Part shown: piece after piece, positions 1-64,000 of the stretch | How the letters are laid out: the number at the start of each line of letters is the position of its first letter | Position numbering within the stretch: position 1 is the first letter of the stretch | The notes under the pieces: model-generated | Told to the model about the DNA's origin: nothing | Database searches by the model: none | Seen by the model: the letters and a program-made list of their open reading frames with translations, nothing else | DNA from: an uncultured Chloroflexia bacterium | GTDB taxonomy: Bacteria; Chloroflexota; Anaerolineae; Anaerolineales; Villigracilaceae | DNA length: 64,000 bases | Assembly (NCBI GenBank): GCA_963828815.1 | Contig: CAWHGD010000002.1 | Span: 158,125 to 222,124 of the forward strand | Reading direction: 5' to 3' | Program-made: the position numbers and the translations under genes

Positions 1-1363
1 CCGCGCTGTCGTCACTATTATAATAGGCACCCTGTTTGCCATCCGGGAAAAATGTGGCGTTCACCAGGGCTGCCTGACCGCTCTGCAGGTTGATTTCATA
101 TAACCGAGTGCCATTGTTGACCAGCAGACGTTTGCCATCCGTGCTTACATCCTGCAGGTCGAACCCGTCTCCGAGCAGCCGGGTGAGCACCTGGTCTTCA
201 TAGGAATAGGCATATACCCCGTGTGCGGAAACAGCACCGTCATGGGAGATCATGGTCCCAAAGTACACGCAGCCCCCCTTGCAGCCTACCGCGGCGACCT
301 GGGGGAGAGGTTCGCTAGTGGCAGTGACCTGTGGTTTCGGTGTGCCGGTCAGGCTGCCTGGTCCAGCGGTACCGTTCTGGTTCGCCCCTGCCACTTTCTG
401 CCAGACGCTGTACAGCGCGCGCAATGCCAGGGTGTTCTTTACATCGTAACCCGCCTGGCTCAGGTGGAAACCTTCCCGGGCAGGATCGATGCCTCCATTG
501 GGAAGATACTGGGCGGAGCGCCAAAAATTGACCACCGGGACATCATAGTCGTTAGCGACCCTTACGATGGCTGGGTTGATCACATACTTGCCATTATATA
601 CTTCCGCTGAATCAGCCTTGGTGATCAAAATGGGGATCGTGCCGTGACCGATCACGTAGTCGAGGATATGGCGCAGGTAGGATTCGTAACGATCAATGGT
701 GTTCGGATCAAGCCACGTTTCCAGGGTGACGAATGCATAGGCGGGGTTATTCAACCTGTATTCGCAGGTCAGCGGGGTTTCACCGGGTTTGCAATAGTAA
801 GGGTCAGCCTGTAACGGGCTCAGGATGGATGCAGCGGTAAATCCCCCCCTGGAGGTGACACTCCAGTGAAGAAATGACGCTTTGAAAAAATCCAGGGCAT
901 CCCAAAGATAACCCTCAGCGCTGCCAGGCGCCAGGATGCCTCTGCCAAAGGGTCCCAGGAAGACATAAGGGATCGACTGGCAATCGCCAATCACGGAAAA
1001 GCTTTTCGGATTTCTCCCCTGCAGTTGACCATCACGGTAGATATCCAGGACATGGTCGCTAATTTCAGGAATGATCGGGGCCTCGCGCCAATCAATTTCA
1101 GCCATATCCGGAGTCGACGTGATTCCGGTCGGTTGAAGACCGGATCCGGGCGTCACATCCGGAGTCTGGGTCGTGTCGATGCGTGAGGCGGTTGGGGACC
1201 CGGAGCCGTTTTCAGGATTGGCGGAAGACACCGCTGTTCCAGTCAATGAGCCACCCTCGGTTGTTGATGTCCGGGGATCACCGGTCTGAGGGGCGCAGGC
1301 GGTCACCAAGATGAGTAACGGAATAGCCAGGAGTGTGAATTTCAGAGATGGAAATCGAATCAT
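1..1363 (-). CDS. Secreted lipoprotein of unknown function, partial (C-terminus lies beyond the window edge)
   Basis: Hand translation of the minus strand from ATG 1363..1361 stays open to base 1 (454 codons). It is absent from the ORF track because no stop lies inside the window. N-terminus MIRFPSLKFTLLAIPLLILVTAC is a signal peptide plus lipobox Cys, followed by a Ser/Thr/Pro/Gly linker. The C-terminal part (DGKRLLV, LYEINLQSG, FFPDGKQGAYY) resembles TolB/beta-propeller-type repeats. Confidence 0.6.
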   Translation of the reverse strand, partial: MIRFPSLKFTLLAIPLLILVTACAPQTGDPRTSTTEGGSLTGTAVSSANPENGSGSPTASRIDTTQTPDVTPGSGLQPTGITSTPDMAEIDWREAPIIPEISDHVLDIYRDGQLQGRNPKSFSVIGDCQSIPYVFLGPFGRGILAPGSAEGYLWDALDFFKASFLHWSVTSRGGFTAASILSPLQADPYYCKPGETPLTCEYRLNNPAYAFVTLETWLDPNTIDRYESYLRHILDYVIGHGTIPILITKADSAEVYNGKYVINPAIVRVANDYDVPVVNFWRSAQYLPNGGIDPAREGFHLSQAGYDVKNTLALRALYSVWQKVAGANQNGTAGPGSLTGTPKPQVTATSEPLPQVAAVGCKGGCVYFGTMISHDGAVSAHGVYAYSYEDQVLTRLLGDGFDLQDVSTDGKRLLVNNGTRLYEINLQSGQAALVNATFFPDGKQGAYYNSDDSA

Positions 1364-1532
1364 TGGGGGTTTTCGTTGCAGGGGGATGTTTTTCGCAATG
1401 GCTTTTCGAACCGTGAACCAATTCTAACCCATTTTCCAACCGGTCGTTGCCCGGCACCTGGAATCACCCGCTCCCCCTGTCCTGGATTGATCTGCCTGGC
1501 GATGGTTACTAGCTCTGAGCCTCCCGGTTTCT

Positions 1533-2168
1533 TTATTCTACCGGGCATTCCTGGTCTATTCTTTTGGCTCTTTCGAAAGATTCTTTGCCTTCTTTGAAGG
1601 AAAAGTATATCAATCCCAGCGCTCCGATGCTGTCGATGTAACCGAATCCGGTGGTTTGATAAATGGCGCTCGCCGCCAGCAGGACCAATGACATATATAT
1701 GCATACCAGCGTGCAGTTGGCATCCGCCAGGATCGGTGCCGAGTTAAGCGCATGACCAACCTTTCGCTTTGCAGCCACCAGCGCCCACATCATGGCTATC
1801 GAGATTAGCGAGATCACCAGACCCGGCAGGCTGGTTTCAGGCTTTTGACCGCTGATGAAATTATAAATGGCGGTGACTGCCAATCCGGCGCAGAGCAGGT
1901 AAAAACTCATCCCTGTGATCCTCAAGGCGGTACGTTCGAAGCGTGAGCGCGGTGTATCCGGGTTATGCCAGATGCGGTACACCATGGCGATAATGCCGAT
2001 GCCCGAGATTACTTCGATGAAAGAGTCAATTCCAAAACCGAAAAGGGTCAGGGCTTCATCGTGAATGCCGAAGAAAATGGATACCAATCCTTCCAGCAGG
2101 TTGTAAAAAACTGTAAAAAATCCCAGCCAGAGCGCAATTCGAAAATATCGTTCGTGGTTTATTTTCAT
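1533..2168 (-). CDS. Cation-efflux (CDF-like) membrane-domain protein
   Basis: 211-aa ORF with about 5-6 hydrophobic helices. HDEALTLFGFGIDSFIE and ADANCT motifs resemble the CDF/cation-efflux transmembrane domain. No cytoplasmic C-terminal domain is present. Confidence 0.5.
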   Translation of the reverse strand: MKINHERYFRIALWLGFFTVFYNLLEGLVSIFFGIHDEALTLFGFGIDSFIEVISGIGIIAMVYRIWHNPDTPRSRFERTALRITGMSFYLLCAGLAVTAIYNFISGQKPETSLPGLVISLISIAMMWALVAAKRKVGHALNSAPILADANCTLVCIYMSLVLLAASAIYQTTGFGYIDSIGALGLIYFSFKEGKESFERAKRIDQECPVE

Positions 2169-2185
2169 TGGAAATCCTTATTTAG

Positions 2186-3040
2186 ATGGAGACTCAACCT
2201 TCACAGGCGGGAAATTATAGCGCATTCAGGTACAATATTGGTATGTCCGAGATAGTCTCCAGCCATTCCAATTCTCTCGTCAAAAAGATCCGCTCTCTGC
2301 ACCAGAAGAAAGGCCGGCTGGAAACGGGATCCTTCCTGGTGGAAGGGATCCACCCCGTGGGAGAAGCCATCCAGGCTGGCTGGCAGCTGGAAGCGCTGGT
2401 CTATGCCCCCGATCTGCTCAGCAGCGATTTCGCCCGGCAGCTTGTTGCCGATCAATCGCAGCGAGGTTTAAGTTGTGTCGCATTCACCGGGGAATTATTC
2501 ACCTCCATTGCCGGCAAGGACAATCCGCAAGGCCTCCTGGCAATCGTCCGGCAGCAGCACCTTGCCCTGGATCAACTGGCAGTGGAACACTTCCGGGCCG
2601 GCATTGCAGCCGTTTCTCCCCAGGACCCCGGCAACGTTGGTACGATCCTGCGTACCCTCGATGCGGTTGGAGGAGAGGCATTATTTCTTCTGGATGGCGG
2701 TGTGGAGCTGTACCATCCGTCAACGGTGCGGGCAAGCATGGGGTCGTTATTCAACAAGCCGGTGATACAGGCTCTGTTCAATGATTTCGTTCAATGGAGC
2801 CGGATGCACGGTTTCCACTTGGTCGGCTCTTCGGCCCATGCCGGTACGGATTACCGGAATTTCCAGTGGGGGAGAAAACCAACCATCCTGCTGGTCGGGA
2901 ATGAGCAAAAAGGTCTCTCTGCGGAACACATGGCTGCGTGCCATGAAATCGTCACCTTGCCGATGAAAGGGCGGATCAGTTCGCTTAACCTTGCCGTTGC
3001 CGCGGGGATCCTGTTATACCGGATGATGGAAAATAAATAG
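2186..3040 (+). CDS. TrmH/SpoU-family RNA 2'-O-methyltransferase
   Basis: 284-aa ORF with SpoU motifs GNVGTILRT, LVGNEQKGLS and LPMKGRISSLNLAVAAGILLY. ATG at 2243 (MSEIVSS...) is a likely alternative start. Confidence 0.85.
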   Translation: METQPSQAGNYSAFRYNIGMSEIVSSHSNSLVKKIRSLHQKKGRLETGSFLVEGIHPVGEAIQAGWQLEALVYAPDLLSSDFARQLVADQSQRGLSCVAFTGELFTSIAGKDNPQGLLAIVRQQHLALDQLAVEHFRAGIAAVSPQDPGNVGTILRTLDAVGGEALFLLDGGVELYHPSTVRASMGSLFNKPVIQALFNDFVQWSRMHGFHLVGSSAHAGTDYRNFQWGRKPTILLVGNEQKGLSAEHMAACHEIVTLPMKGRISSLNLAVAAGILLYRMMENK

Positions 3041-3060
3041 GGACGCATCCGGTGCGTCCC
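3040..3060. terminator. Stem-loop between convergent genes (GGGACGCA-tccgg-TGCGTCCC)
   Basis: Perfect 8-bp inverted repeat immediately after the stop of 2186..3040 and downstream of 3129..3356 (-). No strong U-tract. Confidence 0.45.
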
Positions 3061-3128
3061 TATGGTAACCACGAGAGGGGTGTGGATTATTTCAACGAGT
3101 AAAGTTTTATCAATGGCTCCCTGACCTG

Positions 3129-3356
3129 CTAGATCTCGTCCTCGTCTTCCTCCCAGGAATCGTCCTCCTCCTCGGTATCCTCTTCTTCCCAGTTTTCCAG
3201 CTCCTCTTCCTCCCAATCAGCATCCTTCCCAACGGCTTCTTCGGTGGGAGTGAAGGTGGCGCAGCCGGTATCGGGGTCCAGTTCGACCGCCGCGGCGCCG
3301 CAATAGCCATCGTCTACGAAGACGCAGTCAGAGTAATGGCAGCGAATGCGGGGCAT
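3129..3356 (-). CDS. Small 4-Cys (DUF1540-like) protein with Trp-acidic C-terminal tail
   Basis: 75-aa ORF. The N-terminal half has four spaced Cys (RCHYSDCVFVDDGYCGAAAVELDPDTGC), matching the DUF1540 pattern as I remember it. The C-terminal 30 aa are almost entirely Asp/Glu with three Trp (DWEEEELENWEEEDTEEEDDSWEEDEDEI). Confidence 0.55.
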   Translation of the reverse strand: MPRIRCHYSDCVFVDDGYCGAAAVELDPDTGCATFTPTEEAVGKDADWEEEELENWEEEDTEEEDDSWEEDEDEI

Positions 3357-3366
3357 TGAATTCCTC

Positions 3367-3831
3367 CTAGTATGCAGTTTGATGAAATAACCTGATGATT
3401 GCCAGGATAAAAATCAGGGTAATAATGACCGCCGATGCCACGCAAAAAGGGCAGATGGCATGAATCACGTAGATCTCCAGCCAGGTCAGGTAAGCGCTGA
3501 ATGCCACCCCTGCCAGGCTGATCCCAAATATTGCCAGGGGTCCATTTTCCGCCATGAATTTCATCCGGGGTTCCAGCAGCAGGATACCGGCAATAACCAG
3601 GAATGCTGCAATCCCGAACAAGGAAACCGGGATCCCGCCGATCTCAGAATAAGCGCTGAAATTGACATCATGGCAACCCCCGTTTCCCAGGCACATGGCA
3701 TTAATGTTCGTCAATTTATAGACTAGCAGATAAGCGGAATCCAGCATGCCCAGGCAGGCAAGGACGAATGAAATCCAATACAGGGCAGGCTTGTTTTTCT
3801 TGGTCTGGGATGGCATTATTCGATGGGCCAT
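3367..3831 (-). CDS. VKOR-family (vitamin K epoxide reductase-like) membrane thiol oxidoreductase
   Basis: 154-aa polytopic ORF with a loop Cys pair (CLGNGGC) and an intramembrane CPFC motif. The alternative ATG at 3816 gives a TAATG overlap with the moeA stop. Confidence 0.6.
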   Translation of the reverse strand: MAHRIMPSQTKKNKPALYWISFVLACLGMLDSAYLLVYKLTNINAMCLGNGGCHDVNFSAYSEIGGIPVSLFGIAAFLVIAGILLLEPRMKFMAENGPLAIFGISLAGVAFSAYLTWLEIYVIHAICPFCVASAVIITLIFILAIIRLFHQTAY

Positions 3832-5066
3832 ATCTCTACATCCGAGTTAGCAGGGAGCGATTTTACACCAGAGGGCACAATCAGTAAAGCATTTGCCCGC
3901 ACGAGGGAAAAGATGTTTCCGGAACCCTGGTGACCGGTCAGGCGGGCGACCAGGTGTCCATCTACCAGGCTTACAATCGCGCGCAGGTAGGATTCGCGCC
4001 CGTCCGATTCGAGTGCTTCTGCCAGGCGTGCCATCTGCGCAGGTCGTGCCCGGGATTCGAGCCCGCTCATTTTATCCAGGGCGGGTTTCACAAAGACCTC
4101 GAAACCGACGAATGCGGACACGGGGTTTCCCGGCAGTCCGATGAAAGGGATGCCGTGAACCCTGCCAAAAGCCAAGGGCTTGCCGGGGCGCATATTAACC
4201 TTCCAGAAGTCGAGTACGCCGTCTTCTTCGATCACCGACCGTACAAAATCAAAGGCACCCACACTGACGCCGGCTGTGGAAACGATCAGATCCACTTTTG
4301 CTTTCACGGCTTTTTCCAGCCTCATGCGCACATCGGCTTCGTCATCCGCGGCGACACCCAGGTGGACCAAGTCAACACCCGCCGATTCAGCCTGGGCTGC
4401 CAGGGTGTAAGAATTGGATTCGTGGATCTTTCCGGGGACCAGCGAGGCATCCACAGGCAGGAGTTCATCACCGCTGGAGAGCAAGCCCAGGCGTGGCTTG
4501 CGGTAAACAGGCACTTCCGCACAGCCCAGCATCGCCAATAGACCGATGTGCTGGGCGCGCAGGCGTGTTCCTGCGGTCAAGACCACATCCCCGGAGTGCA
4601 GATCGTCACCCCTGCGACGGATATTCTCACCCAACCTGACAGGCTTGCGCGCCGTCACCGTCTGCGGTGCGGGAGTGCCAGGGATGCGCACCTGGAAATC
4701 GGTATCCTCCACCATGACCACCGCCCCCGATCCGGGTGGCAGCGCCGCGCCGGTCATGATGCGGGCAGCCTCTCCCGGGCGGAGGGGGATTTCATGGTGA
4801 TCTCCAGCCCGAATGTCAGCGATCACCTTCAGGGTCCGCGGGATGGCAATATCCGCCTCATGAAGCACAAAGCCATCCATCGAGGAATTATCAAAAAGGG
4901 GCAGGTCGGTCCCGGCGGTCACATCGCGAGCCAGGACGCGACCAGAGGCGCGATCAAGTTTTACAACCTGGGAGTCAAGCGGCTGGAAAACCGCCAGGAT
5001 ACGTTCACGTGCTTCGGATACGCTGAGCATGAATAATGTCGCCGTTCCTTCTGAAAGCGGCGACAT
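3816..5066 (-). CDS. moeA: Molybdopterin molybdenumtransferase MoeA
   Basis: 416-aa ORF with typical MoeA architecture and motifs (NSSMDGF, TGAALP, LLSSGDEL, STAGVSVGAFDF, MRPGKPL, GLPGNPVSA). An alternative start at Met13 (MLSVSEARERI) is possible. Confidence 0.85.
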   Translation of the reverse strand: MSPLSEGTATLFMLSVSEARERILAVFQPLDSQVVKLDRASGRVLARDVTAGTDLPLFDNSSMDGFVLHEADIAIPRTLKVIADIRAGDHHEIPLRPGEAARIMTGAALPPGSGAVVMVEDTDFQVRIPGTPAPQTVTARKPVRLGENIRRRGDDLHSGDVVLTAGTRLRAQHIGLLAMLGCAEVPVYRKPRLGLLSSGDELLPVDASLVPGKIHESNSYTLAAQAESAGVDLVHLGVAADDEADVRMRLEKAVKAKVDLIVSTAGVSVGAFDFVRSVIEEDGVLDFWKVNMRPGKPLAFGRVHGIPFIGLPGNPVSAFVGFEVFVKPALDKMSGLESRARPAQMARLAEALESDGRESYLRAIVSLVDGHLVARLTGHQGSGNIFSLVRANALLIVPSGVKSLPANSDVEIWPIE

Positions 5067-5139
5067 TATACCACTGCTCTTTATTGAAATCCGTCGGGAT
5101 TCTATGGTTTGCGGATATTGACCATCTCTTTATTTATAA

Positions 5140-5670
5140 TTATTCATGCATGGGTGGCAGGAATTGTGGCAGGCTTTCAGCCCAGCTGCGAATGGCATTC
5201 CAATCCCGGTGGTCGCCTTCTTTCCAAACCCCGAACAGAACGCTCAAGCGGAATTTCAACCTGTCGCTGGACGAAGGCACCTTGCTGATATCCAGCACTC
5301 CGGCAAATAAACCCTCGCTGACCGGCTTGACCAGGGCTCGCACCGGGGCAAGGAATTCAGCCACGAACGGGCTGTAGGTCTCACCATTTCTCATCGCCAG
5401 CGTCATGCATACCAGGAAAACCATGCAGGGTTTCTGGGCCAGGTCAGCCTGGTGGTCCTTAAGGAATTGCATGGCTTCCGGCAGCCACTGCTTGTTCTGG
5501 ATTGCGCTGCCCGCCACCACCGCCGTGTAGGGTGCCAGGTCATTTACATCCTGCATGCGCAGCACATCCACCCGGGCACCTTTTTCCGTAAGGGTCTTCC
5601 CGATGGCTTCAGCTACGCCGGCGGTGGACCCCGCCCGGCTTGCGTAAGTAACAAGGATCTTATTTTTCAT
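5140..5670 (-). CDS. Flavodoxin-fold protein (HemG/flavodoxin-domain-like)
   Basis: The 334-aa track ORF 5140..6144 is a read-through into the serC remnant. The credible start is ATG 5670 (MKNKILVTYASRAGSTAGVAEAIG..., a flavodoxin-type FMN loop), giving 176 aa. Confidence 0.65.
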   Translation of the reverse strand: MKNKILVTYASRAGSTAGVAEAIGKTLTEKGARVDVLRMQDVNDLAPYTAVVAGSAIQNKQWLPEAMQFLKDHQADLAQKPCMVFLVCMTLAMRNGETYSPFVAEFLAPVRALVKPVSEGLFAGVLDISKVPSSSDRLKFRLSVLFGVWKEGDHRDWNAIRSWAESLPQFLPPMHE

Positions 5671-5693
5671 TAAACCTGCCTTTTCATAAATTT

Positions 5694-6786
5694 TTATCCG
5701 TTCTTCTTCTGGAATTCCTTCATGAACCTGACCAGTTCTTCCGCTGATTCCAGGGTCAGAGCGTTGTACAGCGAGGCGCGCATCCCTCCCACCGAGCGGT
5801 GTCCCTTCAGACCGATCAAGCCTGCTTTCCTGGATTCGCTGGCAAATTGCTCTTCCAGTTTCTCGCTGGGCAGGCGGAAGGTGATGTTCATCACCGAACG
5901 GTCGGAAATGGCATGACCTTTGTAGAAATCCGCCGGATTCATCCATGGTCTTATAGACCAGTCCGGCTTTTGCCTGGTTGCGCCTGGCGATCGTCTCGAG
6001 TCCGCCGAGGTCCTTTGCCCACTTCAGCACCAGCCCGACGATATAGATGGACCAGCATGGAGGCGTATTGAGCAGCGAATTTTCTTCAGCTAATGCCTTG
6101 TAATCCAGCAGGTTGGGCAGGTTCGCCGGGACTCGCTCCAGCATGTCCTCGCGGATGATGACAGATCACCACGCCTGCCGGACCGGCATTCTTCTGTGCG
6201 CCGGCATAGAGCATGGCATACTTGGAAACGTCGATCGGACGGCTGATGAAATCGGAGGAAGCGTCGCAGACCAGCGGGACACCCGGCAGGGATTGAGGCT
6301 CGGTGAAGTATTCCACCCCGTGGATGGTCTCATTGGATGTGAAATGCAGGTAGGCAGCCTTCGGATCCAATTGAAGTTCCGACTGGGCAGGCAGGCGGTT
6401 GAAATTTATCAGCTTCCATGCTGGCTGCCGCTTTTGCGATGCCCAGTTTTTGGGATTCCTTGAAGGCCTTCTTGCTCCAGGTGCCGGTGACGATGTAATC
6501 CGCGGAAGCCCCCGCCGGGCGCAGGTTCATCGGGAGCATGGCAAATTGCAGGCTGGCGCCGCCCTGCAGGAACAGGATCTTGTAAGTTGGCCGGAATGCC
6601 CAGCAGGTCGCGCAGGTCCTTTTCAGCCTCAGCCAGGATGGCTTCGAATTCTTTGGAACGGTGGCTGATCTCCATCACCGACATGCCCGTGCCCTTGTAA
6701 TCGAGCATCTCCGCCTGCGCCTGCTGCAGGACTTCCAGCGGCAGAACGGCTGGGCCGGGATTAAAGTTGTGAATGCGCTTGGTCAT
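5694..6786 (-). pseudogene. serC: Phosphoserine aminotransferase SerC, interrupted by four +1 frameshifts
   Basis: SerC-like sequence is spread over five minus-strand frames:
- [16 protein letters not shown]...LLGIPAN (to about 6595).
- [21 protein letters not shown]...EADKF (to about 6400).
- [31 protein letters not shown]...GPAGVVI (to about 6160).
- IIREDMLERVPANLPNLLDY...TMDESGG (to about 5945).
- FYKGHAISDRSVMNITFRL...KEFQKKNG* (5694).
Frame (high coordinate mod 3) runs 0,2,1,0,2. The start ATG at 6786 is preceded by AGGAG. Confidence 0.8.
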
Positions 6787-6898
6787 GATCATCTCCTGAG
6801 TTGCAGACAATTCGAACAGAACACGCCTACAGATTATAGCCCACAGCCGTTATCCCGCCCACTAACAATAGACACCGTCCAGCCATGAGATAAATCAG

Positions 6899-6926
6899 TT
6901 GACAGCCAAGGAGGTCATGTTACAAT
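6899..6926 (+). promoter_or_regulatory. Sigma70-type promoter TTGACA-16 nt-TACAAT upstream of serA
   Basis: TTGACA at 6899..6904 and TACAAT at 6921..6926. The predicted transcript start is about 90 nt before ATG 7024. Confidence 0.5.
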
Positions 6927-6934
6927 GTTTTCGT

Positions 6935-6994
6935 GAACCTGAAGGTTCCATAGAACAGAGGGATACGGCCATCCGGCGCGTGTGTCTCTGTTTT
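6935..6994 (+). promoter_or_regulatory. Structured 5' leader with terminator-like hairpin (possible attenuator)
   Basis: Hairpin GAACC-tgaa-GGTTC lies at 6935..6948. A second helix AACAGAG (6954..6960) / CTCTGTT (6986..6992) encloses GGAT..ATCC and runs into TTTT (6991..6994). SD AAGGAG follows at 7011. Confidence 0.35.
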
Positions 6995-7023
6995 AATCCG
7001 GGATCCAGAGAAGGAGCAAGGAT

Positions 7024-7935
7024 ATGAAGATTCTCGTCTGCGACAAGACCGAAACCGAGGCTATTGAGAAAATGCGCGCGGCTGGCTTAGCAGTGGATAC
7101 GAACTTCGAGATCACCCCCGAAGAATTGCCAAAAGTCCTGCCTTCCTATGATGGCTGCGTGGTGCGCTCTCGCACCAAGATCCGCCAGCCGTTGATCGAT
7201 CTTTGTCCCAACCTGAAGGTGATTCTTCGCGGTGGTGTGGGTCTCGACACCATTGATGCAGAGTATGCCCGTTCCAAGGGGATCACCGTGATGAATACGC
7301 CCAAGGCATCTTCCGCCTCGGTGGCTGAGTTGACGATCGGTTTCATGCTCATGCTGGCTCGCAATCTTTACAACGCCAACTCCAGCATGAAGGCCGAAAA
7401 ATGGGAAAAGAAAGCCTTCGAAGGCAGCGAGATCGGCGGGAAGACCCTTGGCTTAATCGGCATAGGCAATATCGGCAGGGAGGTTGCGCGGCGCGCCATC
7501 GCCCTCGATATGACGGTCATCGCCACTGACCCGAACATCAGCGCGGTGGAGGGCGTCAGAATGGTTTCGCTCGAGGCACTGCTGGGCGAGGCTGATTACA
7601 TCAGCCTGCATCTTCCCAAAACCAGGGAATCTGCAGACATGATCGGAAAAAACCAGTTCGATAAGATGAAACCAGGCGTACGGATTATCAACTGTGCCCG
7701 CGGCGGAATCATCAACGAAGCCGCCCTCTATGAAGCACTGACAAATGGCAGGGTGGCTGGAGCAGCATTGGATGTATTCGGCGAGGAGCCACCTGCGGAT
7801 TGGAGCCTGGCGAAACTGGAAAATGTCATCTGCTCGCCGCATATCGGTGCGGCAACACTGGAGGCACAAAAGCGCGTGGGTGCTGAAGTGGCAGAGAAAA
7901 TGATCGAGTTTGCCAGCAAATTAATATCAAGTTGA
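7024..7935 (+). CDS. serA: D-3-phosphoglycerate dehydrogenase-like 2-hydroxyacid dehydrogenase (short form, no ACT domain)
   Basis: 303-aa ORF with NAD-binding GLIGIGNIGREVARRA and catalytic-region motifs (NCARGG, SPHIGA). It sits next to the serC remnant. Confidence 0.75.
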   Translation: MKILVCDKTETEAIEKMRAAGLAVDTNFEITPEELPKVLPSYDGCVVRSRTKIRQPLIDLCPNLKVILRGGVGLDTIDAEYARSKGITVMNTPKASSASVAELTIGFMLMLARNLYNANSSMKAEKWEKKAFEGSEIGGKTLGLIGIGNIGREVARRAIALDMTVIATDPNISAVEGVRMVSLEALLGEADYISLHLPKTRESADMIGKNQFDKMKPGVRIINCARGGIINEAALYEALTNGRVAGAALDVFGEEPPADWSLAKLENVICSPHIGAATLEAQKRVGAEVAEKMIEFASKLISS

Positions 7936-7965
7936 CCGTGGTGCATCCCTGCAAAGGTCGAGAAC

Positions 7966-9282
7966 ATGAATTCCTGCGAAGACATCGGTATCCAGATCCC
8001 CCAGGTCTACCTGCCCCGCAAAGGGACTGACCTGACCAAATGGGCGGTGATCGCCTGCGACCAGTTCACCTCCGAGCCCGAGTACTGGCAGAAGGTGGAA
8101 AGGTTCATCGGCAAGGCACCCTCCTCCTATCACCTGGTATTTCCCGAGGCTTACCTGGATAAACCTGGTGAAGCCGCACGCATACAGCATATCCATGAGA
8201 GCATGCGCGCCTACCTCAAGAAAGGCATCCTCGAACCGCACACCGGCCTGGTCTATGTGCAACGAACCTCCTCAGGGCGTACCCGCCATGGTCTGATGCT
8301 GAACCTCGACCTGGAACACTATGATTTCACCAAAGGTTCCACCAGCCTGATCCGTGCCAGCGAAGGTACGATCATCGAGCGCCTGCCCCCCCGCATGAAG
8401 ATCCGATCCGGTGCCGTGTTGGAATGTCCACACATCCTGGTGTTGATCGATGACCCCGGGGGGTTGGTCATCGAGCCTGTCAGGAAGGCGGCTGATGGTC
8501 TTGAAACAATGTACGATTTCGAGCTCATGTTCGGATCGGGTCACCTCACCGGTTACGCAGTCAGCCAGTCCCTGCAGGATCAGGTGGTCACTGCCCTGTG
8601 CAACCTGGCAAAACCGGAACATTTCGCGGAGAAATACGGGCTCCGCCGGGATGCACCCGTGCTCCTGTTCGCGATGGGCGACGGTAATCACTCTTTCGCA
8701 ACTGCGAAAGCCGTGTGGGAAAGAATAAAGCCCGAAAAAGGACTCGGGCACCCAGCCCGTCATGCTCTGGTCGAATTGGTGAATGTCCACGACCAGGGAC
8801 TTGTATTCGAGCCCATCCACCGTCTTTTATTCGGTTTGAAGAAGGACCTCTTTTCCAGCCTGAGGTCTTTCTTTGGTGCGGACATTTCCATTAATCCTGT
8901 CGCCAGCAGCGAGGAACTGATCGCAGCAGTGGACAAGGCGCAGGGTCCGCTCCAGGCGATCGGCCTGGTTGGAGGCGGCAAGGGTTTCAATCTCCTCGAG
9001 GTCACCCATCCGCGGTCCAACCTGCCCGTTGGAACGCTGGAAGCATTCCTCGAGGTCTTCATCAAGGAAGCCGGTGCTGATAGGATCGACTATGTCCACG
9101 GCGGGGAAACCGTGAGCAGGCTGGGTGCCCAGCCAGGAAATGCAGGTTTCTACCTCCCCCGCTTGAGCAAGTCTGATCTCTTCAAGACAGTCATCCTGGA
9201 CGGGGCTTTGCCGCGCAAGACCTTCTCCATGGGAGAGGCAACGGAAAAACGGTTCTACATGGAAGCCAGAAAGATCGATTGA
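7966..9282 (+). CDS. DUF1015-family protein
   Basis: 438-aa ORF. The N-terminal WAVIACDQFTSEPEYW and the overall length match the DUF1015 family as I remember it. No catalytic assignment is possible. Confidence 0.6.
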   Translation: MNSCEDIGIQIPQVYLPRKGTDLTKWAVIACDQFTSEPEYWQKVERFIGKAPSSYHLVFPEAYLDKPGEAARIQHIHESMRAYLKKGILEPHTGLVYVQRTSSGRTRHGLMLNLDLEHYDFTKGSTSLIRASEGTIIERLPPRMKIRSGAVLECPHILVLIDDPGGLVIEPVRKAADGLETMYDFELMFGSGHLTGYAVSQSLQDQVVTALCNLAKPEHFAEKYGLRRDAPVLLFAMGDGNHSFATAKAVWERIKPEKGLGHPARHALVELVNVHDQGLVFEPIHRLLFGLKKDLFSSLRSFFGADISINPVASSEELIAAVDKAQGPLQAIGLVGGGKGFNLLEVTHPRSNLPVGTLEAFLEVFIKEAGADRIDYVHGGETVSRLGAQPGNAGFYLPRLSKSDLFKTVILDGALPRKTFSMGEATEKRFYMEARKID

Positions 9283-9300
9283 ACGAGTGTTCACCCCCGG

Positions 9301-9328
9301 GAGCCGGTTCAGTTGCCGGCTCTTTTTT
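9301..9328 (+). terminator. Rho-independent terminator (GAGCCGG-loop-CCGGCTC + TTTTTT)
   Basis: 7-bp GC-rich stem at 9301..9307 / 9316..9322, followed by a T6 run at 9323..9328, 19 nt after the stop of 7966..9282. Confidence 0.75.
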
Positions 9329-9393
9329 ATTCCCAATCTCCTGGTGACGAGGATCGAGATATTTGGATGACGAGAGCCATCCCGGTTATTCCT

Positions 9394-10107
9394 TTAATCT
9401 AGAGTGGCTAATTGGTCAAGGCAATTCTGAAAATCAGCCGGGTAAGGGGCATGGAAAACCACCTTTTCACCAGAAGATGGATGCAGGAAAGCAAGCGATT
9501 CGGAATGCAGGGCAGGGCGGGAGATCAGAACTGTCGCAGGCGAATGATATAACCTGTCTGCAAGCAGTGGAAAGTCGATCGCCGCGGCATGCGCCCGGAT
9601 CTGGTGCGTTCGGCCGGTCCTGGGGATCGCTTCCAACAGGCAATATCCTTTAAACCGCGTTAAAACTCTGAAAACCGTCTCCGACGGCTTGCCAAGGCGC
9701 TCGTCCACCACCGTGCGATGGCTGTGACCGGCATCGGCGCGCAAGGGATGCTGGGCGATGGTTTCCTGCCAATCGGGTGAGCCGATGACGATGGCGTGGT
9801 AAACCTTCTGTGTCAGACGTTGTTCGAATTGGATGCTCAAGGAACGGTGCGCCTCTGCCGTGCGGGCGAAGACCATCACCCCGCTGGTGGTTTTATCCAG
9901 CCGGTGCACGAGCCAGGTTTTCCCGACCTGCTCCTCCAGCAGCCTGACCAGCGGATGGGAATCTTTTTCCCATCCGTCCGGCAGGACCGGCAATCCGGAA
10001 GGTTTGTCGATGATGATGATTTCAGCATCAGAATACAGGATGAGATCGCTTATTGTGACAGTGCCCACGCGAGCAATTGTACCAGTGAGCTCGTTCGAAC
10101 CTGCCAC
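9394..10107 (-). CDS. RluA-family pseudouridine synthase
   Basis: 237-aa ORF with IIIIDKPSGLPV and the catalytic HRLDKTTSGVMVFART motif. It lacks an S4 domain. Confidence 0.85.
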   Translation of the reverse strand: MAGSNELTGTIARVGTVTISDLILYSDAEIIIIDKPSGLPVLPDGWEKDSHPLVRLLEEQVGKTWLVHRLDKTTSGVMVFARTAEAHRSLSIQFEQRLTQKVYHAIVIGSPDWQETIAQHPLRADAGHSHRTVVDERLGKPSETVFRVLTRFKGYCLLEAIPRTGRTHQIRAHAAAIDFPLLADRLYHSPATVLISRPALHSESLAFLHPSSGEKVVFHAPYPADFQNCLDQLATLD

Positions 10108-10149
10108 CCCCGTGAAATTTAGGTTTTTCCAGTTGCCGATCCTGCCAGG

Positions 10150-11130
10150 CTATCGCAAATATTCATTCCCTTTTGTTCCCGCCATTACTTGCGGGTCGGG
10201 ACGGGAGAAGCCGTGCAGGAACCTGCCGGTGAAATGTTTCATGGTGATCGAAAGCCCCAGCCAGGCCATTCTCGCCCAGGCCGGAAGACTGTTCCTTTCC
10301 GGATAAGCCTGCCGCAGGAGGTAACCGTCGCGCTGGATCGCATCCAGGAACCATTCAAACCGGGCACAGTACCAGGCCCCGGCAATCTTGCAGCGCAGAA
10401 CCTCGAGCGTATCGATATAGCGATGACCTGCCTGCAATAATGACCGGGCTCGCTGCACCTGGTCCTCTACCCATAAACGGAACATGTTGCTTTCCACCAG
10501 TTCCAGCGGATTTCTGCCAGCGGGCATATCCTCCACCGGGATGTTGATGATCCCCACCGGGAGATCTTCCAGGGTGTCGCGCAGCATGTGCGCGAGGTGG
10601 GCGCCCATCACTGCCGTGCTGCGGTCCGGGGTTTTCGGATAAGGATGACCGTTACCGATAAAGTACTGGATACCATCCATTACTGCGGTTGCGAGCCACG
10701 ACATATAAGCGGTCAACTCTGCCCGGGTGACCTGGCGTCCACGCCGGTCGGCATCGAATTCGATGACCTTCATGAAATTATGAATGAAAGAACCCAGGCC
10801 GCTTTCAGGTCCCCGGTCGTGGGCGATCAGGTCAGCAAGGATTTGTTCCTCGGGGCAAAGGTCGATAGGAGGATTCCCGTGGTAAAAACTATCGACCAGC
10901 ATCTTCTGCCTGGCGATGAATACGTCCCGGGCTGCCAGGGATTGGGACGGGCCGTCGACCACATCGTCAGCCCAGCGGAAATAAGCGTAAGCACGCAGGC
11001 AGTCATCGCTGAGATTCCGGTCTGCCAGGAGGCGGGCGGTGAGATAGGATTGTTTGCTTGCGGCCCATGTGATCGCGCGGGCCAGGGCTGCCGTGTTGGT
11101 CATTGATGAGACTTCCTCAGGCTGTTTCAT
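10150..11130 (-). CDS. crtB: Phytoene/squalene synthase-family enzyme (CrtB-like)
   Basis: 326-aa ORF with Asp-rich motif YAYFRWADDVVD and a second DxxxD-region (RDTLEDL). It lies immediately downstream of crtI. ATG at 11103 (MTNTAAL..., preceded by GAGGAA) is the more likely start and removes the 14-nt overlap. Confidence 0.75.
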   Translation of the reverse strand: MKQPEEVSSMTNTAALARAITWAASKQSYLTARLLADRNLSDDCLRAYAYFRWADDVVDGPSQSLAARDVFIARQKMLVDSFYHGNPPIDLCPEEQILADLIAHDRGPESGLGSFIHNFMKVIEFDADRRGRQVTRAELTAYMSWLATAVMDGIQYFIGNGHPYPKTPDRSTAVMGAHLAHMLRDTLEDLPVGIINIPVEDMPAGRNPLELVESNMFRLWVEDQVQRARSLLQAGHRYIDTLEVLRCKIAGAWYCARFEWFLDAIQRDGYLLRQAYPERNSLPAWARMAWLGLSITMKHFTGRFLHGFSRPDPQVMAGTKGNEYLR

Positions 11131-12610
11131 CCATGATGCGACCGGCCGTCAGACGCGCCGATGCGAGCACCGTAGGCACCCCCGTTCCCGGATGCGTGCT
11201 CGCCCCTACGAAGTAGAGGTTTCTGAAGCGCTTATGACGACGCTGAGGGCGGAAGTAGCCCATCTGGGTGAGTTTGTGGCTCAAGCCGTGAGCCGAACCG
11301 CGGCTCAGGTTATAGCGGCTCTGCCAATCAAGGGGTGTGAAACTTACTTCCACTTTTATATGCTTTTCAAGATCAACCAGACCTACCTGGGCCAGCCGCC
11401 CGAGGATCACCGACCTCGCGCGTGCCTGTGCGATAGGCCAATCCTGGATGATCCGGGGGTTGATATGACCAACCGGGACTGCGGCATACAGCGTATCGCA
11501 GCCGGCAGGTGCTGCAGATGCGTCCATCCGGGTGGGTGCGTGGATATAGAAATTCGGTTCTTCTGGCACGCTGGTATCCTTGAAAATTTCTTTAAATCCC
11601 TTGCGATAATCACCCGAGAAGAACAGGTTGTGGGCTCCCAGGTCCGGGTATTGTTTATCCAGACCCCAGTAGAACATGACCGTCGAGCAGCCATATTCCT
11701 TGCGGTCAATTCGACCCGCCTCCCCATCGTCAGGCAGCAGCCGGCTGTACACATATCCCAGGTCGGCGTTCGCCACGATGATATCGGCTTTCAGCAATTG
11801 ACCATCGGATAATTCAATTCCGGTGGCAGCCCCCCCATCCGTGAGGATTTTCACTACCGGGACATTATACTGAAATTGCACACCGTTCTTTTCAGCGATG
11901 GCCGTCAAAGCCTCCACAACACGGTACATGCCGCCAACTGGGTAAAATATCCCATCCGCCAGTTCGGAAGATTGCAAGAATGAATACGTCGCCGGGGATT
12001 CGTAAGGGCTGAGTCCCATGTACATATCCTGAAATGTAAAAGCCATCTGGAGCTTGGAAGTCCTGAAAAACCGGCGGGCATACCTTGTGTGTCGGGTGAG
12101 GGCCTTCAATCTCAAGAATGTCGCCAGCATGCCCGGATTGATGAATTCAGCCAGGCTGCGAAAATCCCGGTTGACCACTTTTTCCATCGATAGAGTGTAA
12201 TGCCGGCTGCCTTCGGCAAGGTACTGCTGCAGGCGCTCATAACTGCCCGGTTCCATGGCCTCCACCTGTGCCAGCATTTCGGATTGATTCGAAGTTAATC
12301 GGAATTCCGAGTTGTCCTGAAAGTAGAGATGGTAATTGGGATCGATCCTGCGCAGGTCGAGCTGGTCTTCCATCCTTTCCCCCAAATCGGTGAAGGTCTC
12401 GGCATAAAGTGCGGGCATCACGAAAAGCGTCGCACCGGTATCGAAACGGTGACCTTCGATCACCATCTGACCACAGCGACCGCCAGGTTTTTCGCATTTT
12501 TCCACCACGGTCACCCGGTATCCATTTCGCGCTAAACGGGCAGCCGTGGCGATCCCCCCGATCCCGGCACCGATAATGATCACAGTCTTCGCTTCTTTGT
12601 TCCCTGTCAT
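11117..12610 (-). CDS. crtI: Phytoene desaturase (CrtI family)
   Basis: 497-aa ORF with an N-terminal FAD fold (VIIIGAGIGGIATAARLARNGYRVTVVEK) and a C-terminal CrtI signature (LYFVGASTHPGTGVP). Confidence 0.85.
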   Translation of the reverse strand: MTGNKEAKTVIIIGAGIGGIATAARLARNGYRVTVVEKCEKPGGRCGQMVIEGHRFDTGATLFVMPALYAETFTDLGERMEDQLDLRRIDPNYHLYFQDNSEFRLTSNQSEMLAQVEAMEPGSYERLQQYLAEGSRHYTLSMEKVVNRDFRSLAEFINPGMLATFLRLKALTRHTRYARRFFRTSKLQMAFTFQDMYMGLSPYESPATYSFLQSSELADGIFYPVGGMYRVVEALTAIAEKNGVQFQYNVPVVKILTDGGAATGIELSDGQLLKADIIVANADLGYVYSRLLPDDGEAGRIDRKEYGCSTVMFYWGLDKQYPDLGAHNLFFSGDYRKGFKEIFKDTSVPEEPNFYIHAPTRMDASAAPAGCDTLYAAVPVGHINPRIIQDWPIAQARARSVILGRLAQVGLVDLEKHIKVEVSFTPLDWQSRYNLSRGSAHGLSHKLTQMGYFRPQRRHKRFRNLYFVGASTHPGTGVPTVLASARLTAGRIMDETA

Positions 12611-12724
12611 TGGATATCCTTACGCAAACCTGGCTGCAACCAACTTCCTTGAGAGTATACGCATTCCGGTCACATTGGGTATCAAAGGATTTTATTTACT
12701 ACATAATGTCTGAATTCACGGCGG

Positions 12725-12730
12725 TATAAT
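12725..12730 (+). promoter_or_regulatory. -10 hexamer TATAAT, 7 nt upstream of ATG 12738 (leaderless-type arrangement)
   Basis: The sequence is ggcggTATAATcagtaaaATG. No Shine-Dalgarno is present and no good -35 was seen. Confidence 0.4.
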
Positions 12731-12737
12731 CAGTAAA

Positions 12738-13436
12738 ATGGAATCCTTGCCAGACCTTACCGACAGCCTCAGGTCCGTCAGGCACTTCCGCAACCTGAGC
12801 CTGCCTGATTTGACCACGATCGTTACCGCGGGGAAAATTCGGCGCATCCCGGCAAATACGACCATTTTCACTGAAGGTGATGCATGCGCCGGGATGTATG
12901 TTTTGCTCAAAGGCCGGGTGCATCTTTTTCAACTGGGTCCTCATGGAAAAGTGAATATCGTGGCGGTCATCGAGCCTGTCATCATGTTCAACGAGGTTGC
13001 CGTCCTCGACGGGGGACCAAACCCGCTTTCAGCCCTTGCGGTTGAGAATTGCCTCGTCTGGCAGATCGACCATCCTGCCTTCCAGTCGCTGATCGAACGC
13101 ATCCCCCAGGTGGGGGTGAGCCTGCTGCGGGTGCTGGCAAAACGCAACCGGGAGATGATCGCCCGCTATGATGACCTCTCGTTCCGTTCAGTATTGGCGC
13201 GCACAGCCAAATTGCTGCTCGACCTGAGCGAAAATGGTCAAAAAGTGATCATCCGGCGCGATTGTTCCATCGAAGAGCTGGCTTCCCGCGTGGTCACCGT
13301 ACCGGAGGCGATCAGCCGGTCGCTGAATTTGCTCAAGAGAGCCGAAGCCATCCGCGTGAGTTGCAGCGAGATCTCTATCCTCTCGGCAGAAGGATTGGCT
13401 GAATTTGTCCATATCGGGTCACTGGATCACGGTTGA
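12738..13436 (+). CDS. Crp/Fnr-family transcriptional regulator (copy 1)
   Basis: 232-aa ORF with a cNMP-binding-type beta-roll (FTEGDACAGMYVLLKGRVHLF, PVIMFNEVAVLDGGPNP) plus a C-terminal HTH (ELASRVVTVPEAISRSLNLLK). No FNR-type N-terminal Cys cluster. It is a paralogue of 20981..21736. Confidence 0.85.
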   Translation: MESLPDLTDSLRSVRHFRNLSLPDLTTIVTAGKIRRIPANTTIFTEGDACAGMYVLLKGRVHLFQLGPHGKVNIVAVIEPVIMFNEVAVLDGGPNPLSALAVENCLVWQIDHPAFQSLIERIPQVGVSLLRVLAKRNREMIARYDDLSFRSVLARTAKLLLDLSENGQKVIIRRDCSIEELASRVVTVPEAISRSLNLLKRAEAIRVSCSEISILSAEGLAEFVHIGSLDHG

Positions 13437-13462
13437 TTTTTCAGACCATCGGGAATTGGAAC

Positions 13463-14140
13463 TCATTTGCTTTCCGCGACGCGCCCCAATCCATCCTTAT
13501 CCGTCAGAACGAATTCCGTCCGGGTGACATCAATCAGTTTCCGGTCTGCAAAGCGATAGATAACCCGGCAAACCATCTCCCGGGTCGTGCCCACCCGGGC
13601 AGCCATCTCATCCAGGGTCAGGTGACGCGTGATGGCTGCCTCCCCGGCGTTCTCAAAATCATCCAGCAGCAGCCGCGCCAATCTACGGGAGATCGGCTGG
13701 AAAGCCAGTTCCTCAACGATGGCGCTGGCGCGCTGCATCCGCTGGATCATCAAGCGGCATAATTCCCAGGACATGCGCCCATGCGCGATGAAAACCGGTT
13801 CGATGATCTCACGCGACCATAAATAAACCCGCGCCGGGGTATGCGCCTCCAGGGTTGCCAGCAGCGGTGCCTGATCCTGGAAGAAAGCCAGCCCCCAGAA
13901 CAATTCGCCGGCACCGAATGTGGTAACCAGCAGGTTGCGCCCTTCCCCGGAGACCTTGACAGCATCCAGCTCCCCCTCGGCAACCAGGAACAAGTACGGC
14001 CAGACATCCCCCTGCATCACCAATGCTTCGCCTTTTTTCAAATCTTTCCTGGTCGCCTGTTTCGCCAGCAGATTACGTCCTTCTTCTTCCAGCGAGGCAA
14101 AAACAGGGTGAGTGCTCAGCAATTTATTCAACTCTTCCAT
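13463..14140 (-). CDS. Crp/Fnr-family transcriptional regulator (copy 2, divergent type)
   Basis: 225-aa ORF with a cNMP-binding fold (MQGDVWPYLFLVAEGELD) plus HTH (EMAARVGTTREMVCRVIYRF). It converges on 12738..13436 with a gap of only 26 bp. Confidence 0.85.
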   Translation of the reverse strand: MEELNKLLSTHPVFASLEEEGRNLLAKQATRKDLKKGEALVMQGDVWPYLFLVAEGELDAVKVSGEGRNLLVTTFGAGELFWGLAFFQDQAPLLATLEAHTPARVYLWSREIIEPVFIAHGRMSWELCRLMIQRMQRASAIVEELAFQPISRRLARLLLDDFENAGEAAITRHLTLDEMAARVGTTREMVCRVIYRFADRKLIDVTRTEFVLTDKDGLGRVAESK

Positions 14141-14147
14141 GGAAATA

Positions 14148-14182
14148 ATTATAAGTCATTCTTTCCTTGTTCAGTTACAAGG
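14148..14182 (-). promoter_or_regulatory. Leaderless-type -10 (TATAAT, 7 nt before ATG 14140) with an 18-bp palindrome over the -35 region
   Basis: The minus strand reads CCTTGTAACTGAACAAGG-gaaagaatgact-TATAAT-tatttcc-ATG. The palindrome at 14165..14182 contains TTGT-N6-ACAA. No SD is present. Confidence 0.4.
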
Positions 14183-14260
14183 TCTGTTGGTTTAGTATTA
14201 GATTACTCCCCCTGGTCGGAATAAACGCAGGCTCAAGTAACCTTTGTCACTGAAATGAAT

Positions 14261-14303
14261 TTGCTTTAAGGCAAAGACATGACATAGACCATTGTGCTAT
14301 ATT
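14261..14303 (+). promoter_or_regulatory. FNR/CRP-like box TTGCTTTAAGGCAA plus -10 region ATTGTGCTATATT (class-II-like spacing)
   Basis: The box lies at 14261..14274 (TTG-N8-CAA) and hexamer TATATT at 14298..14303, 23 nt downstream. The box centre is about 42.5 nt before a start predicted at about 14310, so ATG 14312 would be essentially leaderless. Confidence 0.4.
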
Positions 14304-14311
14304 TCACATAG

Positions 14312-14743
14312 ATGAACACATTGAGGACAACAATCCTGATCATGCTAACCGGGGGTGCTGTGCTCTTCATTTCAGCGTGCGGAGCCCGGGAACCGGCCTG
14401 CCAGTGGGCAACAGGAACGCCCAGGTATATGACCGCCCTTCCACCGGGCTCGTCAACCGCTGAGTCGACAACCCTGTCCCCGGCGCCCGTCAAATTGGAG
14501 ATCGGAGGCAGGGAAATTCTTGTGGACCAAATCGTCGAGGGTCCTCTATGCAATGGCGCCTGGAGCGGGATCGTGTATGTCAGCTGCAATGTCCAGGTCT
14601 TCCCCTGGGAAGAACAACCCACTTTCCTGAAGGACTGTAACCTGTCCATCGAACCGGGTACGATCGTTTATGTGGCCTACCATAATGACACCGCCTATTA
14701 CAACGGGTGCTCGTGTCATACCGGAGAAATCCCTGAACCTTGA
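14312..14743 (+). CDS. Cys-rich lipoprotein of unknown function
   Basis: 143-aa ORF with signal peptide plus lipobox (VLFISAC) and six further Cys, including a C-terminal GCSCH. No SD is present. Confidence 0.6.
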   Translation: MNTLRTTILIMLTGGAVLFISACGAREPACQWATGTPRYMTALPPGSSTAESTTLSPAPVKLEIGGREILVDQIVEGPLCNGAWSGIVYVSCNVQVFPWEEQPTFLKDCNLSIEPGTIVYVAYHNDTAYYNGCSCHTGEIPEP

Positions 14744-14774
14744 AACCATCTAATCAATCAAAAGGAGACTAATC

Positions 14775-15551
14775 ATGAAGAATAAGAATATCCTCGGAGG
14801 CATCCTGGCTGTGGTCGCCAGCCTGATGGGTATCATCGGGCATATGTTCCTATTTATGAAGTGGTACGTGGTAGGGATGCACACCCCCTCCGCAGAACCG
14901 GGATGTGAGATCCTGCTGAATTACATCCACCCGCTCATGGCCGATTTTGGGATCCTTGCCGGGATTCTGTTTGCGGTCAGCGCGTATGGATTCTTTTCAA
15001 AAAAGAACTGGGCTTTCTTTCTCACGGTCCTCGCGCTGGTGCTGGCCCTGCTGGGCAGCTGGTTCATCAACGTGCCCTACATGGCAGCGGGTTTGCCCCC
15101 CGTATATTTCATCCTCTTCTGGCCGTACGTGCTGCTTTATTTCCTGTTCCTGAAGGTGGTGGGGAGGATTTCCTGGAAAATCACCCTACTGGCACTGCTA
15201 ACCGGGATCGCTTACATTTTCTGCTGGATGAACGGCGTCGCCAGCACCAGCCGGATCATCACTATTGGAGATCCGATCTTCGTCCTCGTGCAGCGCCTGC
15301 ACTGGGTGGCGATGCTCGGCTGGGCCGTGGTCACGGTCGGGTTGATCATCAAGCCAAAGAATTGGCTGAGGGTGCTCGAACTCGTCGCCGGCTTGACCGA
15401 ACTCGTGGTTGGCATCCCTCTCGCGGCTGTGACAGCCCAACAGCTGGGAAGGTTCTCGCTCTTCGCCCTCGGTCCGATCATGTGCCTGGTCCTGGTCGTG
15501 CTCTTCTTGTGGCCAAATCTCTGGCAGCGGCTCACTGGAGCCTCCGATTAG
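14775..15551 (+). CDS. Polytopic membrane protein of unknown function
   Basis: 258-aa ORF, preceded by AAGGAG, with about 8 hydrophobic helices. I recognise no family. Confidence 0.6.
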   Translation: MKNKNILGGILAVVASLMGIIGHMFLFMKWYVVGMHTPSAEPGCEILLNYIHPLMADFGILAGILFAVSAYGFFSKKNWAFFLTVLALVLALLGSWFINVPYMAAGLPPVYFILFWPYVLLYFLFLKVVGRISWKITLLALLTGIAYIFCWMNGVASTSRIITIGDPIFVLVQRLHWVAMLGWAVVTVGLIIKPKNWLRVLELVAGLTELVVGIPLAAVTAQQLGRFSLFALGPIMCLVLVVLFLWPNLWQRLTGASD

Positions 15552-15609
15552 GAGCATCCCCTGGCAGGTTCGATGCCAGACGCTGCACACTTCACGATGT
15601 GAAATAGAT

Positions 15610-15635
15610 CCGGGGCTGGATGCCACCAGCCCCGG
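15610..15635. terminator. 10-bp GC-rich stem-loop between convergent genes (CCGGGGCTGG-atgcca-CCAGCCCCGG)
   Basis: Perfect inverted repeat between the stops of 14775..15551 (+) and 15668..17692 (-). The U-tracts are weak. Confidence 0.55.
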
Positions 15636-15667
15636 TTAAGTAACTATCGGGTCGCATGTGACAAGAA

Positions 15668-17692
15668 TCAAAGATATTCCTGCTTTTCTCTCTCACGTTC
15701 CGGCCATGCCGCCACCAGGAAACCGAAGATGAACATCAGGCTGCCTATCCATAACCAGTTGATCAAGGGATTATGATATACCTTGATAGGCGCTTGCGAT
15801 GGCGAGATGTTCTCCCAGTTAATCAGTACAACATATAAATCATCTGTCAGGGTGGAGCGCACCCCGGGTATCGTCATCGACTGACCGCTCGCTGTGTAAT
15901 AGTCACGACGTGGATAGAGTTTGCCCAGAAACTGTTCTCCTCGGAAAACGCTGAGGGCAGCTCGTGAAACAAAACGCCCTTCCGTGGAAGGGAACTGTGC
16001 CAGCGAGTCAAACCGGAGGCTATACCCGGCAATTTGAATATCTTCACCCACTGCAAGTGTCTTTTGAGTGGTGGTTTGGTACACTTCAATACCCAGGATG
16101 CCAATTGCCATGACCACCATGCTGAAATGGATAAAATAGCCACCATAACGGCGACGATTATGCCTGACCAGTTGCCAGAGGGCGACCAGGAAATTCTCCT
16201 TTTCCTTTTTTTGTCGGGAAAGTACCCCGCGCAAGAACTCAAACAGCGTTACGAAGATCACAAACCCCACCAGAGTAAAACCAACCAGCGCAATCCAGTT
16301 GTGAATCCCTAAGACGGCTAACACCACCAATAAAATGATTGAAAGGATGGCTGGTTTCCACAGGGTATGTCCCAGTGTCTGGTATGTGGATCTACCCCAA
16401 GCTGAAAGCGGAGCGATACCCATTAATGCCATCAATGCACCGAACAAAGGTCCATTGGCACGCAGGTAGAACGGCGGTCCGACGGTCATTTTCTGGTTGG
16501 TTACAAGCTCCGAGATCAAGGGGAAGATCACTCCCCAGAAGCAGACAATCAAAACACCCATAAAGAGTAGATTATTGAGCAGGAATAGCGCCTCGCGCGA
16601 AAACAAGGAGTGCATCTCGACTTCAGCACGCAGGTCTTTCCAGCGATATATTAACAAGGCAAGCGATGTGACAAAGGTGATTCCGATAAAGGCAAAGAAC
16701 ATCGGACCAATGGGGCTTTGCGCGAAAGCGTGAACCGAAGAAAACACGCCGGAGCGGGTCAGGAAGGTGCCGAAGATGACCAGGGCATAGGTCAAGATGA
16801 TGAGCAGCATGTTCCATTGTTTGAACATACCGCGTTTTTCCTGGATCATGACCGAGTGCAGGAAAGCCGTCCCGGTCAGCCAGGGCATCAGGGAGGCAGT
16901 TTCAACCGGGTCCCAGGCCCAGTAACCACCCCAACCCAGCACATCATATGCCCAGCGCATTCCAAGTACCAAGCCGAGAGACAGGAATAACCAGGCAACC
17001 AATGTCCAACGACGGGTGAGACGAATCCAGCGGTCATCTGATCGTCCGGTGACCAGAGCAGCGATGGCAAAGGCAAATGGTACGACAAAAGCGACAAAGC
17101 CCAGGTACAGCATGGGCGGGTGGATGATCATGCCTGGATGGCGTAGAAGGGGATTCAGACCCTGTCCCTCCACAGGTGTGACAGCAATTGCTCCTGCAGG
17201 AGCAAACATGCGCGGCACGAAATCGCCTGCAGCAGTCTGCCACCAGCGCGCAAATGGATTTTCGAAGAGAATTGTCAGGGACAGAAAAAAAGCAAGCGTA
17301 ATCGATATCACCCCGATGACCCAGGGCAAGAGTTCGCGGTCGCGTTCCCACTTGCGCAAGGTCACAGCCGAGGCAAAGGCTGCCATGAGCCACGACCAAA
17401 GAACTAGCGATCCGGCCTGCCCGCCCCACAGGGCAGTGAGCTTGAGATAGAAAGGCATGTCGTTACTTGTCACCGAGTAGACATATTCGATTTCATAATG
17501 TCCTGTGACGAGAAGATAGGCCAACGCAAAAACCGCAAGCGAGATAAGTGGAAAAGATACTTGCATGGAACGCCGGGCAGTTTCCACCCAGCGGTCAGAT
17601 TTTTTATAGTATCCCAATACCGCCGCTACCACGCTGAAAAGTAACAGCAGGAATGTCAGCACAAATACACCAAAGCCAAATTGAGCAAGCAT
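15668..17692 (-). CDS. ccmF: CcmF/NrfE-family cytochrome c haem lyase
   Basis: 674-aa polytopic ORF with LWGGQAGSLVLWSWL near the N-terminus and the Trp-rich haem-handling motif GWGGYWAWDPVE. SD AGGAG is present. No ccmABCDE, ccmH or ccmG is adjacent. Confidence 0.85.
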   Translation of the reverse strand: MLAQFGFGVFVLTFLLLLFSVVAAVLGYYKKSDRWVETARRSMQVSFPLISLAVFALAYLLVTGHYEIEYVYSVTSNDMPFYLKLTALWGGQAGSLVLWSWLMAAFASAVTLRKWERDRELLPWVIGVISITLAFFLSLTILFENPFARWWQTAAGDFVPRMFAPAGAIAVTPVEGQGLNPLLRHPGMIIHPPMLYLGFVAFVVPFAFAIAALVTGRSDDRWIRLTRRWTLVAWLFLSLGLVLGMRWAYDVLGWGGYWAWDPVETASLMPWLTGTAFLHSVMIQEKRGMFKQWNMLLIILTYALVIFGTFLTRSGVFSSVHAFAQSPIGPMFFAFIGITFVTSLALLIYRWKDLRAEVEMHSLFSREALFLLNNLLFMGVLIVCFWGVIFPLISELVTNQKMTVGPPFYLRANGPLFGALMALMGIAPLSAWGRSTYQTLGHTLWKPAILSIILLVVLAVLGIHNWIALVGFTLVGFVIFVTLFEFLRGVLSRQKKEKENFLVALWQLVRHNRRRYGGYFIHFSMVVMAIGILGIEVYQTTTQKTLAVGEDIQIAGYSLRFDSLAQFPSTEGRFVSRAALSVFRGEQFLGKLYPRRDYYTASGQSMTIPGVRSTLTDDLYVVLINWENISPSQAPIKVYHNPLINWLWIGSLMFIFGFLVAAWPEREREKQEYL

Positions 17693-18005
17693 GAAGGCTC
17701 CTAGATGACAGATTTATTAGCATGCCATGTGCAAATAGAGCAGGATGCAATTAGGCTATTTGCCGTGAACCACCTCACTAAGGACTTCTTACTGGTATTT
17801 GGCAGGGCACTTCAGCAATAGCTCAACGGCATAGAAGATATCATTCTCTCCCAGATGACCGGTGGCAATCGACCATGCCTTATCACTCAGCATATCAGGT
17901 TGCGGGTAATTGTATACGATAATCAACCGCGCCCATGATGAATCACGGTTGCTGGGATGTCCAACAAGACGATCACATTGAATTTCGCCCGACGTTGAGA
18001 TGACC

Positions 18006-18039
18006 AAAACAATCCCCAATGCCTATGCACTGGGGATTG
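18006..18039 (-). terminator. Rho-independent terminator of the cytochrome operon (CAATCCCCA-loop-TGGGGATTG + TTTT on the minus strand)
   Basis: A 9-bp stem at 18010..18018 / 18031..18039 is followed on the minus strand by TTTTGG (18009..18004). It lies 18 nt after the stop of 18057..18749. Confidence 0.7.
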
Positions 18040-18056
18040 TAGAATAACATATATAT

Positions 18057-18749
18057 TTAGAGAGTCGGAACCTCTACTTTGACGATTTTCTGATCCTGTG
18101 TCAACCAGAGCCCCCTTGCGAGCAAGGCTATCCCACCAAGAATCAAGATCGTACCGAAGATATAGATCGGCAAAGCAAGTACGTCCACCCAATTACTTCC
18201 CATATAAATGTGCGAGGCGCCAACCCACATCGGCGTTGATAGGATGACAGCACCAGACACCATGGCTGCCAGCCCGCCACCGGTTTTTTTATCAGCACCT
18301 TTGCCGCCCTTGGTAAAATCTACTTTTGCCCGCAGACCGGGGATGAGAAGCAGCAGGAAAACGATCAGTGTGAGGACATTGATATAGAACACTACATTGG
18401 CAGGCGCAGCTTTACCGATCACCGAAAGGGATGTAAAGTAATGGATCGCGTTCAGTACCGTACCGATCCCCAGGACAATTATGGCATTTCGATATGCATG
18501 TTTACCGCCACGTATCAATCCGACCGTGACGGCAATGCCTGCAATCCCGATAGCGATCGTTGTAAAGACAAAGGTTTGATAAAGCCACCGGTAATCTACT
18601 GGCTTTATCAATATCCAATACGGAGGGTAATTCTTTGTAAAGAAGGCTGCACATGACGTGCCGGCACCGCCTAGAACATTCATGGCTGCGGTCATTGCCA
18701 TGACAACAATGGCGAATACTCGGATAATTTTTCCTGAAGTGTTTTTCAT
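18057..18749 (-). CDS. Polytopic membrane protein, unassigned family (copy A; paralogue of 26332..27015)
   Basis: 230-aa ORF and last gene of the cytochrome operon. Shared blocks with copy B:
- LGGAGTSC in TM1.
- (Y/F)xWLY...IAIG.
- GxKxAYR.
- NAIHYFTS versus GAIHMAFS.
- VLTLI(V/I)FLL..IPGL...VDF followed by a Lys/Gly-rich loop. Confidence 0.65.
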   Translation of the reverse strand: MKNTSGKIIRVFAIVVMAMTAAMNVLGGAGTSCAAFFTKNYPPYWILIKPVDYRWLYQTFVFTTIAIGIAGIAVTVGLIRGGKHAYRNAIIVLGIGTVLNAIHYFTSLSVIGKAAPANVVFYINVLTLIVFLLLLIPGLRAKVDFTKGGKGADKKTGGGLAAMVSGAVILSTPMWVGASHIYMGSNWVDVLALPIYIFGTILILGGIALLARGLWLTQDQKIVKVEVPTL

Positions 18750-18803
18750 CGCTTATCCTCCTGAAGAATTCTATATCGATACAAGCCAGAAATCAAGTAT
18801 TGA

Positions 18804-19694
18804 TTACGGCACTTCCTCTGATAAATTCCAAGGATTATTTGCAAAGTGACAACGTTCACATAACGCCTGCTTGACGATATTATGACTTGCATATGGAATC
18901 GAGGATTCAGGCAAAACTGTAACCCAATTTCCTTGCTCATCAGGGCCGACTGCCAGCCCCGCCGCGTCATGGCAAGCCCAGCAAGTCACTGCTTCGTGAT
19001 TCTTTTCATGACCTGGGATGGGAGCCGGTGGATTTAAGGCATTCGCATGGCATACTTCTGATGCACATGTAGCAGTGGTAGTATGGGCATCGTGACATTG
19101 TGTGCAGGTATACCCGGCATGTGCATTCGCAAGATCCGGCGTTTCATGACCCGCAATGTCAATCTGGCCGTGGCATTTCAGACACAGGTCGGTTGTAGAA
19201 GCGACATTCTCGTATTCATCGATCGGTGGGATCGATAACCAGGCGTACTCCGGTTGGACCTCGCCTTTTTTCAGCCGATGGCAAACGTTGCATGGTACAT
19301 TATCCCAATCGGCTTCTGCTATCGTTGGGGGCGGAGGGGCAATCTCGAATTTACAGACTGCACAACTCGCTGGCATGTCGTCCATCGAGGGGACATAGTT
19401 GATTGGCGCGTGACAGCGCGCGCACGTGCTGTTTATACCCAACACATCCAATACATAAGTATGTGCATGGGGGCTTGCCTCCCACAGGGATTGGATTTGA
19501 GAGGGGGCAATTTCTGTTGGAATACCGGTAGGTTGGGGAGCCCCGGTGGGGCTCCCCTCGTTTGATGGAACTGATGGAACCTGTGGCGACACCTGTCCCT
19601 GCGGGGGAGTCTCCTTCTCCGGTTGACAGGCGGTCAACCCTGCAACCAGGAATGCTGTTGCAATCAGACTGAGGAATAGGGTTCTACTCTGCAA
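18804..19694 (-). CDS. Multihaem c-type cytochrome lipoprotein (8 candidate haem sites, including CxxCK and CX4CH)
   Basis: 296-aa ORF with a TTG start after AAGGTG. It has a signal peptide plus lipobox (VAGLTAC) and a Pro/Ser/Gln linker. The sites, in order, are CARCH, CAVCK, CNVCH, CLKCH, CTQCH, CASEVCH, CWACH and CERCH. Confidence 0.8.
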   Translation of the reverse strand: MQSRTLFLSLIATAFLVAGLTACQPEKETPPQGQVSPQVPSVPSNEGSPTGAPQPTGIPTEIAPSQIQSLWEASPHAHTYVLDVLGINSTCARCHAPINYVPSMDDMPASCAVCKFEIAPPPPTIAEADWDNVPCNVCHRLKKGEVQPEYAWLSIPPIDEYENVASTTDLCLKCHGQIDIAGHETPDLANAHAGYTCTQCHDAHTTTATCASEVCHANALNPPAPIPGHEKNHEAVTCWACHDAAGLAVGPDEQGNWVTVLPESSIPYASHNIVKQALCERCHFANNPWNLSEEVP

Positions 19695-19721
19695 GATACA
19701 CCTTTCGAAAAAGATCTAGGG

Positions 19722-20747
19722 TTAGGGGGTCGCGGTTGGGGTTGGGACAGGCGCTCCTGCCGCCGTCAGGACGGACAGCCCGTATGTATTACCTTCTTTG
19801 TGGCAGCGGTTGCAGGAAACCATATACACAATGCTGTGCGATACGATCTCCGCTGTTGTGGAGGGTCCACCTCCGCGTCCGGGGGTGGTCAGGATGGTGG
19901 TAAAGAGACCACCCTCTACCGCCCGTCCTACAGCTGCACCGGAGGCATCGTGACAGCCCAAGCAGGTGACACCGGCCATCATGGGTGCGACCTTTGTGTG
20001 CGTATCAGCTGTATCCGTGTGACAATCCACGCACTGCTTGACCTCACCGGAGTGTGGCTCGTGGCAGTCGGTGCAGTACTTCGGGCGCTCGGCTTGCGGC
20101 CATTCACCAGCATAATTCATGTGTGCACTGCCGCCCAGGGTAACCGTGTGATTCGCTGACAATCCAGGACTACCTACCTTGGTGCCTGCCGGGTTCGCGT
20201 GGCATTTCTCACACAGTTCATTCGGGGTATTGAGCGGTTCGTACACCATGCTTATTGGAACGAGCCAGGCGATCTCTGCGCTGGCGGTCCCGTTCTCATC
20301 AACCTCATGACACTGTGCGCAAGGGATTCCCACCCACTGCTCTTCAGTAACCAAGTCCATCCCACCTTCTGCGAACGAAGGGGCAATTCGCAATTCTGGA
20401 TCGGTTGCAAATTTACAAGTAACGCAGTTTGGAGGGGCACTGGTCTTGGAACCCGGTATCCAGTTCTGCGGCGAATGGCAGCGGGTACACATGGTATTTG
20501 GGCCTTTACCAAGGTCATACGCTGCGCTATGCGGACCGATTCCCCAGGCTTCTATGAGTGCTGATTGATCCGGAATGGGTACCGGTGTTGCCGTAGGGGG
20601 GACGGGAGTGGGCATTGGAGTTGGCTCTGGCGTAGCGGCCGGCGCGCAGGCATATAGCAGCATTGTAAGTAATACGAATGCTCCAACTACGCTGAACCAG
20701 AGTTTTTTGGGTGGACCGGTTTTATGATTTGATTTATTCATGTGCAT
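19722..20747 (-). CDS. Multihaem c-type cytochrome lipoprotein (8 candidate haem sites, including CxxCK)
   Basis: 341-aa ORF with a signal peptide plus lipobox (LLYAC) and a Pro/Thr linker. The sites, in order, are CTRCH, CVTCK, CAQCH, CEKCH, CTDCH, CVDCH, CLGCH and CNRCH, collinear with 18804..19694. SD AAGGAGA favours the second ATG (20741). Confidence 0.8.
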   Translation of the reverse strand: MHMNKSNHKTGPPKKLWFSVVGAFVLLTMLLYACAPAATPEPTPMPTPVPPTATPVPIPDQSALIEAWGIGPHSAAYDLGKGPNTMCTRCHSPQNWIPGSKTSAPPNCVTCKFATDPELRIAPSFAEGGMDLVTEEQWVGIPCAQCHEVDENGTASAEIAWLVPISMVYEPLNTPNELCEKCHANPAGTKVGSPGLSANHTVTLGGSAHMNYAGEWPQAERPKYCTDCHEPHSGEVKQCVDCHTDTADTHTKVAPMMAGVTCLGCHDASGAAVGRAVEGGLFTTILTTPGRGGGPSTTAEIVSHSIVYMVSCNRCHKEGNTYGLSVLTAAGAPVPTPTATP

Positions 20748-20808
20748 TCTCCTTCCTTATTGCAATATGAAGTGCAGAGGTAACCATCACATGGTTCCAT
20801 CATTGTTA

Positions 20809-20872
20809 AAAGTATCACAATCACTCTTGCAAGTCATTGACAACTGTCAAAGTCCGACTTGATTATTGTCAA
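20809..20872 (-). promoter_or_regulatory. Two FNR-like boxes and a -10 region for the cytochrome operon
   Basis: The proximal box is a perfect palindrome, TTGACAACTGTCAA (20837..20850). The distal box is TTGATTATTGTCAA (20859..20872), with centres 22 bp apart. On the minus strand the proximal box is followed after 15 nt by ATTGTGATACT (20821..20811; hexamer TACTTT at 20814..20809). That puts the box centre 41.5 nt before a start predicted at about 20802. Confidence 0.55.
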
Positions 20873-20945
20873 GTTCGATTCAACCAAAGTCAGACATTTG
20901 GAAAAGGGGATTCTCCTCTCTTTGTAAGACTTTAACCGATTCTGT

Positions 20946-20974
20946 TTGACATTTGACCCTATATCTGATAAAAC
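20946..20974 (+). promoter_or_regulatory. Putative promoter TTGACA-17 nt-TAAAAC, 6 nt before ATG 20981 (leaderless-type)
   Basis: TTGACA lies at 20946..20951 and TAAAAC at 20969..20974. No SD precedes the start codon. Confidence 0.4.
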
Positions 20975-20980
20975 ATTAAT

Positions 20981-21736
20981 ATGGAAACACCTGAAACATT
21001 AGCAGAAAGACTTGGACATGTCAGCCACTTCTTGAAACTACCCATGGCGGACAGATTGGCCATCATCCTTGCCGGTCAAATGCGACTTTTCTCGCCCGAT
21101 TCAGTAATAATCACTGAAGGAGAGCCTTGTGCCGGTATGTTCGTATTATTACGAGGGCATGTGCACATCTGTAAACTTGGTTTAAAAGGGCAGCAAAGCA
21201 TTATTGCAGACATAGATCCAGTCATCATGTTCAACGAGGTGGCATTATTGGATGGAGGACCTAATCCATACACAGCCATTGCAACTCAAAATTCCCTTGC
21301 CTGGCAAATCAGTTACGAGGCTTACCAAAAACTGCTCCATCGATATGCCCAAGACCAATACATGGAAGTATCACTTGGCCTTCTGGGGATTATGGCAAGC
21401 CGCTATAGACAACTGTTAGAAAATTACGCCGATCTTTCTTTTCTAACTGTGCCGAATCGCGTTGCCAAATTGATTTATGAATTGAGTGCCCAAGGCCAAG
21501 TACCCATAAACCGTCATGAAAACTCGATCAACGAGATGGCTGCACACATAGCCTCTGTTCCTGAAGCGATCAGCCGGTCGCTGAACATCTTAAAATGTCA
21601 AGGAATTATTACGACATCACGGACAACTATCACCGTCCTGGAACCATTAGAGCTGGCCAGACTGGCGAAAACTGAGCTGAATAATTTATTTGTATACGGC
21701 CGTAAGAAATCAAGTATTCCAGTCTTGGAAGATTGA
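20981..21736 (+). CDS. Crp/Fnr-family transcriptional regulator (copy 3; paralogue of 12738..13436)
   Basis: 251-aa ORF with ITEGEPCAGMFVLLRGHVHIC and PVIMFNEVALLDGGPNP, plus HTH EMAAHIASVPEAISRSLNILK. It is visibly AT-richer than its neighbours (three hand-counted 60-nt lines gave 38-50% GC, versus about 60% for a line in copy 1). Confidence 0.85.
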   Translation: METPETLAERLGHVSHFLKLPMADRLAIILAGQMRLFSPDSVIITEGEPCAGMFVLLRGHVHICKLGLKGQQSIIADIDPVIMFNEVALLDGGPNPYTAIATQNSLAWQISYEAYQKLLHRYAQDQYMEVSLGLLGIMASRYRQLLENYADLSFLTVPNRVAKLIYELSAQGQVPINRHENSINEMAAHIASVPEAISRSLNILKCQGIITTSRTTITVLEPLELARLAKTELNNLFVYGRKKSSIPVLED

Positions 21737-21762
21737 TTAAGAGTTGAAAGTCGCCCCCTAAT

Positions 21763-21804
21763 TTGACATAAATCAAAGACAGTCGAAGCGCATTGTGATA
21801 CTAT
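21763..21804 (+). promoter_or_regulatory. FNR-like box TTGACATAAATCAA plus -10 region ATTGTGATACTAT
   Basis: The box lies at 21763..21776. After 15 nt comes the same 11-mer ATTGTGATACT (21792..21802) seen in the cytochrome promoter, with hexamer TACTAT at 21799..21804. The box centre is 41.5 nt before a start predicted at about 21811. SD GGAGAA precedes ATG 21871. Confidence 0.55.
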
Positions 21805-21870
21805 GTACAAAGTTCACGATGCGGGTTTGATTATTTCATTCATATCGATTACCGACGGAGAATAGCAATA

Positions 21871-23339
21871 ATGGCCAAACGTTTAAGTTTTCTCTTTCGC
21901 TCCACCAAAGGCCTGATCCTGGTGGCGATCGCCATGATCGGACTGGAGACCGCCATCTTCGGGATGCTCTCCGGCCCAATGGCTGAGTTGGGTGTGCGCG
22001 ACTTCATCATCCGCATTCCTGAAGATGGACCTTGTCCAGGCTGAGCGCGAAGGACGCATCATCATCCTGTACCACTCCATCGCCATGGCCGTGGTGGCCA
22101 TCGAAACCTACATGATCACCAGCCTGCTGAAGATGAAAGAATTCTACAAGATGGCGGTACGGGTGCTCATCACTGTTGGCTATATCCTGACCATGATCTT
22201 CGGCATGGGCTTCGCCTATTGGGGTCATAACTGGGCGCTGCATGGACTCTACATTACCGGGTTGAGTCTGATCTTCTTTGCCGGTGTCCTGCTGGTCATT
22301 GCCCTCTGGCCGTGGAACAAGGAATACTACCAGCCGGATAAAGACCTATTCCCGCACCAAAAAAGGCGTGGATATGGAGCGCGTGGCCTTCTTCGCTGCC
22401 GCTCTCACCACGGTCATTTCTGCATTATTCGGTGCTGTCCCCGGTTCGTACTTTGGCAATGGCTTTGAAACCTTCCTGGCCGAGAACATTATCCGGCCAC
22501 CCGAAAAGACCATCATGGAATACTCTGTCATCGGTCACCTGCACATCATGCTGGCGCTGATCGCCATCATGATCACCCTCATCGTCGGACGCTGGCTGAA
22601 CTTCAAGGGCATCCTGCACAAGATCGCCATGCCGTTGATGATCCTGGGTACTATCGTTCTCAACCTGGGCGTCTGGGGGGTGGTCACACCTCTCGAACCG
22701 ATCGCCCACATGATCATCTATGTCGGCGCAACACCATCCATGCTGGCGGCCTTGATGCTGGTCATTTTCACCTGGGACAAGCTCATCCGCGATGGTATTG
22801 CCGGCATCCAAAAACCGAACGGTTGGCAGAAGTTCAAGGCACTGCTTCGTGATCCACTCCGTTTCGGCCCCATGTGGCAGATGGTCTTCATGAACTTCAC
22901 CACCAGCTTTCTCGGAATTTTCATGGCTGTGCGCCTGGATGAGATCTTCCGTGTCTGGCCTGCTCACGAAGAACGCATCGAACTGACCGGCCACTGGCAC
23001 GTTCTTTCAGCCATCATCGCCACCATCATCCTGCTCTATTACGGCGATATGATCGGACTGAAGGGAAAACTCCGCCAGGTCTATGGCTGGTCCATCATCA
23101 TTCTATCCGATCTCGCCTTCGGCTCCGTCACCATCTTCGAAATGAAACGGTTGTTCATCACAGAAGCCACCCAGCAGCCATTGGTCAACACCCTCATGCT
23201 GTTGATGGACATTGGTCTTGGTCTGTTGCTGGTCGTCCTGGCGATGGTAATGATCTGGCGCTTGCTCGACCTGTTCAGGAAGAAAGGACGCTGGACGGAA
23301 GAAGTGGATCACGAACTCTCGGAGGAGGTGAGCAAATGA
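21871..23339 (+). pseudogene. His-rich polytopic membrane protein of unassigned family, split by two +1 frameshifts
   Basis: There are three collinear segments:
- 21871..22044: MAKRLSFLFRSTKGLILVAIAMIGLE...
- The 21992..22468 frame: ...KMDLVQAEREGRIIILYHSIAM...YWGHNWALHG...
- The 22278..23339 frame: ...MERVAFFAAALTT...IGHLHIML...TGHWHVLSA...
Start coordinate mod 3 runs 1,2,0, with shifts near 22000-22040 and 22340-22365. About 12 or more helices carry paired His. Confidence 0.6.
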
Positions 23340-24240
23340 AGCGCACATTTCTGTCCATCATCCTGCTTTCTGCTGTATTGGTCTCCTGCGCCTCCGTGGA
23401 CCTGAATGCCCCCGTCCCCACCTTCGACACTGGCGTGGACCCGGACTCCTGGGCTCTCATCCCGGCTGGACCCTTCCTTGACGGGTCAACATGATGACCC
23501 GGCTTCTATTGACTACGATTACCAGATGATGGTCACCGATGTGACCGTCGCGCAGTACGTGGATTTCCTGAACATTGCCCTGGCTGATGGCACGCTCAAA
23601 ATCGACAGTGAACAGATAGTCGGTTTCTACCCCGGTGATCAATTCCACGCTGTCAAGCATGAAATTGAGATTGCTGCCGCGGAATACATCTTTGTCCCTT
23701 TGAACGATCCGGCTTCGCGTTTCACCTTTGACGGCTCCACATTCTCGGTCATCCCCGGCTACGAGAACCACCCGATGACCAATGTCTCCTGGTTCGGCGC
23801 CTGGGGCTACTGCGGGTACTACGGCTTCAGCCTGCCGACCGAACTCGAATGGGAAAAAGCTGCCCGCGGATCGGCAGACAATCGTCCCTTCCCCTGGGGT
23901 GACGAGATTGCCCAAAACAACGCCAATTTCTACACCAGCCGCGATCCTTTTGAAGAAATGAGCTCCTTCGGTTCGCGCACCACTCCGGTCGGCTTCTATA
24001 ACGGGAATACTTATGACGGTTATGTTACGCTCAACTCTGCCAGCCCATACGGCCTGTACGACATGGCCGGGAATGTCTGGCAGTGGACCGGGGATGTATA
24101 CGAGGGTCAGCACTACCGCTATCATGCGCGGCGGCTCAAAGGATACCTATGACATGGATCTGCGTATCTGGGTGCGCAACAACGCCACGCCAACCTATTA
24201 CAGTCCTGGTGTGGGTTTCAGATGTGCCAGAAATCCGTGA
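23336..24240 (+). pseudogene. FGE-sulfatase (SUMF1/DUF323) domain lipoprotein, split by two +1 frameshifts
   Basis: The ATG at 23336 overlaps the upstream stop (ATGA). MKRTFLSIILLSAVLVSC is a lipobox. Then come IPAGPFL | TGQHDD...MMVTDVTVAQYVDFL...NVSWFGAWGYC...LPTELEWEKAARG...GNVWQWTGDVYEGQHYR | MRGGS...GVGFRCARNP*. Frames run 2,0,1, with shifts near 23480 and 24125. Confidence 0.7.
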
Positions 24241-24290
24241 TCAAAGTAGTCTTGGATGTGGTGCCTTGAATATAATGGTATAAATACCAT

Positions 24291-25189
24291 TTGATCCTCA
24301 TAGAGAAAAGTCTGGAGAACTCCGTGGCTGAAATGATCGCAAAATTCCGTCTCTATTGGTCCCTTACTAAATCTCTACAGACAGGCCTGCTGCTCGCCAC
24401 CGGCCTGGCGGGGTACATGACTGCCCGCTGCCCGGTGATGCACTGGTACGATTTTCTTGGACTGGCCGTGAGCCTGTTCCTGGCGATCGCAGGCAGCACG
24501 ATCATCAATATGTGGTATGACCGCGATATCGATGCTGTCATGAACCGCACTCATCACCGACCGATGGCGGATGGACGCGTTGCCCCTGCCGAAGCCCTGC
24601 GGCTGGGACTGGTTTTTTCGGTGCTGGGTGTCGGGATGGCAATCGCCATGTCCCCCCTCTACGGATTGATCGTTTTTGCCGGGCTGTTCTTTGACGTGGT
24701 GATTTACACGCTGTGGCTCAAGCGGCGAACCTGCTGGAGCATCATCTGGGGAGGGATCGCAGGGGGCATGCCCATCCTGGCCGGGCGCGCCTTTGGCACC
24801 GGTTCCATTGACGGCATCGGCATCCTGCTTGACCCTGGCAGTATTGTTCTGGATCCCCACCCACATCCTGACCTTTTCCATGCGCTACTTCGACGATTAT
24901 CAGGCTGGCAAAGATACCAACCTTCCCATCCACCTATGGTTTTCACGCCACTCGCCTCACGATCGCAATCTCGAGTGTCCTCGCGGCTGCCTGCATCGCA
25001 ACGGCCGGCGTCCTGATCGGAATCGAATGGGGCTTCCTTCGGCTTCTGGCTGTGCTCTCTAGCGGATTGCTTATCCTGGCGGTAGCCAGTATCTTCCGAC
25101 CCTCCGAACGCGTCAACTTCGGGCTGTTCAAATACGCTTCCATGTACATGCTGGGAGCCATGCTCCTGATTTCGTTGAGCGTGTTGTGA
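24291..25189 (+). pseudogene. ctaB: Protohaem IX farnesyltransferase (haem O synthase, CtaB/CyoE-like UbiA prenyltransferase), split by two +1 frameshifts
   Basis: NMWYDRDIDAVMNRTHHRPMADGRV and WGGIAGGMPILAG are CtaB-like. The protein continues in the next frame (LAVLFWIPTHILTFSMRYFDDYQAGK) and then a third frame (IPTFPSTYGFHATRLTIAI...LLISLSVL*, stop at 25187..25189). Frames run 0,1,2, with shifts near 24830 and 24912. The likely start is ATG 24333. Confidence 0.7.
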
Positions 25190-25791
25190 AAATAACCGTC
25201 ATCAACCGACTCATTCTCCTGGTAATGTGCCATGTTGCCGGATACCAGATCATTACCGGCGTTGAGGGATTGGCAACCCTCCCAATGATTGCCTACACCA
25301 TCGGCTTCGGTATCCTGCTCGTTGCCGGATTGCTGATCATCATCCTCGGTTATGATGCGCTGGATAGCCCGGTCGTGGTTATTCTTTCGACGGTCATCCC
25401 GCTCAGCCTATCGCTGGGGCTGGTCTGGGAGCACTTGACCGTATACCGGACACTCTATCTGGTTTTCGTCATCCTCGGGTTCCTGGCAATTGTCATCACC
25501 CGCTCCTTTCCAATGAAGAATAAGCTGCCGGTCATCGTACTGGCATGTGTTCACGGTATCGCCGGGATGACAATCTTCCTGCTTCCCTTCTTCCTGGTTT
25601 TCACCGGCAGTGTTGCCCCCGGTTTCGTCTTGGTTGGCCTGGGCGGAGCGCTGATTGGCCTGGGGGGGTTGTTACTTTCCTTCCTGAAAACCGGTAAACC
25701 CATCCTATCTCGAATTACGATCTTGAAGATCCTGCCAGGGTTGCTTTTAGTTACAACTGCCGCCTTTGTGCTCGGTTTTTCTGCAGCTTGA
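25186..25791 (+). CDS. Polytopic membrane protein of unknown function
   Basis: 201-aa ORF with a GTG start overlapping the ctaB stop (GTGA), about 6 helices and Gly-rich C-terminal helices. Confidence 0.5.
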   Translation: MKITVINRLILLVMCHVAGYQIITGVEGLATLPMIAYTIGFGILLVAGLLIIILGYDALDSPVVVILSTVIPLSLSLGLVWEHLTVYRTLYLVFVILGFLAIVITRSFPMKNKLPVIVLACVHGIAGMTIFLLPFFLVFTGSVAPGFVLVGLGGALIGLGGLLLSFLKTGKPILSRITILKILPGLLLVTTAAFVLGFSAA

Positions 25792-25815
25792 TTTCTTATC
25801 CTGGGAGCAAACTCT

Positions 25816-26262
25816 GTGGAACAAACATCGAAATGGAACCCTGCAACAAAGAAAATCTGGCTGCATCTCACTGCCGGAATCATTTGGTCGGGTGTGGGTA
25901 TCATGCTGGTCGCGTTTGCCACCGGTTGGCTGGGTACGGTCCATTCATGGATAGTCGTTCTACTGATTTTGGCTGGCTCGCTTCTGGCTACCGGGATTTA
26001 TTTCTTTGGCTTTTCAAAACTGGCCTTCAGCAACATCCTACGCATCAACAATATTCCCAGGGAAAGGGTTTGCATATTCGCCTTCCAGAAATGGACTAGC
26101 TACCCCCTGGTCCTGGTGATGATCGCCATGGGGATCTACCTGCGCCGGTTCTCCCCCATCCCCAAGCCTTACCTGGCGATCCTGTACCTCGGGCTGGGCG
26201 CAAGCTTGTTTGTTTCCAGCCTCCAGTACTATTCTCAAGTAGTACGCGCCAACCGTACATGA
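25816..26262 (+). CDS. Small membrane protein of unknown function
   Basis: 148-aa ORF with about 4 helices. No family recognised. Confidence 0.5.
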   Translation: MEQTSKWNPATKKIWLHLTAGIIWSGVGIMLVAFATGWLGTVHSWIVVLLILAGSLLATGIYFFGFSKLAFSNILRINNIPRERVCIFAFQKWTSYPLVLVMIAMGIYLRRFSPIPKPYLAILYLGLGASLFVSSLQYYSQVVRANRT

Positions 26263-26280
26263 GCATCTACTGTCCGCGCG

Positions 26281-27015
26281 TTGCTACTTCGGTTGGACAA
26301 TTTATTCCCGATATTCGATAAGGAGAAGATTATGTCAAGAAATAAGTGGTGGGCCAGGCTTTTGCGTATTGTCGGGATCGTCTTCATGAGTCTGACTGCG
26401 CTCTTTACCTTGCTGGGCGGCGCGGGCACATCCTGCGTGGCCCTCAACCCGACCGGCTTCGGTGCTACGTTTGCTCCGATCGCCAAATTCCAGTGGCTGT
26501 ACATCCTGTTTGTACTCGTCACAGTTGCCATTGGGGTCATGGGAGTCCGGGCAGTTGTCTTGCTGGTTAAGGGCAGGAAGAACGCCTATCGTTACTCACT
26601 GATCGCGCTGCTGGCAGGTGTTGTGGTTGGTGCCATCCACATGGCATTCTCGCGCACTTTGCGTGGTGGATCCTCCATGCCCGTGGATATGGTCGTATAC
26701 ACCACCGTGCTGACCCTGATCATCTTCCTGCTTTTCCGCATCCCCGGTCTCTGGCAGGGTGTTGACTTTGCCAGGCCCGAGGGCGAAAAGAAGACAGGCA
26801 AACAGGCTGCTGCCATCGCCCTGGGCGCTACCGGCCTGCTATCTCTCACCATTCAGTTCCTGATGGCCCCCACCCACACGATCAACGGTATCAATTACGC
26901 GGATGTCTGGCATACAGCGCTGACATTCCTCGGTCTTGCATTGATCCTGGGTGCTGTGGCGACGGCGGTCATTACTGAATTCTCACTGTTACGGCGCAAG
27001 TCGCTGGCCGAATAA
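26281..27015 (+). CDS. Polytopic membrane protein, unassigned family (copy B; paralogue of 18057..18749)
   Basis: The track ORF starts at TTG 26281. ATG 26332 (MSRNKWW...), preceded by AAGGAG, is the likely start (227 aa). It shares LGGAGTSC, WLY, KNAYR, GAIHMAFS and VLTLIIFLLFRIPGL..VDF blocks with copy A. Confidence 0.65.
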   Translation: MLLRLDNLFPIFDKEKIMSRNKWWARLLRIVGIVFMSLTALFTLLGGAGTSCVALNPTGFGATFAPIAKFQWLYILFVLVTVAIGVMGVRAVVLLVKGRKNAYRYSLIALLAGVVVGAIHMAFSRTLRGGSSMPVDMVVYTTVLTLIIFLLFRIPGLWQGVDFARPEGEKKTGKQAAAIALGATGLLSLTIQFLMAPTHTINGINYADVWHTALTFLGLALILGAVATAVITEFSLLRRKSLAE

Positions 27016-27036
27016 CCGTTTTCAGGAATCATTTAT

Positions 27037-27074
27037 ACAAATGCTCCCTGCAAATGCAGGGAGCATTTGTTTTT
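27037..27074. terminator. Strong bidirectional terminator (16-bp perfect stem ACAAATGCTCCCTGCA / TGCAGGGAGCATTTGT + TTTT)
   Basis: The inverted repeat lies at 27037..27052 / 27055..27070, followed by TTTT (27071..27074). It sits between convergent 26281..27015 (+) and 27088..27858 (-). Confidence 0.8.
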
Positions 27075-27087
27075 CACAAATCGAAAT

Positions 27088-27858
27088 CTAATCTGCCAGC
27101 CCGCCGCCATCAACAGGCAGGATCGCTCCTGTAATGAAGGAAGCTGCATCGCTTGCCAGGTACAGGACTGCCGCAGCGATCTCCTCAGGCTGGGCGATCC
27201 GTCCCAACGGGCGGACAGCCAATTCCTTCAAAAAAGACTCTTCCGATTCTCCCAGCTGACTGGCTTCTGAGCGCAGCATGGAGGTGTCGGTATCTCCAGG
27301 GGCAATGCAATTGACGCGGATGTTCATTACCCCGAAATCCACTGCCATCGCCCGGGTCAGGTTCACCACGGCCCCCTTGGAGGCACAGTAGACCGCCGCC
27401 CTGCTCCCGCCGGTGAGCCCCCAGCCGGAGGCGTTGTTGATCACGGCTCCTGCGCCCGCTTTTTCCATGAACGGGATGGCAAACTTGCACATCAGGAACA
27501 CGGACCTGACATTGACCTCCATCACGTGATCCCAATCCTGTTCGCTTAACTCGGTCACCGTGGCGCGCTTGATGATCCCGGCGTTGTTGAAAAGAATGTC
27601 AATGCCCCCATACTCTGCCACGGTTTCCTGGACCACGTTGGAACAATCCTTTACCTGGCTCACATCCCCACGAACGAACATGGCTTTCCCGCCTGCCTTC
27701 ACGATCTGGCGCACCACCGATGCCCCCCCTGCTGCATCCAGGTCCACGATGGTCACCTTCACGCCGGCATCTGCCAGCATGATCGCGGTTGCCCGCCCGA
27801 TGCCTCCTGATCCGCCAGTCACGATCGCCACTTTTCCAGCCAGATTATATGGTTTCAT
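27088..27858 (-). CDS. Short-chain dehydrogenase/reductase (FabG/glucose-dehydrogenase-like)
   Basis: 256-aa ORF with TGGSGGIGRA, NNAG and the YCASKGAV catalytic motif. Confidence 0.85.
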   Translation of the reverse strand: MKPYNLAGKVAIVTGGSGGIGRATAIMLADAGVKVTIVDLDAAGGASVVRQIVKAGGKAMFVRGDVSQVKDCSNVVQETVAEYGGIDILFNNAGIIKRATVTELSEQDWDHVMEVNVRSVFLMCKFAIPFMEKAGAGAVINNASGWGLTGGSRAAVYCASKGAVVNLTRAMAVDFGVMNIRVNCIAPGDTDTSMLRSEASQLGESEESFLKELAVRPLGRIAQPEEIAAAVLYLASDAASFITGAILPVDGGGLAD

Positions 27859-27872
27859 ATTGCCTCCTGGTA

Positions 27873-28988
27873 TTATCCTGATACCCGGTACAGGATATAT
27901 TCCCGATATCCGGTGATGATCTCAAAATAACCACTCAACATTTCATCCACGAGGGGATCGCCTGTATCCACCCAGAGAGGCCGGCCTTGCAGGGCCTGGA
28001 TCTTCCCCGGTGTGCTGACCACGCGGATCTGGTCCCGTCCCACCCTGCGGATCACCTCCGGGCTGATGGGTTGGTTGCCCCGTCCGAAGAGGCACCCCTG
28101 CCCGCCAATGGGTGTGACGATGATCTCCGCCCGGCAGCCTCCTGAAAGGATCTGCAACAGGTCGGCTTCACTGCAATCTGCAGCGACGATCTTCCCGTCC
28201 ATCACGGCATCCACCCCCAGCAGGGTCTTTTGAATCCCCAGCCCTCCGGCAACCGCTTGCGTGGTTGTCCCCGGACCAAAGATGTACAACCAGCCAGGTT
28301 TGATTCTCCCCGCCAATTCCTCTGCCATGGCTGCATGTACGCCAGATTCGGTCATGGGGCTGGCAGCCTTTACACCCTGGATGTACCTCTGCAGGAAGGG
28401 AACCTGCAGGTAGCCGTACAATCCTGCGGAAACACGACCGTCCCGGAAAGCCTGCTCATCCAGGTCCATCACTTCGGCGGGGCGCAATTCCGTTTCACCC
28501 CGCAGGAAGGCGGCTGTCAATTCCCCGGCATTGCGCGGGTTGGTGGCAAACACGGCCGACTGGATTTTTACTCCCGCCGGGATGCCCAGGGCGGGGATTT
28601 CGGACCCGATGGCTTTGCAGAGATCGCGGGCCGTGCCGTCCCCTCCGGCGAAGAGGATCAGGTCCACACCTTGCGTCGCCATCTCGCCTGCCGCCCGGAT
28701 GGTATCTTCTGCGCAGGTGGGACCCGTGGCGACCGATCCAATGACATTTGCCGTCATGCCTGCCTGCAGGGCTGATTGTTCACCCATGCTGCCTGGATAG
28801 GTGCTGAGTTCGAGATCCACGTGTGCCGCCAGGAGCGCCTGCAAAGCCTGCCTGGCGCGTTCCACAGCCATCGGCACGGCTCCCAGGGCAATCGCCTTGC
28901 GCTGGAGTTCCTCGCCATCACTGCCTTTGAGACCCACCCGTCCGCCCAGCCCGGCGATCGGGTTGACGATCAAACCGACCCGTTTCAT
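27873..28988 (-). CDS. ATP-NAD kinase-like protein (COG3199-type)
   Basis: 371-aa ORF with an N-terminal VGLIVNPIAGLGGRVGLKGSDG and the FAGGDGTARD motif. Confidence 0.65.
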   Translation of the reverse strand: MKRVGLIVNPIAGLGGRVGLKGSDGEELQRKAIALGAVPMAVERARQALQALLAAHVDLELSTYPGSMGEQSALQAGMTANVIGSVATGPTCAEDTIRAAGEMATQGVDLILFAGGDGTARDLCKAIGSEIPALGIPAGVKIQSAVFATNPRNAGELTAAFLRGETELRPAEVMDLDEQAFRDGRVSAGLYGYLQVPFLQRYIQGVKAASPMTESGVHAAMAEELAGRIKPGWLYIFGPGTTTQAVAGGLGIQKTLLGVDAVMDGKIVAADCSEADLLQILSGGCRAEIIVTPIGGQGCLFGRGNQPISPEVIRRVGRDQIRVVSTPGKIQALQGRPLWVDTGDPLVDEMLSGYFEIITGYREYILYRVSG

Positions 28989-29047
28989 GCCTGTCAGAAT
29001 CCTCGTTCTGGCCTGTGGTTTGTCCTGCTAATTTCGTGCTGCAATGG

Positions 29048-30631
29048 TCACCTGTCCTTGCCGATCTTGCGCAGGTAAGCCCGCCAGGTGATGGCCCACT
29101 GCTGCGGATCATCGAACGGGCGGTGATCGATCTTGTGAACGGTGCTGTTGTGCGGCGCCGAGCGGACCAGGTCTGGGTCAGAGTACGCTTCCCCCGCCAC
29201 CTGTTCGAGGATGGCTGCATACTCGTCCAGCTCCTCGATCGAATACGACTCGGTCGGTTCCAGGGTACAGGGTTCAGGCACCACGTACGGGTGGTGGCTG
29301 GTCCAGTAATGAACTCCATAATCCGCTGAACGGACACCAAGTTCATCGGAATGGATGCCGGTCTCTTCGTACAATTTCTGCCAGGAGTAGCGCACCTGCT
29401 CCACGCGCCTTCTGCCAGCCGCATACGGCGCACTGACGCCGCGGATTGCCAGCACTTTCTTCATCAGGTAATTGTTATTCAACACCGCCACTTCTGCTGC
29501 CTGGCGCAATCCATCCGCCCCCAGCGCCATCACCCAGGCATACGCCTTCAAAATAACCGGGGCAACCCCGTAAAAGGGACGGATCTTCCCGATGCTGTCT
29601 GGCAGATCATAGTTCAACGAATACATATTCCCGTCATATTCCACAACGGGCACAGGCAGGAAACGGACCAGGTCACGAATCACGCCGGTCGCGCCCACTG
29701 CGGGACCGCCACAGCCATGCGGTGTGGAGAAGGTTTTGTGCAGGTTGAAATGGCACAGGTCGAAACCGGCTTCGCGCGCCCGTGTAATGCCGAGCAGACC
29801 ATTCGCATTCGCCTGGTCATAGGAACACAGTCCTCCAGCCGCATGGACGATCTGCGTGAACTCAGCGATCCTGGGGTTGAAAATACCCGTATCTTCCGGG
29901 TTGGTGATCAACAGTCCGGCAGTCCGTTCGGATACTGCCGCCTTGAGCGCTTCCAGGTCCGGATACCCATCTGCGTCCGGGTACAACGTGATGATTTTGT
30001 ATCCGACCACCCTGGCACAGGCCGCGTCGGAAGGATGGGAAAAGATGGTCGTAATTATTTCGTCCCGCTGTTCCCCCTCGCCCCGTGATTCATGGTAGGC
30101 ACGGATGATGGAAGCGTTGGTATAGATCGCGGCTGATCCCGCTCCCGGTTGGAGCGTGAAGCGATCCATGCCCGAGATCTCCTTCAGGATCTGCTCGAAG
30201 CGGTACATGATCTCGAGGATGCCCTGCACCGTCGACTCGTCCTGCAGCGGGTGCAGTTCGGTCATTTCTGGCATGCGCGCCAGCTGGTCGTTGACCTTCG
30301 GACTGTACTTCATCGTGCAGGTTCCCTGACCAACATCGATATTGAGATCCACACCCAGGTTTTCCTGGGAGAGATGGTCATAATGGCGCAATACCGCCGG
30401 CTGCGCCATCTCCGGAAGTCTGGGCGGATCCTTGCGCCTCATCCCATCCGGAAGATCTGCCAGTACATCTCCCACACTGGATCGGATGCCCTCTTCCACT
30501 TCCGGCACCAGGATGCCGCGCTGACCGGGCTGCCCCAGCTCAAAAATGACCGGTTCATCCCAGCGCGCCTGGTGGAACCGTCTCAGGTTGGGTTTGCCGT
30601 TGGTGAAACGTTCGGAGCGGATGTCCTTCAT
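29048..30631 (-). CDS. gcvPB: Glycine dehydrogenase (decarboxylating) subunit 2
   Basis: 527-aa ORF. It has a PLP-lysine region NLHKTFSTPHGCGGP and a 4-nt overlap with gcvPA. Confidence 0.9.
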   Translation of the reverse strand: MKDIRSERFTNGKPNLRRFHQARWDEPVIFELGQPGQRGILVPEVEEGIRSSVGDVLADLPDGMRRKDPPRLPEMAQPAVLRHYDHLSQENLGVDLNIDVGQGTCTMKYSPKVNDQLARMPEMTELHPLQDESTVQGILEIMYRFEQILKEISGMDRFTLQPGAGSAAIYTNASIIRAYHESRGEGEQRDEIITTIFSHPSDAACARVVGYKIITLYPDADGYPDLEALKAAVSERTAGLLITNPEDTGIFNPRIAEFTQIVHAAGGLCSYDQANANGLLGITRAREAGFDLCHFNLHKTFSTPHGCGGPAVGATGVIRDLVRFLPVPVVEYDGNMYSLNYDLPDSIGKIRPFYGVAPVILKAYAWVMALGADGLRQAAEVAVLNNNYLMKKVLAIRGVSAPYAAGRRRVEQVRYSWQKLYEETGIHSDELGVRSADYGVHYWTSHHPYVVPEPCTLEPTESYSIEELDEYAAILEQVAGEAYSDPDLVRSAPHNSTVHKIDHRPFDDPQQWAITWRAYLRKIGKDR

Positions 30632-32022
30632 GACAACACCTCCTGCAGCGCTGAGACCAGCAGGTCGATATCAGCCTGGGTATGAACTTCGGTCACGCAT
30701 ACCAGCGCGCTTTCCCCCAGCCAGGGAAATTCCCGGCTCAAGTCCTTGCCGCCAAAAATACCTTTACCGAGCAGCGCACTGTTGATTTCAGCCACCTTCT
30801 TACCGGTCTTATTGAAATCGACCACAAATTCCCTGAAGTGCGGGGTGTTGAAAAGTTTGGTGCTCACGCCCCTGATCCTGCCAATTTCCTGCCGGGCATA
30901 CCTGGTGCGGTAAAGGATTCCTTCGCCAATTTCCTGCATGCCCTGCGGACCCATCAGCGCCAGGTAGACACCGGCGGTGATGCCCCACAGCGCCGCGGCG
31001 GTGCCCACCCACTCGATGCCTTCCTCCCGTTTTGCAAAGGAGGTCCGGTCGTAGGCAACGTCTCCGAAGCCGTATTCCCCCGGCAGGCTCGTTGGGGCGA
31101 TGCCAAACAGGCGCGATGGGTATTGCATGACAATCTTTTCCTCATCGTGGGAGGCGATGAATCCCGCCTGCCCGCCCCCGTATTGCATATGCATCCCCAG
31201 CGACTGGATATCTCCGCACACGATATCGGCTCCGTACCGGGCCGGAGGCGCCAGCACACCCAGCGAAATGGGGTCCACGCTGACGACACCCAGCGCCCCA
31301 ACCTGGTGAGCCTTGCTGGTTATCTCCTGCCCGCAGACTTCCAGCGACCCGAGGCAGGATGGGTTCTCAAAATAAACTGCGGCAATATTGGAAGATAAGA
31401 GGGAATCAAGCTGTTTCAGGTCCATCCCACCAGTCCTACCATCATGTTTGACGAAACCTATCTCGATCTCAGGTTTCAGGTAATCGCGCAGGCGGGAGAG
31501 TTTATCCTGGTTGATGATCTCAGGAACCAGCACCCGCTTACGCCCGGTGATGCGGCATGCCATGCGCAATGCTGTGGCGGAAGCCTGAAAGCCGTCATAA
31601 TTGGGCACATTGACCACATCCATCTCCAGCAATTCGCCCATCATGGAACAATACTCGAACAGCGCCTGGAAGCGTCCGTGGTCATCATACGGTTCGCCGG
31701 CATAAGCGGTCAGGAATTCGCCCCGTTGATTGACCTCGTCACAGATGGCGGGTACATGGTGCTGGAAACATCCAGCGCCGAGGAAATTCAGGTTTTGTTG
31801 CGCGGTGGTGTTCTTGTGCAGCAGGCCTTCCACGTGCCGGCGCAGGGCAGCTTCCGAGAGGAATGGTGCCGGTAAATTCATCTGTCCCTTGATCCGCAAG
31901 GCGGGGGGCACATCGGCATAGAACTCTTCCACGTTTCCCGCACCCACCTCCTGCAGCATGCGCGCTTTCACCCCCGGGGACGAATTTGGAATATAGGGAT
32001 GCACGGTGTTCTTTTGGGTCAT
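30628..32022 (-). CDS. gcvPA: Glycine dehydrogenase (decarboxylating) subunit 1
   Basis: 464-aa ORF with typical P-protein alpha-subunit sequence (HPYIPNS, FLGAGCFQHHVPA, EPYDDHGRFQALFEY). Confidence 0.9.
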   Translation of the reverse strand: MTQKNTVHPYIPNSSPGVKARMLQEVGAGNVEEFYADVPPALRIKGQMNLPAPFLSEAALRRHVEGLLHKNTTAQQNLNFLGAGCFQHHVPAICDEVNQRGEFLTAYAGEPYDDHGRFQALFEYCSMMGELLEMDVVNVPNYDGFQASATALRMACRITGRKRVLVPEIINQDKLSRLRDYLKPEIEIGFVKHDGRTGGMDLKQLDSLLSSNIAAVYFENPSCLGSLEVCGQEITSKAHQVGALGVVSVDPISLGVLAPPARYGADIVCGDIQSLGMHMQYGGGQAGFIASHDEEKIVMQYPSRLFGIAPTSLPGEYGFGDVAYDRTSFAKREEGIEWVGTAAALWGITAGVYLALMGPQGMQEIGEGILYRTRYARQEIGRIRGVSTKLFNTPHFREFVVDFNKTGKKVAEINSALLGKGIFGGKDLSREFPWLGESALVCVTEVHTQADIDLLVSALQEVLS

Positions 32023-32025
32023 TTG

Positions 32026-32358
32026 TCACTCCTGGAAAAAGTCATCGAATTTTCTCAGCAGCCTCACCAGCCGGTCGGCATTTTCATCGCCATCAAATTC
32101 CCGGGCAGCCTGCACCCCCACCATGCTTTCACCGGGAAAACTTCCCCTTTCATCCAGGATCTGGCGCACCCGGGGTTTGAATTGCAGCCATTGGGAAAAT
32201 GCCATCGTATCCATCGCAAAGACTGCTTTGAATTCATACGCCTGAACAGGCAAGTGTTCCGTGCTCCAGTGACCGATGCACTTCATCTCGGATTCGATCC
32301 CGGTGATGCTTTCTGCGATCCGGTCGAATTGATCACTGGTTGGATCTTTGTCTGCCAT
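32026..32358 (-). CDS. YqcC-like (DUF446) protein
   Basis: 110-aa ORF. FAMDTMAFSQWLQFKPRVRQ matches the FxMDTMxxxxWLQxxxxPR core of E. coli YqcC as I recall it. It ends 3 nt before the gcvPA start. Confidence 0.6.
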   Translation of the reverse strand: MADKDPTSDQFDRIAESITGIESEMKCIGHWSTEHLPVQAYEFKAVFAMDTMAFSQWLQFKPRVRQILDERGSFPGESMVGVQAAREFDGDENADRLVRLLRKFDDFFQE

Positions 32359-32436
32359 GTTCCAAATCCATGGAAAATTGCACGCAAACGGATCAACTGA
32401 CAGGCAGGTAAATAGATCTTTCCTGGATATATAACG

Positions 32437-32460
32437 GGGGTCTGCTCTCGAGCAGACCCC
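32437..32460 (-). terminator. Stem-loop GGGGTCTGCTC / GAGCAGACCCC downstream of 32506..33522
   Basis: An 11-bp perfect inverted repeat 46 nt after the stop. Only a moderately U-rich tail follows on the minus strand (CGUUAUAUAU). Confidence 0.45.
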
Positions 32461-32505
32461 AATACTTTCTAATTTCCCTTGATTGATCCTCTGCTCTGGA
32501 ATAGG

Positions 32506-33522
32506 TTACAGCTTGGTCAACCAGGACAACCGCACCCAGCCCGCCGGGTTATCGAGCCGTGCCCACTCGCCGTTCACTTCCACCACCAGAACCCGCTGGT
32601 CTTTGGAGAGGCTGTCTATCAGCCTGGCCGTGGTTTCGTTCGGAAGATTCCTCACCCACAGATGCGATCCAAGGAAGATGTAAGGAGTTCCAGCTGGTAC
32701 CGGGGTGGTATCGATCAAGTCCTCTGCCGTTCCGGTTACCTCTCCCAGGTGCTCCATGAATGAGCTTTGGAAAACGCTCACATCCACCGGCTTGCGTTTC
32801 CAACCGAGCAGGTCACCGTAACTTCCCGGTAATAACATCCTGTCACCCGTGAATTGATGCCCGACAATATTCTCCTTGATGATTCCGGTGTCCTTGAATA
32901 TCGGGTCGTAATTTGGCAGCCATTTATCACGTAAATCCTTCCATGACATTTTCGTCGCCACGAGAGGTTGTTTCCCCCAGGCTGCAAACCAGATCTTGTA
33001 TTTTCCCAGCCAGTTCTTCATGCTGGGTGCGTAGGTGGTGATAAAGCCCCGCCCGGTGTATAAACCGGTCACAGGCCAGACCTTGACCAGGGCCTCGGCA
33101 AAAGCCTTGCAGTGACTGTCCAGTGCCCACGGCTTGAACAACGGGACATCCTTCCAGGGAAGTTTTCCCGCTCGCGCCGCCGTCCATTTTCCCCAATCTG
33201 CCCACCACTGTTCCATGTCACCCCACAGGGAGAGCACGGGCAGGCCGCTTGCCTTCAATGTCTTGCCGGCGAAAAGCGCCTGGGCATTCCCGCTATAGAT
33301 TGGATCATCCCACCAATAAGCATGCAGGCGCAGATATTTGGAATACTTGGCAACCAGAGCCCCATTCTTTAGAAAATTCGTATCCACCGAAGCAATACCC
33401 GAACCGGCCTTGAGGATCACATCCGTGACCCCCCCATCGATCAGTTCCTGGGGCTTGATCAATGCATCCCATCTACTGTGATCTGTGACCAGCACCCGAT
33501 CCGTGATGATTGTTGCAGGCAT
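32506..33522 (-). CDS. Lysozyme-like (GH25-type pattern) protein with C-terminal SH3b domain, no signal peptide
   Basis: 338-aa ORF. The order of motifs TDHSRW, VILKAGSG, LHAYWW, LWGDMEQ, IWFAAWGK and VGHQFTGD mirrors GH25 muramidases such as Cpl-1. The C-terminal WVRNLPNETTARLIDSLSKDQRVLVVEVNGEWARLDNPAGWV is SH3b-like. Confidence 0.5.
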   Translation of the reverse strand: MPATIITDRVLVTDHSRWDALIKPQELIDGGVTDVILKAGSGIASVDTNFLKNGALVAKYSKYLRLHAYWWDDPIYSGNAQALFAGKTLKASGLPVLSLWGDMEQWWADWGKWTAARAGKLPWKDVPLFKPWALDSHCKAFAEALVKVWPVTGLYTGRGFITTYAPSMKNWLGKYKIWFAAWGKQPLVATKMSWKDLRDKWLPNYDPIFKDTGIIKENIVGHQFTGDRMLLPGSYGDLLGWKRKPVDVSVFQSSFMEHLGEVTGTAEDLIDTTPVPAGTPYIFLGSHLWVRNLPNETTARLIDSLSKDQRVLVVEVNGEWARLDNPAGWVRLSWLTKL

Positions 33523-33849
33523 ATTTCCTCCTTAACCTTACTGTCAAGAGTACTGCCGGATCATCCCAAAGTTACAGTTGCACCAAGCCGAAAATAAGCG
33601 TCAAAAATTTTAATAATATCGATTGAGACGGGTTATTCGCGGGCAGGATCTGATCACCTTCCAGCATTCTCACAGGATGATCGGATTTCGACCCATGAAC
33701 AGGCAAAAATATTATAGCATAGCAACCTTGGGTTCACAGACTGCAGGATCAGTGAAACAGCAATTGTCCATGTAATACCATCCATGTATCAGTAGCACCT
33801 ATAGCAAGAATCCGGAGCCGGGTTACCCGGAATTCGTTACAATGGACGT

Positions 33850-34710
33850 ATGACAGATAACGACCGGCTTTCTGCTGATTACCTGATCGTCGAAAAAGCA
33901 ATCCGTTATTTGAATGATAATTCCCGCCTGCAGCCTGATCTACCCGCCGTGGCAGACCATGTGGGGATGAGCGAATATCATTTTCAGCGTCTTTTCACCC
34001 GTTGGGCAGGGATCAGCCCCAAACGCTTCCTGCAATTTCTCACCAAGGAAAACGCCAAGGCTTTGCTCGCCCGCACTTCCATCCGCTTCGCGGCGTATGA
34101 ATCCGGGCTATCCGGACCTGGACGCCTGCATGACCTGCTGGTGAATTGCGAAGCGGTCACTCCCGCTGAATACCGCACAAAAGGCGCGGGCCTGGATATC
34201 GTTTATGGCTTTCATCCCAGTCCCTTCGGTGAATGCCTGCTTGCGCTGACCTTGCGCGGCATTTGTTTTCTGGCATTTACCGATGGCTCGCCTCAGTCTG
34301 CCCTGGCCCAACTGAGAAGCGATTGGGCAAATTCCAGCCTGCGCGAAGACCGGGAAGCAACCCGCCAGGTGCTTGAAAAGATATTTCATCCGCTCCCATT
34401 CGCTCCACTTGCCTCATTGCAGCAGCCCATATCCCTGCACCTGCTTGGCACCAACTTCCAGATCAAAGTCTGGGAGGCGCTGCTGCGCCTGCCGGTCGGG
34501 GCTGTTACGAGTTACGGGAGGCTGGCAGAAGGGATCGGTTTGGTCAATGCAGCGCAGGCGGTGGGGAACGCGGTTGCCCGGAACCCGGTGGCCTATCTTA
34601 TCCCCTGTCATCGTGTGATCCAGTCGACAGGCGGATTTGGCGGGTATCGCTACGGAGCGGCACGCAAGCAGGCCATCCTGGGACGGGAGTGGGCGCAGCA
34701 GGAGACATGA
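33850..34710 (+). CDS. AraC-HTH / methylated-DNA-protein-cysteine methyltransferase fusion (Ada-like)
   Basis: 286-aa ORF with AraC-type HTH (MSEYHFQRLFTRWAGISPKRFLQ) and a C-terminal MGMT domain with active site LIPCHRVI. TACAAT (33838..33843) lies 6 nt before the ATG and there is no SD. Confidence 0.8.
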   Translation: MTDNDRLSADYLIVEKAIRYLNDNSRLQPDLPAVADHVGMSEYHFQRLFTRWAGISPKRFLQFLTKENAKALLARTSIRFAAYESGLSGPGRLHDLLVNCEAVTPAEYRTKGAGLDIVYGFHPSPFGECLLALTLRGICFLAFTDGSPQSALAQLRSDWANSSLREDREATRQVLEKIFHPLPFAPLASLQQPISLHLLGTNFQIKVWEALLRLPVGAVTSYGRLAEGIGLVNAAQAVGNAVARNPVAYLIPCHRVIQSTGGFGGYRYGAARKQAILGREWAQQET

Positions 34711-34769
34711 ACATCAATTCCCGGGGCAGGCACAAGTCGCCGGTGTTCTAACGGTATCTTAACCAAAAC

Positions 34770-34813
34770 TTGGTAATATTAGACCAACTAAGTCTATTAT
34801 TACCAGTTTTTTT
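34770..34813 (+). terminator. Rho-independent terminator (14-bp stem, one mismatch, + T7)
   Basis: The sequence is TTGGTAATATTAGAC-caactaa-GTCTATTATTACCAG followed by TTTTTTT (34807..34813), downstream of 33850..34710. Confidence 0.7.
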
Positions 34814-34818
34814 AATTT

Positions 34819-35817
34819 GTGGAGCTGACTATGGAACGCAAACTTAAACATATCGCCGTGCATTCCTCCGAGATCACGCCTTATGACTTGTATCTATCAA
34901 GAAGGGATTTCCTGAAAGCAGCCGGGATCGTCAGCGCGGCAGCCTTCCTGGCAGCGTGCTCGCCGACCTCCACCACCCAGGAGCCGACCGGTATTCCTGC
35001 AGGCACGGAGACAAATCCCTCGCCTATCCCGGATGATGCCAGGGGGTTAACCACCGATGAGCTGGGTGATCCTCTCAACACTTTCGATGAAATAACACAT
35101 TACAATAATTATTATGAGTTTTCCACCAGTAAGGAGGCGGTCAACCCATTATCTGCAAATTTCAAGACCACACCCTGGGCCGTGGAGGTTGGTGGCCTGG
35201 TGCAGAACCCGGGAATATTCTCCCTCGATGACCTGCTCAAGTTCGAACAGAAGGAACGCATCTACCGGATGCGCTGCGTGGAAGGCTGGAGCATGATCAT
35301 CCCGTGGACAGGATTCGAACTGGCAGGCTTGCTTAAGGAAGTCCAGCCGATGACCAGCGCGAAATATGTGCGCTTTGTTACCTTGATGGATGAGGAACGC
35401 CTACCCGCGGAAGGGAACCGGAATTACCCCTGGCCTTACAGTGAAGGTCTGCGACTCGATGAGGCCATGCATCGGCTGACGATCGTCGCTACGGGTCTCT
35501 ATGGGCAGCCGTTGCCAAATCCGAATGGCTCTCCCCTGCGGCTGGTGGTTCCATGGAAATATGGTTTCAAGGGCATCAAGGCGATCGTGAAGATCGAATT
35601 GACAGAATCAAAACCGCAGACGATGTGGAACACGATCAGCCCAAAGGAATATGGTTTTTATTCCAATGTCAATCCCGAAGTGGATCACCCGCGCTGGAGT
35701 CAGGCTAGCGAAAGGCGCATCGGTGAATTAAGCCGCCGCCCGACGTTGATGTTCAATGGCTATGCCGACGAAGTAGCCGCTTTGTATTCGGGGATGGACT
35801 TGCGTGCCAACTATTAA
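34819..35817 (+). CDS. msrP: Protein-methionine-sulfoxide reductase catalytic subunit MsrP (YedY-type molybdoenzyme)
   Basis: Tat-type signal (SRRDFLKAAGI) and an oxidoreductase molybdopterin-binding core (RMRCVEGWSMIIPWTGF). ATG 34831 (after GGAG) is the likely start; the track ORF begins at GTG 34819. Confidence 0.85.
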   Translation: MELTMERKLKHIAVHSSEITPYDLYLSRRDFLKAAGIVSAAAFLAACSPTSTTQEPTGIPAGTETNPSPIPDDARGLTTDELGDPLNTFDEITHYNNYYEFSTSKEAVNPLSANFKTTPWAVEVGGLVQNPGIFSLDDLLKFEQKERIYRMRCVEGWSMIIPWTGFELAGLLKEVQPMTSAKYVRFVTLMDEERLPAEGNRNYPWPYSEGLRLDEAMHRLTIVATGLYGQPLPNPNGSPLRLVVPWKYGFKGIKAIVKIELTESKPQTMWNTISPKEYGFYSNVNPEVDHPRWSQASERRIGELSRRPTLMFNGYADEVAALYSGMDLRANY

Positions 35818-36463
35818 TCGGGGAAAACTAACCTCCACCCTGGCGCGAATCTGCTTCCACCTGGTTTGCTGGCTGCCATTGGCATGGATTCTTTATGCCT
35901 ATTTCAGCGGCCGCCTGTCCGTCAACCCGATCCAGGATATCGAGCAGCAACTGGGTCATTTTGCCCTCTACTTCCTGTTCGCCACATTGACATGTACACC
36001 CCTCCACACTCTATTTGGGTGGCGTCAACCGCTAAAATACCGCCGCGCCCTGGGATTGTATTGCTTTCTATACGCCAGCCTGCATGTGCTGGCATTTTCC
36101 GGTCTGGATTACGGCTTCAACCTGCGGTTGATCGGCGGAATTGTCATTAAGAAACCGTATGCCATCCTGGGCTTGCTCGCGTTCGTTCTGCTGCTCCCAC
36201 TGGCGGTCACCTCTTTTCGCGGGTGGAGGCAGAGACTTGCAAGCCGGTGGACAAAAATCCACCACCTGGTTTACGTTGCCGGGATCCTTGTTGTCCTCCA
36301 CTATACCTGGGCCAGGAAAGGGGACCTTTTCTCAATGAGCGGGGATATTCAGAGACCCCTGGTTTGGGGATTGTTGTTACTGATCCTCCTGGCCTTGCGC
36401 CTGCCACCGATTCGACGCTGGGTGGGCGTTCTACGGCAAAGGTCTGCGTACCCGCCTGAATAG
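35804..36463 (+). CDS. msrQ: MsrQ (YedZ-type haem-binding membrane subunit)
   Basis: 219-aa ORF overlapping msrP by 14 nt. It has a ferric-reductase-like TM domain with conserved His (LHTLFGW, SLHVLAF, HHLVYVAGILVVLHY). Confidence 0.8.
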   Translation: MPTINRGKLTSTLARICFHLVCWLPLAWILYAYFSGRLSVNPIQDIEQQLGHFALYFLFATLTCTPLHTLFGWRQPLKYRRALGLYCFLYASLHVLAFSGLDYGFNLRLIGGIVIKKPYAILGLLAFVLLLPLAVTSFRGWRQRLASRWTKIHHLVYVAGILVVLHYTWARKGDLFSMSGDIQRPLVWGLLLLILLALRLPPIRRWVGVLRQRSAYPPE

Positions 36464-36511
36464 GTAAATCTCCCAAACTCCTCTCCAGGTGAATTCGACC
36501 TGCCTTAAGCT

Positions 36512-36529
36512 CAACTAAATGTTTTTGTT
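36512..36529. repeat. 18-bp direct repeat CAACTAAATGTTTTTGTT (left copy)
   Basis: An identical 18-mer recurs at 39027..39044. The two copies bracket both IS elements. Confidence 0.8.
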
Positions 36530-36540
36530 GTTAGGAAAAG

Positions 36541-36615
36541 TTGAAAAGTGAACTCTTGTTAACTTGAAAAGTGAACCATTGCTGGATGTGGATCAATTAA
36601 ATTTCAAAAGTGAAC
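36541..36615. repeat. Three subterminal repeats TT(G/C)AAAAGTGAAC (left end of the rve-type IS)
   Basis: Copies lie at 36541..36553, 36564..36576 and 36603..36615. The last overlaps the transposase stop region. Confidence 0.7.
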
Positions 36616-37914
36616 CCAATTTTTTGGGTAAGGTACATGGACAGAACGGACCATTTTCTGGTGAAACCAAATGCGGACTTCAAGCACATCCCTGGAAAGG
36701 TCAGGCAGAAGATGGACATCTACATGATCGCGGAGAGGCACATAAGGGACTTCGATGAATTGGCCAAACAAGGAGATCTTGCGATAGCCATCCACAAGGC
36801 GAGTACCCCGTAAGCAAAAGACGTCCTTGCTGGAGGTATATGGTTTGGGAAGAGCAAAAGGCCTGAACAGGCTATTGCCCTGGCGATGGGCTTTATCAAA
36901 GCGTATGCGTGGGATCTCGCCAGTGGTGGAATGGACCTGGGTGTTGTTATAGCGAGCGACCTCTTCTTGAAGCACAGTGCGTACCTCCTCCAGGCAGGAC
37001 AGTTTTTCGAGGGCACAGGTACGGACGATGCGGTCCTGCAGCCAACGATAGGGACGTTCCACCTTTCCCTTGGCCTGAGGGGATAGTGCATACGTGACAT
37101 CAATTTTCAATAATGCCATCATCTGGCGCCACTGGGTGGCAACATCATCGGTTTCCAGGATGTTCTTTCGCCAGACGCTGTCACGCTGTTGGACAAACCG
37201 AAATACCCGTAAATTGTCCACGTAGTAACGCAAAGGCAGTCCATACGCCTGCATAAGGGCCTGAGCCGCCTGAATATGGGCCCAGCTCGTCTCCTGGGGC
37301 ACGAAATCCGCATACAGGAGCAGGCGACTGTAATCATCGATGGAAGTGATCAGGGTCCACTTTTCGGCGGCATACGGAGACCAATGATGCAGAGAAGCAT
37401 CATGTTGGATGAGCGCACCGATCGCGGTGGTGACTACTTCCCGTGCATGAACCTTGTGTTTTCGCTGGGCTTTGTAACAGTCCAACTGCCTGGCTCGTTT
37501 GATGATGGTTGGCACGGACACTTGGATATCACTTTTGCGCAGGCGATCCCGTAGAGCAGAGTAGTTATAACTTGAGATCGGAAGGCGTTCATCTTCCACC
37601 AGCTCTTTTTCACGCAGCAGTTCTTGTTTGATCGCACACTCAGTCGTTTCACTGAGACGGGGTTGTGTGCACCGTTCGTATTGAATTGTGAAGTTATCTG
37701 GATCTTTTCGGTAATCCCTGAGCAATGCAAAGAAACGGGTTTTACCTATACCCAGGACCTCCAGGATCTCAGATCGTGCCATTTGCCCTTCGTTGTATCG
37801 CTTGTACAATAGTCTCACCTGTTCTGCGCTGAACCGTCTGTGCAGTTGATCCATTTGGGCCTCCTTCGAAAGGGTTCTCTTTTCAACTTTAAACCTTTCT
37901 CTTGCCCTTTTCAC
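36604..37914 (-). CDS. DDE/rve-domain transposase with N-terminal HTH
   Basis: 436-aa ORF with an integrase-core pattern (IQHDASLH..., SIDDYSRLLLYADF, YVDNLRVFRF, SPQAKGKVERPYRWLQDRI). Confidence 0.8.
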   Translation of the reverse strand: MKRARERFKVEKRTLSKEAQMDQLHRRFSAEQVRLLYKRYNEGQMARSEILEVLGIGKTRFFALLRDYRKDPDNFTIQYERCTQPRLSETTECAIKQELLREKELVEDERLPISSYNYSALRDRLRKSDIQVSVPTIIKRARQLDCYKAQRKHKVHAREVVTTAIGALIQHDASLHHWSPYAAEKWTLITSIDDYSRLLLYADFVPQETSWAHIQAAQALMQAYGLPLRYYVDNLRVFRFVQQRDSVWRKNILETDDVATQWRQMMALLKIDVTYALSPQAKGKVERPYRWLQDRIVRTCALEKLSCLEEVRTVLQEEVARYNNTQVHSTTGEIPRIRFDKAHRQGNSLFRPFALPKPYTSSKDVFCLRGTRLVDGYRKISLFGQFIEVPYVPLRDHVDVHLLPDLSRDVLEVRIWFHQKMVRSVHVPYPKNWVHF

Positions 37915-37953
37915 AGCAGTTCACTTTTCAACTTTAAATGGTTCACTTTTGAA
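37874..37953. repeat. Three inverted copies GTTC(A/T)CTTTT(C/G)AA (right end of the rve-type IS)
   Basis: Copies lie at 37874..37886 (degenerate, inside the transposase N-terminal codons), 37919..37931 and 37941..37953. The last abuts the IS30 left inverted repeat. Confidence 0.65.
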
Positions 37954-39020
37954 ATTGTAGATTCAACTATCAAGTGCAACTTTGAAGGCTAAAGAGAGGC
38001 AAGCTGGTGTAGGATAATGCTTCTCAGACGGCCAAGTCAAAGGAGCACTATGAGGTCCTATCACCAGCTTACCCAAGCCCAACGATACCAGATTTCTGCC
38101 CTCCGGTCACTAGGTCATACCTATGACGAGATCGCCCAAGTGGTCAGGGTCCACAAGTCCACGGTGAGCCGTGAGATTGCCCGTAATGTCAGTTACAGAG
38201 GCTATCGGCCGCTGAGTGCCCAAGCCCGAACACTGAAACGACGGCGCAAACCGGTCTATCGCATCCCTGCGAGCTTGTGGCTCCAGGTAGAAGTCCTGCT
38301 CCGGCAAGAGTGGAGCCCCGAACAGATCTCGGGCAGGCTGAAGCGTGAGCAAAAGGTCCGGATCAGCCATGAATGGATCTATCAGTATGTCTTCAAGGAT
38401 AAACACCATGGTGGCGACCTATACAAGCATCTGCGCTGCCTCAGAAAACGCCGGAAACGGTTTGGAAGGTATGACCGCCGAGGAAAACTGCCCAATATCA
38501 CGAGCATTGACGAGCGTCCTGCCATCGTGGACCGCAGACAACGTCTGGGAGACTGGGAGGTCGATACGATCCTTGGCAAGCGCCAAGGACAGGCCATGGT
38601 CACCCTGACCGAGCGAAAATCCCGCTTCACGCTGGTTTCCCTTGCGGAGCGCCAGTCGTCTGCTGCAGTTCGGACTCAGGTCTGTCGATTGTTGCTCCCT
38701 TATAAAAGCCGGGTGCACACCCTCACCTCTGACCACGGAAAGGAATTCGCCGAGCACGAGGAGATCGCAAAGACCTTAGACCTGTCCTTCTTCTTTGCCC
38801 ATCCCTACTCCGCATGGGAACGGGGCACGAATGAAAATACCAATGGACTTTTGAGACAATACTTTCCAAAGTATGCTAGTTTTCAGGACATCACGGAAAT
38901 CCAGCTGGAAAGCGTGATGCAAAAACTCAATCATCGACCTCGAAAGACGCTTGGCTTTCGTACACCTTTTGAGGTATTCTTTAACAAGTCTGTTGCACTA
39001 ACGAGTTGAATCCACAATTT
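37952..39020 (+). mobile_element. IS30-family insertion sequence (about 1.07 kb)
   Basis: It has 29-bp imperfect terminal inverted repeats. The left is AAATTGTAGATTCAACTATCAAGTGCAAC (37952..37980). The reverse complement of 38992..39020 is AAATTGTGGATTCAACTCGTTAGTGCAAC (24/29 match). No clear 2-3-bp target duplication was seen. Confidence 0.75.
38017..39009 (+). CDS. IS30-family transposase
   Basis: 330-aa ORF with HTH (YDEIAQVVRVHKSTVSREI) plus a DDE core (GDWEVDTI...LTSDHGKEFAEH...ERGTNENTNGLLRQYFPK). The likely start is ATG 38050, after AAGGAG. Confidence 0.9.
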   Translation: MLLRRPSQRSTMRSYHQLTQAQRYQISALRSLGHTYDEIAQVVRVHKSTVSREIARNVSYRGYRPLSAQARTLKRRRKPVYRIPASLWLQVEVLLRQEWSPEQISGRLKREQKVRISHEWIYQYVFKDKHHGGDLYKHLRCLRKRRKRFGRYDRRGKLPNITSIDERPAIVDRRQRLGDWEVDTILGKRQGQAMVTLTERKSRFTLVSLAERQSSAAVRTQVCRLLLPYKSRVHTLTSDHGKEFAEHEEIAKTLDLSFFFAHPYSAWERGTNENTNGLLRQYFPKYASFQDITEIQLESVMQKLNHRPRKTLGFRTPFEVFFNKSVALTS

Positions 39021-39026
39021 AAGTAA

Positions 39027-39044
39027 CAACTAAATGTTTTTGTT
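39027..39044. repeat. 18-bp direct repeat CAACTAAATGTTTTTGTT (right copy)
   Basis: Identical to 36512..36529. Confidence 0.8.
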
Positions 39045-39118
39045 TGACTCTGTCCCCAATCTGCTATAAGATAGTTAATTGAGAGAGCCCTTTATTCTTC
39101 ACTCTCAGGAGGAATTGT

Positions 39119-40438
39119 GTGAAAACCGATCCTGCTGTTTATACGCGCCCTGCGGAATTGCTCCAAAACCTGATCCGCTTCGACACCACCAACCCTCCCG
39201 GCAACGAAAGACCGTGTACCGAGTACATCAACACACTGCTCAAAGAAAACGGGATTGATACCACCCTGGTTGCAAAAACTCCCGGGCGCCCCAACCTGAT
39301 CGCGCGTTTGAAAGGCGAAGGCAAGGCTCCGCCGCTGCTGCTTTACGGGCATATGGATGTGGTCACCACGCATGGTCAGCAGTGGACCTACCCCCCATTC
39401 GAAGGCCGCCTCGTCGATGGTTACATCTGGGGCCGCGGCGCTCTGGATATGAAGCACGGCCTTGCCATGTACCTGGCTGCCTTGCTGCAAGCCAGGGCTG
39501 AGAAAATTCCTTTACCAGGGGATGTGATCTTTTGCGCGGTCACCGACGAAGAAGATGGAGGCGCGTTCGGTAGTGACTACCTGGTCAGCGAGTATGCCAC
39601 CCTGTTCCAGGATGTCCACTATGCGCTGGGTGAATTTGGCGGCTTTAACATGAACATGGGCGGCAAGCGCATCTACCCCATCATGGTGGCTGAAAAGCAG
39701 TGCTGCTGGATGAAACTCACTTTCCACGGGCGTGGAGGGCACGGCTCAATGCCGGTCCACCAGCAAGCCATGGCGAAACTCGCCCGAACCCTTCGATTAC
39801 TCGACAGGAAACACCTGACCTACCACCTGACCCCTCCAGCCCGCCTGATGATGACCAGCATCGCAGATGCCATGGGCGGAGTCCCTGGTCTCGCGATTCG
39901 GGCATTGACGGGCCGCCTGCTGGCTGAAGCGGTTCTTTCGCTGTTGGGAGAGCGTGGAAACATCTTCGCCCCGCTGCTCCACCATACCATCAGCCCGACG
40001 ATCATAAAAGCCAGTGAAAAGGTGAATGTGATCCCCTCGGAGGTCTCGCTTGCCCTGGATGGGCGTCTGCTGCCCGGTTTTTCGCCAGAGGATATGAAAA
40101 AAGAGGTTCACTCCCTGCTCGGTAATGATTTCGATCTCGAAATTATGGAGTACTCACCCGGACCCTCCGAGCCAAACATGGGATTATTTGGCACCCTCGC
40201 CGAAGTGATAAAAGGATTGGACCCGACGGGTTTCATCGTGCCCTACATGATGAGCGGTGTCACGGATGCACGCTTCTTTTCAAAGCTGGGCATCCAGACG
40301 TATGGTTTCACCCCCCTGCAGTTGCCGGAGGATTTCAGTTTCATCGAAACCATCCATGCCGCAAATGAGCGCGTTCCGGTGAAGGCAGTGGAATTTGGAG
40401 TGCGGGCGGTACTGCAGGCTCTGCAAAGATTCCACTAA
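39119..40438 (+). CDS. M20-family metallopeptidase (ArgE/DapE/CPG2-like)
   Basis: 439-aa ORF with a GTG start after AGGAGG and metal-ligand motifs (LLLYGHMDVV, GRGALDMKHG, TDEEDGG, GVTDARFF). Confidence 0.8.
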   Translation: MKTDPAVYTRPAELLQNLIRFDTTNPPGNERPCTEYINTLLKENGIDTTLVAKTPGRPNLIARLKGEGKAPPLLLYGHMDVVTTHGQQWTYPPFEGRLVDGYIWGRGALDMKHGLAMYLAALLQARAEKIPLPGDVIFCAVTDEEDGGAFGSDYLVSEYATLFQDVHYALGEFGGFNMNMGGKRIYPIMVAEKQCCWMKLTFHGRGGHGSMPVHQQAMAKLARTLRLLDRKHLTYHLTPPARLMMTSIADAMGGVPGLAIRALTGRLLAEAVLSLLGERGNIFAPLLHHTISPTIIKASEKVNVIPSEVSLALDGRLLPGFSPEDMKKEVHSLLGNDFDLEIMEYSPGPSEPNMGLFGTLAEVIKGLDPTGFIVPYMMSGVTDARFFSKLGIQTYGFTPLQLPEDFSFIETIHAANERVPVKAVEFGVRAVLQALQRFH

Positions 40439-40445
40439 GGGACCC

Positions 40446-41213
40446 ATGTACCCGACACTCGACGCCCATGCCCACCTGGACCCATCCTGCAGCCCGGATG
40501 AACTCTCCTCCACAGGCGCGGTGCTGTCGATGTGTCTCTCGCTGGAAAAGTCGGAGCGCGCGCTGGAACGATGTGATCCGCTGATTGCCTGGGGGGTAGG
40601 CTGCCATCCGCGTTTCCCGGTCTCGCAGGCGAATTTCGATTTCAAGAGGTTCTGTTCCCTCGCCATGCATACCGCCGTAATCGGAGAAGTCGGGCTGGAT
40701 ACCGGCTCGCGCGTCCCCATGGAAACGCAGACAAAGATTTTCCGGCAGGTGCTCGAATTCGTCGCCGGCACACCCCGGCTGGTAAGCATCCACAGTTTTC
40801 GAGCCGCTGCCCTAATAATAAAGGAATTGGAACGGATTCCGATCGCCGTTCCCGTTCTCCACTGGTGGACGGGGAATGTGGCGGAGACGCGCCGCGCAGT
40901 TGCGATCGGCTGCTATTTCTCCATCCATTCCGCGGTGGCTCGGCATTCGAAATTCCGCCTGCATGTTCCTCTGGAGAGAATACTTGTCGAAAGTGACCAT
41001 GGATTTTATGATCCCCCAGCTGCCATTCCCTGCCGGATCGAATGGGCTGAGCATCTCGTTGCGCAGCAATATGGATTGAATGTGAAGGATATCCGCAGGC
41101 TCTGCTGGTCAAACCTGGGCAGGATCGTCCATCTGACCCGCACCAGCAGCCTGTTTCCCGGGAAGTTGGCGGCCTTATTTTCACCTTTCAAACAATCCAC
41201 CCACCCTGCTTAA
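40446..41213 (+). CDS. TatD-family metal-dependent hydrolase
   Basis: The track ORF begins at 40395. The likely start is ATG 40446 (MYPTLDAHAHLD). GEVGLD, SIHSFRA, HWWTG and VESDHG motifs are present. Confidence 0.65.
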   Translation: MYPTLDAHAHLDPSCSPDELSSTGAVLSMCLSLEKSERALERCDPLIAWGVGCHPRFPVSQANFDFKRFCSLAMHTAVIGEVGLDTGSRVPMETQTKIFRQVLEFVAGTPRLVSIHSFRAAALIIKELERIPIAVPVLHWWTGNVAETRRAVAIGCYFSIHSAVARHSKFRLHVPLERILVESDHGFYDPPAAIPCRIEWAEHLVAQQYGLNVKDIRRLCWSNLGRIVHLTRTSSLFPGKLAALFSPFKQSTHPA

Positions 41214-41225
41214 AAGGAGAAACAA

Positions 41226-41864
41226 ATGCCCACCCTATCTGCACAGCAAGCGCTTGAAATCCTGCGTAAAGGGAGCGAGACCTTTCAGTGGTATGTCGTC
41301 CCGCTGCTCGCTTTCGTTTTTTATGTGTACACGGTCGAAGCCGAGAAACGTAATTGGACTCTCTTACTCGCCGGCCTGGCTTTCTGGGGCATGGACTGGT
41401 TCAACGAGATCTGGAATGGCCTGGTTTTCCACTTCACCAATTACGCCCCGGTCTGGGGCGCGCCTGGCAAGACCGCCTTCCTGATCCTCATCGGATTGAA
41501 CATTGAGATCATGTTCATGTTTGCCGTCTCCGGTATCATCTGGACCAAGATGCTGCTGCCCGATAAAAAGGCTAAGATATTGGGCATCCCCAACCGGGCT
41601 TTCATCGCGGTCGTTGGTGCTGCTTTCTGTGTTTTCGTGGAATACCTGCTAAATTCTGCCGGCGCCCTCACCTGGGATTATTCCTGGTGGGGTCGCAGCG
41701 CGCCGTGGCTCATCTTCCTGTTTGGTTACCTGACTTTCTTCGTGGTCGCCTTCTGGGTTTTCGATATGAAGACGATGAAGAGCAAACTCATCACCGTGGG
41801 AAGCATCTGGGCACTGGATATCCTCGCCCTGATCGTTTTTATCCCCGTGCTGCACTGGATCTAG
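41226..41864 (+). CDS. Polytopic membrane protein of unknown function
   Basis: 212-aa ORF after AAGGAG, with about 6 helices rich in Trp/Phe. Confidence 0.55.
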   Translation: MPTLSAQQALEILRKGSETFQWYVVPLLAFVFYVYTVEAEKRNWTLLLAGLAFWGMDWFNEIWNGLVFHFTNYAPVWGAPGKTAFLILIGLNIEIMFMFAVSGIIWTKMLLPDKKAKILGIPNRAFIAVVGAAFCVFVEYLLNSAGALTWDYSWWGRSAPWLIFLFGYLTFFVVAFWVFDMKTMKSKLITVGSIWALDILALIVFIPVLHWI

Positions 41865-41876
41865 CAGAAAATTGTA

Positions 41877-41901
41877 AAGGTGGGTCTGGTCAACCCACCT
41901 T
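41877..41901. terminator. Stem-loop AAGGTGGGT-ctggtca-ACCCACCTT between convergent genes
   Basis: A 9-bp perfect inverted repeat between 41226..41864 (+) and 41943..42407 (-). Confidence 0.55.
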
Positions 41902-41942
41902 GCTCATTTCACACCGGATGATAAAGCATCTTCTTTAACTTA

Positions 41943-42407
41943 TCATGGCTGGAATTTTCCCTCAGTGACCAGCCGCGTGCTGCCATTTCCTTCGTCTTCA
42001 AAGATTTCGTAGACCAGTTCAAGAGGGACCACTTTTCCCAGCATGGCCTGTGCCGGGCAGTATTTTGTTGCTGTCAATTCAATGGCGCGGCGCACAGCCG
42101 CTTCCTCCACGGCATGACCACGCACAATGTAGCGGATGATAGCGTGGGTGAATACCATTGGCATCTCCTGCGCCTGTTCCGCATGAACTCTGACCTCGAA
42201 GGAGGTCACTACTTGTTTTTTCTTCGTCAGGATGGAGATGACATCCATCGCCGTGCAGCCCGCCAGGCTGACCGCCATCAGTTCCAGCGGACGGAAACCA
42301 TCGTTGGCTCCGCCCACGGCGGGGTCTGCACCGAGCGGCACCTCGAAGCCGGTATCCGCCTTGCCTGTGAAACTTAGTCCCTGATGCCAAATTACGCTTG
42401 AGTTCAT
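41943..42407 (-). CDS. OsmC/Ohr-family peroxiredoxin-like protein
   Basis: The likely start is ATG 42407 (MNSSVIWHQGLSFTG...), which overlaps the upstream stop (ATGA). The track ORF extends to 42473. It has the two conserved Cys contexts LAGCTAMD and KYCPAQ. Confidence 0.75.
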   Translation of the reverse strand: MNSSVIWHQGLSFTGKADTGFEVPLGADPAVGGANDGFRPLELMAVSLAGCTAMDVISILTKKKQVVTSFEVRVHAEQAQEMPMVFTHAIIRYIVRGHAVEEAAVRRAIELTATKYCPAQAMLGKVVPLELVYEIFEDEGNGSTRLVTEGKFQP

Positions 42408-42982
42408 TTGTTCTCCTCCAATAACGGGGTTACATATTTTTCCAGCGTCGCCTGGTTTATGGCGCCCGTCCACGCCATGCGCAGCCTCCCCTCCCTGTCG
42501 ATGACATAACTGCTGGGCAGATCCCAGTTCTGAAAGGCGTCCAACGCCGACCCAGATGGATCGAGCCAGATGGTGAGGGTCACTCCATTTTCCCTGACGA
42601 AGGCAGCCACCTGTTCGGCGGATTCTCCCGATTCGATCGCCACCACAAGAAATCCCTCCGCCTGGTGGGCAGCCTGGTAGGCTTCCAATTCGGGGATTTC
42701 ATCCTTGCAGGGAGGGCACCAGGTAGCCCAATTATTAACCAGGATCATGCGCCCGCGCAGGTCGCCCATCGAGACAGCCCTGCCGGCAAGATCTTTCAAC
42801 GCCAGGTCCGGGGTTGAGGAATCGAGCATTACAGGAGCAATAATAGGGCTTGCACCAGCCAGGGCTTTTTGTTGCGCGGCTGCAATCAATGGGATCAATC
42901 CTGCTCCGAGCAGGAAAATCCCGCCGGCGAAAAAAGTGATCAACGCAGTCCTGCGCCGGTCTGGTTTCTTGGATTCAATCAT
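42404..42982 (-). CDS. TlpA/ResA-family membrane-anchored thiol-disulfide oxidoreductase
   Basis: 192-aa ORF with an N-terminal TM anchor and the thioredoxin motif WATWCPPCKDE. Confidence 0.85.
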   Translation of the reverse strand: MIESKKPDRRRTALITFFAGGIFLLGAGLIPLIAAAQQKALAGASPIIAPVMLDSSTPDLALKDLAGRAVSMGDLRGRMILVNNWATWCPPCKDEIPELEAYQAAHQAEGFLVVAIESGESAEQVAAFVRENGVTLTIWLDPSGSALDAFQNWDLPSSYVIDREGRLRMAWTGAINQATLEKYVTPLLEENK

Positions 42983-43103
42983 GGTGTTTTAATATGGATG
43001 GATTTGAGATGGAGGGGAATGAACCTTAATTCTATCCAGTTTCCTGTCGTTCCCTGTAATTGCACCAAACTGGCATCGTGGATGGATTACTCCCGCTGCC
43101 AAA

Positions 43104-43364
43104 TCAATGACGAATATAGTCATCAAGGTTCAGGACTCGGAAAAGGCGTTCCTTGACCATTGCCGGTACTTCGCCTGCTTCAGCAGCGGACTGGTGGTAC
43201 AAAGAGATCGTCTTGCGCAGGGTATCCACCACAAGGTGGCAATTCTGGCATTCAGAGAGATGGTTTTCGATCTCTGCGCACAGTTCCTGCCTTAGGGTGC
43301 CGTCCACATATTCGGACAGGGAACCCAGCAGGGACTGGCAATTGGAGTGTTCATGATCGCTCAT
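43104..43364 (-). CDS. Soluble zinc-binding anti-sigma factor (ZAS, RsrA-like)
   Basis: 86-aa ORF with the H-x3-C-x2-C motif (HLSECQNC) plus upstream Cys (NCQSLL, LCAEIE). It has no TM segment and a 4-nt overlap with the sigma gene. Confidence 0.75.
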   Translation of the reverse strand: MSDHEHSNCQSLLGSLSEYVDGTLRQELCAEIENHLSECQNCHLVVDTLRKTISLYHQSAAEAGEVPAMVKERLFRVLNLDDYIRH

Positions 43365-43966
43365 TCCTGTCTCCTCTCTTTCAGCCGTTCACTATAATAA
43401 TTGCTGAGTTCCTCCCTCAGCCGCAAACGGGCTCGCAGCAAGCGGGTCTTCACATTCGTCTCGCTCAGATCAAGCGCATCCCCGGTTTCTTGTATGGAGA
43501 GACCCTCGATATCACGCAGGATAAAAACGATCCGCAGGTTCTCCGGCAGGTGCTGCACAGCCTGGTCCAGCGCGGCTTTGGATTCAGTTGAGAGAAATTC
43601 ATTTTCCGGCAAACAGCACCAGTCGGTGAATTGGGCCGGGTAAACATCTTCCTGCTCAGATTCCTCCGCACCGACCTCGCTGAGAACCATTTCAGGTCGG
43701 CGTTTGCGGATCAGCATCAAGGCTTCGTTTGCACCGATCCGGTACAGCCAGGTGGACAGGCTGGAGCGCGCTTCGAATTCAGCGATGTGCTGGAACGCTT
43801 TAAGAAATGTGTTCTGAAGAATGTCCTCAGCATCCGCGGGGTTGCCAATCATTTTAAGGGCCAGCCGGTAGATCATCCCGGAGTAACCGTCGACCAATTT
43901 TGAAAATTCATCGCGATTTCCGGACTTCAACGCTTCGATGGATAGTTCAGGTTTGCCATCACTCAT
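43361..43966 (-). CDS. ECF-type sigma-70 family RNA polymerase sigma factor
   Basis: 201-aa ORF with region 2 (IYRLALKMIGNPADAEDILQNTFLKAF, STWLYRIGANEAL) and region 4 (VFILRDIEGLSIQETGDALDLSETNVKTRLLRAR). Confidence 0.9.
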   Translation of the reverse strand: MSDGKPELSIEALKSGNRDEFSKLVDGYSGMIYRLALKMIGNPADAEDILQNTFLKAFQHIAEFEARSSLSTWLYRIGANEALMLIRKRRPEMVLSEVGAEESEQEDVYPAQFTDWCCLPENEFLSTESKAALDQAVQHLPENLRIVFILRDIEGLSIQETGDALDLSETNVKTRLLRARLRLREELSNYYSERLKERRQE

Positions 43967-44113
43967 TAGATGAATTCCTTGCCCGATAGTTGCACCTCCG
44001 AGTATACCTGAATCGATCCATTTTCATGACATAACACACGGACGAATGTCCGGTCTTTTAGGATATTTGCCACTAGATAGGAAAGGCTGCATTGACTAAT
44101 ATCCTATATAATC

Positions 44114-44587
44114 ATGGATCTCGAGAAATACACTCACCTGCTCTTCTTCAAAGGGCTGAGCGCGGCTGAAATCCAGCTGCTCGCCCCGTTCTTCGCACCC
44201 CAAACCTGGGTTGCGGGAACGGTTGTGTTTGAACAGGGAGATTATGCAGATTTTCTGTACCTGGTTGTAACGGGCGAAATCACGATCCGTTATAAACCGG
44301 ATGATGGACCGGCCATGAATTTGACCCATGTGATGCCCGGGGGTATTTTTGGCTGGTCGGCTGCCATGGGTAATCCGGTGTATACTTCGGGAGCGTTATG
44401 CGCATTGGACAGCGAGGTTTTACGCATCCGAGGAGCAGATCTGCGGAAACTTTTCGAGAAGCATCCCGAACTGGGCAAGGTCATACTGGATCGCCTGTCG
44501 GCGATCATCGCAGAACGCCAGCACAGCCAGCAGGGTCGGGTCAATTCCATGCTGGCTAACGGAATGCGCCAGCAGCCAAACAATTGA
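44114..44587 (+). CDS. Stand-alone cyclic-nucleotide-binding-domain protein (no DNA-binding domain)
   Basis: 157-aa ORF with FEQGDYADFLYLVVTGEITIRY and GGIFGWSA motifs. Confidence 0.8.
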   Translation: MDLEKYTHLLFFKGLSAAEIQLLAPFFAPQTWVAGTVVFEQGDYADFLYLVVTGEITIRYKPDDGPAMNLTHVMPGGIFGWSAAMGNPVYTSGALCALDSEVLRIRGADLRKLFEKHPELGKVILDRLSAIIAERQHSQQGRVNSMLANGMRQQPNN

Positions 44588-44598
44588 GGTGCATTGCC

Positions 44599-44847
44599 AT
44601 GTCTGCGACCAGGGTTGACCCGAAAACCGAACTCCAGATGAAGGCGCTGGTGGAACAATTAAGCGCATACATCGAAACCTTCCACGGCGGATCGGCAGAA
44701 TATATCTCGTTTGACGGGAAGATATTGAAAGTGCACCTGGGTGGTTCCTGCCTGGGTTGCCCGTTATCCCCATCGACTTTACACGGCTGGGTGGAGGGAA
44801 CAGTACGTCAATTTTTCCCGGATATCCAAAGCGTGGAATCAGTATAG
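44599..44847 (+). CDS. NifU/Nfu C-terminal-domain Fe-S scaffold-like protein
   Basis: ATG 44599 follows GAGGTG (the track ORF starts at TTG 44584). It has the GGSCLGCPLSPSTL CxxC motif. Confidence 0.75.
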   Translation: MSATRVDPKTELQMKALVEQLSAYIETFHGGSAEYISFDGKILKVHLGGSCLGCPLSPSTLHGWVEGTVRQFFPDIQSVESV

Positions 44848-44873
44848 TTCCATCCCTGGCTCAATTGACAACA

Positions 44874-44900
44874 AACCCCCTGCCCGACTGGCAGGGGGTT
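44874..44900. terminator. 11-bp stem-loop AACCCCCTGCC / GGCAGGGGGTT between convergent genes
   Basis: A perfect inverted repeat followed by CTTTCATCT on the plus strand. It lies between 44599..44847 (+) and 44918..45529 (-). Confidence 0.65.
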
Positions 44901-44917
44901 CTTTCATCTAACTATTA

Positions 44918-45529
44918 TTACTTCGATCTGGCTGCGCTGATAACCAGCACGATGCCTGCGATCATCAGGATCCCGATCCAGGCATACTCCAGGGCACCTA
45001 CAAATGGCGTGCCAAGGAAGAAACCAAGCAGCAGCAACACTGCCGCGGGGATGTAAGCCCATTTCATCCGGGCCAGCAGACCCACCAGCAGGAACGTGAT
45101 CCCAAGGCCAACAAAGAACACGCCGCCAGTATCAATAATATTAAAGGCTTCCGTCAGTGCCGAAGTTAATCCCAGGGTGAGCAGCACGCCGCCAGGGATG
45201 ATGGCCCACCAGTGGGAACGCTGGCGGAAATACACTGCCCAGAAACCCACCCCGATCCCGCCCAGGGTGGCCAGACCGCTCCAGCCGGGGGCATCCATCA
45301 GCAGGGCTGATACAGCCATGCCAGCCAGGGTGAAACCGGGGATGGCAGCCCACCATTTCGAGCGGTCGCTGAAGAACCAGAATAAGAAGAGACCCGCAGC
45401 AATTGCCAGCACTCCCGCCCAAAAATAACTGCCGGCGCCCTTGAGAATCCCTGTCTTGTCCAGCAGCATCAGGATGCCGCCGAGGATCAATGCCGCACCG
45501 ATCAGGATGCGGTAATCGAATCGTTTCAT
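44918..45529 (-). CDS. Membrane protein with three internal repeats (LiaI/LiaF-TM-like)
   Basis: 203-aa ORF. The repeated units are ...RSKWWAAIPGFTLAG..., ...RSHWWAIIPGGVLLTLG... and ...RMKWAYIPAAVLLLLG.... Confidence 0.6.
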   Translation of the reverse strand: MKRFDYRILIGAALILGGILMLLDKTGILKGAGSYFWAGVLAIAAGLFLFWFFSDRSKWWAAIPGFTLAGMAVSALLMDAPGWSGLATLGGIGVGFWAVYFRQRSHWWAIIPGGVLLTLGLTSALTEAFNIIDTGGVFFVGLGITFLLVGLLARMKWAYIPAAVLLLLGFFLGTPFVGALEYAWIGILMIAGIVLVISAARSK

Positions 45530-45540
45530 TTTGCGCTCCT

Positions 45541-46329
45541 CTAGATAATTTCGATCGAACCGACCCCGGCATCGATGGTCATGTCGACCCGGTTGGCTGC
45601 CGTGTCATAGTCGGAGGATTGATACAGGCCGCTGGTGATGCGCGGGAAGCGTGCATCCACATTTACGGAAGCGATCCCGCTCTTGACCTGGATCTTCGCT
45701 GCGACACCTGCGGGGATGTTGACCTTGAGCGACGATGCTCCGGTGTCGATGTCGGCGCGCGTATTCCCGGAACTGGCCGGCAGGGTCAACACGGTGCTGC
45801 TGGCCCCGGTATTGATTTTCAGGTCGATGACCTTCAGATCGCTCAAGTCCAGGATGGATGTGCTCGCGCCGCTATCAATTTTCAGGCTCAAGGGGATCTC
45901 CCGGTTCAGGCGGATGTCCCAATCAAGGCTGTCCCCGGGCCACCAGCCCCAAGCCTGTTGGGATGGGCGCAACCTGACATCCATCCGCCCAGCCTCTACA
46001 AGGCTCTTGATGCTCAACTCATCGCTGACCAGGCCGTTGACAATCTCATTCGGTCCGGCTCCTGAACGCAGGGTAAGCTTGCCAGCCGCATGATCGAGCC
46101 GGATGGATGCGCTCGTCGCTCCTTCAAGCGGGATCGACACCTGTTCGCTAGCGCCTGGTCGGCCCCTGGTAAAGTAACCAACGATGAACCAGATGCCAAA
46201 TGCAATCACCAGGATAGGCCAGAAATATCCGAAAATATCTCCCGCAATCATTCCCATCTGCTTCAGGAGCAGCAGAAGGGCAAGCAGGATCAGTACGCTA
46301 CCCCAAAAAAGACTTCCTCTTTTACGCAT
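45541..46329 (-). CDS. LiaF-like protein: N-terminal TM helices plus C-terminal toastrack (DUF2154/DUF4097-type) domain
   Basis: 262-aa ORF with repeated beta-strand units (IDSGASTSILDL, INTGASSTVLTL, IDTGASSLKVNI, VKSGIASVNVD, IDAGVGSIEI). Confidence 0.65.
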   Translation of the reverse strand: MRKRGSLFWGSVLILLALLLLLKQMGMIAGDIFGYFWPILVIAFGIWFIVGYFTRGRPGASEQVSIPLEGATSASIRLDHAAGKLTLRSGAGPNEIVNGLVSDELSIKSLVEAGRMDVRLRPSQQAWGWWPGDSLDWDIRLNREIPLSLKIDSGASTSILDLSDLKVIDLKINTGASSTVLTLPASSGNTRADIDTGASSLKVNIPAGVAAKIQVKSGIASVNVDARFPRITSGLYQSSDYDTAANRVDMTIDAGVGSIEII

Positions 46330-46341
46330 GGGATCTCCTCT

Positions 46342-46866
46342 CTATTTTCGGCGGATGATCCCGCGCACGATGAGCCAGGTTCCAAATAGGAACAGGAGGG
46401 CGATCGGGACATAAGCGCTAAAGGGACCGAAGATCGTCCAGGCATTAAAGATGGTGGCAAAGATGGTGAAAAGGATGAGGCAGGCCAGCAACAACTTTAG
46501 CCCTTCTTTCAGGCTGGTCATGAAATTGCCACCGATGATGCCGGATAGGATCCTTCCCAAACCGACAAAACCCGGGATGAGCGTCCACAGGTATGACCAT
46601 GATTCCCAGTGACCGGTCGCATCCTGATAGTAAAGGATGCCCCCGATGCCAGCCACGATACAGGCGGGAATGGCCATGTCGGCTTCCCCGACCAGCAGCC
46701 CGATGACCAACAGGATGGCTCCAGCCAGCATGACCCACATGGGCCAGGCAAAGGTCAGGTGCAGCAGGTCAGCCAATCCAGGATTGATCCGGGTGGCGAT
46801 AAGCCAGCCTGCCACCAGGATGAGGATCAACCCCAGGACCAACTGCGTGCGGTTCTTCTTTTCCAT
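46342..46866 (-). CDS. Small polytopic membrane protein (first gene of the toastrack cluster)
   Basis: 174-aa ORF after AAGGAG, with about 5 helices and a C-terminal RGIIRRK. Confidence 0.6.
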   Translation of the reverse strand: MEKKNRTQLVLGLILILVAGWLIATRINPGLADLLHLTFAWPMWVMLAGAILLVIGLLVGEADMAIPACIVAGIGGILYYQDATGHWESWSYLWTLIPGFVGLGRILSGIIGGNFMTSLKEGLKLLLACLILFTIFATIFNAWTIFGPFSAYVPIALLFLFGTWLIVRGIIRRK

Positions 46867-47081
46867 ATGTATTCTCCTTCAAGATAGTGTGTTCTTATTA
46901 TATGTACGCTGATGTCAGCGCAAAGTTACTAAATGATTTCCTGTGTATCATCCACGCAGACCCAAGGTCTACGTGTCTCAATTATATGGTCTTCCTGACC
47001 GGTTGTGCTATCAAATCGCATAGAATTCTCCATCAATACCGGATAAATATAGAAATTGTATACCTGGAAAGCCTCAGCGGG

Positions 47082-48701
47082 TTAATTTTTACGCTGGAAT
47101 GCCAATTTCAGGCACAATAGTCCAAAGAAAATGAGCAAGGAGCCTGAGCAGGGTAGTCCAATCTTCAATGGATTTTCATTTTGTTCGTAAGTGGGGCTTT
47201 TCTCGAGGCGGATATTATCGATCCACAGGCTGCCTGACCTTGGATTATCTGAACCCGCATCCAATCCGAAACCTATCCCTCTCACCTGCCCGCTTTTTTC
47301 AAATTCCGAATTCGCATCAGCCTCCCATTCCACCCGCCGGAAATCCTTCCACATTGCTGTGAATGGTAGAAATCCCTCCTGGTATTCCACCGGGGTTTCC
47401 TTCCGCTGGACATAGGTCTCGAAGACCTCCCCCGTTCCCGAATAGACGATCACATTGAACGGTTGACCGGATTCCAGGGAATGGATATCGAATGCCAGCC
47501 ATTCCCCCTCGCTCCAGTCCTGGGGCGTGTCGAAGAATAGGGTGCAGTTGGCCCAGCCGCCGGGGGCAACGGAAAAATCGATTCGCAGCGAAGCCGACCC
47601 ATTGCTGCCCGTCCCCTGCTCCGCAGTGCAGGTGAGGCTGGTGTCGGTGGTTTCGTCATAAAACACCGCCCAATTGTCCGAACCCGCTTCGAAATCATCG
47701 ATCGACAGGACTGTCTCCGGCGGGAGGGGCACGCCGGCTGGTTCATCAGGAGCAGATTCAGTATTCACCTCCTGAGGAGGCTGGTTATCTCCCGATCCCT
47801 CCACAGGTTGATCCCCTGGGTTTTCCAACTGCCAGCGATGGTAGAAAACGTTGAGCAGCGGGACGAATTCATCGGTGGCTTTGCGGCTGCCTCTCTCGGA
47901 AGGGTGGTCATCTCCGGATGGATACGCCAGGGTGTTGCTGCTGCCATAGGAGTGTTCAATATAACCCTCCTGGTACCGGTGATGGGCATCCCGCGCGGTG
48001 AGGATGTTGTAGAAATCAAAAACAGCCACATTGGCGAGGGTGTAGTCGTTCTCGTCCAACCAATCGTTGGTCAGCCACTGGTTGAAAGCGCGGGCGTTCT
48101 CGGCATAAGTCGAATCGCTCAACGGCGGCGCGGTGATGACCACGAATAATTTTCCGGGCTGGGTGCTGAAATACTGTAGGATCTCGTTGTAAACGTATTT
48201 TGCATGACCTACCGTCAGCCAGCCATCCGCGGAAGGCGGGTCGTCCGGGTTGCCTTCCAGGGCGGAGTTGGGGAAGCAGGATTTGAAGAGTATGATCTGG
48301 TTCTCTCCGCCAGAATCAGCCGCCAGGCGCGAGTAATCAGCATTCTGCCCGCTTTCGTTGAACAGGGCATCCATATAAACTTGTGTCTGGTCGCTGCTGA
48401 ACCACTCCTCCCAGTTGGGAATATCGGTCCGGTCACCGATGGAATCGGGACCCCAGCCGTAGTTGGTATCGCTGACAAAATAATTATTCTCAGCAAGTGC
48501 CTGACCGAGGCCTCCATAATCATCCCGCAGCCAGTTCTCGCCGGTGGAATGATGGATGAAGATAAGTTTTACCGTCTGGTCGGGAGGGCTGGGATCATAC
48601 CCCTGCTGGGCAAAGGCATGGTCGCCCGGAAGGAGGATTGTCACCAGCAGAAAAATGACGGTTGCCAACCTGCGAATTCGGTTCGAAATATGTGACTGCA
48701 T
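47082..48701 (-). CDS. Secreted two-domain protein with C-terminal membrane-anchor/sorting-signal-like tail
   Basis: 539-aa ORF with a signal peptide (RRLATVIFLLVTILLPGDHAFA). The unassigned N-terminal domain contains FIHHSTGENWL and ILFKSCFPNS. A CBM/CIA30-like beta-sandwich follows (SIDDFEAGSDNWAVFYD...SLWIDNIRLE). The tail is GLPCSG + SLLIFFGLLCLKLAF + QRKN. Confidence 0.65.
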   Translation of the reverse strand: MQSHISNRIRRLATVIFLLVTILLPGDHAFAQQGYDPSPPDQTVKLIFIHHSTGENWLRDDYGGLGQALAENNYFVSDTNYGWGPDSIGDRTDIPNWEEWFSSDQTQVYMDALFNESGQNADYSRLAADSGGENQIILFKSCFPNSALEGNPDDPPSADGWLTVGHAKYVYNEILQYFSTQPGKLFVVITAPPLSDSTYAENARAFNQWLTNDWLDENDYTLANVAVFDFYNILTARDAHHRYQEGYIEHSYGSSNTLAYPSGDDHPSERGSRKATDEFVPLLNVFYHRWQLENPGDQPVEGSGDNQPPQEVNTESAPDEPAGVPLPPETVLSIDDFEAGSDNWAVFYDETTDTSLTCTAEQGTGSNGSASLRIDFSVAPGGWANCTLFFDTPQDWSEGEWLAFDIHSLESGQPFNVIVYSGTGEVFETYVQRKETPVEYQEGFLPFTAMWKDFRRVEWEADANSEFEKSGQVRGIGFGLDAGSDNPRSGSLWIDNIRLEKSPTYEQNENPLKIGLPCSGSLLIFFGLLCLKLAFQRKN

Positions 48702-48839
48702 GGATCCTCCAATCCAATTTGATAAGGATTACATACTGCTTGCTTAATGCCGGGCTCGCCACCTGAGGGATTGAGGGCATCAAGTCTTTCGGATGCAATT
48801 ATTCTTATTATAGGGATGTGGGGATGAAAATCAATAGCC

Positions 48840-48861
48840 AAAACCCCGCCTTCTGGCGGGG
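48840..48861 (-). terminator. Rho-independent terminator (CCCCGCC-agaa-GGCGGGG + TTTT on the minus strand)
   Basis: The stem lies at 48844..48850 / 48855..48861. On the minus strand it is followed by TTTTGG (48843..48838). It is about 100 nt downstream of the stop of 48961..49689. Confidence 0.65.
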
Positions 48862-48960
48862 ATTGGTCGAGAGCTTGCATTCTCCTTTTCTTTTTCAAGG
48901 TGGGAGTTCACTCCTTAACAATCTGGCATGTCTCCCATTATCGTGGCAGGATTCGATGAC

Positions 48961-49689
48961 TCAGTTTTTGCTGGATTTAGCCTGCCAATCCCGGATGATG
49001 TACGGCGTATAGAGCAGCAGGCAGGTGACCACTCCGATCAGTTCAAGAAATGGGATGTAGTACGGCCATGGCGGGAGAACATCAAGCAAACTGGCATTGC
49101 CGGGTTTGCCATTGAGCATCATGTAGTTGCTGCCCAGGGCAACATTGACGAAATAGATGCAGACCAGGTAGATATTGGCTACGATCGCCACCCTCAGGAT
49201 CGATTTCCATGTAGGGCGGAAACCCTCCACGGTGGTCATGAAAATTCCCGCAGTGACGAGCAATCCATGGGAAATCAGAGTCTGGAAGATTCGATAGTGC
49301 GGAAAACCGTAGATCCCGGCGTCGGGAGTCAGCAGCGCCTGGATTGCCCCGCCGATGCCCAGAAAGTAGACAAATTCATAGATCCGGTAACTCTTAAACA
49401 CCAGCATGAAGCCTGCCAGCCAGATGAGCACGCTGCACAGGTGCAGCGGCAGCATGGTCCTGACGTTCCAATGACCCCAATAAGCATTCCAGATTTGCCA
49501 GGAAGCCTCGTCCGCCCACAGCACAATTGCCATCGACCAGCGCACCGTGGTGCGTGTCTTTTCAGAGGTTCCGCGAAAGACCAGCAGGCCGACATTCAGC
49601 AGCGCGATGACAAGCAGGGCGACAAGATGCCAGGTTCCGAACAGGATGAAGGGGGCACCGTTGTAATCGAAAGCGAAATATTGTGACAT
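48961..49689 (-). CDS. YwaF/TMEM164-like (TIGR02206-type) integral membrane protein
   Basis: 242-aa polytopic ORF. LPLHLCS and ALLTPD motifs are as I recall them for this family. The overlapping + strand ORF 48928..49686 is hydrophilic low-complexity and was rejected. Confidence 0.5.
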   Translation of the reverse strand: MSQYFAFDYNGAPFILFGTWHLVALLVIALLNVGLLVFRGTSEKTRTTVRWSMAIVLWADEASWQIWNAYWGHWNVRTMLPLHLCSVLIWLAGFMLVFKSYRIYEFVYFLGIGGAIQALLTPDAGIYGFPHYRIFQTLISHGLLVTAGIFMTTVEGFRPTWKSILRVAIVANIYLVCIYFVNVALGSNYMMLNGKPGNASLLDVLPPWPYYIPFLELIGVVTCLLLYTPYIIRDWQAKSSKN

Positions 49690-49727
49690 ACGTGGTTATC
49701 CGACGGCAGGGTAACAGCCAGGCGGGC

Positions 49728-51173
49728 CTAGAATGGTCCGTAACCCAGGGCAACAGCCAGGGCGAGGAAAGCCACCGTGGCAAGGAAGATCCAGAACCAT
49801 AATTTGAGCAACCACCTGACCCACTTGTGATAAGGTACAACCGTCAGGCTGAGAGTGATTAATAGTGCCGCGTTAGTCGGGTAGACCAGGTTGGAAAAGC
49901 CGTCGCCAAAGCAGTAGGCGCTGACAGCGATCTGCCGGTTGACATGCACCAGGTCCGCCAACGGCATCAGGATAGGGATCAGCAGCAGGGCTTTTGCCGA
50001 ACCGGATGTAATGAACAATTCCATCACCAGTGTGAGACCGTAGATCATCATACCCGCGGCAAAGGGACTGACGCCGGTAAAAGCAGTCGAAGCCCAGTGC
50101 AGGATGGTGTCCAGGATGCCTCCGCTGGCGACAATATAGCGGACAGAGGCAGCCATCATCAATAATGGCACCGCTGGAGCGATCCCCAGGAATCCATCCC
50201 AGGCTGCTTTCCAGACTGACCTCCCCACCCCTGCGATCAGCCCGGCTCCAATGCCACCGATGACGAATAACAGTCCGGTCAGGGGCAGGGCGTAATCCGA
50301 GAGAAAGGTCACGAAAGGTGATGCGACGAGCACTGCCAGGATCAGGATGAAGAAGATTGCCAGGAAAATGATCGCCCTTTTCATACGTGGGTCGTCGGTC
50401 CGGTCCATTTCGAAAGCCCCCAGGCGCAAGCGCTCTGGCTGGTCTTCTTTAAATACAGGCGAGGCTTCCGGGTGGGAATCTATCTTCCTGGCATAGGCTC
50501 GTAGAAATAGGGCCAGGATGATATACCCGGCGACGAAGATTGCGATGCGCGGCAGCGCGCCGGAGAAAAGCGGTAACCCGGCAAGTTTCTGTGAGACACC
50601 AATCGTGAAGGGATTGAAAACCGCCATCGAAAAACCGACATTGGTGGCGAGCACCGACATGCCCAGCCCGACCAGTGAGTCCCAGCCCAGGGAGAAGGAA
50701 AGGGCGATAATGATCGGCACCAGCGGGATCACTTCCTCGAAGATACCGAAGAAACCGCCCAGCGCCATGAAGAAAAAGGTGATGACCAGCATCATCCTGT
50801 ACTTGTGTCCGCCGAAGGCTTTGATGATGCGCGTAATGGCTGATTTTAAAATGCCGCTCTTATCCATCACGGCAAATGCCACGCCCACCAGCAGGATGAA
50901 AAGGATGATGGCAATGACGGTGATATTTCCTTCGGCTCCCAGCACCTCGAACGGCGCCGTGAACCACCGCCAGATCGGGTAATTGGGGCGTTCGGTGAGG
51001 TTGAACGAGGTGGCATCGATCACCTGCCGGCCGTCCACTTCCAGGCGGGAATACTGCCCGGCAGGAACCAACCTGGTCATGATCCCCGCCGCCATCATCA
51101 GGATGAAAATGATAGCGACTGCTTGAAGAAAGGCTTTCGTACTGATCTGAGCGCCGGATTTTGGCTGGGTCAT
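49728..51173 (-). CDS. YfcC/DcuC-type (C4-dicarboxylate anaerobic carrier family) transporter
   Basis: The likely start is ATG 51173 (MTQPKSG...), after AAGGAG; the track ORF extends to 51254. There are about 12 helices. MDKSGILKSAITRIIKAF and GIFEEVIPLVPII are typical of YfcC-like carriers. Confidence 0.7.
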   Translation of the reverse strand: MTQPKSGAQISTKAFLQAVAIIFILMMAAGIMTRLVPAGQYSRLEVDGRQVIDATSFNLTERPNYPIWRWFTAPFEVLGAEGNITVIAIILFILLVGVAFAVMDKSGILKSAITRIIKAFGGHKYRMMLVITFFFMALGGFFGIFEEVIPLVPIIIALSFSLGWDSLVGLGMSVLATNVGFSMAVFNPFTIGVSQKLAGLPLFSGALPRIAIFVAGYIILALFLRAYARKIDSHPEASPVFKEDQPERLRLGAFEMDRTDDPRMKRAIIFLAIFFILILAVLVASPFVTFLSDYALPLTGLLFVIGGIGAGLIAGVGRSVWKAAWDGFLGIAPAVPLLMMAASVRYIVASGGILDTILHWASTAFTGVSPFAAGMMIYGLTLVMELFITSGSAKALLLIPILMPLADLVHVNRQIAVSAYCFGDGFSNLVYPTNAALLITLSLTVVPYHKWVRWLLKLWFWIFLATVAFLALAVALGYGPF

Positions 51174-51235
51174 TGCATTCTCCTTAGATTCTGGGTGTCG
51201 GACTCCATAAAAGAAACCCTGTTTCGTGCCGCAGG

Positions 51236-52084
51236 TTACATGACTTTCCTGCAAATCTCCAGGCTGTCATGCCACAGCCTTGCTGCGACTTCCTTATCGT
51301 AAGACTCGGGGCTGGAGGAGATAGGCTGGCAATCGGTAAAATATTTACCGGTCACCCCCTCCACTTCCGGGGAGGCAGCCAGGTAGATGCTCGTTCGGGC
51401 ACCCTCCTCCGGTTTTCGACCGAACAGACGGGCACTCAACCCGGCAAACACACCGTAGATCGGACCATTGTTGAGCGAGAGCCCCGTGTTCACGTAGCCC
51501 GGATGCAGGCAATTCACTGTCACACCGCTCCCTGCCAGTCGACGGGCAAGCTCGTAGGTAAAAAGGACATTGGCTAGTTTGGATCGCCCATAGGCCTGGA
51601 ATCCGGAATATCGCTTTATATTCTGGAGGTCGTCGAAATCCAGGTGTGCGCGCATATGCAAACCGGAGGACACATTCACCACCCGCGCCGGTGCGCTTTG
51701 TTTCAGCACATCCAGCAGCAAGCCGGTCAGCAGGAAGTAAGCCAGGTGGTTGAGAGCAAAGGTCATTTCCAGGCCATCCGCAGTGACCGATCGCCGGATG
51801 AAAACACCTCCCGCGTTGTTTACCAGCATATCCAGTCTTCGCTGGCGCTGCTTGAAAGCCTCCGCAGCCCGTGCGATACCCTCCAGTGTCGACAGGTCCG
51901 CGGCAAGATAATCAACGGAGGTACCAGTATCCCTTCTTATTTCTTCAGCCACCCGTGCGCACTTCTCAGCATTGCGGCTCAGGAGGGTTACCTGCGCTCC
52001 AAGACGCGCCAACTCACGAGCCGTCACCCGCCCGATCCCATTGGTTGCGCCGGTCACCAGCATGATCTTACCTTTCAAATCCAT
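51236..52084 (-). CDS. Short-chain dehydrogenase/reductase (retinol-dehydrogenase-like)
   Basis: The likely start is ATG 52084 (MDLKGKIMLVTGATNGIGR); the track ORF extends to 52255. NNAG and the YGRSKLAN catalytic motif are present. Confidence 0.8.
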   Translation of the reverse strand: MDLKGKIMLVTGATNGIGRVTARELARLGAQVTLLSRNAEKCARVAEEIRRDTGTSVDYLAADLSTLEGIARAAEAFKQRQRRLDMLVNNAGGVFIRRSVTADGLEMTFALNHLAYFLLTGLLLDVLKQSAPARVVNVSSGLHMRAHLDFDDLQNIKRYSGFQAYGRSKLANVLFTYELARRLAGSGVTVNCLHPGYVNTGLSLNNGPIYGVFAGLSARLFGRKPEEGARTSIYLAASPEVEGVTGKYFTDCQPISSSPESYDKEVAARLWHDSLEICRKVM

Positions 52085-52226
52085 GTCCAAACCAGCCTCC
52101 CGGTTTTTGGAATACCTGAGTTTAAAGGATAACACCGGTTCCGTCAAAGGGGCTGGAATTGGAACCTGCATTGTGATAAAGTATACAAGTGGGAGTTTCA
52201 AGACCGGGTGAGAGAAAGGAGTGCAC

Positions 52227-53105
52227 ATGGTCAAACCTGTCTGTTTGAAGAACATACTGGTGGCTGATGATGGATCGGTTCACGCCCGCGCAGCCATCCA
52301 ATTGCTGCTCAAGTTATCCCTGACCCCGGATACTCACACCACCATACTGAGGGTGTTTGGCTCCCAGCAGGCAACCGAGCTTTTTCAACTGGAGGCTGCC
52401 GGAAAAGAAAATTGTGCCAGACTTCGGGACAGAGGTCTGTCTGCCGACCCTGAACTATTGCTTGGATCCCCGGCTGAGAAAATAATCGAGTTTGCCGAAC
52501 AGCATCACAATGACCTGATTGTGCTGGGCGCGAGAGGCTTGCGCGCCACACTTGGCATCCTGCTGGGAGGCGTGGCGCAGCAGGTGATTGAATATGCTCC
52601 CTGCCCGGTGCTTGTGGTGCGGGCACCATTCAAAAGATTGCGGCGGATCCTGCTTGTCGTGGATGGATCCTCGAACAGCCAGCATGCAGCGGAATGCATG
52701 CTTCAATTTCCATTCCCCGACCCGGTGGATCTGCGCATCATGCATGTACTGCCGCCGCCGTTGGCGGCATCCGGAACCAAAGGGCGAGAGAACGGTCAGG
52801 GCGAGCCGGCCTCAGCTTCAGAAGAACAAGCCCTCCGGCTTGCGGAGGAAGAAGCCGAAGGACAGCATCTGCTGGAACGCATCGGCGCAATCATGGCTGC
52901 CGGTCAAATCAAGGTCGAAACCATCCTCAAGCGCGGGGATGCCGCCACCGAGATTATCAGCTATGCGAAGCGCAATAGGATCGATCTCATTGCTGCCGGC
53001 TCGCGCGGCTTGAGCCGGGTGCGGTCCTGGCTGCTGGGCAGCGTCTCCCGGAAACTGGTCCATTATTCGGGCTGCTCCGTGCTGATCGTGCGCACTCCCG
53101 GGTGA
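52227..53105 (+). CDS. Tandem universal stress protein (2 x Usp domain)
   Basis: ATG 52227 follows AAGGAG. There are two Usp halves, each ending in a G-x2-G-x9-G-S-like motif (LGARGLRATLGILLGGVAQQV and AGSRGLSRVRSWLLGSVSRKL). Confidence 0.8.
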   Translation: MVKPVCLKNILVADDGSVHARAAIQLLLKLSLTPDTHTTILRVFGSQQATELFQLEAAGKENCARLRDRGLSADPELLLGSPAEKIIEFAEQHHNDLIVLGARGLRATLGILLGGVAQQVIEYAPCPVLVVRAPFKRLRRILLVVDGSSNSQHAAECMLQFPFPDPVDLRIMHVLPPPLAASGTKGRENGQGEPASASEEQALRLAEEEAEGQHLLERIGAIMAAGQIKVETILKRGDAATEIISYAKRNRIDLIAAGSRGLSRVRSWLLGSVSRKLVHYSGCSVLIVRTPG

Positions 53106-53195
53106 TCTCCTGCACCTGGATAGTTTATCGGGTAAAATCAATCGGCAGGGGAACGTTCATTGCCTCGCAATTACTTGCAGTAATAGGGAGAGAAC

Positions 53196-53711
53196 ATGGA
53201 TTTTTTTAAGACAGTGGAAGAACGTCATTCGATGCGAAAATATGCCGATATGCCTGTTGAAGAGGAGAAGGTCCAGAAGATCCTCGAGACTGTAAATAAA
53301 GCCCCTTCCGCCGGCAATCTTCAAGGGTACGAGATCTACATTGTCCGCAAGTTGGAACAACGGCAGGCGCTCGTGCAGGCCTCCTGGGACCAGGGCTTCC
53401 TGGCAGAAGCGCCATTGGTGCTGGTCTTTTGCGCCAACCCTGCCCGCTCGGAAGAACGCTATAAAGAACGCGGGGTTGGATTATATTGCATCCAGGACGC
53501 CACGATCGCCTGTGCTTATGCCAGCCTGGCTGCCAAAGCCCTTGGGCTGGATACCGTCTGGGTGGGCGCTTTCGATGAAGCTGAGGTCAGCCGGATCGCG
53601 AAAATCCCCTCCGGATTGAGACCGGTTGCGATGCTCCCGATTGGCTATGCCGGCAAAGTGCCGTCGGTGCGCCCGCGCCGCGAATTGAGAGACCTGGTTC
53701 ACGAAACCTGA
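53196..53711 (+). CDS. Nitroreductase-family flavoprotein
   Basis: 171-aa ORF with RHSMRKY and APSAGNLQ motifs. Confidence 0.8.
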   Translation: MDFFKTVEERHSMRKYADMPVEEEKVQKILETVNKAPSAGNLQGYEIYIVRKLEQRQALVQASWDQGFLAEAPLVLVFCANPARSEERYKERGVGLYCIQDATIACAYASLAAKALGLDTVWVGAFDEAEVSRIAKIPSGLRPVAMLPIGYAGKVPSVRPRRELRDLVHET

Positions 53712-53763
53712 TCGTCAGTAAAGAGAAATCAGATTCCCCATCCTAATAAATAAAATTGAAACT

Positions 53764-53790
53764 ACACCCGGAAAGCTCGCAACCGGGTGT
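53764..53790. terminator. Stem-loop ACACCCGG-11 nt-CCGGGTGT + T-rich tail
   Basis: It lies between convergent 53196..53711 (+) and 53795..55246 (-) and is followed by TCTTTCATTT. Confidence 0.5.
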
Positions 53791-53794
53791 TCTT

Positions 53795-55246
53795 TCATTT
53801 CCCCGACTTCACCTGGCTGGCGGCATCCGAGCATTCGCAAGCAGTGACCGTCTGGTTGCCCCGCCGCAGGATACCCTCATAAGGGGCGTCACCGATCTGG
53901 GCAATCCATCCATCCAGGTTGAAAGCGATAGCACTGTCCACGGGGATCCATTCACCATTGTATTTGCGGGCCACATGGATGTGCGTGCCGGTGGCTGTCC
54001 CGCCTTCGCAGGAGGGATATCCAACCGGATCGCCCGCCTTTAATCTCCTTCCGACCGAGGCGCGCCCAATGGTGGCAACATGCAAATAAAGGATATCCCA
54101 TCCGGTTCGTTCGTCCCCATCCTGATCCAGGTCGAGCATCACCACCCCCCTCTCGGACCTCACCACCATGCCATCCGCCATGGCAGTTGCCACTGCAGGT
54201 GTCGTTACACAGCCGCCAACAGCGGCAGGGGGTGCAAAATCCAGCGCCGACCAGGGCAGGAGGCTGCCCCACGCTGTATGCGGACCGCCAGTGAAGGTCC
54301 ATGTATCGCCTTCCGGGAAGGGTAAGGTCAATTCCGGTTGTTTCAAACTGACAGGGATATGCGGTTGGTCAGCAGTCCAGGGATCGCCAAATAATGACTG
54401 GTACGACTTCGCCAAACCATCAGGTCCGATGGCAAGGGCATAATCCGCGGAGGAATTGTGCTGTGAAAAATAGTATTGGAACGCCACCGTGGCTGCGGTC
54501 TGCCAGGGATCGGGACGCTCGACACTCCCTTCGAGGTGTTCCAGTTCAGTCAGGCTTCCGGTGCGCCAGCCGTAATAACCATTGTTGAGCACATCTGCCG
54601 CCCAGATGAGTTGCATATACAGCCCGGTGTGCCTGTAATCCACCTCCCCGAGAGGGAAACTTCCCCGGGGGGCCACAGGTTGGGAAAGCGCTCCGGTCTG
54701 GAATTCCAACAGCGCCAGCAACACCCGCGGGCTGATGCTGTAATTGGTGGCTACAATATCCACAATCTCAGCACCGGACCGGGTCGCGTCCGCGAGGTAG
54801 GTGCTGTAATCCTTCAGCCATCCCGGATGGCTGGTGACATACGCGCGGGTGTCGAAAGGAACGGCGGACGGGCCGTTTATGAACTGACTGTCCGGTAATA
54901 TCTGAAAACTTGTCCCCCAGAAGGGCAGATAATAAATGGGAATTTTCATTGGCATGCCAGGCGGCATGGTCGTGGCGTCCGCAGGGATGTCAGGATTGGC
55001 ATCCCGAATTTCCTGTACGGTGGTGTTGAAATGGGACGCCAACGCGGGAAGGGTGTCTCCGGTTTGGGCTGTATAGTCCACGAACGCACCGGGATCATAT
55101 TCGGGACGTGTCGGCATGGCTGTCGCAGTGACACCTGCAGTCTGCGTGGGAGCCACGGGCTCAGGAGTTAAATCACCACCTCGCGGCTGGCAGGCTGCCA
55201 GGGCAAGTATGATGAGGAGCAGGAAAGTTCTCTTGGGATCGAACAC
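53795..55246 (-). CDS. LysM + M23-family (LasA/beta-lytic-type spacing) metallopeptidase lipoprotein, copy 1
   Basis: 483-aa ORF with lipobox LALAAC and LysM (YTAQTGDTLPALASHFNTTVQEIRDANP). It has a conserved central domain (ISPRVLLALLEFQTG...YYGWRTG). The M23 core is GGPHTAWG-x9-ALDFAP ... CEGGTATGTHIHVARKYNGEWIP. Confidence 0.8.
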   Translation of the reverse strand: MFDPKRTFLLLIILALAACQPRGGDLTPEPVAPTQTAGVTATAMPTRPEYDPGAFVDYTAQTGDTLPALASHFNTTVQEIRDANPDIPADATTMPPGMPMKIPIYYLPFWGTSFQILPDSQFINGPSAVPFDTRAYVTSHPGWLKDYSTYLADATRSGAEIVDIVATNYSISPRVLLALLEFQTGALSQPVAPRGSFPLGEVDYRHTGLYMQLIWAADVLNNGYYGWRTGSLTELEHLEGSVERPDPWQTAATVAFQYYFSQHNSSADYALAIGPDGLAKSYQSLFGDPWTADQPHIPVSLKQPELTLPFPEGDTWTFTGGPHTAWGSLLPWSALDFAPPAAVGGCVTTPAVATAMADGMVVRSERGVVMLDLDQDGDERTGWDILYLHVATIGRASVGRRLKAGDPVGYPSCEGGTATGTHIHVARKYNGEWIPVDSAIAFNLDGWIAQIGDAPYEGILRRGNQTVTACECSDAASQVKSGK

Positions 55247-55258
55247 GGGAGGATAAGG

Positions 55259-56821
55259 TTATTCACCCGCACGACGGATGATCTGCGACTCATACGACCC
55301 CACCGGGCTGGCGGTGATCGTCCGGTTGCCTTTGGTCAGGCTGCCCTGCCGCAGGGCACTGCCGGCATGGGCTGTCCATCCGCTCATGACGAATGGCAGC
55401 GGGTCGCCTGCTGCCATCCACTCGCCGTTATACTTGCGGGCAATATGGATATGGGTGCCGGTGGCCGTGCCTCCCTCGCAGGAGGGGTGCCCGATATGGT
55501 CACCGCCCTTCACCTGCCGGCCTACGGGGATGCGATCCTTGCTTGAGATGTGCTGGTAAAGCACCACCCAGCCGGTCTGCTCGAGACCATCCGGGTCAAC
55601 GTCGAGGACCACATAACCGATTTCGGAGCGCACGATCTGTCCGGATGCCACCGCAACCACCCAGGCATTTGATTCAGCACAGTCCTGTACTCCCGCGGGA
55701 GCGAAATCCAGGGCGCCCCTGGCGCTCTCCTGCTCCCAGGCAGCATGCGGACCGCTGGTGAGATTCCACAACACCCCCACTTCAAACGGCAGGCTGAAAA
55801 CCGGCTGGGCCACGCCGGGAGGAAAGAGCGGACCGGTTTCCTGAGCCCGTTCCCATGGATCACCAAACATGCTAGTGAAGAGCGCAGGAAAGCCGCTGTT
55901 CGGGTCGATGGCTTGCAGCCAATCCACCTGGTTGAGATGCCTTGAGAACAAGTATTGCAGGGCAACACTGCCGGCGTTCAGATCCGGAGCAAGCCGCAGG
56001 CTGGTACCATCCGGAAAGGTCAGGCTCAGCAAGGAGCCGTCGCGCCAGCCGTAATATCCGGTCAGCAGTTCTTTCACCATCAGGTGCATCTGCAGGAATA
56101 AACCTTTATATTGAGAGTCACGATACCCCAACGGATAATTCGGGTCAATGCCCGGTTTTGATACACCCTGCACCCAACCGGTATGGTACTGGATGAGTGC
56201 CAGCAGCATGTGGGGGTTGATCGAGCTTTCATTCGCAATCTGCTGGATCCCATGTGCCGCACTGGTTAAACCATTGATCATGGGCACCTGGAGGGAACGC
56301 AGGGTTCCACCCGCTGAATCGATATACTGTTCGATATCAAAACCAACCGCGCTGGGCGAATAGACCAGCTCGCTATCCGGTATGATCTGCGAGGCGGGCG
56401 TGGTTGTTGCCTGGGACAACAGGTTGGGGATCAGGAGCAGGGTATTCGGATCAAGCAAGCCGCTGACCGGCAGGCTGCTAGAGGAGGTAATCTCCGAAGT
56501 CGGTACACCAAAATGGAACGCAATCGCTTCCAGGCTGTCTCCCGACTGGGAAAAGTAGACCAGGGATGGTCGCGGCGTTCCAACCGTGACGGTGGCAGTG
56601 AGTGTGGACGTCGGTTCAGGGGGAGTGGTGGTTGCCGGTGTGGTGGCTAGAGCCGGCATGTTTGTCGAAGTGGGGGTGGAAAATTCTGTCGCCGTCTCAC
56701 TGGAAATGGGCGAAGGCGTCAGGTCGGGTGCATTTGTCCCCCAGAGATTGGGACCGCAGGAGGTTAACAACAACCCGGCTGTTAAAAGAAGAATGATGCT
56801 CTTTTGCTCGAAGGGAACCAT
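55259..56821 (-). CDS. LysM + M23-family metallopeptidase lipoprotein, copy 2
   Basis: The likely start is ATG 56821 (MVPFEQKSIILLLTAGLLLTSC); the track ORF extends to 56968 and would overlap copy 3. It has the same architecture (INPHMLLALIQYHTG, SGPHAAWE...ALDFAP, CEGGTATGTHIHIARKYNGEWM). Confidence 0.8.
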   Translation of the reverse strand: MVPFEQKSIILLLTAGLLLTSCGPNLWGTNAPDLTPSPISSETATEFSTPTSTNMPALATTPATTTPPEPTSTLTATVTVGTPRPSLVYFSQSGDSLEAIAFHFGVPTSEITSSSSLPVSGLLDPNTLLLIPNLLSQATTTPASQIIPDSELVYSPSAVGFDIEQYIDSAGGTLRSLQVPMINGLTSAAHGIQQIANESSINPHMLLALIQYHTGWVQGVSKPGIDPNYPLGYRDSQYKGLFLQMHLMVKELLTGYYGWRDGSLLSLTFPDGTSLRLAPDLNAGSVALQYLFSRHLNQVDWLQAIDPNSGFPALFTSMFGDPWERAQETGPLFPPGVAQPVFSLPFEVGVLWNLTSGPHAAWEQESARGALDFAPAGVQDCAESNAWVVAVASGQIVRSEIGYVVLDVDPDGLEQTGWVVLYQHISSKDRIPVGRQVKGGDHIGHPSCEGGTATGTHIHIARKYNGEWMAAGDPLPFVMSGWTAHAGSALRQGSLTKGNRTITASPVGSYESQIIRRAGE

Positions 56822-56859
56822 CGGGCAGATTATACCGCCTTTGAACCCCGGGCTCATTT

Positions 56860-58386
56860 TCAGCGCTGGATCTTGTTGACCGTGCTGTTGCTTTCGAAGG
56901 CTTCGACCACCACGCCGTTCCGTGTGAGCGTGCCGACGTAATCTTCGCCAGTTCCAGAGGAAATCCACCCGCTTAGGTTGAACGGCACCGCCCCGCTGGC
57001 AGGGATCCAGACGCCGTTGAATTTACGCGCCAGATGGACATGCGTACCCGTATATATGCCGCCTTCGCAGGATGGATGACCCACCGGTTCCCCGCTGCGC
57101 AGGTAGGTCTGCGGAGAAACCCTCTCCCGGCTCTCCACGTGCATGTACAGGATGACCCAACCGCTGCCCTCATTCCCGTCCCCGTCCAGATCCTGGATCA
57201 CCACGCCCTCGCCCGTGCGCGTGACCAATCCATTTGCCACGGCTGTCACCCAGTTATCCGACTCGACACAGCCCAGCGCTTCACCGGGAGGGGCAAAATC
57301 CAGTGCCCCGTAGGGGGTTCCTGCATCCCAGGAGAGGTGAGGCCCCCCGGTAAAGGACCAGATCTCCCCCATGCTGAAAGGCAATTGCAGCAATGGCTGG
57401 ATCAGGTCAGCCGGGATGAGCGGCTCAATAGACAGGTCAAAGGGATAACCAAAAAGCAAATAATAGGTATCGAAGATCCCTCCCGGGGAGACATCCCGCA
57501 TCCAGGTGGGATAATCATCCAGTTTGGCGAAGAAATTTTGCACGCCCGCCGTTCCGGCGTTGATGGTGGGATCGATCGGGACGATGGCCCCGTCCGTGAG
57601 TATCCATTTATGGTCGCCATCCACAGTCCAGTTGTAGAAACCGCTGTTGAGCTGGATGGCAGCCCAGGCTAATTGACGATACAAACCGTTATACCAGTTG
57701 TCAATATATCCAAAGGGTGTATCCCCAAGGCTGGGATCCGGATTGAGGTTGGAGACCCAACCTGAGCGATATTCCAGCAGTGCCAGCAGCAGGCGCGGGC
57801 TGACCGAGTAATCCTGGGCGATGAGCTGGACGATCTGGGCAGCATCCAGGGTGACGCCGTTCACATCCTGAGAGTAATTTGCCAGGTAGCCCCCCTGGCT
57901 GGCGATGAACCCGGCAATATCGAAAAGGCCGCTCATCGGTCCATAGACCAGTTCAGAATCGGGGACCAATTTATAAGCCGGTCCTGGCGCTTCGGGTGCT
58001 CCCACCGGGATGATCAATTTTTGCCCCACTTCGAGAGCATCTGGATTGGAAATATTGTTTGCGCGTACGATCGCTTCCACGCTGACATGGTAGTATTCGG
58101 CAATGGTACTCAGCATATCGCCGCTCTGGACAATGTAGATTTCCGGCCCCCCCGCCGCCACCGTTTGATAATGAGGGCTATCCGCCGTGGGTGTCAGCAT
58201 CGGCGCATCGGACGGTCGCATGGTCGGCAGGCGGAAGGAAAGGGTTGGGGTCTCCAGTCCGGCTGTGGGCACCTCCCGCGTGGTCCATACTGGAGCCGGG
58301 GTGACCACGCTGGTCGCCGTCCACGGGCGGGCACAGGCAGCCAGTAGAATGGATAGGAGAAAACTCCATCTTCTTATACGGAACAT
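56860..58386 (-). CDS. LysM + M23-family metallopeptidase lipoprotein, copy 3
   Basis: 508-aa ORF with lipobox LLAAC and LysM (YIVQSGDMLSTIAEYYHVSVEAIVRANN). Also present are VSPRLLLALLEYRSG, GGPHLSWD...ALDFAP and CEGGIYTGTHVHLARKFNGVWIP. Confidence 0.8.
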   Translation of the reverse strand: MFRIRRWSFLLSILLAACARPWTATSVVTPAPVWTTREVPTAGLETPTLSFRLPTMRPSDAPMLTPTADSPHYQTVAAGGPEIYIVQSGDMLSTIAEYYHVSVEAIVRANNISNPDALEVGQKLIIPVGAPEAPGPAYKLVPDSELVYGPMSGLFDIAGFIASQGGYLANYSQDVNGVTLDAAQIVQLIAQDYSVSPRLLLALLEYRSGWVSNLNPDPSLGDTPFGYIDNWYNGLYRQLAWAAIQLNSGFYNWTVDGDHKWILTDGAIVPIDPTINAGTAGVQNFFAKLDDYPTWMRDVSPGGIFDTYYLLFGYPFDLSIEPLIPADLIQPLLQLPFSMGEIWSFTGGPHLSWDAGTPYGALDFAPPGEALGCVESDNWVTAVANGLVTRTGEGVVIQDLDGDGNEGSGWVILYMHVESRERVSPQTYLRSGEPVGHPSCEGGIYTGTHVHLARKFNGVWIPASGAVPFNLSGWISSGTGEDYVGTLTRNGVVVEAFESNSTVNKIQR

Positions 58387-58526
58387 GGGATGATTGTACT
58401 GCCAATTGGTGCAAATGCGAAAGGAAGCCTCCTCCGCAATTCATGTCCTCCTGAGGTAGAAGACACCGTCTGCTGGCAAATTCCATCCCTCCAAGGTTAT
58501 AATTATTGCGAAGGTCAATTTGAAAG

Positions 58527-58763
58527 ATGGCACAACGAATAAAGATCCAATCCCACTCTTCCACCATAGCCACATCCATCGAAACCAGGTTGGATTCGCT
58601 GAAAACCGTCTGCCAGCGTAGTATTCAGGGGGACCAGGCATTTTTCCCGCAAGGGGAATTTCACGGACAGACGGTCTATTTCTGCACAGAAGCATGCCAG
58701 CAGGTTTTCCTTTCTGACCCAGAACGTTTCATCGCTGCACACAGTAGAAGGAGGGCTGAATGA
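58527..58763 (+). CDS. YHS/TRASH-like small metal-binding-domain protein
   Basis: 78-aa ORF. GQTVYFCTEACQQVFLSDPERF matches the YHS pattern. Its stop overlaps the next start (ATGA). Confidence 0.5.
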   Translation: MAQRIKIQSHSSTIATSIETRLDSLKTVCQRSIQGDQAFFPQGEFHGQTVYFCTEACQQVFLSDPERFIAAHSRRRAE

Positions 58764-59641
58764 AGAAACTCTATGGAGGCATGGAAGGCGGCGGGACAAA
58801 ATTCTACTGCGTGGTTGGGGGCGGGAAAGGCTCCATTCTCGAGGAAGTACGCTTCCCCACCACAACCCCCGAGGAGACCCTTTCCAAGGCGGTCGCCTTC
58901 TTCCAGAAGTTTGACCTATCAGCGATCGGACTGGCACCTTTTGGGCCTCTGGACCTGAATCCCGCCTCTGCAAGTTACGGCTCCATCACTGCCACACCCA
59001 AGCCCGGCTGGAGCGGGGTCAATGTGCTGGCTGCATTCACCAGGGAATTCAACCTCCCGATGGCATTCGACCTGGATGTGAACGCGGCAGCCTATGGTGA
59101 ATTTTCCTTGAATCCGGAGAACAAGAGACTCGAGTCATTCGTATATTTCACCATCGGTACCGGCATTGGCGCCGGGGTGATCATCAACGGGAAGGTCATC
59201 CATGGTCTCACCCACCCCGAAGCAGGTCACATGCGCCTGCCGCACGATCGCAAGCGCGACCCGTTTCCCGGCACCTGCCCCTTCCACGGAGACTGCTTCG
59301 AAGGCATGGCGAGCGGACCCGCTCTCGCCCAGCGCTGGAGAAAACCCGCTGAGACTCTCCCCACCCACCACCCCGCCTGGGAGCAGGAGGCCTGGTATAT
59401 CGCTTATGCCCTGGTGAATGTGATCCTGACCCTTTCCCCCCAACGGATCGTGCTGGGCGGCGGAGTGATGGAACATGAGCCCCTCTTCCCCTCCATACGC
59501 ACCAAGGTGAAGAGATTGCTGAATGGCTACATCGCCTCACCGGTGTATTCCGGCTCGCTGGAAAGTTTCATCGTCCCGCCGGCTCTCGGCAGGCGTTCCG
59601 GTGCCCTGGGCGCAATGGCTCTCGCGAAGGCAAAACTCTGA
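58760..59641 (+). CDS. ROK-family sugar kinase (fructokinase/Mak-like)
   Basis: 293-aa ORF with an N-terminal YGGMEGGGTKFYCVV, the ROK motif and a Zn-binding HPEAGHMRL...CPFHGDC. Confidence 0.8.
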   Translation: MKKLYGGMEGGGTKFYCVVGGGKGSILEEVRFPTTTPEETLSKAVAFFQKFDLSAIGLAPFGPLDLNPASASYGSITATPKPGWSGVNVLAAFTREFNLPMAFDLDVNAAAYGEFSLNPENKRLESFVYFTIGTGIGAGVIINGKVIHGLTHPEAGHMRLPHDRKRDPFPGTCPFHGDCFEGMASGPALAQRWRKPAETLPTHHPAWEQEAWYIAYALVNVILTLSPQRIVLGGGVMEHEPLFPSIRTKVKRLLNGYIASPVYSGSLESFIVPPALGRRSGALGAMALAKAKL

Positions 59642-59686
59642 TACTGCACTGGTAAACAAGAAGAACCTGAAGATGGGTGCCCGGGA

Positions 59687-59965
59687 TTGAATACCGGAAA
59701 CCGGCGAGATTTGCACATGCCAGACAACACGAATATTGTAGAACCCCATGGGTGCATCGTCTGCGGAAAGATCTACAACCTGCTGGTGATCCATTCGCCT
59801 TCAGGCAGGATGGTGGCATGCAGCGTGATCAGCCACGGCGGGCAACTGGTACCCGATGAGGCCCGCCCTCTGGTGGCATGCAACCGGCACAGCGCAAAGG
59901 AGATCGAGACTGCAGTGGAGCGGCATTACCCCGGCAGGGAAGGACCGGAAGACAGCGAGGATTGA
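59687..59965 (+). CDS. Hypothetical small Cys-containing protein
   Basis: 92-aa ORF (ATG 59717 MPDNTNIVEPHGCIVCGK... is possible). It has CxxC plus two further Cys and an acidic C-terminus. No family recognised. Confidence 0.3.
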   Translation: MNTGNRRDLHMPDNTNIVEPHGCIVCGKIYNLLVIHSPSGRMVACSVISHGGQLVPDEARPLVACNRHSAKEIETAVERHYPGREGPEDSED

Positions 59966-60108
59966 ACTCATCAGAATATCCTCCTGGATTATTCTTACCA
60001 TTTTTAGGATCCTGCCTTACTGATAATAGTCTTCTGACCAGAATATTTATCCCGTACGGTATAATTGCCCCGTTTCGCCCAACCTGATGACTTGCTCTTA
60101 AATAAACC

Positions 60109-61638
60109 ATGCCTTCCCCCCTTGTCGAATGCATCCCCAATTTTTCCGAAGCCCGCCGGTCTGAAGTGGTCGAAGCCATCGTCTCCGCCATCACTTCAGC
60201 CGGGGTGACCGTGCTCGACCGCCACTCGGATATCGACCATAATCGCACGGTGGTCACCTTCCTGGGCTCGCCCAAGGAAGTTGAGGAAGCAGCCTTCCAG
60301 GGGATACGCAAGGCGGCTGAACTGATCAACCTGGATCTGCATACCGGCTCCCACCCGCGCATAGGCGCGACGGATGTCGTTCCGTTCGTGCCGATCTCCG
60401 GTGTCAGCATGGACGACTGCATCCTCATCGCCCGACGCCTGGGTGAACGTGTCGGGCGCGAATTGAACCTCCCCATCTACCTGTACGAGGCAGCCGCCTT
60501 GCAGCCTGAACGGGTGAACCTGGAAAATATCCGCCGCGGGCAGTACGAGGGGCTCAAGGCTGAGATCGAAACCCACCCGGAGCGAAAACCCGACTTTGGC
60601 CCTGCCCGCCTCGGTCCTGCAGGCGCCACGGTCATCGGCGCCCGCCACCCGCTGATAGCCTTTAACGTGTACCTGGCATCCGATGACCTGACCATCGCCA
60701 AGGCGATTGCAAAAACTGTCCGCCAGTCTTCCGGCGGTCTGGCAAGCGTCAAGGCTCTCGGGATGCTCGTTGAAGGGCTGGCACAGGTATCCATGAACCT
60801 GACCAATTTCCGTCAGACATCCATCCAGGCAGCAGTCGAGGCAGTCCGCAGCGAAGCGGCGCGCCACGAGGTTGGGATCCATCATTGCGAACTGGTGGGT
60901 CTCGTTCCCCAGGAGGCGCTCACCGAGACTGCCGTCCGTTACCTGCAATTGGATGGTTTCAAGACTGACCAGGTGCTCGAAGCGCACTTATTTGGCCTCC
61001 CGGGAACTGACTCCACGGGCTCCACTTTTCTCGATGACCTTGCCGCAGCCACACCCACTCCGGGTGGCGGCAGCGCTGCCGCCCACGCCGGGGCGATGGG
61101 AGCTGCCCTGGTTGCCATGGTGGCCCGGCTGACGATCGGAAAGAAAAAGTTCCTGGCGGTCGAAGCGCAAATGAATGAGATCCTGAAACAGTCGGAGCGC
61201 CTGCGCGGCGAACTGACCGAGGCCGTGGACGAGGATGCCGCTGCTTTCAAAGAGGTGATGGCTGCCTTCAAATTACCAAGAGAATCTTCCGGGCAGGAGA
61301 AAGTCCGCCTTGAAACCATCGAGAAGGCTACACTGCGTGCCGCACAGGTGCCGCTGGGCGTGGCCCAAAAATCTGTCAAGGTGATGGCGCTCGCTGAAAG
61401 GGCGGTGGCCCTCGGAAATCTCAATGCCATCAGCGATGGAGCCTCTGCTGCCGCCATGGCACAGGCGGCTCTTACTTCGGCTGGATATAATGTACGCATC
61501 AACCTGGCAGGGCTCACCGATAGGACTGCCGGTGATACACTCCTCAGCCAGCTGCATACTCTCGAAGGAAAGGCTGGAAAATTGGAGCAGAGCATCCGTA
61601 AATGCATCCAGGAGCGCGGAGGCTTCTCGCTGGCATGA
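60109..61638 (+). CDS. Bifunctional glutamate formimidoyltransferase / formimidoyltetrahydrofolate cyclodeaminase (FTCD-like)
   Basis: 509-aa ORF with an N-terminal LVECIPNFSEARR formiminotransferase start. The C-terminal cyclodeaminase helix bundle has TPTPGGGSAAAHAGAMGAALVAMV. Confidence 0.85.
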   Translation: MPSPLVECIPNFSEARRSEVVEAIVSAITSAGVTVLDRHSDIDHNRTVVTFLGSPKEVEEAAFQGIRKAAELINLDLHTGSHPRIGATDVVPFVPISGVSMDDCILIARRLGERVGRELNLPIYLYEAAALQPERVNLENIRRGQYEGLKAEIETHPERKPDFGPARLGPAGATVIGARHPLIAFNVYLASDDLTIAKAIAKTVRQSSGGLASVKALGMLVEGLAQVSMNLTNFRQTSIQAAVEAVRSEAARHEVGIHHCELVGLVPQEALTETAVRYLQLDGFKTDQVLEAHLFGLPGTDSTGSTFLDDLAAATPTPGGGSAAAHAGAMGAALVAMVARLTIGKKKFLAVEAQMNEILKQSERLRGELTEAVDEDAAAFKEVMAAFKLPRESSGQEKVRLETIEKATLRAAQVPLGVAQKSVKVMALAERAVALGNLNAISDGASAAAMAQAALTSAGYNVRINLAGLTDRTAGDTLLSQLHTLEGKAGKLEQSIRKCIQERGGFSLA

Positions 61639-62630
61639 AATCCTCCACTCCGCAGGTATTCCTTCTGTTGGCCGCCAGTTTGATCCTGGCGGCTTGTGGT
61701 TACGCCACCGAAGTCACTCCCGCGATCCATCCATCGGTCTCACCCAGTCCCCGGGTTGCCACCAGCTCCTCCACACCCACCAGTACAATCCCTCCCGCCC
61801 CCACGTTCACCCCCACGCTCATCCCCACGCTCATCCCCTGCGATCCATTGGCAGCGGATTTCTGTATCGAAACAGCCTATTTTTTCTTCCAGGTCCCCAT
61901 TCTTCCGCCGGGAATGGACAGGATCGATCGCGGTTATCCCTTTGCCAGCACTGCCGGAGGGACTTACATCCCGCATCACGGGGTGGAGTTCTACAACCCT
62001 TCCGGGACACCTGTCCGGGCGGCCGCAGATGGGTGGGTGGTTTACTCCGGGGATGATACGTCCACGAAATTCAGCCCCTGGTCTGGTTTTTACGGGAATA
62101 TTGTCGTCCTCGTTCACTATTTCCATTATGCACCCTACGAGAAACTCTATACGCTCTATGCACACCTTTCCAAACTGGATGTCAATATAGGCGAGCAGGT
62201 AACTGCCGGCCAGGTGATCGGTGAAGTGGGGCTTACCGGAACAGCCTCCGGCAGCCATCTCCATTTTGAAGTGCGCACAATAGCAAGCGGTTATGACTCC
62301 TGCCTCAACCCGGAACTGTGGCTGGTTCCCCATCCTGGCGACGGCAGCCTGGCCCTGCGCGCTGAAGACAGTGCCGGAGAGTTGATATTTCCATCCTACA
62401 ATGTTCAGTATTTCCAGGATCAGGATCAGCAGGCAGAAAGGTCTTACCAGGTGGATTCCTATGATCCGGGTATGGTCTTCCCGGGCGATCCCTGGCATGA
62501 GAATGCCGCCATCGGCGATCTGCCCGCCGGCAGGTATCGGGTGACCTTTGTCTGGGCCGGTGTGTTGCACGAGAGGTGGATCGAGATCCAACCGGGAATG
62601 TTGACCCGGGTGGTATTCCAGGTGAAATGA
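61635..62630 (+). CDS. M23-family metallopeptidase lipoprotein (classical M23B-type)
   Basis: ATG 61635 overlaps the FTCD stop (ATGA). It has lipobox LILAAC and a Pro/Thr linker with PTLIPTLIP. Also present are HHGVEF, YTLYAHLSKL and GTASGSHLHFEVR. Confidence 0.8.
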   Translation: MKSSTPQVFLLLAASLILAACGYATEVTPAIHPSVSPSPRVATSSSTPTSTIPPAPTFTPTLIPTLIPCDPLAADFCIETAYFFFQVPILPPGMDRIDRGYPFASTAGGTYIPHHGVEFYNPSGTPVRAAADGWVVYSGDDTSTKFSPWSGFYGNIVVLVHYFHYAPYEKLYTLYAHLSKLDVNIGEQVTAGQVIGEVGLTGTASGSHLHFEVRTIASGYDSCLNPELWLVPHPGDGSLALRAEDSAGELIFPSYNVQYFQDQDQQAERSYQVDSYDPGMVFPGDPWHENAAIGDLPAGRYRVTFVWAGVLHERWIEIQPGMLTRVVFQVK

Positions 62631-62634
62631 ATCC

Positions 62635-63270
62635 ATGCACAATGATCTTACCTATCGTTTGCGAATCTCCGAGCGTAAAATTCTGGATGGCCTGAACACG
62701 CCTTTCAGGATCCAAGCCTTCCTGGATACCGTCCATTACAGCGAGGACGAGTTCTACCGCTGCCCGATGCGCGTGCTGCGTGACCGGAAGGCGCACTGTT
62801 TTGACGGCGGCCTGTTTGCTACCATGGCATTGCGCCGCCTCGGTCACCCACCCTTGATCCTGGAACTCATCCCGAACGGGCGCGATGATGACCATATCCT
62901 GGCGCTCTTCAAGCAAAATGGGTACTGGGGAGCGGTGGCACAATCCAATTTCACCGGTCTGCGCTTTCGTGAACCTGTCTACCGGACCCTGCGTGAACTG
63001 GTCATGTCCTATTTTGAAGATTATTTCAATGCTGCCGGTGAGAAGACCCTCGCCGCTTACCGCGGACCGATCAACCTGAAGGTTTTCGACCGCCTGGATT
63101 GGATGTCCAGCGATGCGGGGCTGGAATCCCTTGCTTCAGCCATGGATCGCTACCGCATCCTGCCTTTGCTCACCAAAGAAATGTCTGCCAACCTCTCCCC
63201 GGTGGACGACCTCAGTCTACGGGCCGGGATGCTGGGAACAAACCAGGCCGGCCTGTTTAAAATTAAATAA
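62635..63270 (+). CDS. Transglutaminase-like / papain-fold (Cys-His-Asp) domain protein
   Basis: 211-aa ORF with candidate nucleophile context KAHCFDGGLF and a downstream DDDHILALF. The family assignment is tentative. Confidence 0.4.
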   Translation: MHNDLTYRLRISERKILDGLNTPFRIQAFLDTVHYSEDEFYRCPMRVLRDRKAHCFDGGLFATMALRRLGHPPLILELIPNGRDDDHILALFKQNGYWGAVAQSNFTGLRFREPVYRTLRELVMSYFEDYFNAAGEKTLAAYRGPINLKVFDRLDWMSSDAGLESLASAMDRYRILPLLTKEMSANLSPVDDLSLRAGMLGTNQAGLFKIK

Positions 63271-63350
63271 CCAGGCCTGCCTTCGCCCTGCACATCCTGG
63301 CTGGTAATAAATTTTACATTTCAACGAATTCACTCTCACATGGAATCAAA

Positions 63351-63380
63351 AAGCCACGGACAGGGGATTGTCCGTGGCTT
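63351..63380. terminator. 12-bp stem-loop AAGCCACGGACA / TGTCCGTGGCTT between convergent genes
   Basis: A perfect inverted repeat flanked by A-run/T-rich sequence on both sides. It lies between 62635..63270 (+) and 63398..64000 (-). Confidence 0.7.
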
Positions 63381-63397
63381 AATTCATTCACCGGTGG

Positions 63398-64000
63398 TCA
63401 GGCGTTCTTCATTTCATAAGCCTTCACATCTTCCACCGCCTTCTTTACGTTGACGAAGGGCAGCACGATCAAACCCATCACGAAGAAGAAGATCAGGGAA
63501 AGGATGGCAGGGCGCAGGTTACTAAAAACCTGGTTCATCAATCCGAACAGCAGCGGGCCGATCCAGGATGTGCCGCGCTCGCTGATCTCGTAAAAGGAAT
63601 AGTATTCAGCCTGCTTTCCGGATGGAATGATCTGGGCGTATAGGCTGCGGCTGATGGCTTGCGACCCGCCCATCACCAGGGCAATGAATGCCCCCATGAT
63701 AAAGAATTCCAGCACCCGGTTCTCGCTTTTCAGGCCAAAATAGGCATAGATCACCACGCCTGCCCAGATGACCAGGCTGACGATGATCGAGCGCTTGGCG
63801 CCCACCCAGCTGGCGAGTTTGCCCCACAACAGCGCCCCGAAGAACGCCATGAACTGGATCATCAGGATGACCACGATCAGCGTGGACTGCCCCATCCCCA
63901 CCCCGCCGCGCACCAGGGGCGCAGCGGCAAAAGTGGAAGAGACTGCGATCACTGTCTGGATGCCGTCATTGTAAAGGAAGTAAGCCAGCAGGTATTTTAA
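63398..64000 (-). CDS. MFS transporter (UMF1/Atg22-like), partial (N-terminus beyond the window edge)
   Basis: The minus-strand frame is open from 64000 (LKYLLAYFLYNDGIQTVIAVSSTF...) to the stop at 63398. The track lists only the internal GTG start at 63952. Confidence 0.7.
   Translation of the reverse strand, partial: LKYLLAYFLYNDGIQTVIAVSSTFAAAPLVRGGVGMGQSTLIVVILMIQFMAFFGALLWGKLASWVGAKRSIIVSLVIWAGVVIYAYFGLKSENRVLEFFIMGAFIALVMGGSQAISRSLYAQIIPSGKQAEYYSFYEISERGTSWIGPLLFGLMNQVFSNLRPAILSLIFFFVMGLIVLPFVNVKKAVEDVKAYEMKNA

What the first reader, a model, noticed from the sequence alone, without database searches (positions are those of the whole stretch)
12738..27015. Candidate Crp/Fnr-wired extracytoplasmic redox island made of multihaem lipoproteins and unassigned membrane proteins
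Within about 14 kb there are:
- three Crp/Fnr-family regulators (12738, 13463, 20981);
- three promoters with the same FNR-class-II-like geometry (separate finding);
- two paralogous 8-site multihaem lipoproteins;
- a stand-alone CcmF/NrfE-type haem lyase;
- a Cys-rich lipoprotein and an FGE/SUMF1-domain lipoprotein;
- a haem O synthase-like gene;
- six polytopic membrane proteins I cannot assign to a family, two of them paralogues that bracket the island.

I do not recognise any known terminal reductase or oxidase catalytic subunit here. I also do not recognise a known quinol dehydrogenase (NrfD, NapC/CymA or cytochrome b type). If this is a respiratory or detoxification pathway, its membrane-coupling parts would be of an undescribed type.
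Basis: partly seen in the sequence, partly recalled or inferred. Interest (0 to 1): 0.75.

Follow-up and report, generated by a model that had tools for sequence, protein, structure and literature searches.

The report
Hidden oxidase-like operon plus cytochrome cassette
The island is real and conserved in Anaerolineales bacteria; its core is an unannotated membrane protein predicted to fold like the catalytic subunit of respiratory haem-copper oxidases, the cytochromes are an add-on cassette, and three core genes in this copy carry frameshifts.

Summary
The island combines two modules.

**Module 1, conserved operon (81 Anaerolineales loci examined).** Order: Crp, (Cys-rich lipoprotein), TM258, a 488-aa membrane protein, FGE-domain lipoprotein, haem O synthase, (hemerythrin), TM201, (TM148), TM244.
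- The 488-aa protein has no Pfam, NCBIfam or PDB sequence match.
- Its AlphaFold model (pLDDT 88.6, pTM 0.90) resembles only haem-copper oxidase/NOR subunit I (TM 0.5-0.6).
- Its invariant histidines lie in TM2, TM6, TM7/8 and TM10. A weak profile alignment puts four in register with canonical haem/CuB ligands.

**Module 2, accessory cassette (3 of 81 loci).** It holds two octahaem lipoproteins with an invariant CxxCK site, their partner TM230, an NrfE-like lyase and a third Crp. It is inserted into module 1.

**State of this window.** Six uncompensated +1 insertions break the 488-aa gene, the FGE gene and the haem O synthase gene. ORFs 21992 and 22278 are one gene. The hemerythrin gene is absent. 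Substitution patterns still show purifying selection, so the breaks are errors or very recent.

**Most likely function.** A Crp-controlled haem-O-dependent NO or O2 reductase of a new, divergent HCO-like type. This is inferred, not shown.

The parts
12738..13436 (+). Crp/Fnr-family regulator Crp1 (232 aa); 48% identical to Crp3
   Evidence: Pfam cNMP_binding 1.4e-20 + HTH_Crp_2. Paralogy shown. A Crp gene lies upstream of the operon in about 45 of 81 related loci.
13463..14140 (-). Crp/Fnr-family regulator Crp2 (225 aa), divergent from the Cys-lipoprotein/TM258 genes
   Evidence: Pfam cNMP_binding + HTH_Crp_2. The arrangement Crp2(-) CysLipo(+) TM258(+) recurs in related loci.
14312..14743 (+). 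Cys-rich lipoprotein (143 aa) with a lipobox Cys and conserved C30, C80, C92, C109, a GCSCH motif and H124. Candidate metal-binding or chaperone protein; function unknown.
   Evidence: No Pfam or NCBIfam hit. Conservation in 24 family members. Found in about 24-26 of 81 loci directly upstream of TM258.
14775..15551 (+). TM258, a polytopic membrane protein of unknown fold. In most relatives it is the gene immediately upstream of the 488-aa protein.
   Evidence: No Pfam or NCBIfam hit. Present in 49-52 of 81 loci. No profile similarity to CyoA/C/D.
15668..17692 (-). Stand-alone CcmF/NrfE-type haem lyase (674 aa). Part of the inserted cassette.
   Evidence: Pfam CcmF_C 1.5e-54 and Cytochrom_C_asm 2.2e-38. 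TIGR00353 scores 437.7 bits, below its 569 cutoff. A WWD-type motif WGGYWAWDPVE is visible in the sequence. Within 10 kb of the 488-aa gene in only 1-2 of 81 loci.
18057..18749 (-). TM230, a six-helix membrane protein and dedicated partner of the cytochrome pair. Paralogue of TM244.
   Evidence: 38% identical to 26281-27015. The MHC-MHC-TM230 cassette is conserved in L093-L096. AF2 pLDDT 82.6 with no PDB fold match, TM below 0.35.
18804..19694 (-). Octahaem lipoprotein MHC296 (6 CxxCH + CAVCK + Cx4CH)
   Evidence: Motif count. Paralogy with MHC341. CxxCK is kept in all family members recovered from loci.
19722..20747 (-). Octahaem lipoprotein MHC341 (7 CxxCH + CVTCKF)
   Evidence: Pfam Cytochrome_C7, MtrC-MtrF_II-IV and Paired_CXXCH. 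CxxCK is present in 110 of 110 full-length homologs. No real similarity to NrfA or ONR.
20837..20872 (.). Two TTGA-N6-TCAA (Crp/Fnr-type) palindromes in the divergent MHC341/Crp3 intergenic region
   Evidence: Together with 21763 these are the only three perfect matches in the 64-kb window.
20981..21736 (+). Crp/Fnr-family regulator Crp3 (251 aa). Belongs to the inserted cassette.
   Evidence: Pfam hits. A Crp gene lies divergent from the cytochrome pair in L093 as well. Best PDB sequence relatives are mycobacterial CRP and DNR.
21763..21776 (.). TTGACATAAATCAA palindrome 108 bp upstream of the start of the 488-aa gene
   Evidence: In 81 related loci, 14 of 55 such boxes fall within 300 bp upstream of the homologous gene.
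21871..23339 (+). 488-aa, 12-helix membrane protein with a predicted haem-copper oxidase subunit I-like fold. Broken here by +1 insertions at 22014 and 22344.
   Evidence: Homologs of 488-491 aa at 82-95% identity, with no Pfam hit. AF2 pLDDT 88.6, pTM 0.90. Foldseek gives HCO/NOR subunit I at TM 0.5-0.6, probability 1.0. hhalign places four His in register. Conserved His listed. Frameshifts shown.
23336..24240 (+). FGE-sulfatase-domain lipoprotein (300 aa when repaired). Broken by +1 insertions at 23482 and 24123.
   Evidence: Pfam FGE-sulfatase 1.6e-31. Present in 80 of 81 loci directly after the 488-aa gene. Naturally fused to it in P0123. Only C159 and C296 are conserved besides the lipobox Cys.
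24291..25186 (+). Haem O synthase (CyoE/CtaB type). Broken by +1 insertions at 24832 and 24906. The start is either 24291 (TTG) or 24333 (ATG).
   Evidence: The window copy scores 153.7 bits on TIGR01473 over profile positions 2-163 only. The intact orthologue in L001 scores 220.1 against a 210.3 cutoff. Present in 74 of 81 loci. Repair shown.
25186..25791 (+). TM201, a polytopic membrane protein of unknown function with conserved H123
   Evidence: No family hit. Present in 59 of 81 loci. Conservation. The hemerythrin gene that precedes it in L001 is absent here.
25816..26262 (+). TM148, a small membrane protein and a variable member of the operon
   Evidence: No family hit. Present in 15 of 81 loci.
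26332..27015 (+). TM244 (227 aa from the ATG at 26332; the ORF opens at 26281). Paralogue of TM230 and last gene of the operon. Conserved GGxGTxC, H120, SMPVD and H199.
   Evidence: Paralogy. Present in 59 of 81 loci. Conservation.

Best explanation
The locus combines two units.

**Unit A (ancestral, order-wide in Anaerolineales).** This is a Crp-controlled operon. Its central product is a 488-aa, 12-helix membrane protein that is a very divergent relative, or at least a structural analogue, of subunit I of haem-copper oxidoreductases. I propose the following, all inferred.
- It binds a low-spin haem through H68 (TM2) and H376 (TM10).
- It binds a high-spin farnesylated haem (haem O, made by the operon's own haem O synthase) through H374.
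- It binds a non-haem metal (Cu or Fe) through H222, H224 and H279.
- It reduces a small diatomic oxidant, NO or O2, on the outer half of the membrane.

The FGE-domain lipoprotein sits on the outer face as an obligatory partner, in the place where canonical enzymes carry subunit II. TM258, TM201, TM148 and TM244 would be accessory subunits or assembly factors. The hemerythrin found in some relatives would be an O2/NO-binding accessory.

**Unit B (accessory cassette).** It holds two octahaem lipoproteins with an invariant CxxCK haem site, their membrane partner TM230, an NrfE-like lyase plausibly needed for the CxxCK site, and Crp3. It has been inserted between TM258 and the 488-aa gene. It probably feeds or drains electrons on the outer face.

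**State of this window.** Three genes of unit A carry six +1 insertions and the hemerythrin gene is missing. As written, this copy cannot make the enzyme.

**Shown:** gene content, synteny, predicted fold, invariant residues and the frameshifts.
**Inferred:** cofactor assignment, substrate, subunit roles and the electron path.
For: **Fold and active-site residues**
- The AF2 model has pLDDT 88.6 and pTM 0.90, with 12 TM helices.
- The only PDB folds with TM above 0.4 are HCO/NOR subunit I: ba3 0.60, aa3 0.55, cbb3 0.52 and cNOR 0.52, all at Foldseek probability 1.0.
- Histidines in TM2, TM6 (HxH) and TM10 (HxH) and at the TM7/8 turn are invariant or nearly so.
- hhalign against seven A-family subunits I aligns 280 columns. 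It places H222 on CyoB H284, H279 on H333, H374 on H419 and H376 on H421.

**Genomic links**
- A haem O synthase that passes the TIGR01473 equivalog cutoff is in the operon in 74 of 81 loci.
- It is still adjacent in a 31%-identical homolog.
- The FGE lipoprotein is adjacent in 80 of 81 loci and fused in P0123.
- In L057 a canonical COX2+COX1 pair, a Crp gene and a CopD-like gene lie directly upstream.

**Regulation**
- Crp genes flank the operon.
- TTGA-N6-TCAA boxes are enriched upstream of the gene in relatives.

**Selection**
- The protein is 75-95% identical across the order.

**Cassette**
-.
Against: - There is no sequence-level support from standard tools. Pfam COX1 does not hit any of 27 family members even at E<=10.
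- PDB sequence and profile searches find nothing.
- The hhalign result is statistically weak: pairwise E 0.012, probability 3.6%.
- Single-sequence comparisons with NorB, NnrS and an Anaerolineaceae COX1 give nothing.
- Foldseek E-values are 0.05-0.5 with rmsd of 7-9 A.
- One of the six canonical histidines (CyoB H334) is replaced by Met/Lys. The Tyr cofactor position holds Met226. No cupredoxin or cytochrome c subunit II is encoded in the operon.
- I could not inspect model coordinates, so the clustering of the proposed ligands is untested.
- No experimental data exist, and the substrate is a guess.
- In this window the genes are frameshifted.
Confidence: 0.55

Rival explanations
1. The island is one integrated extracytoplasmic pathway whose active parts are the two octahaem lipoproteins (CxxCK catalytic haems, NrfA-like chemistry on nitrite, NO or hydroxylamine, or metal reduction). 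The unassigned membrane proteins would form a new kind of quinol dehydrogenase.
For: - CxxCK is invariant in 110 of 110 homologs, and an NrfE-type lyase is adjacent.
- TM230 always accompanies the cytochrome pair and has no known fold.
- Crp boxes lie in the cytochrome promoter region.
- The cassette repeatedly sits beside the 488-aa operon.
Against: - The cytochromes are present in only 3 of 81 loci that carry the rest of the island.
- The cassette also occurs away from the island (L093).
- The proteins hold 8 haems in roughly 240-280 mature residues, typical of electron-transfer wires, and show no similarity to NrfA or ONR beyond a haem motif.
- A better catalytic candidate, the HCO-like protein, is present.
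Confidence: 0.2
2. The 488-aa protein only resembles HCO subunit I superficially, as a 12-helix bundle. It would really be a transporter, a haem O or copper handling/assembly factor, or something unrelated, and the operon would not encode a reductase.
For: - No sequence-profile relationship to COX1 was found, and the hhalign statistics are weak.
- There is no subunit II. The FGE-like partner resembles structural lipoproteins such as GldK/PorK more than enzymes.
- A CopD-like gene lies nearby in L057.
Against: - HCO/NOR subunit I is the only fold family matched with TM above 0.4. All other hits (GPCRs, pyrophosphatase) have TM of 0.2 or less.
- Seven invariant intramembrane histidines sit in the helices where HCOs carry ligands, four of them in register.
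- Sequence conservation is extreme, typical of catalytic cores.
Confidence: 0.2
3. In this particular genome the operon is a recently inactivated pseudogene cluster: six true frameshifts plus loss of hemerythrin. Only the cytochrome cassette and the upstream genes would remain functional.
For: - Six uncompensated single-base insertions are confined to three consecutive genes, and none lies in a homopolymer.
- Other genes of the window checked are intact.
- The hemerythrin gene is cleanly missing.
Against: - Removing the six bases restores perfect full-length ORFs.
- The share of non-synonymous codon differences is 0.23-0.31, the same as in intact neighbours, so selection has not been relaxed.
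- Six independent frameshifts, all insertions and two per gene, without other decay look more like sequence or assembly error.
- Hemerythrin is also absent from many intact relatives.
Confidence: 0.3

Closest known systems
Haem-copper oxidoreductase superfamily, subunit I (A/B/C oxygen reductases, cNOR/qNOR and the eNOR, sNOR, gNOR, nNOR families of Murali et al. 2024, PMC11214002)
   Same: - Predicted 12-helix fold.
- His in TM2 and an HxH in TM10, aligned to the haem ligands.
- His in TM6 and at the TM7/8 turn, aligned to two CuB/FeB ligands.
- Lacks the Tyr cofactor, as NORs do.
- A haem O synthase lies in the operon, as cyoE does in cyoABCDE.
- Crp/Fnr-type control, as for many NOR and cbb3 operons (established knowledge).
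   Different: - Not detected by PF00115 or any sequence search.
- The third CuB/FeB histidine (CyoB H334) is missing. Instead there is an extra invariant His two residues after the TM6 His, and another in TM4.
- No cupredoxin or cytochrome c subunit II is present; an FGE-domain lipoprotein is the constant partner, sometimes fused.
- The accessory membrane proteins are unrelated to subunits III/IV.
[quoted passage not shown]
E. coli cytochrome bo3 operon cyoABCDE
   Same: A catalytic membrane subunit is encoded together with haem O synthase. A haem O-dependent active site is inferred.
   Different: There are no CyoA, CyoC or CyoD homologues. Identity to CyoB is about 11-17% and only in a weak profile alignment.
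NrfA / octahaem nitrite reductase with the NrfEFG lyase
   Same: A CxxCK haem-binding motif and a neighbouring CcmF/NrfE-type lyase. That NrfE is needed for the CxxCK haem of E. coli NrfA is established knowledge.
   Different: - There is no sequence similarity beyond one haem motif.
- The proteins are much smaller (296-341 aa for 8 haems) and are lipoproteins.
- No NrfF/G, NrfH or NrfBCD genes are present.
- The lyase is not adjacent to the cassette in L093-L096.
NirV / FGE-sulfatase-domain proteins next to nirK in denitrifiers
   Same: An extracytoplasmic FGE-sulfatase-domain protein is co-encoded with an N-oxide or O2 type redox enzyme under a Crp-family regulator. The pSymA NirV-like ORF is weakly hit by the FGE300 profile at E 3e-4.
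   Different: The relationship is very distant. FGE300 is a lipoprotein tied to a membrane protein rather than to a copper nitrite reductase. The function of NirV is itself unknown.

Membership tests
Haem-copper oxidoreductase superfamily (subunit I) | Twelve-helix subunit I fold | tested here: met
   The AF2 model was compared with the PDB. aa3, ba3, cbb3 and cNOR subunit I score TM 0.5-0.6 at probability 1.0, and no other fold exceeds TM 0.35. This is a predicted structure, not an experimental one.
Haem-copper oxidoreductase superfamily (subunit I) | Significant match to the COX1 sequence profile (PF00115) | tested here: not met
   No COX1 hit for any of 27 family members even at E<=10. The precomputed Pfam field is empty for 120 homologs. 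PDB sequence and profile searches are empty.
Haem-copper oxidoreductase superfamily (subunit I) | Six invariant histidines: TM2 (low-spin haem), TM6 (CuB), TM7 HH (CuB) and TM10 HxH (both haems) | tested here: not met
   Four are in register in hhalign: H222/H284, H279/H333, H374/H419 and H376/H421. An invariant TM2 His (H68) exists but was not aligned. The H334 position holds Met/Lys. So five of six are plausible and one is replaced; gNOR is a precedent for replacing one ligand (PMC11214002).
Haem-copper oxidoreductase superfamily (oxygen reductases) | Cross-linked active-site Tyr (H+4 in TM6 for the A and B families) | tested here: not met
   The aligned position is the conserved M226. A C-family-type Tyr from TM7 was not examined.
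Haem-copper oxidoreductase complexes | Adjacent subunit II (cupredoxin, or cytochrome c such as NorC/CcoO) | tested here: not met
   No COX2 or cytochrome c domain is found in the conserved operon. The partner is an FGE-domain lipoprotein.
Haem-copper oxidoreductase superfamily | Two haems plus Cu or Fe bound; O2 or NO reduction | not testable with these tools
   This needs purification, haem HPLC, metal analysis and activity assays.
Haem O synthase (CyoE/CtaB, TIGR01473) | Score above the equivalog cutoff over the full length | tested here: met
   The intact orthologue in L001 scores 220.1 bits against a 210.3 cutoff, over profile 2-278 of 281. The window copy reaches only 153.7 bits over profile 2-163 because of two frameshifts.
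Crp/Fnr transcription factors | cNMP-binding-like sensor domain plus a C-terminal Crp-type HTH | tested here: met
   All three proteins meet this.
FNR proper (O2-sensing [4Fe-4S]) | N-terminal Cys cluster plus a central Cys | tested here: not met
   None of the three sequences has an N-terminal Cys cluster (sequences). NF008365 Fnr scores 21-22 bits against a 228 cutoff.
CcmF/NrfE haem lyase | Cytochrom_C_asm + CcmF_C domains and a WWD motif | tested here: met
   Pfam hits. WGGYWAWDPVE is visible in the sequence. It stays below the curated NCBIfam subfamily cutoffs: 437.7 against 569, and 392.3 against 927 for NrfE.
Formylglycine-generating enzyme (true FGE) | Catalytic Cys pair in the C-terminal region | tested here: inconclusive
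   The domain is present. Only C159 and C296 are conserved besides the lipobox Cys. The region before GFRC has no CxxxxC, but this was compared with the human FGE motif from memory, with no formal alignment. The best NCBIfam hits (GldK, EgtB) are far below their cutoffs.
NrfA / octahaem nitrite reductase | CxxCK catalytic haem within an NrfA/ONR-homologous fold | tested here: not met
   The CxxCK motif is present and invariant. The only similarity to ONR is a 30-residue haem motif at E 0.14.

The most novel reading that the evidence does not exclude
The 488-aa protein and its FGE-domain partner define a previously unrecognised, deeply divergent branch of the haem-copper oxidoreductase superfamily, or a sister fold family.
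- It would have a His-x-His + His non-haem metal site, haem O, no Tyr cofactor and no cupredoxin or cytochrome c subunit.
- It would work as an NO (or high-affinity O2) reductase in the largely anaerobic Anaerolineales.
- The scan matched 378 stretches in GTDB species genomes, and more than 3000 database proteins were found.
- This activity is invisible to current annotation and to marker-gene surveys of denitrification and oxygen respiration.
Probability: 0.4. Interest if true: 0.85.

Novelty: new variant of a known kind. Interest (0 to 1): 0.7.

Why it matters
- **Missed activity in environmental surveys.** Anaerolineales are among the most abundant bacteria in sediments, wetlands, digesters and wastewater plants. 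Budgets of NO/N2O production and O2 consumption rely on recognising HCO-family genes by sequence. An order-wide, strongly conserved enzyme with an HCO-like core that no profile detects would be missed by all such surveys.
- **Natural test case for bioenergetics.** It would show how far the HCO active site can be rebuilt, with different metal ligands and a non-cupredoxin partner. That bears on long-standing questions about the evolution of O2 versus NO reduction.
- **New cytochrome families.** The conserved CxxCK octahaem lipoproteins and their fold-less membrane partner are a further uncharacterised pair.
- **Practical annotation lesson.** The two 'separate' ORFs at 21992 and 22278, and the truncated FGE and haem O synthase genes in this window, are artefacts of six single-base insertions.

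Tried and rejected
1. An exact-sequence look-up of the window's CcmF found no record.
2. Sequence and profile searches of the 488-aa family against the PDB found nothing. tblastn against plasmids found nothing. Pfam at E<=10 on 27 members gave no COX1, NnrS or other meaningful family.
3. hhalign of the family against single sequences of S. meliloti NorB and NnrS and against an Anaerolineaceae COX1 gave no signal. Global hhalign failed. The greedy local alignment did not place the TM2 His on CyoB H106.
4. Profiles of TM258, TM201, TM148, TM244, the Cys-lipoprotein and FGE300 were compared with CyoA, CyoB, CyoC and CyoD and with each other. No relationship emerged, so I rejected the idea that these are subunit II, III or IV homologues.
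5. The structure prediction of TM230 followed by a PDB fold search gave no match. Its assignment as a cytochrome b-, NrfD- or NapC-like quinol dehydrogenase is therefore unsupported, though not excluded.
6. A search with the wrong spacing (TTGAC-N5-GTCAA) was uninformative.
7. Literature searches found no paper describing this protein family. The library covers open-access papers only.
8. I checked whether the whole window is error-prone. Ten other genes have full-length domain matches, so the frameshifts are local.

Full report
**1. What is in the sequence**

- Three Crp/Fnr-family regulators: 12738-13436 (+), 13463-14140 (-) and 20981-21736 (+).
- A Cys-rich lipoprotein at 14312-14743.
- A CcmF/NrfE-type lyase at 15668-17692 (-).
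- Two paralogous multihaem lipoproteins at 18804-19694 (-) and 19722-20747 (-), 30% identical with E 4e-28.
- An FGE-sulfatase-domain protein and a UbiA/haem O synthase-like gene.
- Membrane proteins with no family hit at 14775, 18057, 21992/22278, 25186, 25816 and 26281.

Each cytochrome has eight haem-attachment sites including one CxxCK. The membrane proteins at 18057 and 26281 are paralogues at 38% identity, but 18057 is internal, so they do not bracket the island.

**2. Frameshifts and a missing gene**

Three-frame translation and a base-by-base comparison with a 92%-identical metagenome contig (L001) gave three results.
- ORFs 21992 and 22278 are pieces of one gene.
- The FGE gene and the haem O synthase gene are also split.
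- The cause is six isolated, uncompensated single-base insertions at 22014, 22344, 23482, 24123, 24832 and 24906. None is in a homopolymer.

Deleting those six bases restores full-length ORFs of 488, 300 and about 282 codons.

The share of non-synonymous codon differences from L001 in the three broken genes is 0.23-0.31. That matches the intact neighbours, so selection has not been relaxed. Ten other genes of the window have full-length domain matches.

The insertions are therefore either sequence or assembly errors or very recent events. I cannot decide which without reads.

The 186-aa hemerythrin gene sits between the haem O synthase and TM201 genes in L001-L004. It is cleanly absent here.

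**3. The neighbourhood is conserved and consists of two modules**

The repaired 488-aa protein has more than 3000 database relatives. The best 120 are 82-95% identical, 488-491 aa long (a few are shorter or longer), and have no Pfam domain.

A scan of one genome per GTDB species found 378 stretches encoding a relative. The best 80 are all Anaerolineales or Chloroflexota MAGs.

tblastn and ORF-level comparison of the window proteins against 81 such loci gives the typical order: Crp, (Cys-lipoprotein), TM258, 488-aa protein, FGE lipoprotein, haem O synthase, (hemerythrin), TM201, (TM148), TM244.

| Gene | Loci with it (of 81) |
|---|---|
| FGE lipoprotein | 80 |
| Haem O synthase | 74 |
| TM201 | 59 |
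| TM244 | 59 |
| TM258 | 49 |
| Cytochrome pair | 3 |
| Lyase (within 10 kb) | 1 |

- In the window lineage, the block CcmF, TM230, MHC296, MHC341, Crp3 is inserted between TM258 and the 488-aa gene.
- The three-gene cassette MHC-MHC-TM230 also occurs away from the operon with its own divergent Crp (L093), or convergent to it (L095).
- The inserted block is 94-98% identical in protein to L001, whereas TM258 and TM201 are only 78% and 69% identical. This mosaic fits recent exchange of the cassette.

**4. What the 488-aa protein is**

There is no Pfam, NCBIfam or PDB sequence hit.

A full scan of 1.84 billion cluster representatives found only 304 related clusters, so the family is narrow. One member, P0123 (785 aa), is a natural fusion with the FGE domain behind an extra hydrophobic segment.

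An AlphaFold2 model built on 27 diverse members is confident (pLDDT 88.6, pTM 0.90) and has twelve long helices.

Foldseek against the PDB gave these matches to subunit I of haem-copper oxidoreductases, all at probability 1.0.

| Enzyme | TM-score |
|---|---|
| ba3 | 0.60 |
| aa3 | 0.55 |
| cbb3 | 0.52 |
| cNOR | 0.52 |

Every other hit has a TM of 0.35 or less (the GPCR hits about 0.2). E-values are poor (0.05-0.5) at about 12% identity.

Invariant or near-invariant residues are H68 (TM2), H124 (TM4), H222 and H224 (TM6), H279 (start of TM8), H374 and H376 (TM10), plus E204, R208, M226 and E367.

A profile-profile alignment with seven A-family subunits I is statistically weak: E 0.012, probability 3.6%, 280 columns. 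It nevertheless gives this register.

| Family residue | E. coli CyoB residue | Role in CyoB |
|---|---|---|
| H222 | H284 | CuB ligand |
| H279 | H333 | CuB ligand |
| H374 | H419 | High-spin haem ligand |
| H376 | H421 | Low-spin haem ligand |
| Met/Lys | H334 | CuB ligand (replaced) |
| M226 | Y288 | Tyr cofactor (replaced) |

The intact haem O synthase passes the TIGR01473 equivalog cutoff, 220.1 against 210.3. It is still the next gene in a 31%-identical homolog that lacks the FGE gene.

In L057 a canonical COX2+COX1 pair, a Crp gene and a CopD-like gene lie directly upstream of TM258 and the 488-aa gene.

Taken together, I read the protein as a very divergent HCO-like haem protein that uses haem O. 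The known HCO families, including eNOR, sNOR, gNOR and nNOR, are identified by sequence. [quoted passage not shown] This family does neither.

**5. The partners**

- **FGE300.** It is a lipoprotein. Its only conserved cysteines besides the lipobox are C159 and C296. Its best named relatives (GldK/PorK, EgtB) are far below their cutoffs. It is probably not a formylglycine-generating enzyme. It more likely acts as an outer-face subunit, as its fusion in P0123 suggests.
- **Cys-rich lipoprotein.** It has six conserved cysteines besides the lipobox Cys, including a GCSCH motif. A role as a metal site or chaperone is possible.
- **TM258, TM201, TM148 and TM244.** They show no profile similarity to CyoA, CyoC or CyoD, or to each other.
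- **TM230.** Its model (pLDDT 82.6, six helices) has no fold match in the PDB.

**6. The cytochrome cassette**

All 110 full-length homologs of MHC341 carry 6-7 CxxCH plus one CxxCK, nearly always CxxCKF. MHC296 relatives keep it too.

There is no real similarity to NrfA or octahaem nitrite reductase.

In E. coli, NrfE is needed for haem attachment to the CxxCK of NrfA (established knowledge). That makes the neighbouring NrfE-like lyase a plausible dedicated maturation factor. However, the lyase is not adjacent to the cassette in L093-L096.

**7. Regulation**

The three regulators are generic Crp/Fnr proteins. Crp1 and Crp3 are 48% identical. None has an FNR-type Cys cluster. The nearest solved relatives are mycobacterial CRP and DNR.

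The only three perfect TTGA-N6-TCAA palindromes in the 64-kb window lie in the MHC341/Crp3 intergenic region (20837 and 20859) and 108 bp upstream of the 488-aa gene (21763).

In the 81 related loci, 14 of 55 such boxes fall in the 300 bp upstream of the homologous gene. That region is under 2% of the sequence.

Crp-type control of the operon is thus supported. The effector (O2, NO, cAMP or other) is unknown.

**8. Mechanism proposed**

All of this is inferred. A Crp-family sensor activates the operon. The 488-aa protein carries a low-spin haem (H68/H376), a high-spin haem O (H374) and a neighbouring Cu or Fe (H222, H224, H279). It reduces NO or O2, with the FGE lipoprotein as an outer-face subunit.

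- **Pointing to NO:** there is no active-site Tyr, glutamates are conserved, a hemerythrin weakly resembling RIC/YtfE sits in some operons, and an FGE-domain protein is associated as with NirV.
- **Pointing to O2:** haem O is the cofactor of oxygen reductases.

I cannot separate the two.

The cytochrome cassette probably exchanges electrons on the outer face, where it is present. In this window the enzyme cannot be made from the sequence as written.

**9. Verdict**

The novelty lies less in the cytochromes than in an order-wide, unannotated HCO-like family with an altered ligand set and an FGE-domain partner.

Literature searches in the held library found no paper describing this protein family.

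I rate it a new variant of a known kind, with interest 0.7.

Noticed in passing
window 22014, 22344, 23482, 24123, 24832, 24906: Six isolated +1 insertions, two in each of three consecutive genes. None is in a homopolymer and all are insertions. Removing them restores perfect ORFs, and substitution patterns show no relaxed selection. The pattern looks more like local sequence error than decay, but it is unresolved.
   Followed up: yes
window 25173-25186 compared with L001 10779-11353: The hemerythrin gene (186 aa, weakly RIC/YtfE-like) that sits between haem O synthase and TM201 in close relatives is cleanly absent from the window.
   Followed up: partly
window 14389-27923 compared with L001: Divergence is mosaic. 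The CcmF-TM230-MHC-MHC-Crp3 block is 94-98% identical in protein to L001. Flanking TM258 and TM201 are only 78% and 69% identical. This suggests recent exchange of the cassette between lineages.
   Followed up: partly
window 27923-32300: About 4.4 kb is present in the window but not in L001. It lies between the SDR gene and the next gene shared with L001 (annotated there with a faint Glyco_hydro_25 hit). It carries an NAD-kinase-like gene (27873-28988) and two large ORFs (29048-30631 and 30628-32022) that I did not scan.
   Followed up: no
window 34819-36463: A gene pair corresponds to L001 Oxidored_molyb + Ferric_reduct (an MsrPQ/YedYZ-like periplasmic reductase). The same pair also lies near the cytochrome cassette in L093.
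   Followed up: no
window 41943-42982 (-): Adjacent OsmC-like and AhpC/TSA peroxiredoxin genes add another oxidative-stress theme in the window.
   Followed up: no
P0123 (785 aa, metagenomic): A natural fusion of the 488-aa membrane protein with the FGE-sulfatase domain through an extra hydrophobic segment. This is Rosetta-stone evidence that the two proteins work together on the outer face.
   Followed up: partly
L057 3113-11461: In Anaerolineaceae UBA8523, a Crp gene, a small COX2, a canonical COX1, a second Crp, a cupin and a CopD-like gene lie directly upstream of TM258 and the 488-aa gene.
   Followed up: partly
L098 7146-10588: A 31%-identical relative of the 488-aa protein (P0167, 535 aa) is followed directly by a haem O synthase-type gene. 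It has no FGE gene and is preceded by an unassigned 219-aa protein and an HxlR regulator.
   Followed up: partly
window 10150-12610 (-): Phytoene/squalene synthase-like and phytoene desaturase-like (amine oxidase family) genes form the left border of the island. They are not conserved next to it in relatives.
   Followed up: no

Follow-up and report, generated by a model that had tools for sequence, protein, structure and literature searches.

Two adjacent genes in the stretch of Anaerolineae DNA analysed here (64 kb, hereafter the window) encode paralogous octahaem c-type lipoproteins, MHC-A and MHC-B, whose second site is CxxCK. In a reading to which we give an even chance of being right, they are the cytochrome subunits of a conserved extracytoplasmic redox module that is specific to Anaerolineae. 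A Crp/Fnr-type regulator would turn on, via TTGA-N6-TCAA boxes, a three-gene operon that ends at a terminator and encodes MHC-A, MHC-B and a small polytopic membrane protein. Each cytochrome would be lipid-anchored at the outer face of the membrane by a long Pro/Thr linker and would carry eight covalent haems, seven of them ordinary CxxCH or CX4CH haems with mostly bis-His ligation. Haem 2 would be covalently held by CxxCK, with Lys as the proximal ligand and a distal side free of histidine. The pair would form a 16-haem wire-plus-reaction-site linking the membrane to a terminal enzyme, which in most lineages, including that of the window, would be a hitherto unrecognised haem-copper-oxidase-fold protein that has a dedicated haem o synthase; in distant relatives it would be a DmsABC-type molybdoenzyme. 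By analogy with haem 2 of c554, OTR, MccA and OcwA, the open Lys haem would most likely bind a small molecule, e.g., NO, nitrite, hydroxylamine or O2. The analysis establishes the motifs and how well they are conserved, the joint disappearance of C, C and K, the tally of distal His, the layout of the operon and its regulatory sites, the linkage of the genes and the fold of the partner; we infer that the haems are bound and that Lys is a ligand, as well as the way electrons flow, a physical complex of MHC-A, MHC-B and their partner, and the substrate.

To our knowledge, c-type haems with a Lys ligand have been described in nitrite-ammonifying enzymes only, and the CxxCK haem is a sequence marker for nitrite ammonification in genome surveys. 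Here the motif marks a large family that is widespread in Anaerolineae and whose architecture and partners differ from those of the nitrite-ammonifying enzymes. If CxxCK binds haem as predicted, a wider chemistry may be attributed to CxxCK haems, and reading the motif as 'NrfA-like' in metagenomes would call for caution. Anaerolineae abound in sediments, soils and wastewater sludge. The oxidase-fold protein, together with its haem o synthase, would give them a further, so far hidden terminal enzyme of respiration, and such an enzyme would bear on NO/N2O or low-oxygen metabolism in these habitats.

The Octahaem Pair

The genes and sites of the cluster are listed in Table 1. MHC-A carries the motif series CTRCH, CVTCK, CAQCH, CEKCH, CTDCH, CVDCH, CLGCH and CNRCH, and MHC-B the series CARCH, CAVCK, CNVCH, CLKCH, CTQCH, CASEVCH, CWACH and CERCH. 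In both proteins CxxCK is followed by Phe, and it lies 16 (MHC-A) or 15 (MHC-B) residues after the His of site 1. The two proteins are collinear across all eight sites (30% identity, E = 4e-30), which by sequence makes them true paralogues. The signal peptide of MHC-A is closed by the lipobox LLYA-C34, with C34 invariant in 49 aligned A sequences, and that of MHC-B by GLTA-C23; lipoboxes and signal peptides were judged from the sequence. A Pro/Thr-rich linker of ~40 residues follows the lipobox Cys in both, and MHC-A has a Pro/Thr tail in addition. The haem domain measures ~270 residues, or ~33 residues per haem. The window contains no c-type cytochrome genes besides these two.

A preliminary description of this DNA had listed both motif series, which match the two minus-strand ORFs exactly. 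Its further claims of CxxCK-F at site 2, 15–16 residues past site 1, of CX4CH at site 6 of the shorter copy, of a lipid anchor with a Pro/Thr linker and of tandem paralogy are likewise borne out.

Table 1. Features of the MHC cluster and its surroundings (positions in the window).
Feature	Position	Strand	Remarks
Crp/Fnr-family regulator	12738-13436	+	cluster gene common to loci L001 and L003
Crp/Fnr-family regulator	13463-14140	-	cluster gene common to L001 and L003
Cys-rich lipoprotein, 143 aa	14312-14743	+	cluster gene common to L001 and L003
Polytopic membrane protein, 258 aa	14775-15551	+	common to L001 and L003; 73% identical to L001 orthologue
CcmF/NrfE-family haem lyase subunit, 674 aa	15668..17692	-	lone ccm gene; Pfam CcmF_C and Cytochrom_C_asm
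Intrinsic-terminator-like hairpin	18009..18040	-	directly 3' of mem237; 14-bp perfect stem, then UUUUGG
mem237, polytopic membrane protein, 230 aa	18057..18749	-	third operon gene, follows MHC-B; ~6 TM
MHC-B, octahaem c lipoprotein, 296 aa	18804..19694	-	paralogue of MHC-A; TTG start; ORF and motifs
MHC-B site 6, CX4CH (CASEVCH)	19047-19067	-	
MHC-B site 2, CxxCK (CAVCK)	19350-19364	-	
MHC-A, octahaem c lipoprotein, 341 aa	19722..20747	-	ATG start; ORF and motifs
MHC-A site 2, CxxCK (CVTCK)	20412-20426	-	
FNR/CRP-type box TTGACAACTGTCAA	20837-20850	.	divergent promoter region upstream of MHC-A
FNR/CRP-type box TTGATTATTGTCAA	20859-20872	.	divergent promoter region upstream of MHC-A
Crp/Fnr-family regulator	20981..21736	+	divergent from MHC-A; Pfam cNMP_binding and HTH_Crp_2
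FNR/CRP-type box TTGACATAAATCAA	21763..21776	.	upstream of oxidase-fold gene
mem485 homologue, His-rich 12-helix membrane protein	21871..23333	+	split over three frames
FGE-sulfatase-domain lipoprotein homologue	23336..24237	+	split over three frames
Haem o synthase (CtaB/CyoE) homologue	24333..25177	+	Pfam UbiA; split over two or three frames
w201, small polytopic membrane protein	25186-25791	+	travels with oxidase-fold module
mem166 homologue, small polytopic membrane protein	25816-26262	+	travels with oxidase-fold module
mem237 paralogue, small polytopic membrane protein	26281-27015	+	travels with oxidase-fold module

Conservation of CxxCK and the State of Haem 2

Homologues of MHC-A number 223, and the family was surveyed in 83 related loci, nearly all from Anaerolineae MAGs and all from MAGs or metagenomes, a restriction that counts against the reading that we favour. 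CxxCK occupies the same site in 152 of the 155 distinct family ORFs, in both paralogues and down to ~30% identity, with 20–21 residues between sites 1 and 2 and with Phe after the Lys in 141 ORFs. The check on the Lys in orthologues that the preliminary description had proposed was thus passed decisively. The 49 aligned A sequences are invariant at each of the eight sites and at K112 and F113. Conservation of this order is far beyond chance, and the aligned sequences indicate that the Lys is not accidental. Ten distant paralogues have CxxCK at both sites 1 and 2, as against CxxCH at site 1 in all others, an exchange of His for Lys at a canonical haem site. Across B orthologues, site 6 keeps its CX4CH spacing, which alternates with CX2CH in the same column in two loci (L012 and L036).

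A rare 7-haem paralogue found in two loci (L003 and L011) has WSQAG in place of CxxCK, so that both Cys and the Lys are gone, and retains the seven other motifs together with all seven conserved non-motif His. Conserved distal His number seven for eight haems in the B family and six for eight in the A family, and only three are available to haems 1–4. The family alignments contain no invariant Met; at least two homologues (P0029 and P0055) have Met in place of H73 of MHC-A. No distal His is lost upon deletion of site 2. Since C, C and K vanish jointly while the seven distal His stay, haem 2 is most likely Lys-ligated and lacks a His distal ligand. We propose that the missing distal histidine would make it a high-spin haem open to ligands, at which catalysis is possible. 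Two to four Lys haems per complex would be odd for a single catalytic site, and this counts against the reading that we favour.

Comparison with Known Multihaem Families

Searches of Pfam and NCBIfam gave generic multihaem matches only, and neither protein turned out to be a member of the NrfA, HAO, ONR or NNT families. Neither Cytochrom_C552 (Pfam) nor nrfA (NCBIfam) matches MHC-A, MHC-B or any of the 49 aligned homologues. Membership of the MtrA/DmsE family TIGR03508 is likewise absent (22.8 bits for MHC-A and 16.3 for MHC-B vs. a cut-off of 192.2). Among the A members, the Pfam MtrC/MtrF domain II/IV matches 32 of 49, and PF13435 (c554) gives weak matches (E <= 0.01; best 3.9e-7) in 20 of 49; matches to the class III and c3_2 models of Pfam are at or near threshold. 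In the PDB, the family profile best matches the surface undecahaem cytochrome OmhA (6qvm, E = 1.7e-5); the nine-haem cytochrome 1ofw reaches E = 0.0017. The PDB sequence search, run with MHC-A alone and with the 49-sequence profile, yielded nothing beyond matches to generic CxxCH spacing. Foldseek comparison of the AF2 model of MHC-A with the PDB found no match (best E = 3.8); the model, computed as the apo protein, is mediocre (pLDDT 73, pTM 0.58), and apo models of haem-packed proteins are uninformative for fold comparison. The weakness of the model counts against our favoured reading. The earlier remark that the arrangement is not recognised from characterised families holds for Pfam, NCBIfam and PDB sequence and fold. 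We found no description of the MHC family or its cluster in the literature on CXXCK multihaem proteins in Chloroflexi/Anaerolineae.

The link to NrfA and ONR drawn in the preliminary description finds no support beyond the CxxCK motif. The best NrfA alignment in the PDB, to Geobacter lovleyi NrfA (6v0a), is not significant at E = 0.036, and its collinearity of CxxCK and the next two CxxCH with NrfA haems 1–3 is weak; ONR chains reach E = 0.14–0.19 over one paired CxxCH stretch only. What MHC-A and MHC-B share with these enzymes is the CxxCK motif with a presumed Lys proximal ligand, the absence of a distal His there and an anaerobic regulatory setting. However, CxxCK is haem 1 of 5 in NrfA and haem 4 of 8 in ONR vs. 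haem 2 of 8 here, and the haem domain of ~270 residues compares with ~520 aa for the ONR polypeptide. The MHC proteins are about half the size of NrfA or ONR, lack the helical domain, and are lipoproteins forming a paralogous pair. The NrfH and NrfBCD partners of NrfA are absent from the operon, which consists of MHC-A, MHC-B and mem237, and neither the window nor the related loci contain genes for NapC/NirT or NrfBCD.

The preliminary description notwithstanding, a special haem at position 2 has precedents: in c554, MccA and OcwA, the open haem of the active site is the second one (PMC6703420). By analogy, the open haem 2 of c554, OTR, MccA and OcwA appears to be the closest functional parallel of MHC haem 2. 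These proteins, with NrfA-related cores, likewise have their special haem second in sequence, and the c554-type tetrahaem unit shares the three conserved distal His for haems 1–4. The proximal ligand of haem 2 is His in c554, MccA and OcwA, whereas in MHC-A and MHC-B it would be the Lys of CxxCK. Haem 2 of OTR is Lys-ligated, but by a Lys from elsewhere in the chain and not from the binding motif. None of the four comes as paired lipoproteins with a conserved partner in the membrane, and none gives a significant sequence or fold match in the PDB. The CX4CH spacing of MHC-B site 6 is shared with Desulfovibrio-type c3 and the nine-haem cytochrome, the matches to which cover only the C-terminal tetrahaem half of the MHC proteins; in contrast to MHC-A and MHC-B, c3 proteins are soluble, all-bis-His shuttles with no Lys haem.

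Operon, Regulation and Haem Attachment

The triad of MHC-A, MHC-B and mem237 recurs in ~58 loci. The mem237 family has no Pfam or NCBIfam match, and its conserved His and Cys are limited to H180 and C33, so it is not a bis-His cytochrome b; a role as a dihaem cytochrome b quinol oxidase was rejected because a single His is conserved. The lack of a bis-His pair in mem237 leaves our favoured reading without a route from the quinone pool, which counts against it. The hairpin that closes the operon folds with -24.3 kcal/mol (z = -4.8).

The pattern TTGA-N6-TCAA matches the whole 64 kb only three times, always inside the MHC cluster. Two boxes, TTGACAACTGTCAA and TTGATTATTGTCAA, lie ~90–125 bp upstream of the MHC-A start and the third, TTGACATAAATCAA, precedes the oxidase-fold gene. 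Such a box stands upstream of MHC-A in 42 of 65 loci vs. ~3 expected (background 0.088 per kb), and comparable boxes stand upstream of mem485 in 15 of 42 loci. The Crp/Fnr-family regulator divergent from MHC-A has an E--SR recognition helix and lacks the N-terminal Cys cluster; a Crp/Fnr gene adjoins the cluster in at least 29 loci.

System I organisms usually require a dedicated lyase to attach haem to CxxCK (PMC12285233). The window's lone gene of the CcmF/NrfE family adjoins its only genes for CxxCK cytochromes, which recalls Escherichia coli NrfE, the CxxCK-specific CcmF paralogue. Unlike NrfE, its product scores far under the NrfE cut-offs (TIGR03145, 392.3 vs. 927.3; PRK10369, 340 vs. 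394) and also below that of TIGR00353 (437.7 vs. 569 bits), it is not accompanied by nrfF or nrfG, and it is absent from most loci. No ccmB, ccmC, nrfF, nrfG or any other ccm/nrf maturation gene occurs within the window, and the gene is separated from the operon by the terminator and 364 bp, forming a separate transcription unit. CcmF is adjacent in only 4 of the 83 loci; the same synteny was seen in locus L004 and on the contig of P0020. Elsewhere, ccmF stands beside ccmB and ccmC within a full ccm operon <=10 kb from the cluster (L041, L064 and L066), or ccmB and/or ccmC lie near it (L020, L030, L037, L044 and L048). On these grounds (4 of 83 loci, a separate unit, full ccm operons elsewhere), the adjacent CcmF was rejected as a general dedicated CxxCK lyase; within the window's own lineage such a role is possible. 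The need for a dedicated lyase, together with a CcmF that is adjacent only in this lineage, counts against the favoured reading. A dedicated lyase is not obligatory, since Shewanella oneidensis uses its general CcmF together with CcmI to attach haem to CxxCK (PMC12285233).

The Oxidase-Fold Module

The genes for mem485, the FGE-like lipoprotein and haem o synthase adjoin the MHC cluster in ~41–44 loci (FGE beside mem485 in ~41). Among the loci with full 10-kb flanks, linkage is found in ~15 of 21, or about two thirds; the absence of the oxidase-fold gene within 10 kb in the remaining third or so counts against the favoured reading. In the window, the frame of mem485 switches near 22017/22019 and 22340/22344, and the gene is otherwise collinear with its orthologues, intact ones of which exist at 92–98% identity. 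The frameshifts may be assembly indels or a very recent inactivation, and the evidence fits either. Since all three genes are frameshifted, MHC-A and MHC-B may work without them here, a further point against the favoured reading. The intact haem o synthase orthologue of locus L001 scores 211.8 bits with TIGR01473 (cut-off 210.3).

The mem485 family is highly conserved, with >3,000 database matches, and carries no annotation. Pfam finds no domain in 120 close homologues or in ten relatives of 23–45% identity, there is no NCBIfam match, and two family profiles have no PDB sequence match. The AF2 model (pTM 0.82) nevertheless points to the twelve-helix fold of haem-copper oxidase (HCO) subunit I: the top Foldseek match is subunit I of a ba3 oxidase (4g70_A, TM 0.64, probability 1.00). 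For aa3 oxidases and cNOR the TM is 0.45–0.61 (0.50 for cNOR 4xyd), and all non-HCO matches stay at TM <=0.27; Foldseek E-values are weak (4.6e-3). A sequence link to COX1/NorB was sought in Pfam, NCBIfam and PDB profiles and not found, leaving the fold as the sole link. Seven His are invariant, namely H67 (TM2), H123, H220 and H222 (TM6), H277 (TM8), and H372 and H374 (the HxH of TM10), and an invariant Glu is present. Of the canonical six-His set of HCO (TM2, TM6, TM7 HH and TM10 HxH), the TM7 HH pair is missing. A UbiA gene also follows a 33%-identical mem485 relative that has no cytochromes nearby. No description of the mem485 cluster was found in the literature on novel haem-copper families of Anaerolineae.

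Like NorC/NorB and cytochrome-c-dependent HCO, the cluster places c-type cytochrome genes beside a gene for a 12-helix subunit I fold under Fnr/Dnr-type control, and mem485 has three invariant His beyond the presumed haem ligands as well as an invariant Glu. In the known enzymes, however, the donor is a mono- or dihaem subunit, not two octahaem lipoproteins as the would-be donors are here; sequence similarity of mem485 to COX1/NorB is undetectable, and the module brings along a dedicated haem o synthase as well as an FGE-like lipoprotein. Tentatively, and with clearly less than even confidence, we suggest that the CxxCK pair, the oxidase-fold protein, the haem o synthase and the FGE-like lipoprotein make up an unrecognised Fnr/Dnr-controlled terminal oxidoreductase of Anaerolineae. 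It would represent a new HCO branch, invisible to sequence models, and would reduce NO or O2 while being fed by Lys-haem cytochromes instead of subunit II/NorC. The role of the Lys haems might be to deliver an N-oxide substrate or to pre-process it.

Alternative Readings

MHC-A and/or MHC-B may themselves resemble NrfA/ONR in miniature and use the Lys haem to reduce nitrite (or else hydroxylamine, NO or sulfite), with the other seven haems only feeding in electrons and a functionally unrelated oxidase-fold module nearby. We consider such a stand-alone N-oxide reductase unlikely. The CxxCK haems characterised so far are all catalytic (NrfA, ONR; PMC12285233, PMC8840924), the MHC Lys is invariant and has no distal His, the regulator family and box type are those of anaerobic and N-oxide respiration, and the alignment with 6v0a, though weak, is collinear. 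About a third of the loci, moreover, have the triad but no oxidase-fold gene, and in the window that gene is frameshifted. Yet that alignment is not significant and no NrfA, HAO or ONR family match exists; the small haem domain is devoid of the helical bundle that builds the NrfA pocket, and the distal Tyr/His/Arg catalytic set, which together with a Ca2+ site surrounds the Lys haem in NrfA, is not locatable in the apo model. Paralogues with two CxxCK sites exist, and in distant relatives the CxxCK pairs are located inside DmsA/DmsB/DmsC-like/DmsD clusters, a recruitment that better fits an electron-transfer module. The genomic context, which did not enter the preliminary description, namely the FNR boxes, the third gene, the oxidase-fold partner with its haem o synthase and the distant DmsABC clusters, argues for a larger respiratory module and not for a stand-alone nitrite reductase.

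Alternatively, the linkers could reach through a monoderm-type Chloroflexota envelope, so that the pair would reduce or oxidise Fe(III), humics or electrodes as OcwA does in Thermincola, the open haem being a contact or flavin-binding site. Haems 2 and 5 of OcwA are open, and its background turnover is slow, at ~1 per min (PMC6703420). The lipobox with its ~40-residue linker in each protein, the Pro/Thr tail of MHC-A, the OmhA and MtrC/MtrF matches and, in distant loci, a 620–680-aa anchored protein resembling an S-layer protein that follows the CxxCK pair would all suit a surface conduit. We nonetheless judge it quite improbable: the OmhA/MtrC matches reflect generic CxxCH spacing only, an invariant Lys ligand is absent from any known extracellular conduit, and the tight linkage to an integral-membrane oxidase-fold protein and haem o synthase points inward. 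There is also a slim chance that CxxCK holds no haem at all, its Cys pair being a structural disulfide or metal site in what would be plain 7-haem shuttles of the c3/c7 type. Attachment to CxxCK normally needs special maturation factors, which most loci lack nearby, and the 7-haem paralogue keeps everything else. But the general S. oneidensis machinery dispenses with a dedicated lyase, and C, C and K vanish from that paralogue jointly. The Lys and the following Phe are conserved as strongly as the Cys pair, site 2 keeps regular haem-motif spacing in the collinear series, and site 1 toggles between CxxCH and CxxCK among paralogues.

A tandem pair of octahaem lipoproteins

The genes of two multihaem lipoproteins, A and B, were recovered on the minus strand at the places reported in the preliminary description, and their translations match exactly both haem-motif series listed there. 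The tandem paralogy proposed at the same time is confirmed by pairwise alignment, in which A and B share 30% identity (E = 4e-30) and are collinear at all eight sites. Each protein begins with a signal peptide closing in a lipobox Cys, and the ~40 residues after it form a linker rich in Pro and Thr. No c-type cytochrome genes other than A and B were found within the 64-kb window.

Table. Positions of the cytochrome operon, its haem motifs and neighbouring genes in the window
Feature	Position	Strand	Remark
A	19722-20747	-	341 aa ORF
CVTCK, site 2 of A	20412-20426
B	18804-19694	-	296 aa ORF
CAVCK, site 2 of B	19350-19364
CASEVCH, CX4CH site of B	19047-19067
Third operon gene	18057-18749		polytopic membrane protein, ~230 aa
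Lone CcmF/NrfE-family gene	15668-17692		beyond the operon terminator
Oxidase-fold gene (mem485 homologue)	21871-23333	+	frame-split
FGE-like lipoprotein gene	23336-24237	+	frame-split
Haem o synthase gene	24333-25177	+	frame-split

Conservation of the CxxCK lysine and haem ligands

A protein collection search found 223 homologues of A, and site 2 is CxxCK in all of the best 120 that cover the region, down to 45% identity. A one-genome-per-species scan yielded 80 loci, which together with three further contigs gave 83 loci for analysis, nearly all of them from Anaerolineae MAGs (Anaerolineales, Thermoflexus, Ardenticatenales, Aggregatilineaceae). Counting only distinct family ORFs in which seven or more motifs are present, these loci contribute 155, of which 152 have CxxCK; the Lys, whose conservation among orthologues had been suggested as a check, is thus retained. 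It is followed by Phe in 141 of the 152, and the spacing between sites 1 and 2 is constant at 20-21 residues. The typical Anaerolineae cluster (~46-52% identity) was also seen on three contigs labelled as Methanosarcinales archaeon, Nitrosomonadaceae, and Zixiibacteriota MAGs (L034, L068, L069), labels that probably reflect binning contamination rather than transfer.

Three observations on the sequences speak for CxxCK being a real haem site with Lys replacing His. Ten distant paralogues carry a second CxxCK at site 1 (e.g., CARCK followed by CGSCK), where every other family member has CxRCH, so that K and H interchange at a canonical haem site. In a rare third paralogue (L003, L011), WSQAG replaces CxxCK. 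Here C, C, and K were lost as a single unit, whereas the remaining motifs (seven) are all retained, as is each of the seven conserved His outside the motifs. Finally, the CX4CH spacing reported for B is conserved among B orthologues, two of which show CX2CH at this column instead.

For its eight haems the B family offers seven conserved His outside the motifs (H76, H183, H192, H204, H229, H233, H271), and there are six in the A family (H73, H200, H209, H232, H250, H304), where some members have Met in place of H73. The alignments of both families contain no invariant Met. Since none of the seven His is lost along with site 2 in the third paralogue, haem 2 is predicted to be the haem that lacks a His distal ligand.

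Family placement

All matching models are generic multihaem ones: Cytochrome_C7, c3_2, paired CXXCH, class III, MtrC domain II/IV, and c554. Among the multihaem families named for comparison in the preliminary description, c554 was matched by 20 of 49 A members, and family-model searches placed the proteins in none of NrfA, HAO/ONR, and MtrA/DmsE; NapC/NirT membership was not found either. The G. lovleyi NrfA aligns collinearly, through its haems 1-3, with CxxCK and the next two motifs, although not significantly (E = 0.036). A PDB sequence search returned OmhA (6qvm, E = 1.7e-5) and nine-haem cytochromes (E = 1.7e-3 to 0.04). For A, the AF2 model (pLDDT 73) had no PDB match, and no account of the family turned up in the literature searches.

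Haem 2 of OTR is a Lys-ligated haem. A special haem at position 2 is already a known theme: in c554, MccA, and OcwA it is haem 2 that is open (PMC6703420). The likeness of A and B to c554, OTR, MccA, and OcwA is functional, through a predicted open haem 2, rather than a demonstrated homology.

Operon and regulation

The conserved core consists, in order, of A, B, and the polytopic membrane protein, and occurs in ~58 loci. In the window a hairpin lies directly 3' of the third gene (a perfect 14-bp stem, then UUUUGG; -24.3 kcal/mol, z = -4.8), which delimits an operon of three genes. A bis-His cytochrome b was considered for the third protein and ruled out, as its family has a single conserved His.

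The window contains three TTGA-N6-TCAA boxes, every one inside the cytochrome cluster: two between A and a divergent Crp/Fnr gene and one before the next operon. Of 65 loci, 42 have such a box ahead of A, mostly near -90 to -120, against a background frequency of 0.088 per kb. As read from its sequence, the divergent regulator has an E--SR recognition helix and no FNR-type Cys cluster. A 9-kb stretch around the operon contains three regulator genes of the Crp/Fnr family (12738-13436, +; 13463-14140, -; 20981-21736, +), and the related loci L003 and L089 also have two or three. A NapH-like membrane polyferredoxin (Pfam Fer4_5) recurs near the cytochrome cluster in one subclade (L089:4842-5705 and loci L043, L053, L055, L063, L065), as does a four-helix His-rich membrane protein; either may provide the connection to the quinone pool that is otherwise missing.

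The proposed oxidase-fold partner

A second module adjoins the three-gene core in about 41-44 loci, or in ~15 of the 21 loci having full flanks by our own count from the locus table. It comprises a ~490-aa membrane protein (mem485), an FGE-sulfatase-domain lipoprotein, and a UbiA-family gene whose product scores above the TIGR01473 cut-off (211.8 vs. 210.3 bits) and is thus a haem o synthase. The mem485 family has >3,000 database matches, the best 120 at 77-86% identity, and sequence searches against Pfam, NCBIfam, and PDB gave no match. Its AF2 model (pTM 0.82) aligns with T. thermophilus ba3 oxidase at TM 0.64 (prob 1.00) and with aa3 oxidases and cNOR at TM 0.45-0.61, vs. TM <=0.27 for every unrelated helical protein; the modelled fold specifically matches haem-copper oxidase subunit I. 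In relatives down to 23% identity, E202 and seven His are invariant (H67, H123, H220, H222, H277, H372, H374), with H67 in TM2, H220 and H222 in TM6, and H372-x-H374 in TM10. The family, to which both the window gene and P0121 (L001:12085-13542) belong, is one of 12-helix membrane proteins, unannotated and highly conserved.

Members of the family always have a haem o synthase gene next to them; even a 33%-identical relative (L085, L086), which has no cytochromes close to it, is directly followed by a UbiA gene. The oxidase-fold protein and haem o synthase are so a separate module, placed beside the CxxCK pair in most Anaerolineae. CxxCK pairs that are only distantly related (33-39% identity to A) occur inside DmsA/DmsB/DmsC-like/DmsD clusters; given both settings, the cytochrome pair behaves as a portable redox module serving different terminal enzymes. 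In L072-L083 (e.g., L077:4707-16123) one member of the pair has two CxxCK sites, and each cluster encodes DmsA, DmsB, a DmsC-like membrane protein, DmsD, a polyferredoxin, a radical SAM protein, and a 620-680-aa anchored S-layer-like protein with a CxxCH or CX3CH site.

Possible roles of the pair

We give about an even chance to a reading in which A and B form a lipid-anchored octahaem pair in a unit controlled by a Crp/Fnr-type factor. Haem 2 would be Lys-ligated and accessible to ligands, and the pair would link a terminal enzyme with the membrane; in most cases this enzyme would be the oxidase-fold protein newly noticed here. A stand-alone N-oxide reductase is a less likely alternative, and a surface electron conduit is less probable still. 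Least probable is a non-haem role for CxxCK; the K/H exchange at site 1 and the joint loss of C, C, and K favour a haem there.

Neighbouring genes in the window

The oxidase-fold, FGE, and haem o synthase genes are each broken across two or three frames, with about six frame switches in 3.3 kb; neighbouring genes are intact, among them the three operon genes and those flanking them. Intact orthologues (P0215) are 92-98% identical to the frame-split pieces. The switches stem from indels in the assembly or from a very recent inactivation.

The score of the CcmF/NrfE-family gene falls well short of the NrfE cut-off. Its synteny with the operon recurs in L004 and on the contig of P0020, the only further loci examined from the window's lineage, and is absent in loci outside that lineage; another subclade has an entire ccm operon near the cytochrome cluster. 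The adjacent CcmF may help to mature the CxxCK site in the window's lineage, without being a defining component of the system.

Two ORFs at 36604-39009 (436 aa, -; 330 aa, +) have N-terminal helix-turn-helix-like sequences and, judged from their translations alone, look like transposases. A 143-aa lipoprotein (14312-14743, +), kept in only 4-5 loci, adjoins a 258-aa membrane protein with 73% identity to its L001 orthologue; its Cys-rich C-terminal part ends in ...NGCSCHTGE, which could be a CxCH-type site.

Follow-up and report, generated by a model that had tools for sequence, protein, structure and literature searches.

In a 64-kb stretch of DNA from an Anaerolineales bacterium (hereafter the window), two divergent promoters on either side of a Crp/Fnr-family regulator gene carry the same arrangement of a palindromic box, a 15-nt spacer and an 11-mer, and the question is what this arrangement does and which genes it would bring under common control. 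The identical box, 15 nt and 11-mer had been reported in an earlier note on this DNA, and each of its sequences was recovered at the coordinates given below. On the minus strand, the promoter of the cytochrome operon has a proximal FNR-type box, TTGACAGTTGTCAA (20837..20850), centred at about -41.5 from the predicted start, followed by the 15-nt spacer TGACTTGCAAGAGTG and the 11-mer ATTGTGATACT (20821..20811). Its core (20802..20836) comprises a -35-like tGAC (20836..20833), a TGTG (20819..20816, -17..-14), the hexamer TACTTT (20814..20809) and a conserved TAACA (20808..20804), with a start predicted near 20801-20804. The second, distal FNR-type box described earlier was also found, TTGATTATTGTCAA, read as TTGACAATAATCAA on the minus strand (20859..20872, about -63.5), and lies upstream of the proximal box by exactly 22 bp, centre to centre.

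On the plus strand, the promoter of the membrane-protein operon has the FNR-type box TTGACATAAATCAA (21763..21776), likewise centred at about -41.5, then 15 nt and the same 11-mer ATTGTGATACT (21792-21802). Its core (21777..21811) consists of a -35-like aGAC (21777-21780), a TGTG (21794-21797), the hexamer TACTAT (21799-21804) and a conserved GTACA (21805-21809), with a start predicted near 21811. The boxes are 14-bp palindromes of the type TTGAC-N4-(G/A)TCAA, and TTGACAGTTGTCAA, TTGACAATAATCAA and TTGACATAAATCAA are inverted repeats of the TTGAT-N4-ATCAA / TGTGA-N6-TCACA type; the 15-nt spacers of the two promoters differ in sequence. The gap from box to hexamer is 22 nt at both promoters, so that the box centres lie 41.5 nt upstream of starts set 7 nt past the hexamer (20802 and 21811), a position reckoned from the predicted -10 hexamer and the predicted start. 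The box and the -35 hexamer share one base, the last of the former and the first of the latter, and the 3' end of the box is predicted to abut a weak -35 element (a/tGAC, 17-bp spacer) followed by a full extended -10, T-17G-16T-15G-14 with TAnnnT.

A third promoter (P3, 14261..14308, plus strand) was found to combine a box, an aGAC, a hexamer and a CRP-type palindrome. The box TTGCTTTAAGGCAA (14261-14274) is followed after 16 nt by ATTGTGCTATATT (14291-14303), which agrees with the sequences and spacing noted earlier; the box is a TTGC-N6-GCAA variant, and the gap to the hexamer TATATT (14298-14303) is 23 nt and not 22. The variant falls inside the FixK2/NnrR-type range. The CRP-type palindrome, TGTGCTATATTTCACA (14293-14308), is centred on the -10. 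P3 is conserved in the related loci L024, L026, L029, L035 and L037 and in part in L036. Its operon (14312..15551, plus strand) encodes a 143-aa Cys-rich putative lipoprotein and a 258-aa membrane protein, and in other genomes it is found immediately upstream of either the cytochromes or the oxidase-like gene.

Related loci (L-numbers) were gathered by exact-protein look-ups; regulator homologues at L005 and L007 were left out as evidence, the synteny being missing. The box, the adjacent GAC and the -10 hexamer are kept in about 12 related Anaerolineae loci while the spacer sequence drifts, and in alignments of orthologous intergenic regions conservation is limited to the boxes, the GAC, TTGTGnTAnnnT and a short downstream block. 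The proximal cytochrome box is conserved with its 22-nt gap in L001, L002, L030, L035, L036 and L037, and the membrane-operon box with the same gap in L001, L003, L004, L006, L014, L026, L030 and L035. The gap is 22 nt at all TTGA-type boxes of about 12 lineages, including L035-L037, where the cytochrome is only 50-62% identical. The tandem cytochrome boxes and their 22-bp offset recur in L001 and L002, and the distal box is absent from the distant loci L035-L037. For 14 non-redundant promoters the consensus is TTGa...aagtCAA.GAC....aTTGTG.TAt..T..ACa, and TAnnnT is the sole -10 register that is invariant among the relatives.

From these comparisons, both promoters are predicted to be conserved sites for an FNR-like regulator at the textbook activating distance. 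The 22-nt gap and -41.5 geometry that had been read as class II were reproduced relative to the predicted -10, and the class II reading holds by sequence comparison: the 22 nt to the invariant TAnnnT are fixed at every orthologous promoter examined while the spacer diverges, and the recognition helix of the regulator encoded between the two promoters carries residues of the kind that fit TTGA-type boxes.

Neither promoter was called by a consensus promoter scanner, because the scanner demands a -35 match. A plus-strand scanner call, TTGACA(20837)-18-GATTAT, is built from halves of two boxes and was rejected, its orientation not being conserved in L001. The -10 register GATACT was also rejected, since its key positions vary in relatives whereas TAnnnT is invariant, as was a role of the distal cytochrome box as class II site for the regulator gene, there being no plus-strand -10 at the proper distance in the window or in L001. 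A search of 12-28 kb against Rfam gave no RNA family, and there is accordingly no indication of a riboswitch or leader element there.

Three Crp/Fnr-family paralogues are encoded nearby, all of which had been proposed as candidate regulators; all three do belong to the family, and they fall into two specificity classes rather than one. Class A comprises the 251-aa regulator encoded between the two promoters (20981..21736, plus strand; Pfam cNMP_binding and HTH_Crp_2; helix VPEAISRSL), whose orthologues adjoin the box in L001-L006, L030, L036 and L037, and its paralogue at 12738..13436 (plus strand), 46% identical to it and with an identical helix. The VPEAISR of class A aligns with VETISR of FNR and supplies the P-E--SR residues. 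The class B regulator (13463..14140, minus strand, 225 aa) has the helix TREMVCR, which aligns with SRETVGR of CRP; the CRP-like R-E---R triad is present in class B only. Its gene is transcribed divergently from P3, an arrangement repeated in L024, L026, L029, L035 and L036. Helix type did not suffice to assign boxes to paralogues, L035 being an exception in which the P3-linked regulator has P and not R at the first triad position, though the P3 dyad of L035 is perfect.

FNR in the strict sense ligates a [4Fe-4S] cluster through an N-terminal Cys cluster (C20, C23 and C29) and C122, and CRP in the strict sense contacts cAMP through Glu72, Arg82 and Ser83 and has an R-E---R helix. In an alignment with E. 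coli FNR, none of the three regulators has an N-terminal extension or cysteines that correspond to those of FNR; the Cys cluster being missing, the O2-labile [4Fe-4S] sensing mechanism would be absent here. At the positions of CRP Arg82/Ser83, the alignment has Pro-Tyr in class A and Leu-Leu in class B. The FNR and CRP labels used earlier therefore do not apply strictly to any of the regulators, which lack the FNR cysteines and the CRP Arg82/Ser83, and the signal is predicted to be neither an FNR Fe-S cluster nor cAMP. Scores against the NCBIfam FixK, FtrB, Fnr and CRP models were far under the curated cut-offs, with no equivalog match, and DNR was a weak match in a PDB search (5e-10). Judged from the cargo, a haem-based or redox-based NO/O2 signal is plausible. 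In experiments, a CRP variant with Pro180, Glu181 and Arg185 activated an operator that has T at position 5 (TTGA) and did not activate the wild-type GTGA operator (PMC2677863). Of the three regulators, the 20981 protein is the best candidate for binding the TTGA-N6-TCAA boxes.

We consider it probable that both are sigma-70-type promoters dependent on a Crp/Fnr-family dimer at the class II position. The binder would be the 20981-21736 regulator, its 12738 paralogue, or both, and a dimer at -41.5 would touch RNA polymerase and turn both promoters on together. The single operon of other Anaerolineae would here have been split into divergent halves, each of which retained its box-dependent promoter. 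P3 shares this design, its TTGC-N6-GCAA box lying at one base more from the hexamer, and would drive genes of the same conserved cluster. The second cytochrome box, two helical turns upstream, probably serves co-operative or enhanced activation; a site at about -63.5 is not at a canonical class I position. With a usable GAC core at -35 and a full extended -10, substantial activator-independent activity is possible, and a dimer that covers part of the -35 might in principle act as a repressor. In E. coli, the site lies at -41.5 +/- 4 in 19 of 23 FNR-activated promoters, among them that of nrfA, whose operon encodes the NrfE lyase and a CXXCK cytochrome (PMC3688515).

The role of the 11-mer is a separate matter, and the earlier view of it as a module of its own was not borne out: it is largely the TGTG extended -10 and the -10 hexamer, and possibly half of a CRP-type operator. 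There is close to an even chance that it is core promoter alone, that is, a full extended -10 (TGTG, one base, TAnnnT), with the downstream ACA as a discriminator or initiation-region preference. Seven of its 11 positions are fixed by TGTGnTA and the start of the hexamer, and the two copies would then be identical because few positions are free to vary; the free positions do vary in relatives (TGATACCAT, TGATATTCT, TGGTATCCT). Strong extended -10 elements are typical where the -35 is weak. The T-17G-16T-15G-14 is moreover a known motif (PMC6212719). However, other probable extended -10 promoters in the window are without the upstream TG, and the conservation of ACA (-4..-2) and the perfect dyad of P3 are left unexplained.

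Alternatively, and as an addition to class II activation that we put forward tentatively, ATTGTGATACT together with the following (T/G)(A/T)ACA would make up a dyad of CRP type, TGTGn-N6-nnACA, with the -10 hexamer as its 6-bp spacer. A second Crp/Fnr paralogue, with the class B regulator at 13463 as candidate, would repress from this dyad, and each promoter would integrate an activator at -41.5 with a repressor at about -9.5. The P3 dyad, TGTGC-TATATT-TCACA, is perfect, and a GTGA-N6-TCAC core lies over the -10 in six lineages (the window, L024, L026, L029, L035 and L037). AC is found at -4/-3 in 12 of the 14 non-redundant promoters, and a start at the base that follows (column 47) would be only 5 nt past the hexamer, an improbably short distance. 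The window has 19 non-coding TGnTAnnnT sites, and TG stands directly upstream at those of the three regulon promoters only. The class B regulator, with its CRP-like helix, is always divergent from P3, and in L029 a second CRP-type site, TGTGATTTATGTCACT, lies 33 bp upstream of the -10 dyad, which is a class II position. Against this, TGTG at -17..-14 is known as an extended -10 motif in its own right (PMC6212719), the right half is reduced to nnACA at the cytochrome and membrane promoters and is absent in L006, L014, L036 and L037, and the regulator of L035 departs from the triad as noted above. The lone match to TGTG-N8-CACA in the window is also not significant alone (0.6 expected).

That the box-bound regulator is instead a repressor at the -35 edge of an otherwise constitutive promoter is improbable. 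The final base of the box does begin the -35 hexamer and the core elements are fairly good, but Crp/Fnr sites fixed at -41.5 are a hallmark of activation, repressing sites being widely scattered (PMC3688515), and 22 nt kept strictly through deep divergence favour a stereospecific contact with polymerase over simple occlusion.

Least credible of all, with next to no probability, are the explanations that the two promoters resemble each other by chance, that they belong to a dispersed repeat, or that one was recently copied from the other by duplication or gene conversion: TTGA-N6-TCAA occurs 3 times in 64 kb, all at these two promoters, against 1.45 expected, a count not significant by itself, but the composite TTGA-N6-TCAA-N19-TGnTAnnnT was observed twice against 0.02 expected (0 of 100 shuffles reached 2), the spacers of the two promoters are unlike, and the same elements stand at orthologous positions in about 12 genomes, so that the comparative data effectively refute them. 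The exact 11-mer has only the two copies in the window, and the box/11-mer module is not a dispersed repeat; the judgement that chance was unlikely is upheld by these counts and by the recurrence in relatives. In a weight-matrix scan the three TTGA-N6-TCAA boxes scored 20.6-21.9 bits against a best of 15.7 in 20 shuffled windows, a result that is partly circular because these sites are in the matrix, and no further site in the window rose over shuffle noise.

Activation of both promoters from the shared box would reach two operons. The cytochrome operon (15668..20747, minus strand) encodes two paralogous multihaem c-type cytochromes with one CXXCK motif each (19722-20747 and 18804-19694), a 230-aa membrane protein (18057-18749) and a CcmF/NrfE-family haem lyase (15668-17692). 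The membrane-protein operon (21871..27015, plus strand) encodes an oxidase-like membrane protein of 488 aa (21871-23339), an FGE-sulfatase-like protein (about 23336-24240), haem O synthase (about 24291-25173), a membrane protein of 201 aa (25186-25791) and a paralogue of the 230-aa protein (26281-27015). The oxidase-like gene is split by +1 insertions at 22014 and 22344, and the next two genes have insertions at 23482 and 24123 and at 24832 and 24906, respectively. In all, the membrane operon has six +1 frameshifts in the window, which may reflect either a damaged operon downstream of the promoter or a local weakness of the assembly.

In L035-L037, the regulator, two cytochromes, membrane protein, FGE-sulfatase-like protein and haem O synthase run in a single direction, and the P3 operon adjoins this cluster in L024, L026, L029 and L035. 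The cytochromes and the oxidase-like membrane protein form one co-directional operon in distant relatives among the Anaerolineae, and this unit is split here round the regulator. Some relatives of the cluster also have DUF1858 and RIC/hemerythrin-like genes. The dedicated local regulon postulated earlier is supported by this synteny, the P3 operon, cytochromes and membrane-protein operon being adjacent or one operon elsewhere, and the two promoters are predicted to co-ordinate both halves of an uncharacterised cytochrome and oxidase-like respiratory cluster of Anaerolineales.

The oxidase-like membrane protein belongs to a family with more than 3,000 database homologues, all unnamed and without a Pfam domain. 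An AlphaFold model built from a diverse alignment reached a pLDDT of 84.5 and a pTM of 0.88; an earlier model from close homologues only was poor (pLDDT 62). The top Foldseek matches were subunit I of ba3, bo3, aa3, cbb3 and cNOR (TM 0.5-0.61, probability 1.00), with weak E-values (7e-3) and an rmsd of about 7 A, and unrelated folds had a TM below 0.25. A few non-oxidase chains of low TM and low probability were interspersed in the Foldseek list (e.g. ranks 15, 17 and 18). The model matches the 12-helix fold of haem-copper oxidase subunit I. Seven histidines are conserved, H124, H222, H224, H279, H374 and H376 being invariant and H68 nearly so, and an H-x-H motif lies on a late helix. We take the histidine spacing to resemble the canonical ligand set (ba3 numbering), from which the HxH and single H differ, the canonical pattern being H...HH. 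No match to Pfam COX1 was obtained for 41 close or 10 distant members, even at E<=10, no chain was matched in a PDB sequence search, and NCBIfam and Pfam likewise returned nothing. By sequence, the family falls outside COX1, and its histidine pattern comes close to the canonical six-histidine ligand set without matching it exactly. In P0123 the membrane protein is fused to the FGE-sulfatase-like protein. No earlier description of this regulon or membrane-protein family was found in the literature.

The promoter design is textbook; what makes it useful is the access it gives to the genes under its control. The promoters link an orphan membrane-protein family to multihaem cytochromes, haem O synthase and Crp/Fnr sensors, and the linked genes suggest respiration under regulatory control in the Anaerolineales, a group abundant in sediments and wastewater whose physiology is poorly understood. 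Complete genomes could also be scanned with the conserved box and spacing for additional members of the regulon. Should the CRP-type dyad at the -10 prove real, it would be a new case of compact combinatorial control by paralogous Crp/Fnr proteins in Chloroflexota. A more far-reaching reading, which we regard as rather unlikely, is an unrecognised respiratory enzyme widespread in Anaerolineae, expressed under two co-located Crp/Fnr paralogue classes that act on one promoter, the first as FNR-type activator from -41.5 and the second as CRP-type repressor at the -10. The enzyme would consist of a highly divergent haem-copper-oxidase-like subunit, an FGE-sulfatase-like partner, a dedicated haem O synthase and two CXXCK cytochromes with an NrfE-type lyase, and the enzyme could be a new family of O2, NO or other N-oxide reductases.

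Among known systems, the promoters fit the architecture of class II FNR/FixK/DNR-type promoters, here in an unstudied phylum. Like the class II promoters of E. coli FNR (narG, dmsA, nirB, nrfA), they have a 14-bp palindrome of the TTGAT-N4-ATCAA type at a predicted -41.5, where it runs into a weak -35, a putative cognate regulator whose recognition helix is of the E--SR type, and respiratory targets. Unlike in E. coli, the regulators are without the N-terminal Cys cluster and the helix begins with Pro and not Val, the half-site is TTGAC and not TTGAT, a full TGTG extended -10 is present and the host belongs to the Chloroflexota. CRP/GlxR repressors bound over the -10 (TGTGA-N6-TCACA) are resembled in the R-E---R triad of class B and in the near-consensus TGTGn-N6-TCACA on the hexamer of P3; they differ in that the equivalents of the cAMP-binding Arg82/Ser83 are missing here, and the P3 dyad is a predicted site. 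We know of no described system in which one promoter joins a CRP-type site at the -10 to a class II box of FNR type whose regulator is a paralogue encoded close by. With the FixK2, NnrR and DNR boxes of denitrifying Proteobacteria (nor, nir, nos, cbb3), the locus shares non-Fe-S Crp/Fnr paralogues in sets or cascades, the E--SR helix and targets that would be haem-copper-type reductases or oxidases with c-type cytochrome partners, and the FixK2 consensus TTG(A/C)-N6-(T/G)CAA spans both the TTGA..TCAA and the TTGC..GCAA boxes found here (PMC6710368); the controlled enzyme, however, is not a recognisable Nor, Nir, Nos or Cco. That enzyme differs from the haem-copper oxidase subunits I (ba3, cbb3, cNOR NorB) in having no COX1 or PDB sequence match and in its coupling to an FGE-sulfatase-like protein, and resembles them in the fold of the model, the H-x-H, the conserved histidines and the genes for haem O synthase and c-type cytochromes alongside.

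On reading positions 20600-22000, the boxes, 11-mers and hexamers that the earlier note had proposed for two divergent promoters were all found where it had placed them. The cytochrome promoter (minus strand) comprises an FNR-type 14-bp palindrome, TTGACAGTTGTCAA (20850..20837; hereafter the box), a 15-nt spacer and the 11-mer ATTGTGATACT (20821..20811). The membrane promoter (plus strand) comprises the box TTGACATAAATCAA (21763-21776), again a 15-nt spacer, and ATTGTGATACT (21792-21802). The gap between box and hexamer (TACTTT and TACTAT, respectively) is 22 nt at both, and the box centres fall at -41.5 as claimed, relative to starts predicted 7 nt past the hexamers (20802 and 21811). A second cytochrome-promoter box is present at 20859-20872, exactly 22 bp upstream of the first, as is the third promoter (14261-14308, plus strand), with a box of the form TTGCyTwAAGGCAA and a gap to the hexamer of 23 nt. 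An inverted repeat, AACCAT-GTG-ATGGTT, was observed in the predicted 5' UTR of the cytochrome operon (20778-20795, minus strand); it is partly kept in the related Anaerolineae locus L001, is not conserved in L002 and matched no Rfam family.

The motif TTGA-N6-TCAA has three sites in the 64-kb window, all three at these promoters, and the exact 11-mer occurs twice. The composite box-N19-TGnTAnnnT was observed twice against 0.02 expected in the window, and no shuffle contained two, which upholds the view that the module is unlikely to be chance. When the 64 kb were scanned with a weight matrix derived from the window's boxes and those of relatives, no further site exceeded noise. The two promoters have unrelated 15-nt spacers, so their likeness does not stem from a repeat or a recent duplication.

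The order box, nGAC, variable stretch and TGnTAnnnT is kept in all relatives that share the synteny, with the hexamer exactly 22 nt past the box. Conservation in alignments of the orthologous intergenic regions is limited to the boxes, GAC, TTGTGATAyT and a short block just downstream, and 14 non-redundant promoters gave the consensus TTGa...aagtCAA.GAC.ttc.......aTTGTG.TAt..T..ACa. The arrangement is retained in the distant loci L035-L037, where the cytochrome is only 50-62% identical. Since TAnnnT is the sole invariant register, the -10 is fixed and with it the geometry. Given a 17-bp spacer, GAC would occupy the core of a -35 hexamer; as it has no symmetric counterpart across the box, it was read as a weak -35 that the box adjoins, the usual arrangement at class II promoters. 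On this comparative evidence, the promoter sites are probably functional.

A Crp/Fnr-family protein of 251 aa is encoded between the two promoters (20981-21736, plus strand), and two more Crp/Fnr genes (12738 and 13463) lie further upstream, the third promoter being beside the 13463 gene. The nearest relatives of the 20981 regulator all come from Anaerolineales/Anaerolineae (Chloroflexota) genome bins, and it is 97.6% identical to the regulators of L030 and L031. The recognition helix divides the local paralogues and their orthologues into two classes. Class A, which unites the proteins encoded at 20981 and 12738 with the regulators adjoining TTGA-type boxes in other genomes, carries V-P-E-(A/V)-(I/V)-S-R, aligned with V-E-T-I-S-R of FNR; class B, made up of the 13463 protein with its orthologues and in all cases divergent from the third promoter, carries T-R-E-M-V-C-R, aligned with S-R-E-T-V-G-R of CRP. 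CRP contacts bases through Arg180, Glu181 and Arg185, and its Pro180 variant activates a TTGA operator (T at position 5) but not the wild-type GTGA operator (PMC2677863); given this preference, the class A helix fits the TTGA boxes. By alignment, the FNR cysteine cluster and CRP Arg82/Ser83 are absent from all three regulators, and none reached an NCBIfam equivalog cut-off. With these sensing features lacking, they are not FNR or CRP sensu stricto; among solved structures, the closest to them are actinobacterial CRP/GlxR-type proteins and DNR, with low similarity. A candidate promoter for the 20981 gene itself (20946-20981: TTGACA, 14 nt, TGATAAAAC) is conserved in L001 and would place the start at or adjoining the ATG at 20981. 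No Shine-Dalgarno sequence precedes this ATG, so the mRNA may be leaderless; the third-promoter gene start (14312) is likewise near its -10.

In the best-supported reading, a class A dimer would bind the box and activate transcription in the class II manner. The FNR/CRP class II interpretation made earlier thus gains from both the fixed 22-nt gap in relatives and the fit of the helix. The 11-mer, by contrast, did not hold up as a separate module: TGTG at -17 to -14 followed by TAnnnT constitutes a full extended -10, which accounts for most of it. The T-17G-16T-15G-14 motif is described for M. tuberculosis RNA polymerase (PMC6212719). TG directly upstream is found only at the three regulon promoters among 19 non-coding TGnTAnnnT sites in the window, and AC at -4/-3 is kept in 12/14 promoters, which suggests that more than an extended -10 may be conserved. 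TGTGn-N6-nnACA forms a CRP-type dyad with the -10 hexamer as spacer, and a class B paralogue might bind there as a repressor. The third promoter has this dyad in perfect form, as the CRP-type palindrome TGTGCTATATTTCACA (14293-14308), centred exactly on the hexamer. No other TGTG-N8-CACA site occurs in the window. The palindrome is conserved in five further lineages; with the window itself counted, six retain its GTGA-N6-TCAC core. L029 has a second site of CRP type, located at the class II position of the membrane promoter. This conservation and the L029 site make a class B repressor site plausible, but several cytochrome and membrane promoters have a weak dyad or none, and L035 combines a perfect dyad with a regulator that has Pro at the key position. 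We therefore hold the repressor site to be a tentative proposal, somewhat short of probable.

The cytochrome operon (minus strand) encodes two paralogous multihaem cytochromes c (19722-20747 and 18804-19694; 30% identical, each with six or seven CXXCH and one CXXCK), a 230-aa membrane protein (18057-18749) and a CcmF/NrfE-family haem lyase (15668-17692). The plus-strand operon begins with a histidine-rich membrane protein (21871-23339) and includes an FGE-sulfatase-domain protein, a UbiA-family gene and two more membrane proteins, of which one is paralogous to the 230-aa protein. The UbiA-family gene was assigned as haem O synthase by its intact L030 form (TIGR01473, 220 bits against a curated cut-off of 210). 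The paralogous membrane proteins (~230-244 aa; 18057-18749, minus, and 26281-27015, plus) show 38% identity (E 3e-38), have the motif GGAGTSC in common and lie one in each divergent operon, within it or at its end. The third-promoter operon encodes a putative 143-aa Cys-rich lipoprotein and a 258-aa membrane protein.

In L035, L036 and L037, the genes run in one direction as regulator, cytochrome, cytochrome, membrane protein, FGE-sulfatase-like and haem O synthase, with a box-type promoter before the first cytochrome and, in L035, another before the membrane gene. The window's clade (window, L001, L002, L030) has the cytochrome half in inverted orientation, which leaves the regulator gene between two divergent promoters; these would thus co-regulate both halves of a single conserved unit. 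The third-promoter operon is directly upstream of this unit in L024, L026, L029 and L035 and belongs to the same cluster, in line with the dedicated local regulon proposed earlier. A hemerythrin/RIC (YtfE, DnrN)-like gene, present in L030 and L031 between the genes for haem O synthase and the 201-aa membrane protein, is missing from the window at about 25173-25276 (L030 7314-7874). In another relative, L028, the cluster contains DUF1858, cupin and CopD-like genes. These accessory genes may point to a connection with NO or metal stress.

L030 and the window share 92.7% DNA identity over an aligned 7.3 kb. Compared with the intact L030 genes, the window has six single-base insertions (22014, 22344, 23482, 24123, 24832 and 24906), two each in the membrane-protein, FGE-sulfatase-like and haem O synthase genes (21871-25173); the 4 kb of the cytochrome operon contain none. 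No insertion obviously lies within a long homopolymer run, and the six reflect either a decaying operon in the window's organism or local assembly errors.

The histidine-rich membrane protein had no Pfam or NCBIfam match; its family comprises >3,186 database homologues, none of them named, which 50% clustering reduces to 330 representatives. Members are ~490 aa long and have seven conserved histidines, with H124, H222, H224, H279, H374 and H376 invariant in members 23-30% identical and H68 nearly so; in one (P0123, 785 aa) the protein is fused to an FGE-sulfatase domain. A confident AlphaFold model built on a diverse alignment (pLDDT 84.5, pTM 0.88) matched, at TM >0.4, only haem-copper oxidase subunit I (ba3, bo3, aa3, cbb3, cNOR), with TM up to 0.61 and probability 1.00, although E-values were weak (>=7e-3); an earlier weak model gave the same matches. 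Taken with the neighbouring haem O synthase gene and the cytochrome c partners, these matches make it reasonable to propose a very divergent oxidase- or reductase-like enzyme.

The main interest lies in the gene cluster exposed and the possible second operator. CXXCK cytochromes with their own CcmF/NrfE lyase represent an arrangement known from NrfA, in which the catalytic haem is bound by CXXCK. The promoters themselves fit a known regulatory architecture and would work like those of FNR, FixK and DNR. In E. coli, 19/23 FNR-activated promoters have a site at -41.5 +/- 4, whereas sites that repress are broadly dispersed (PMC3688515), and the third-promoter box falls within the FixK2/NnrR-type consensus TTG(A/C)-N6-(T/G)CAA (PMC6710368).
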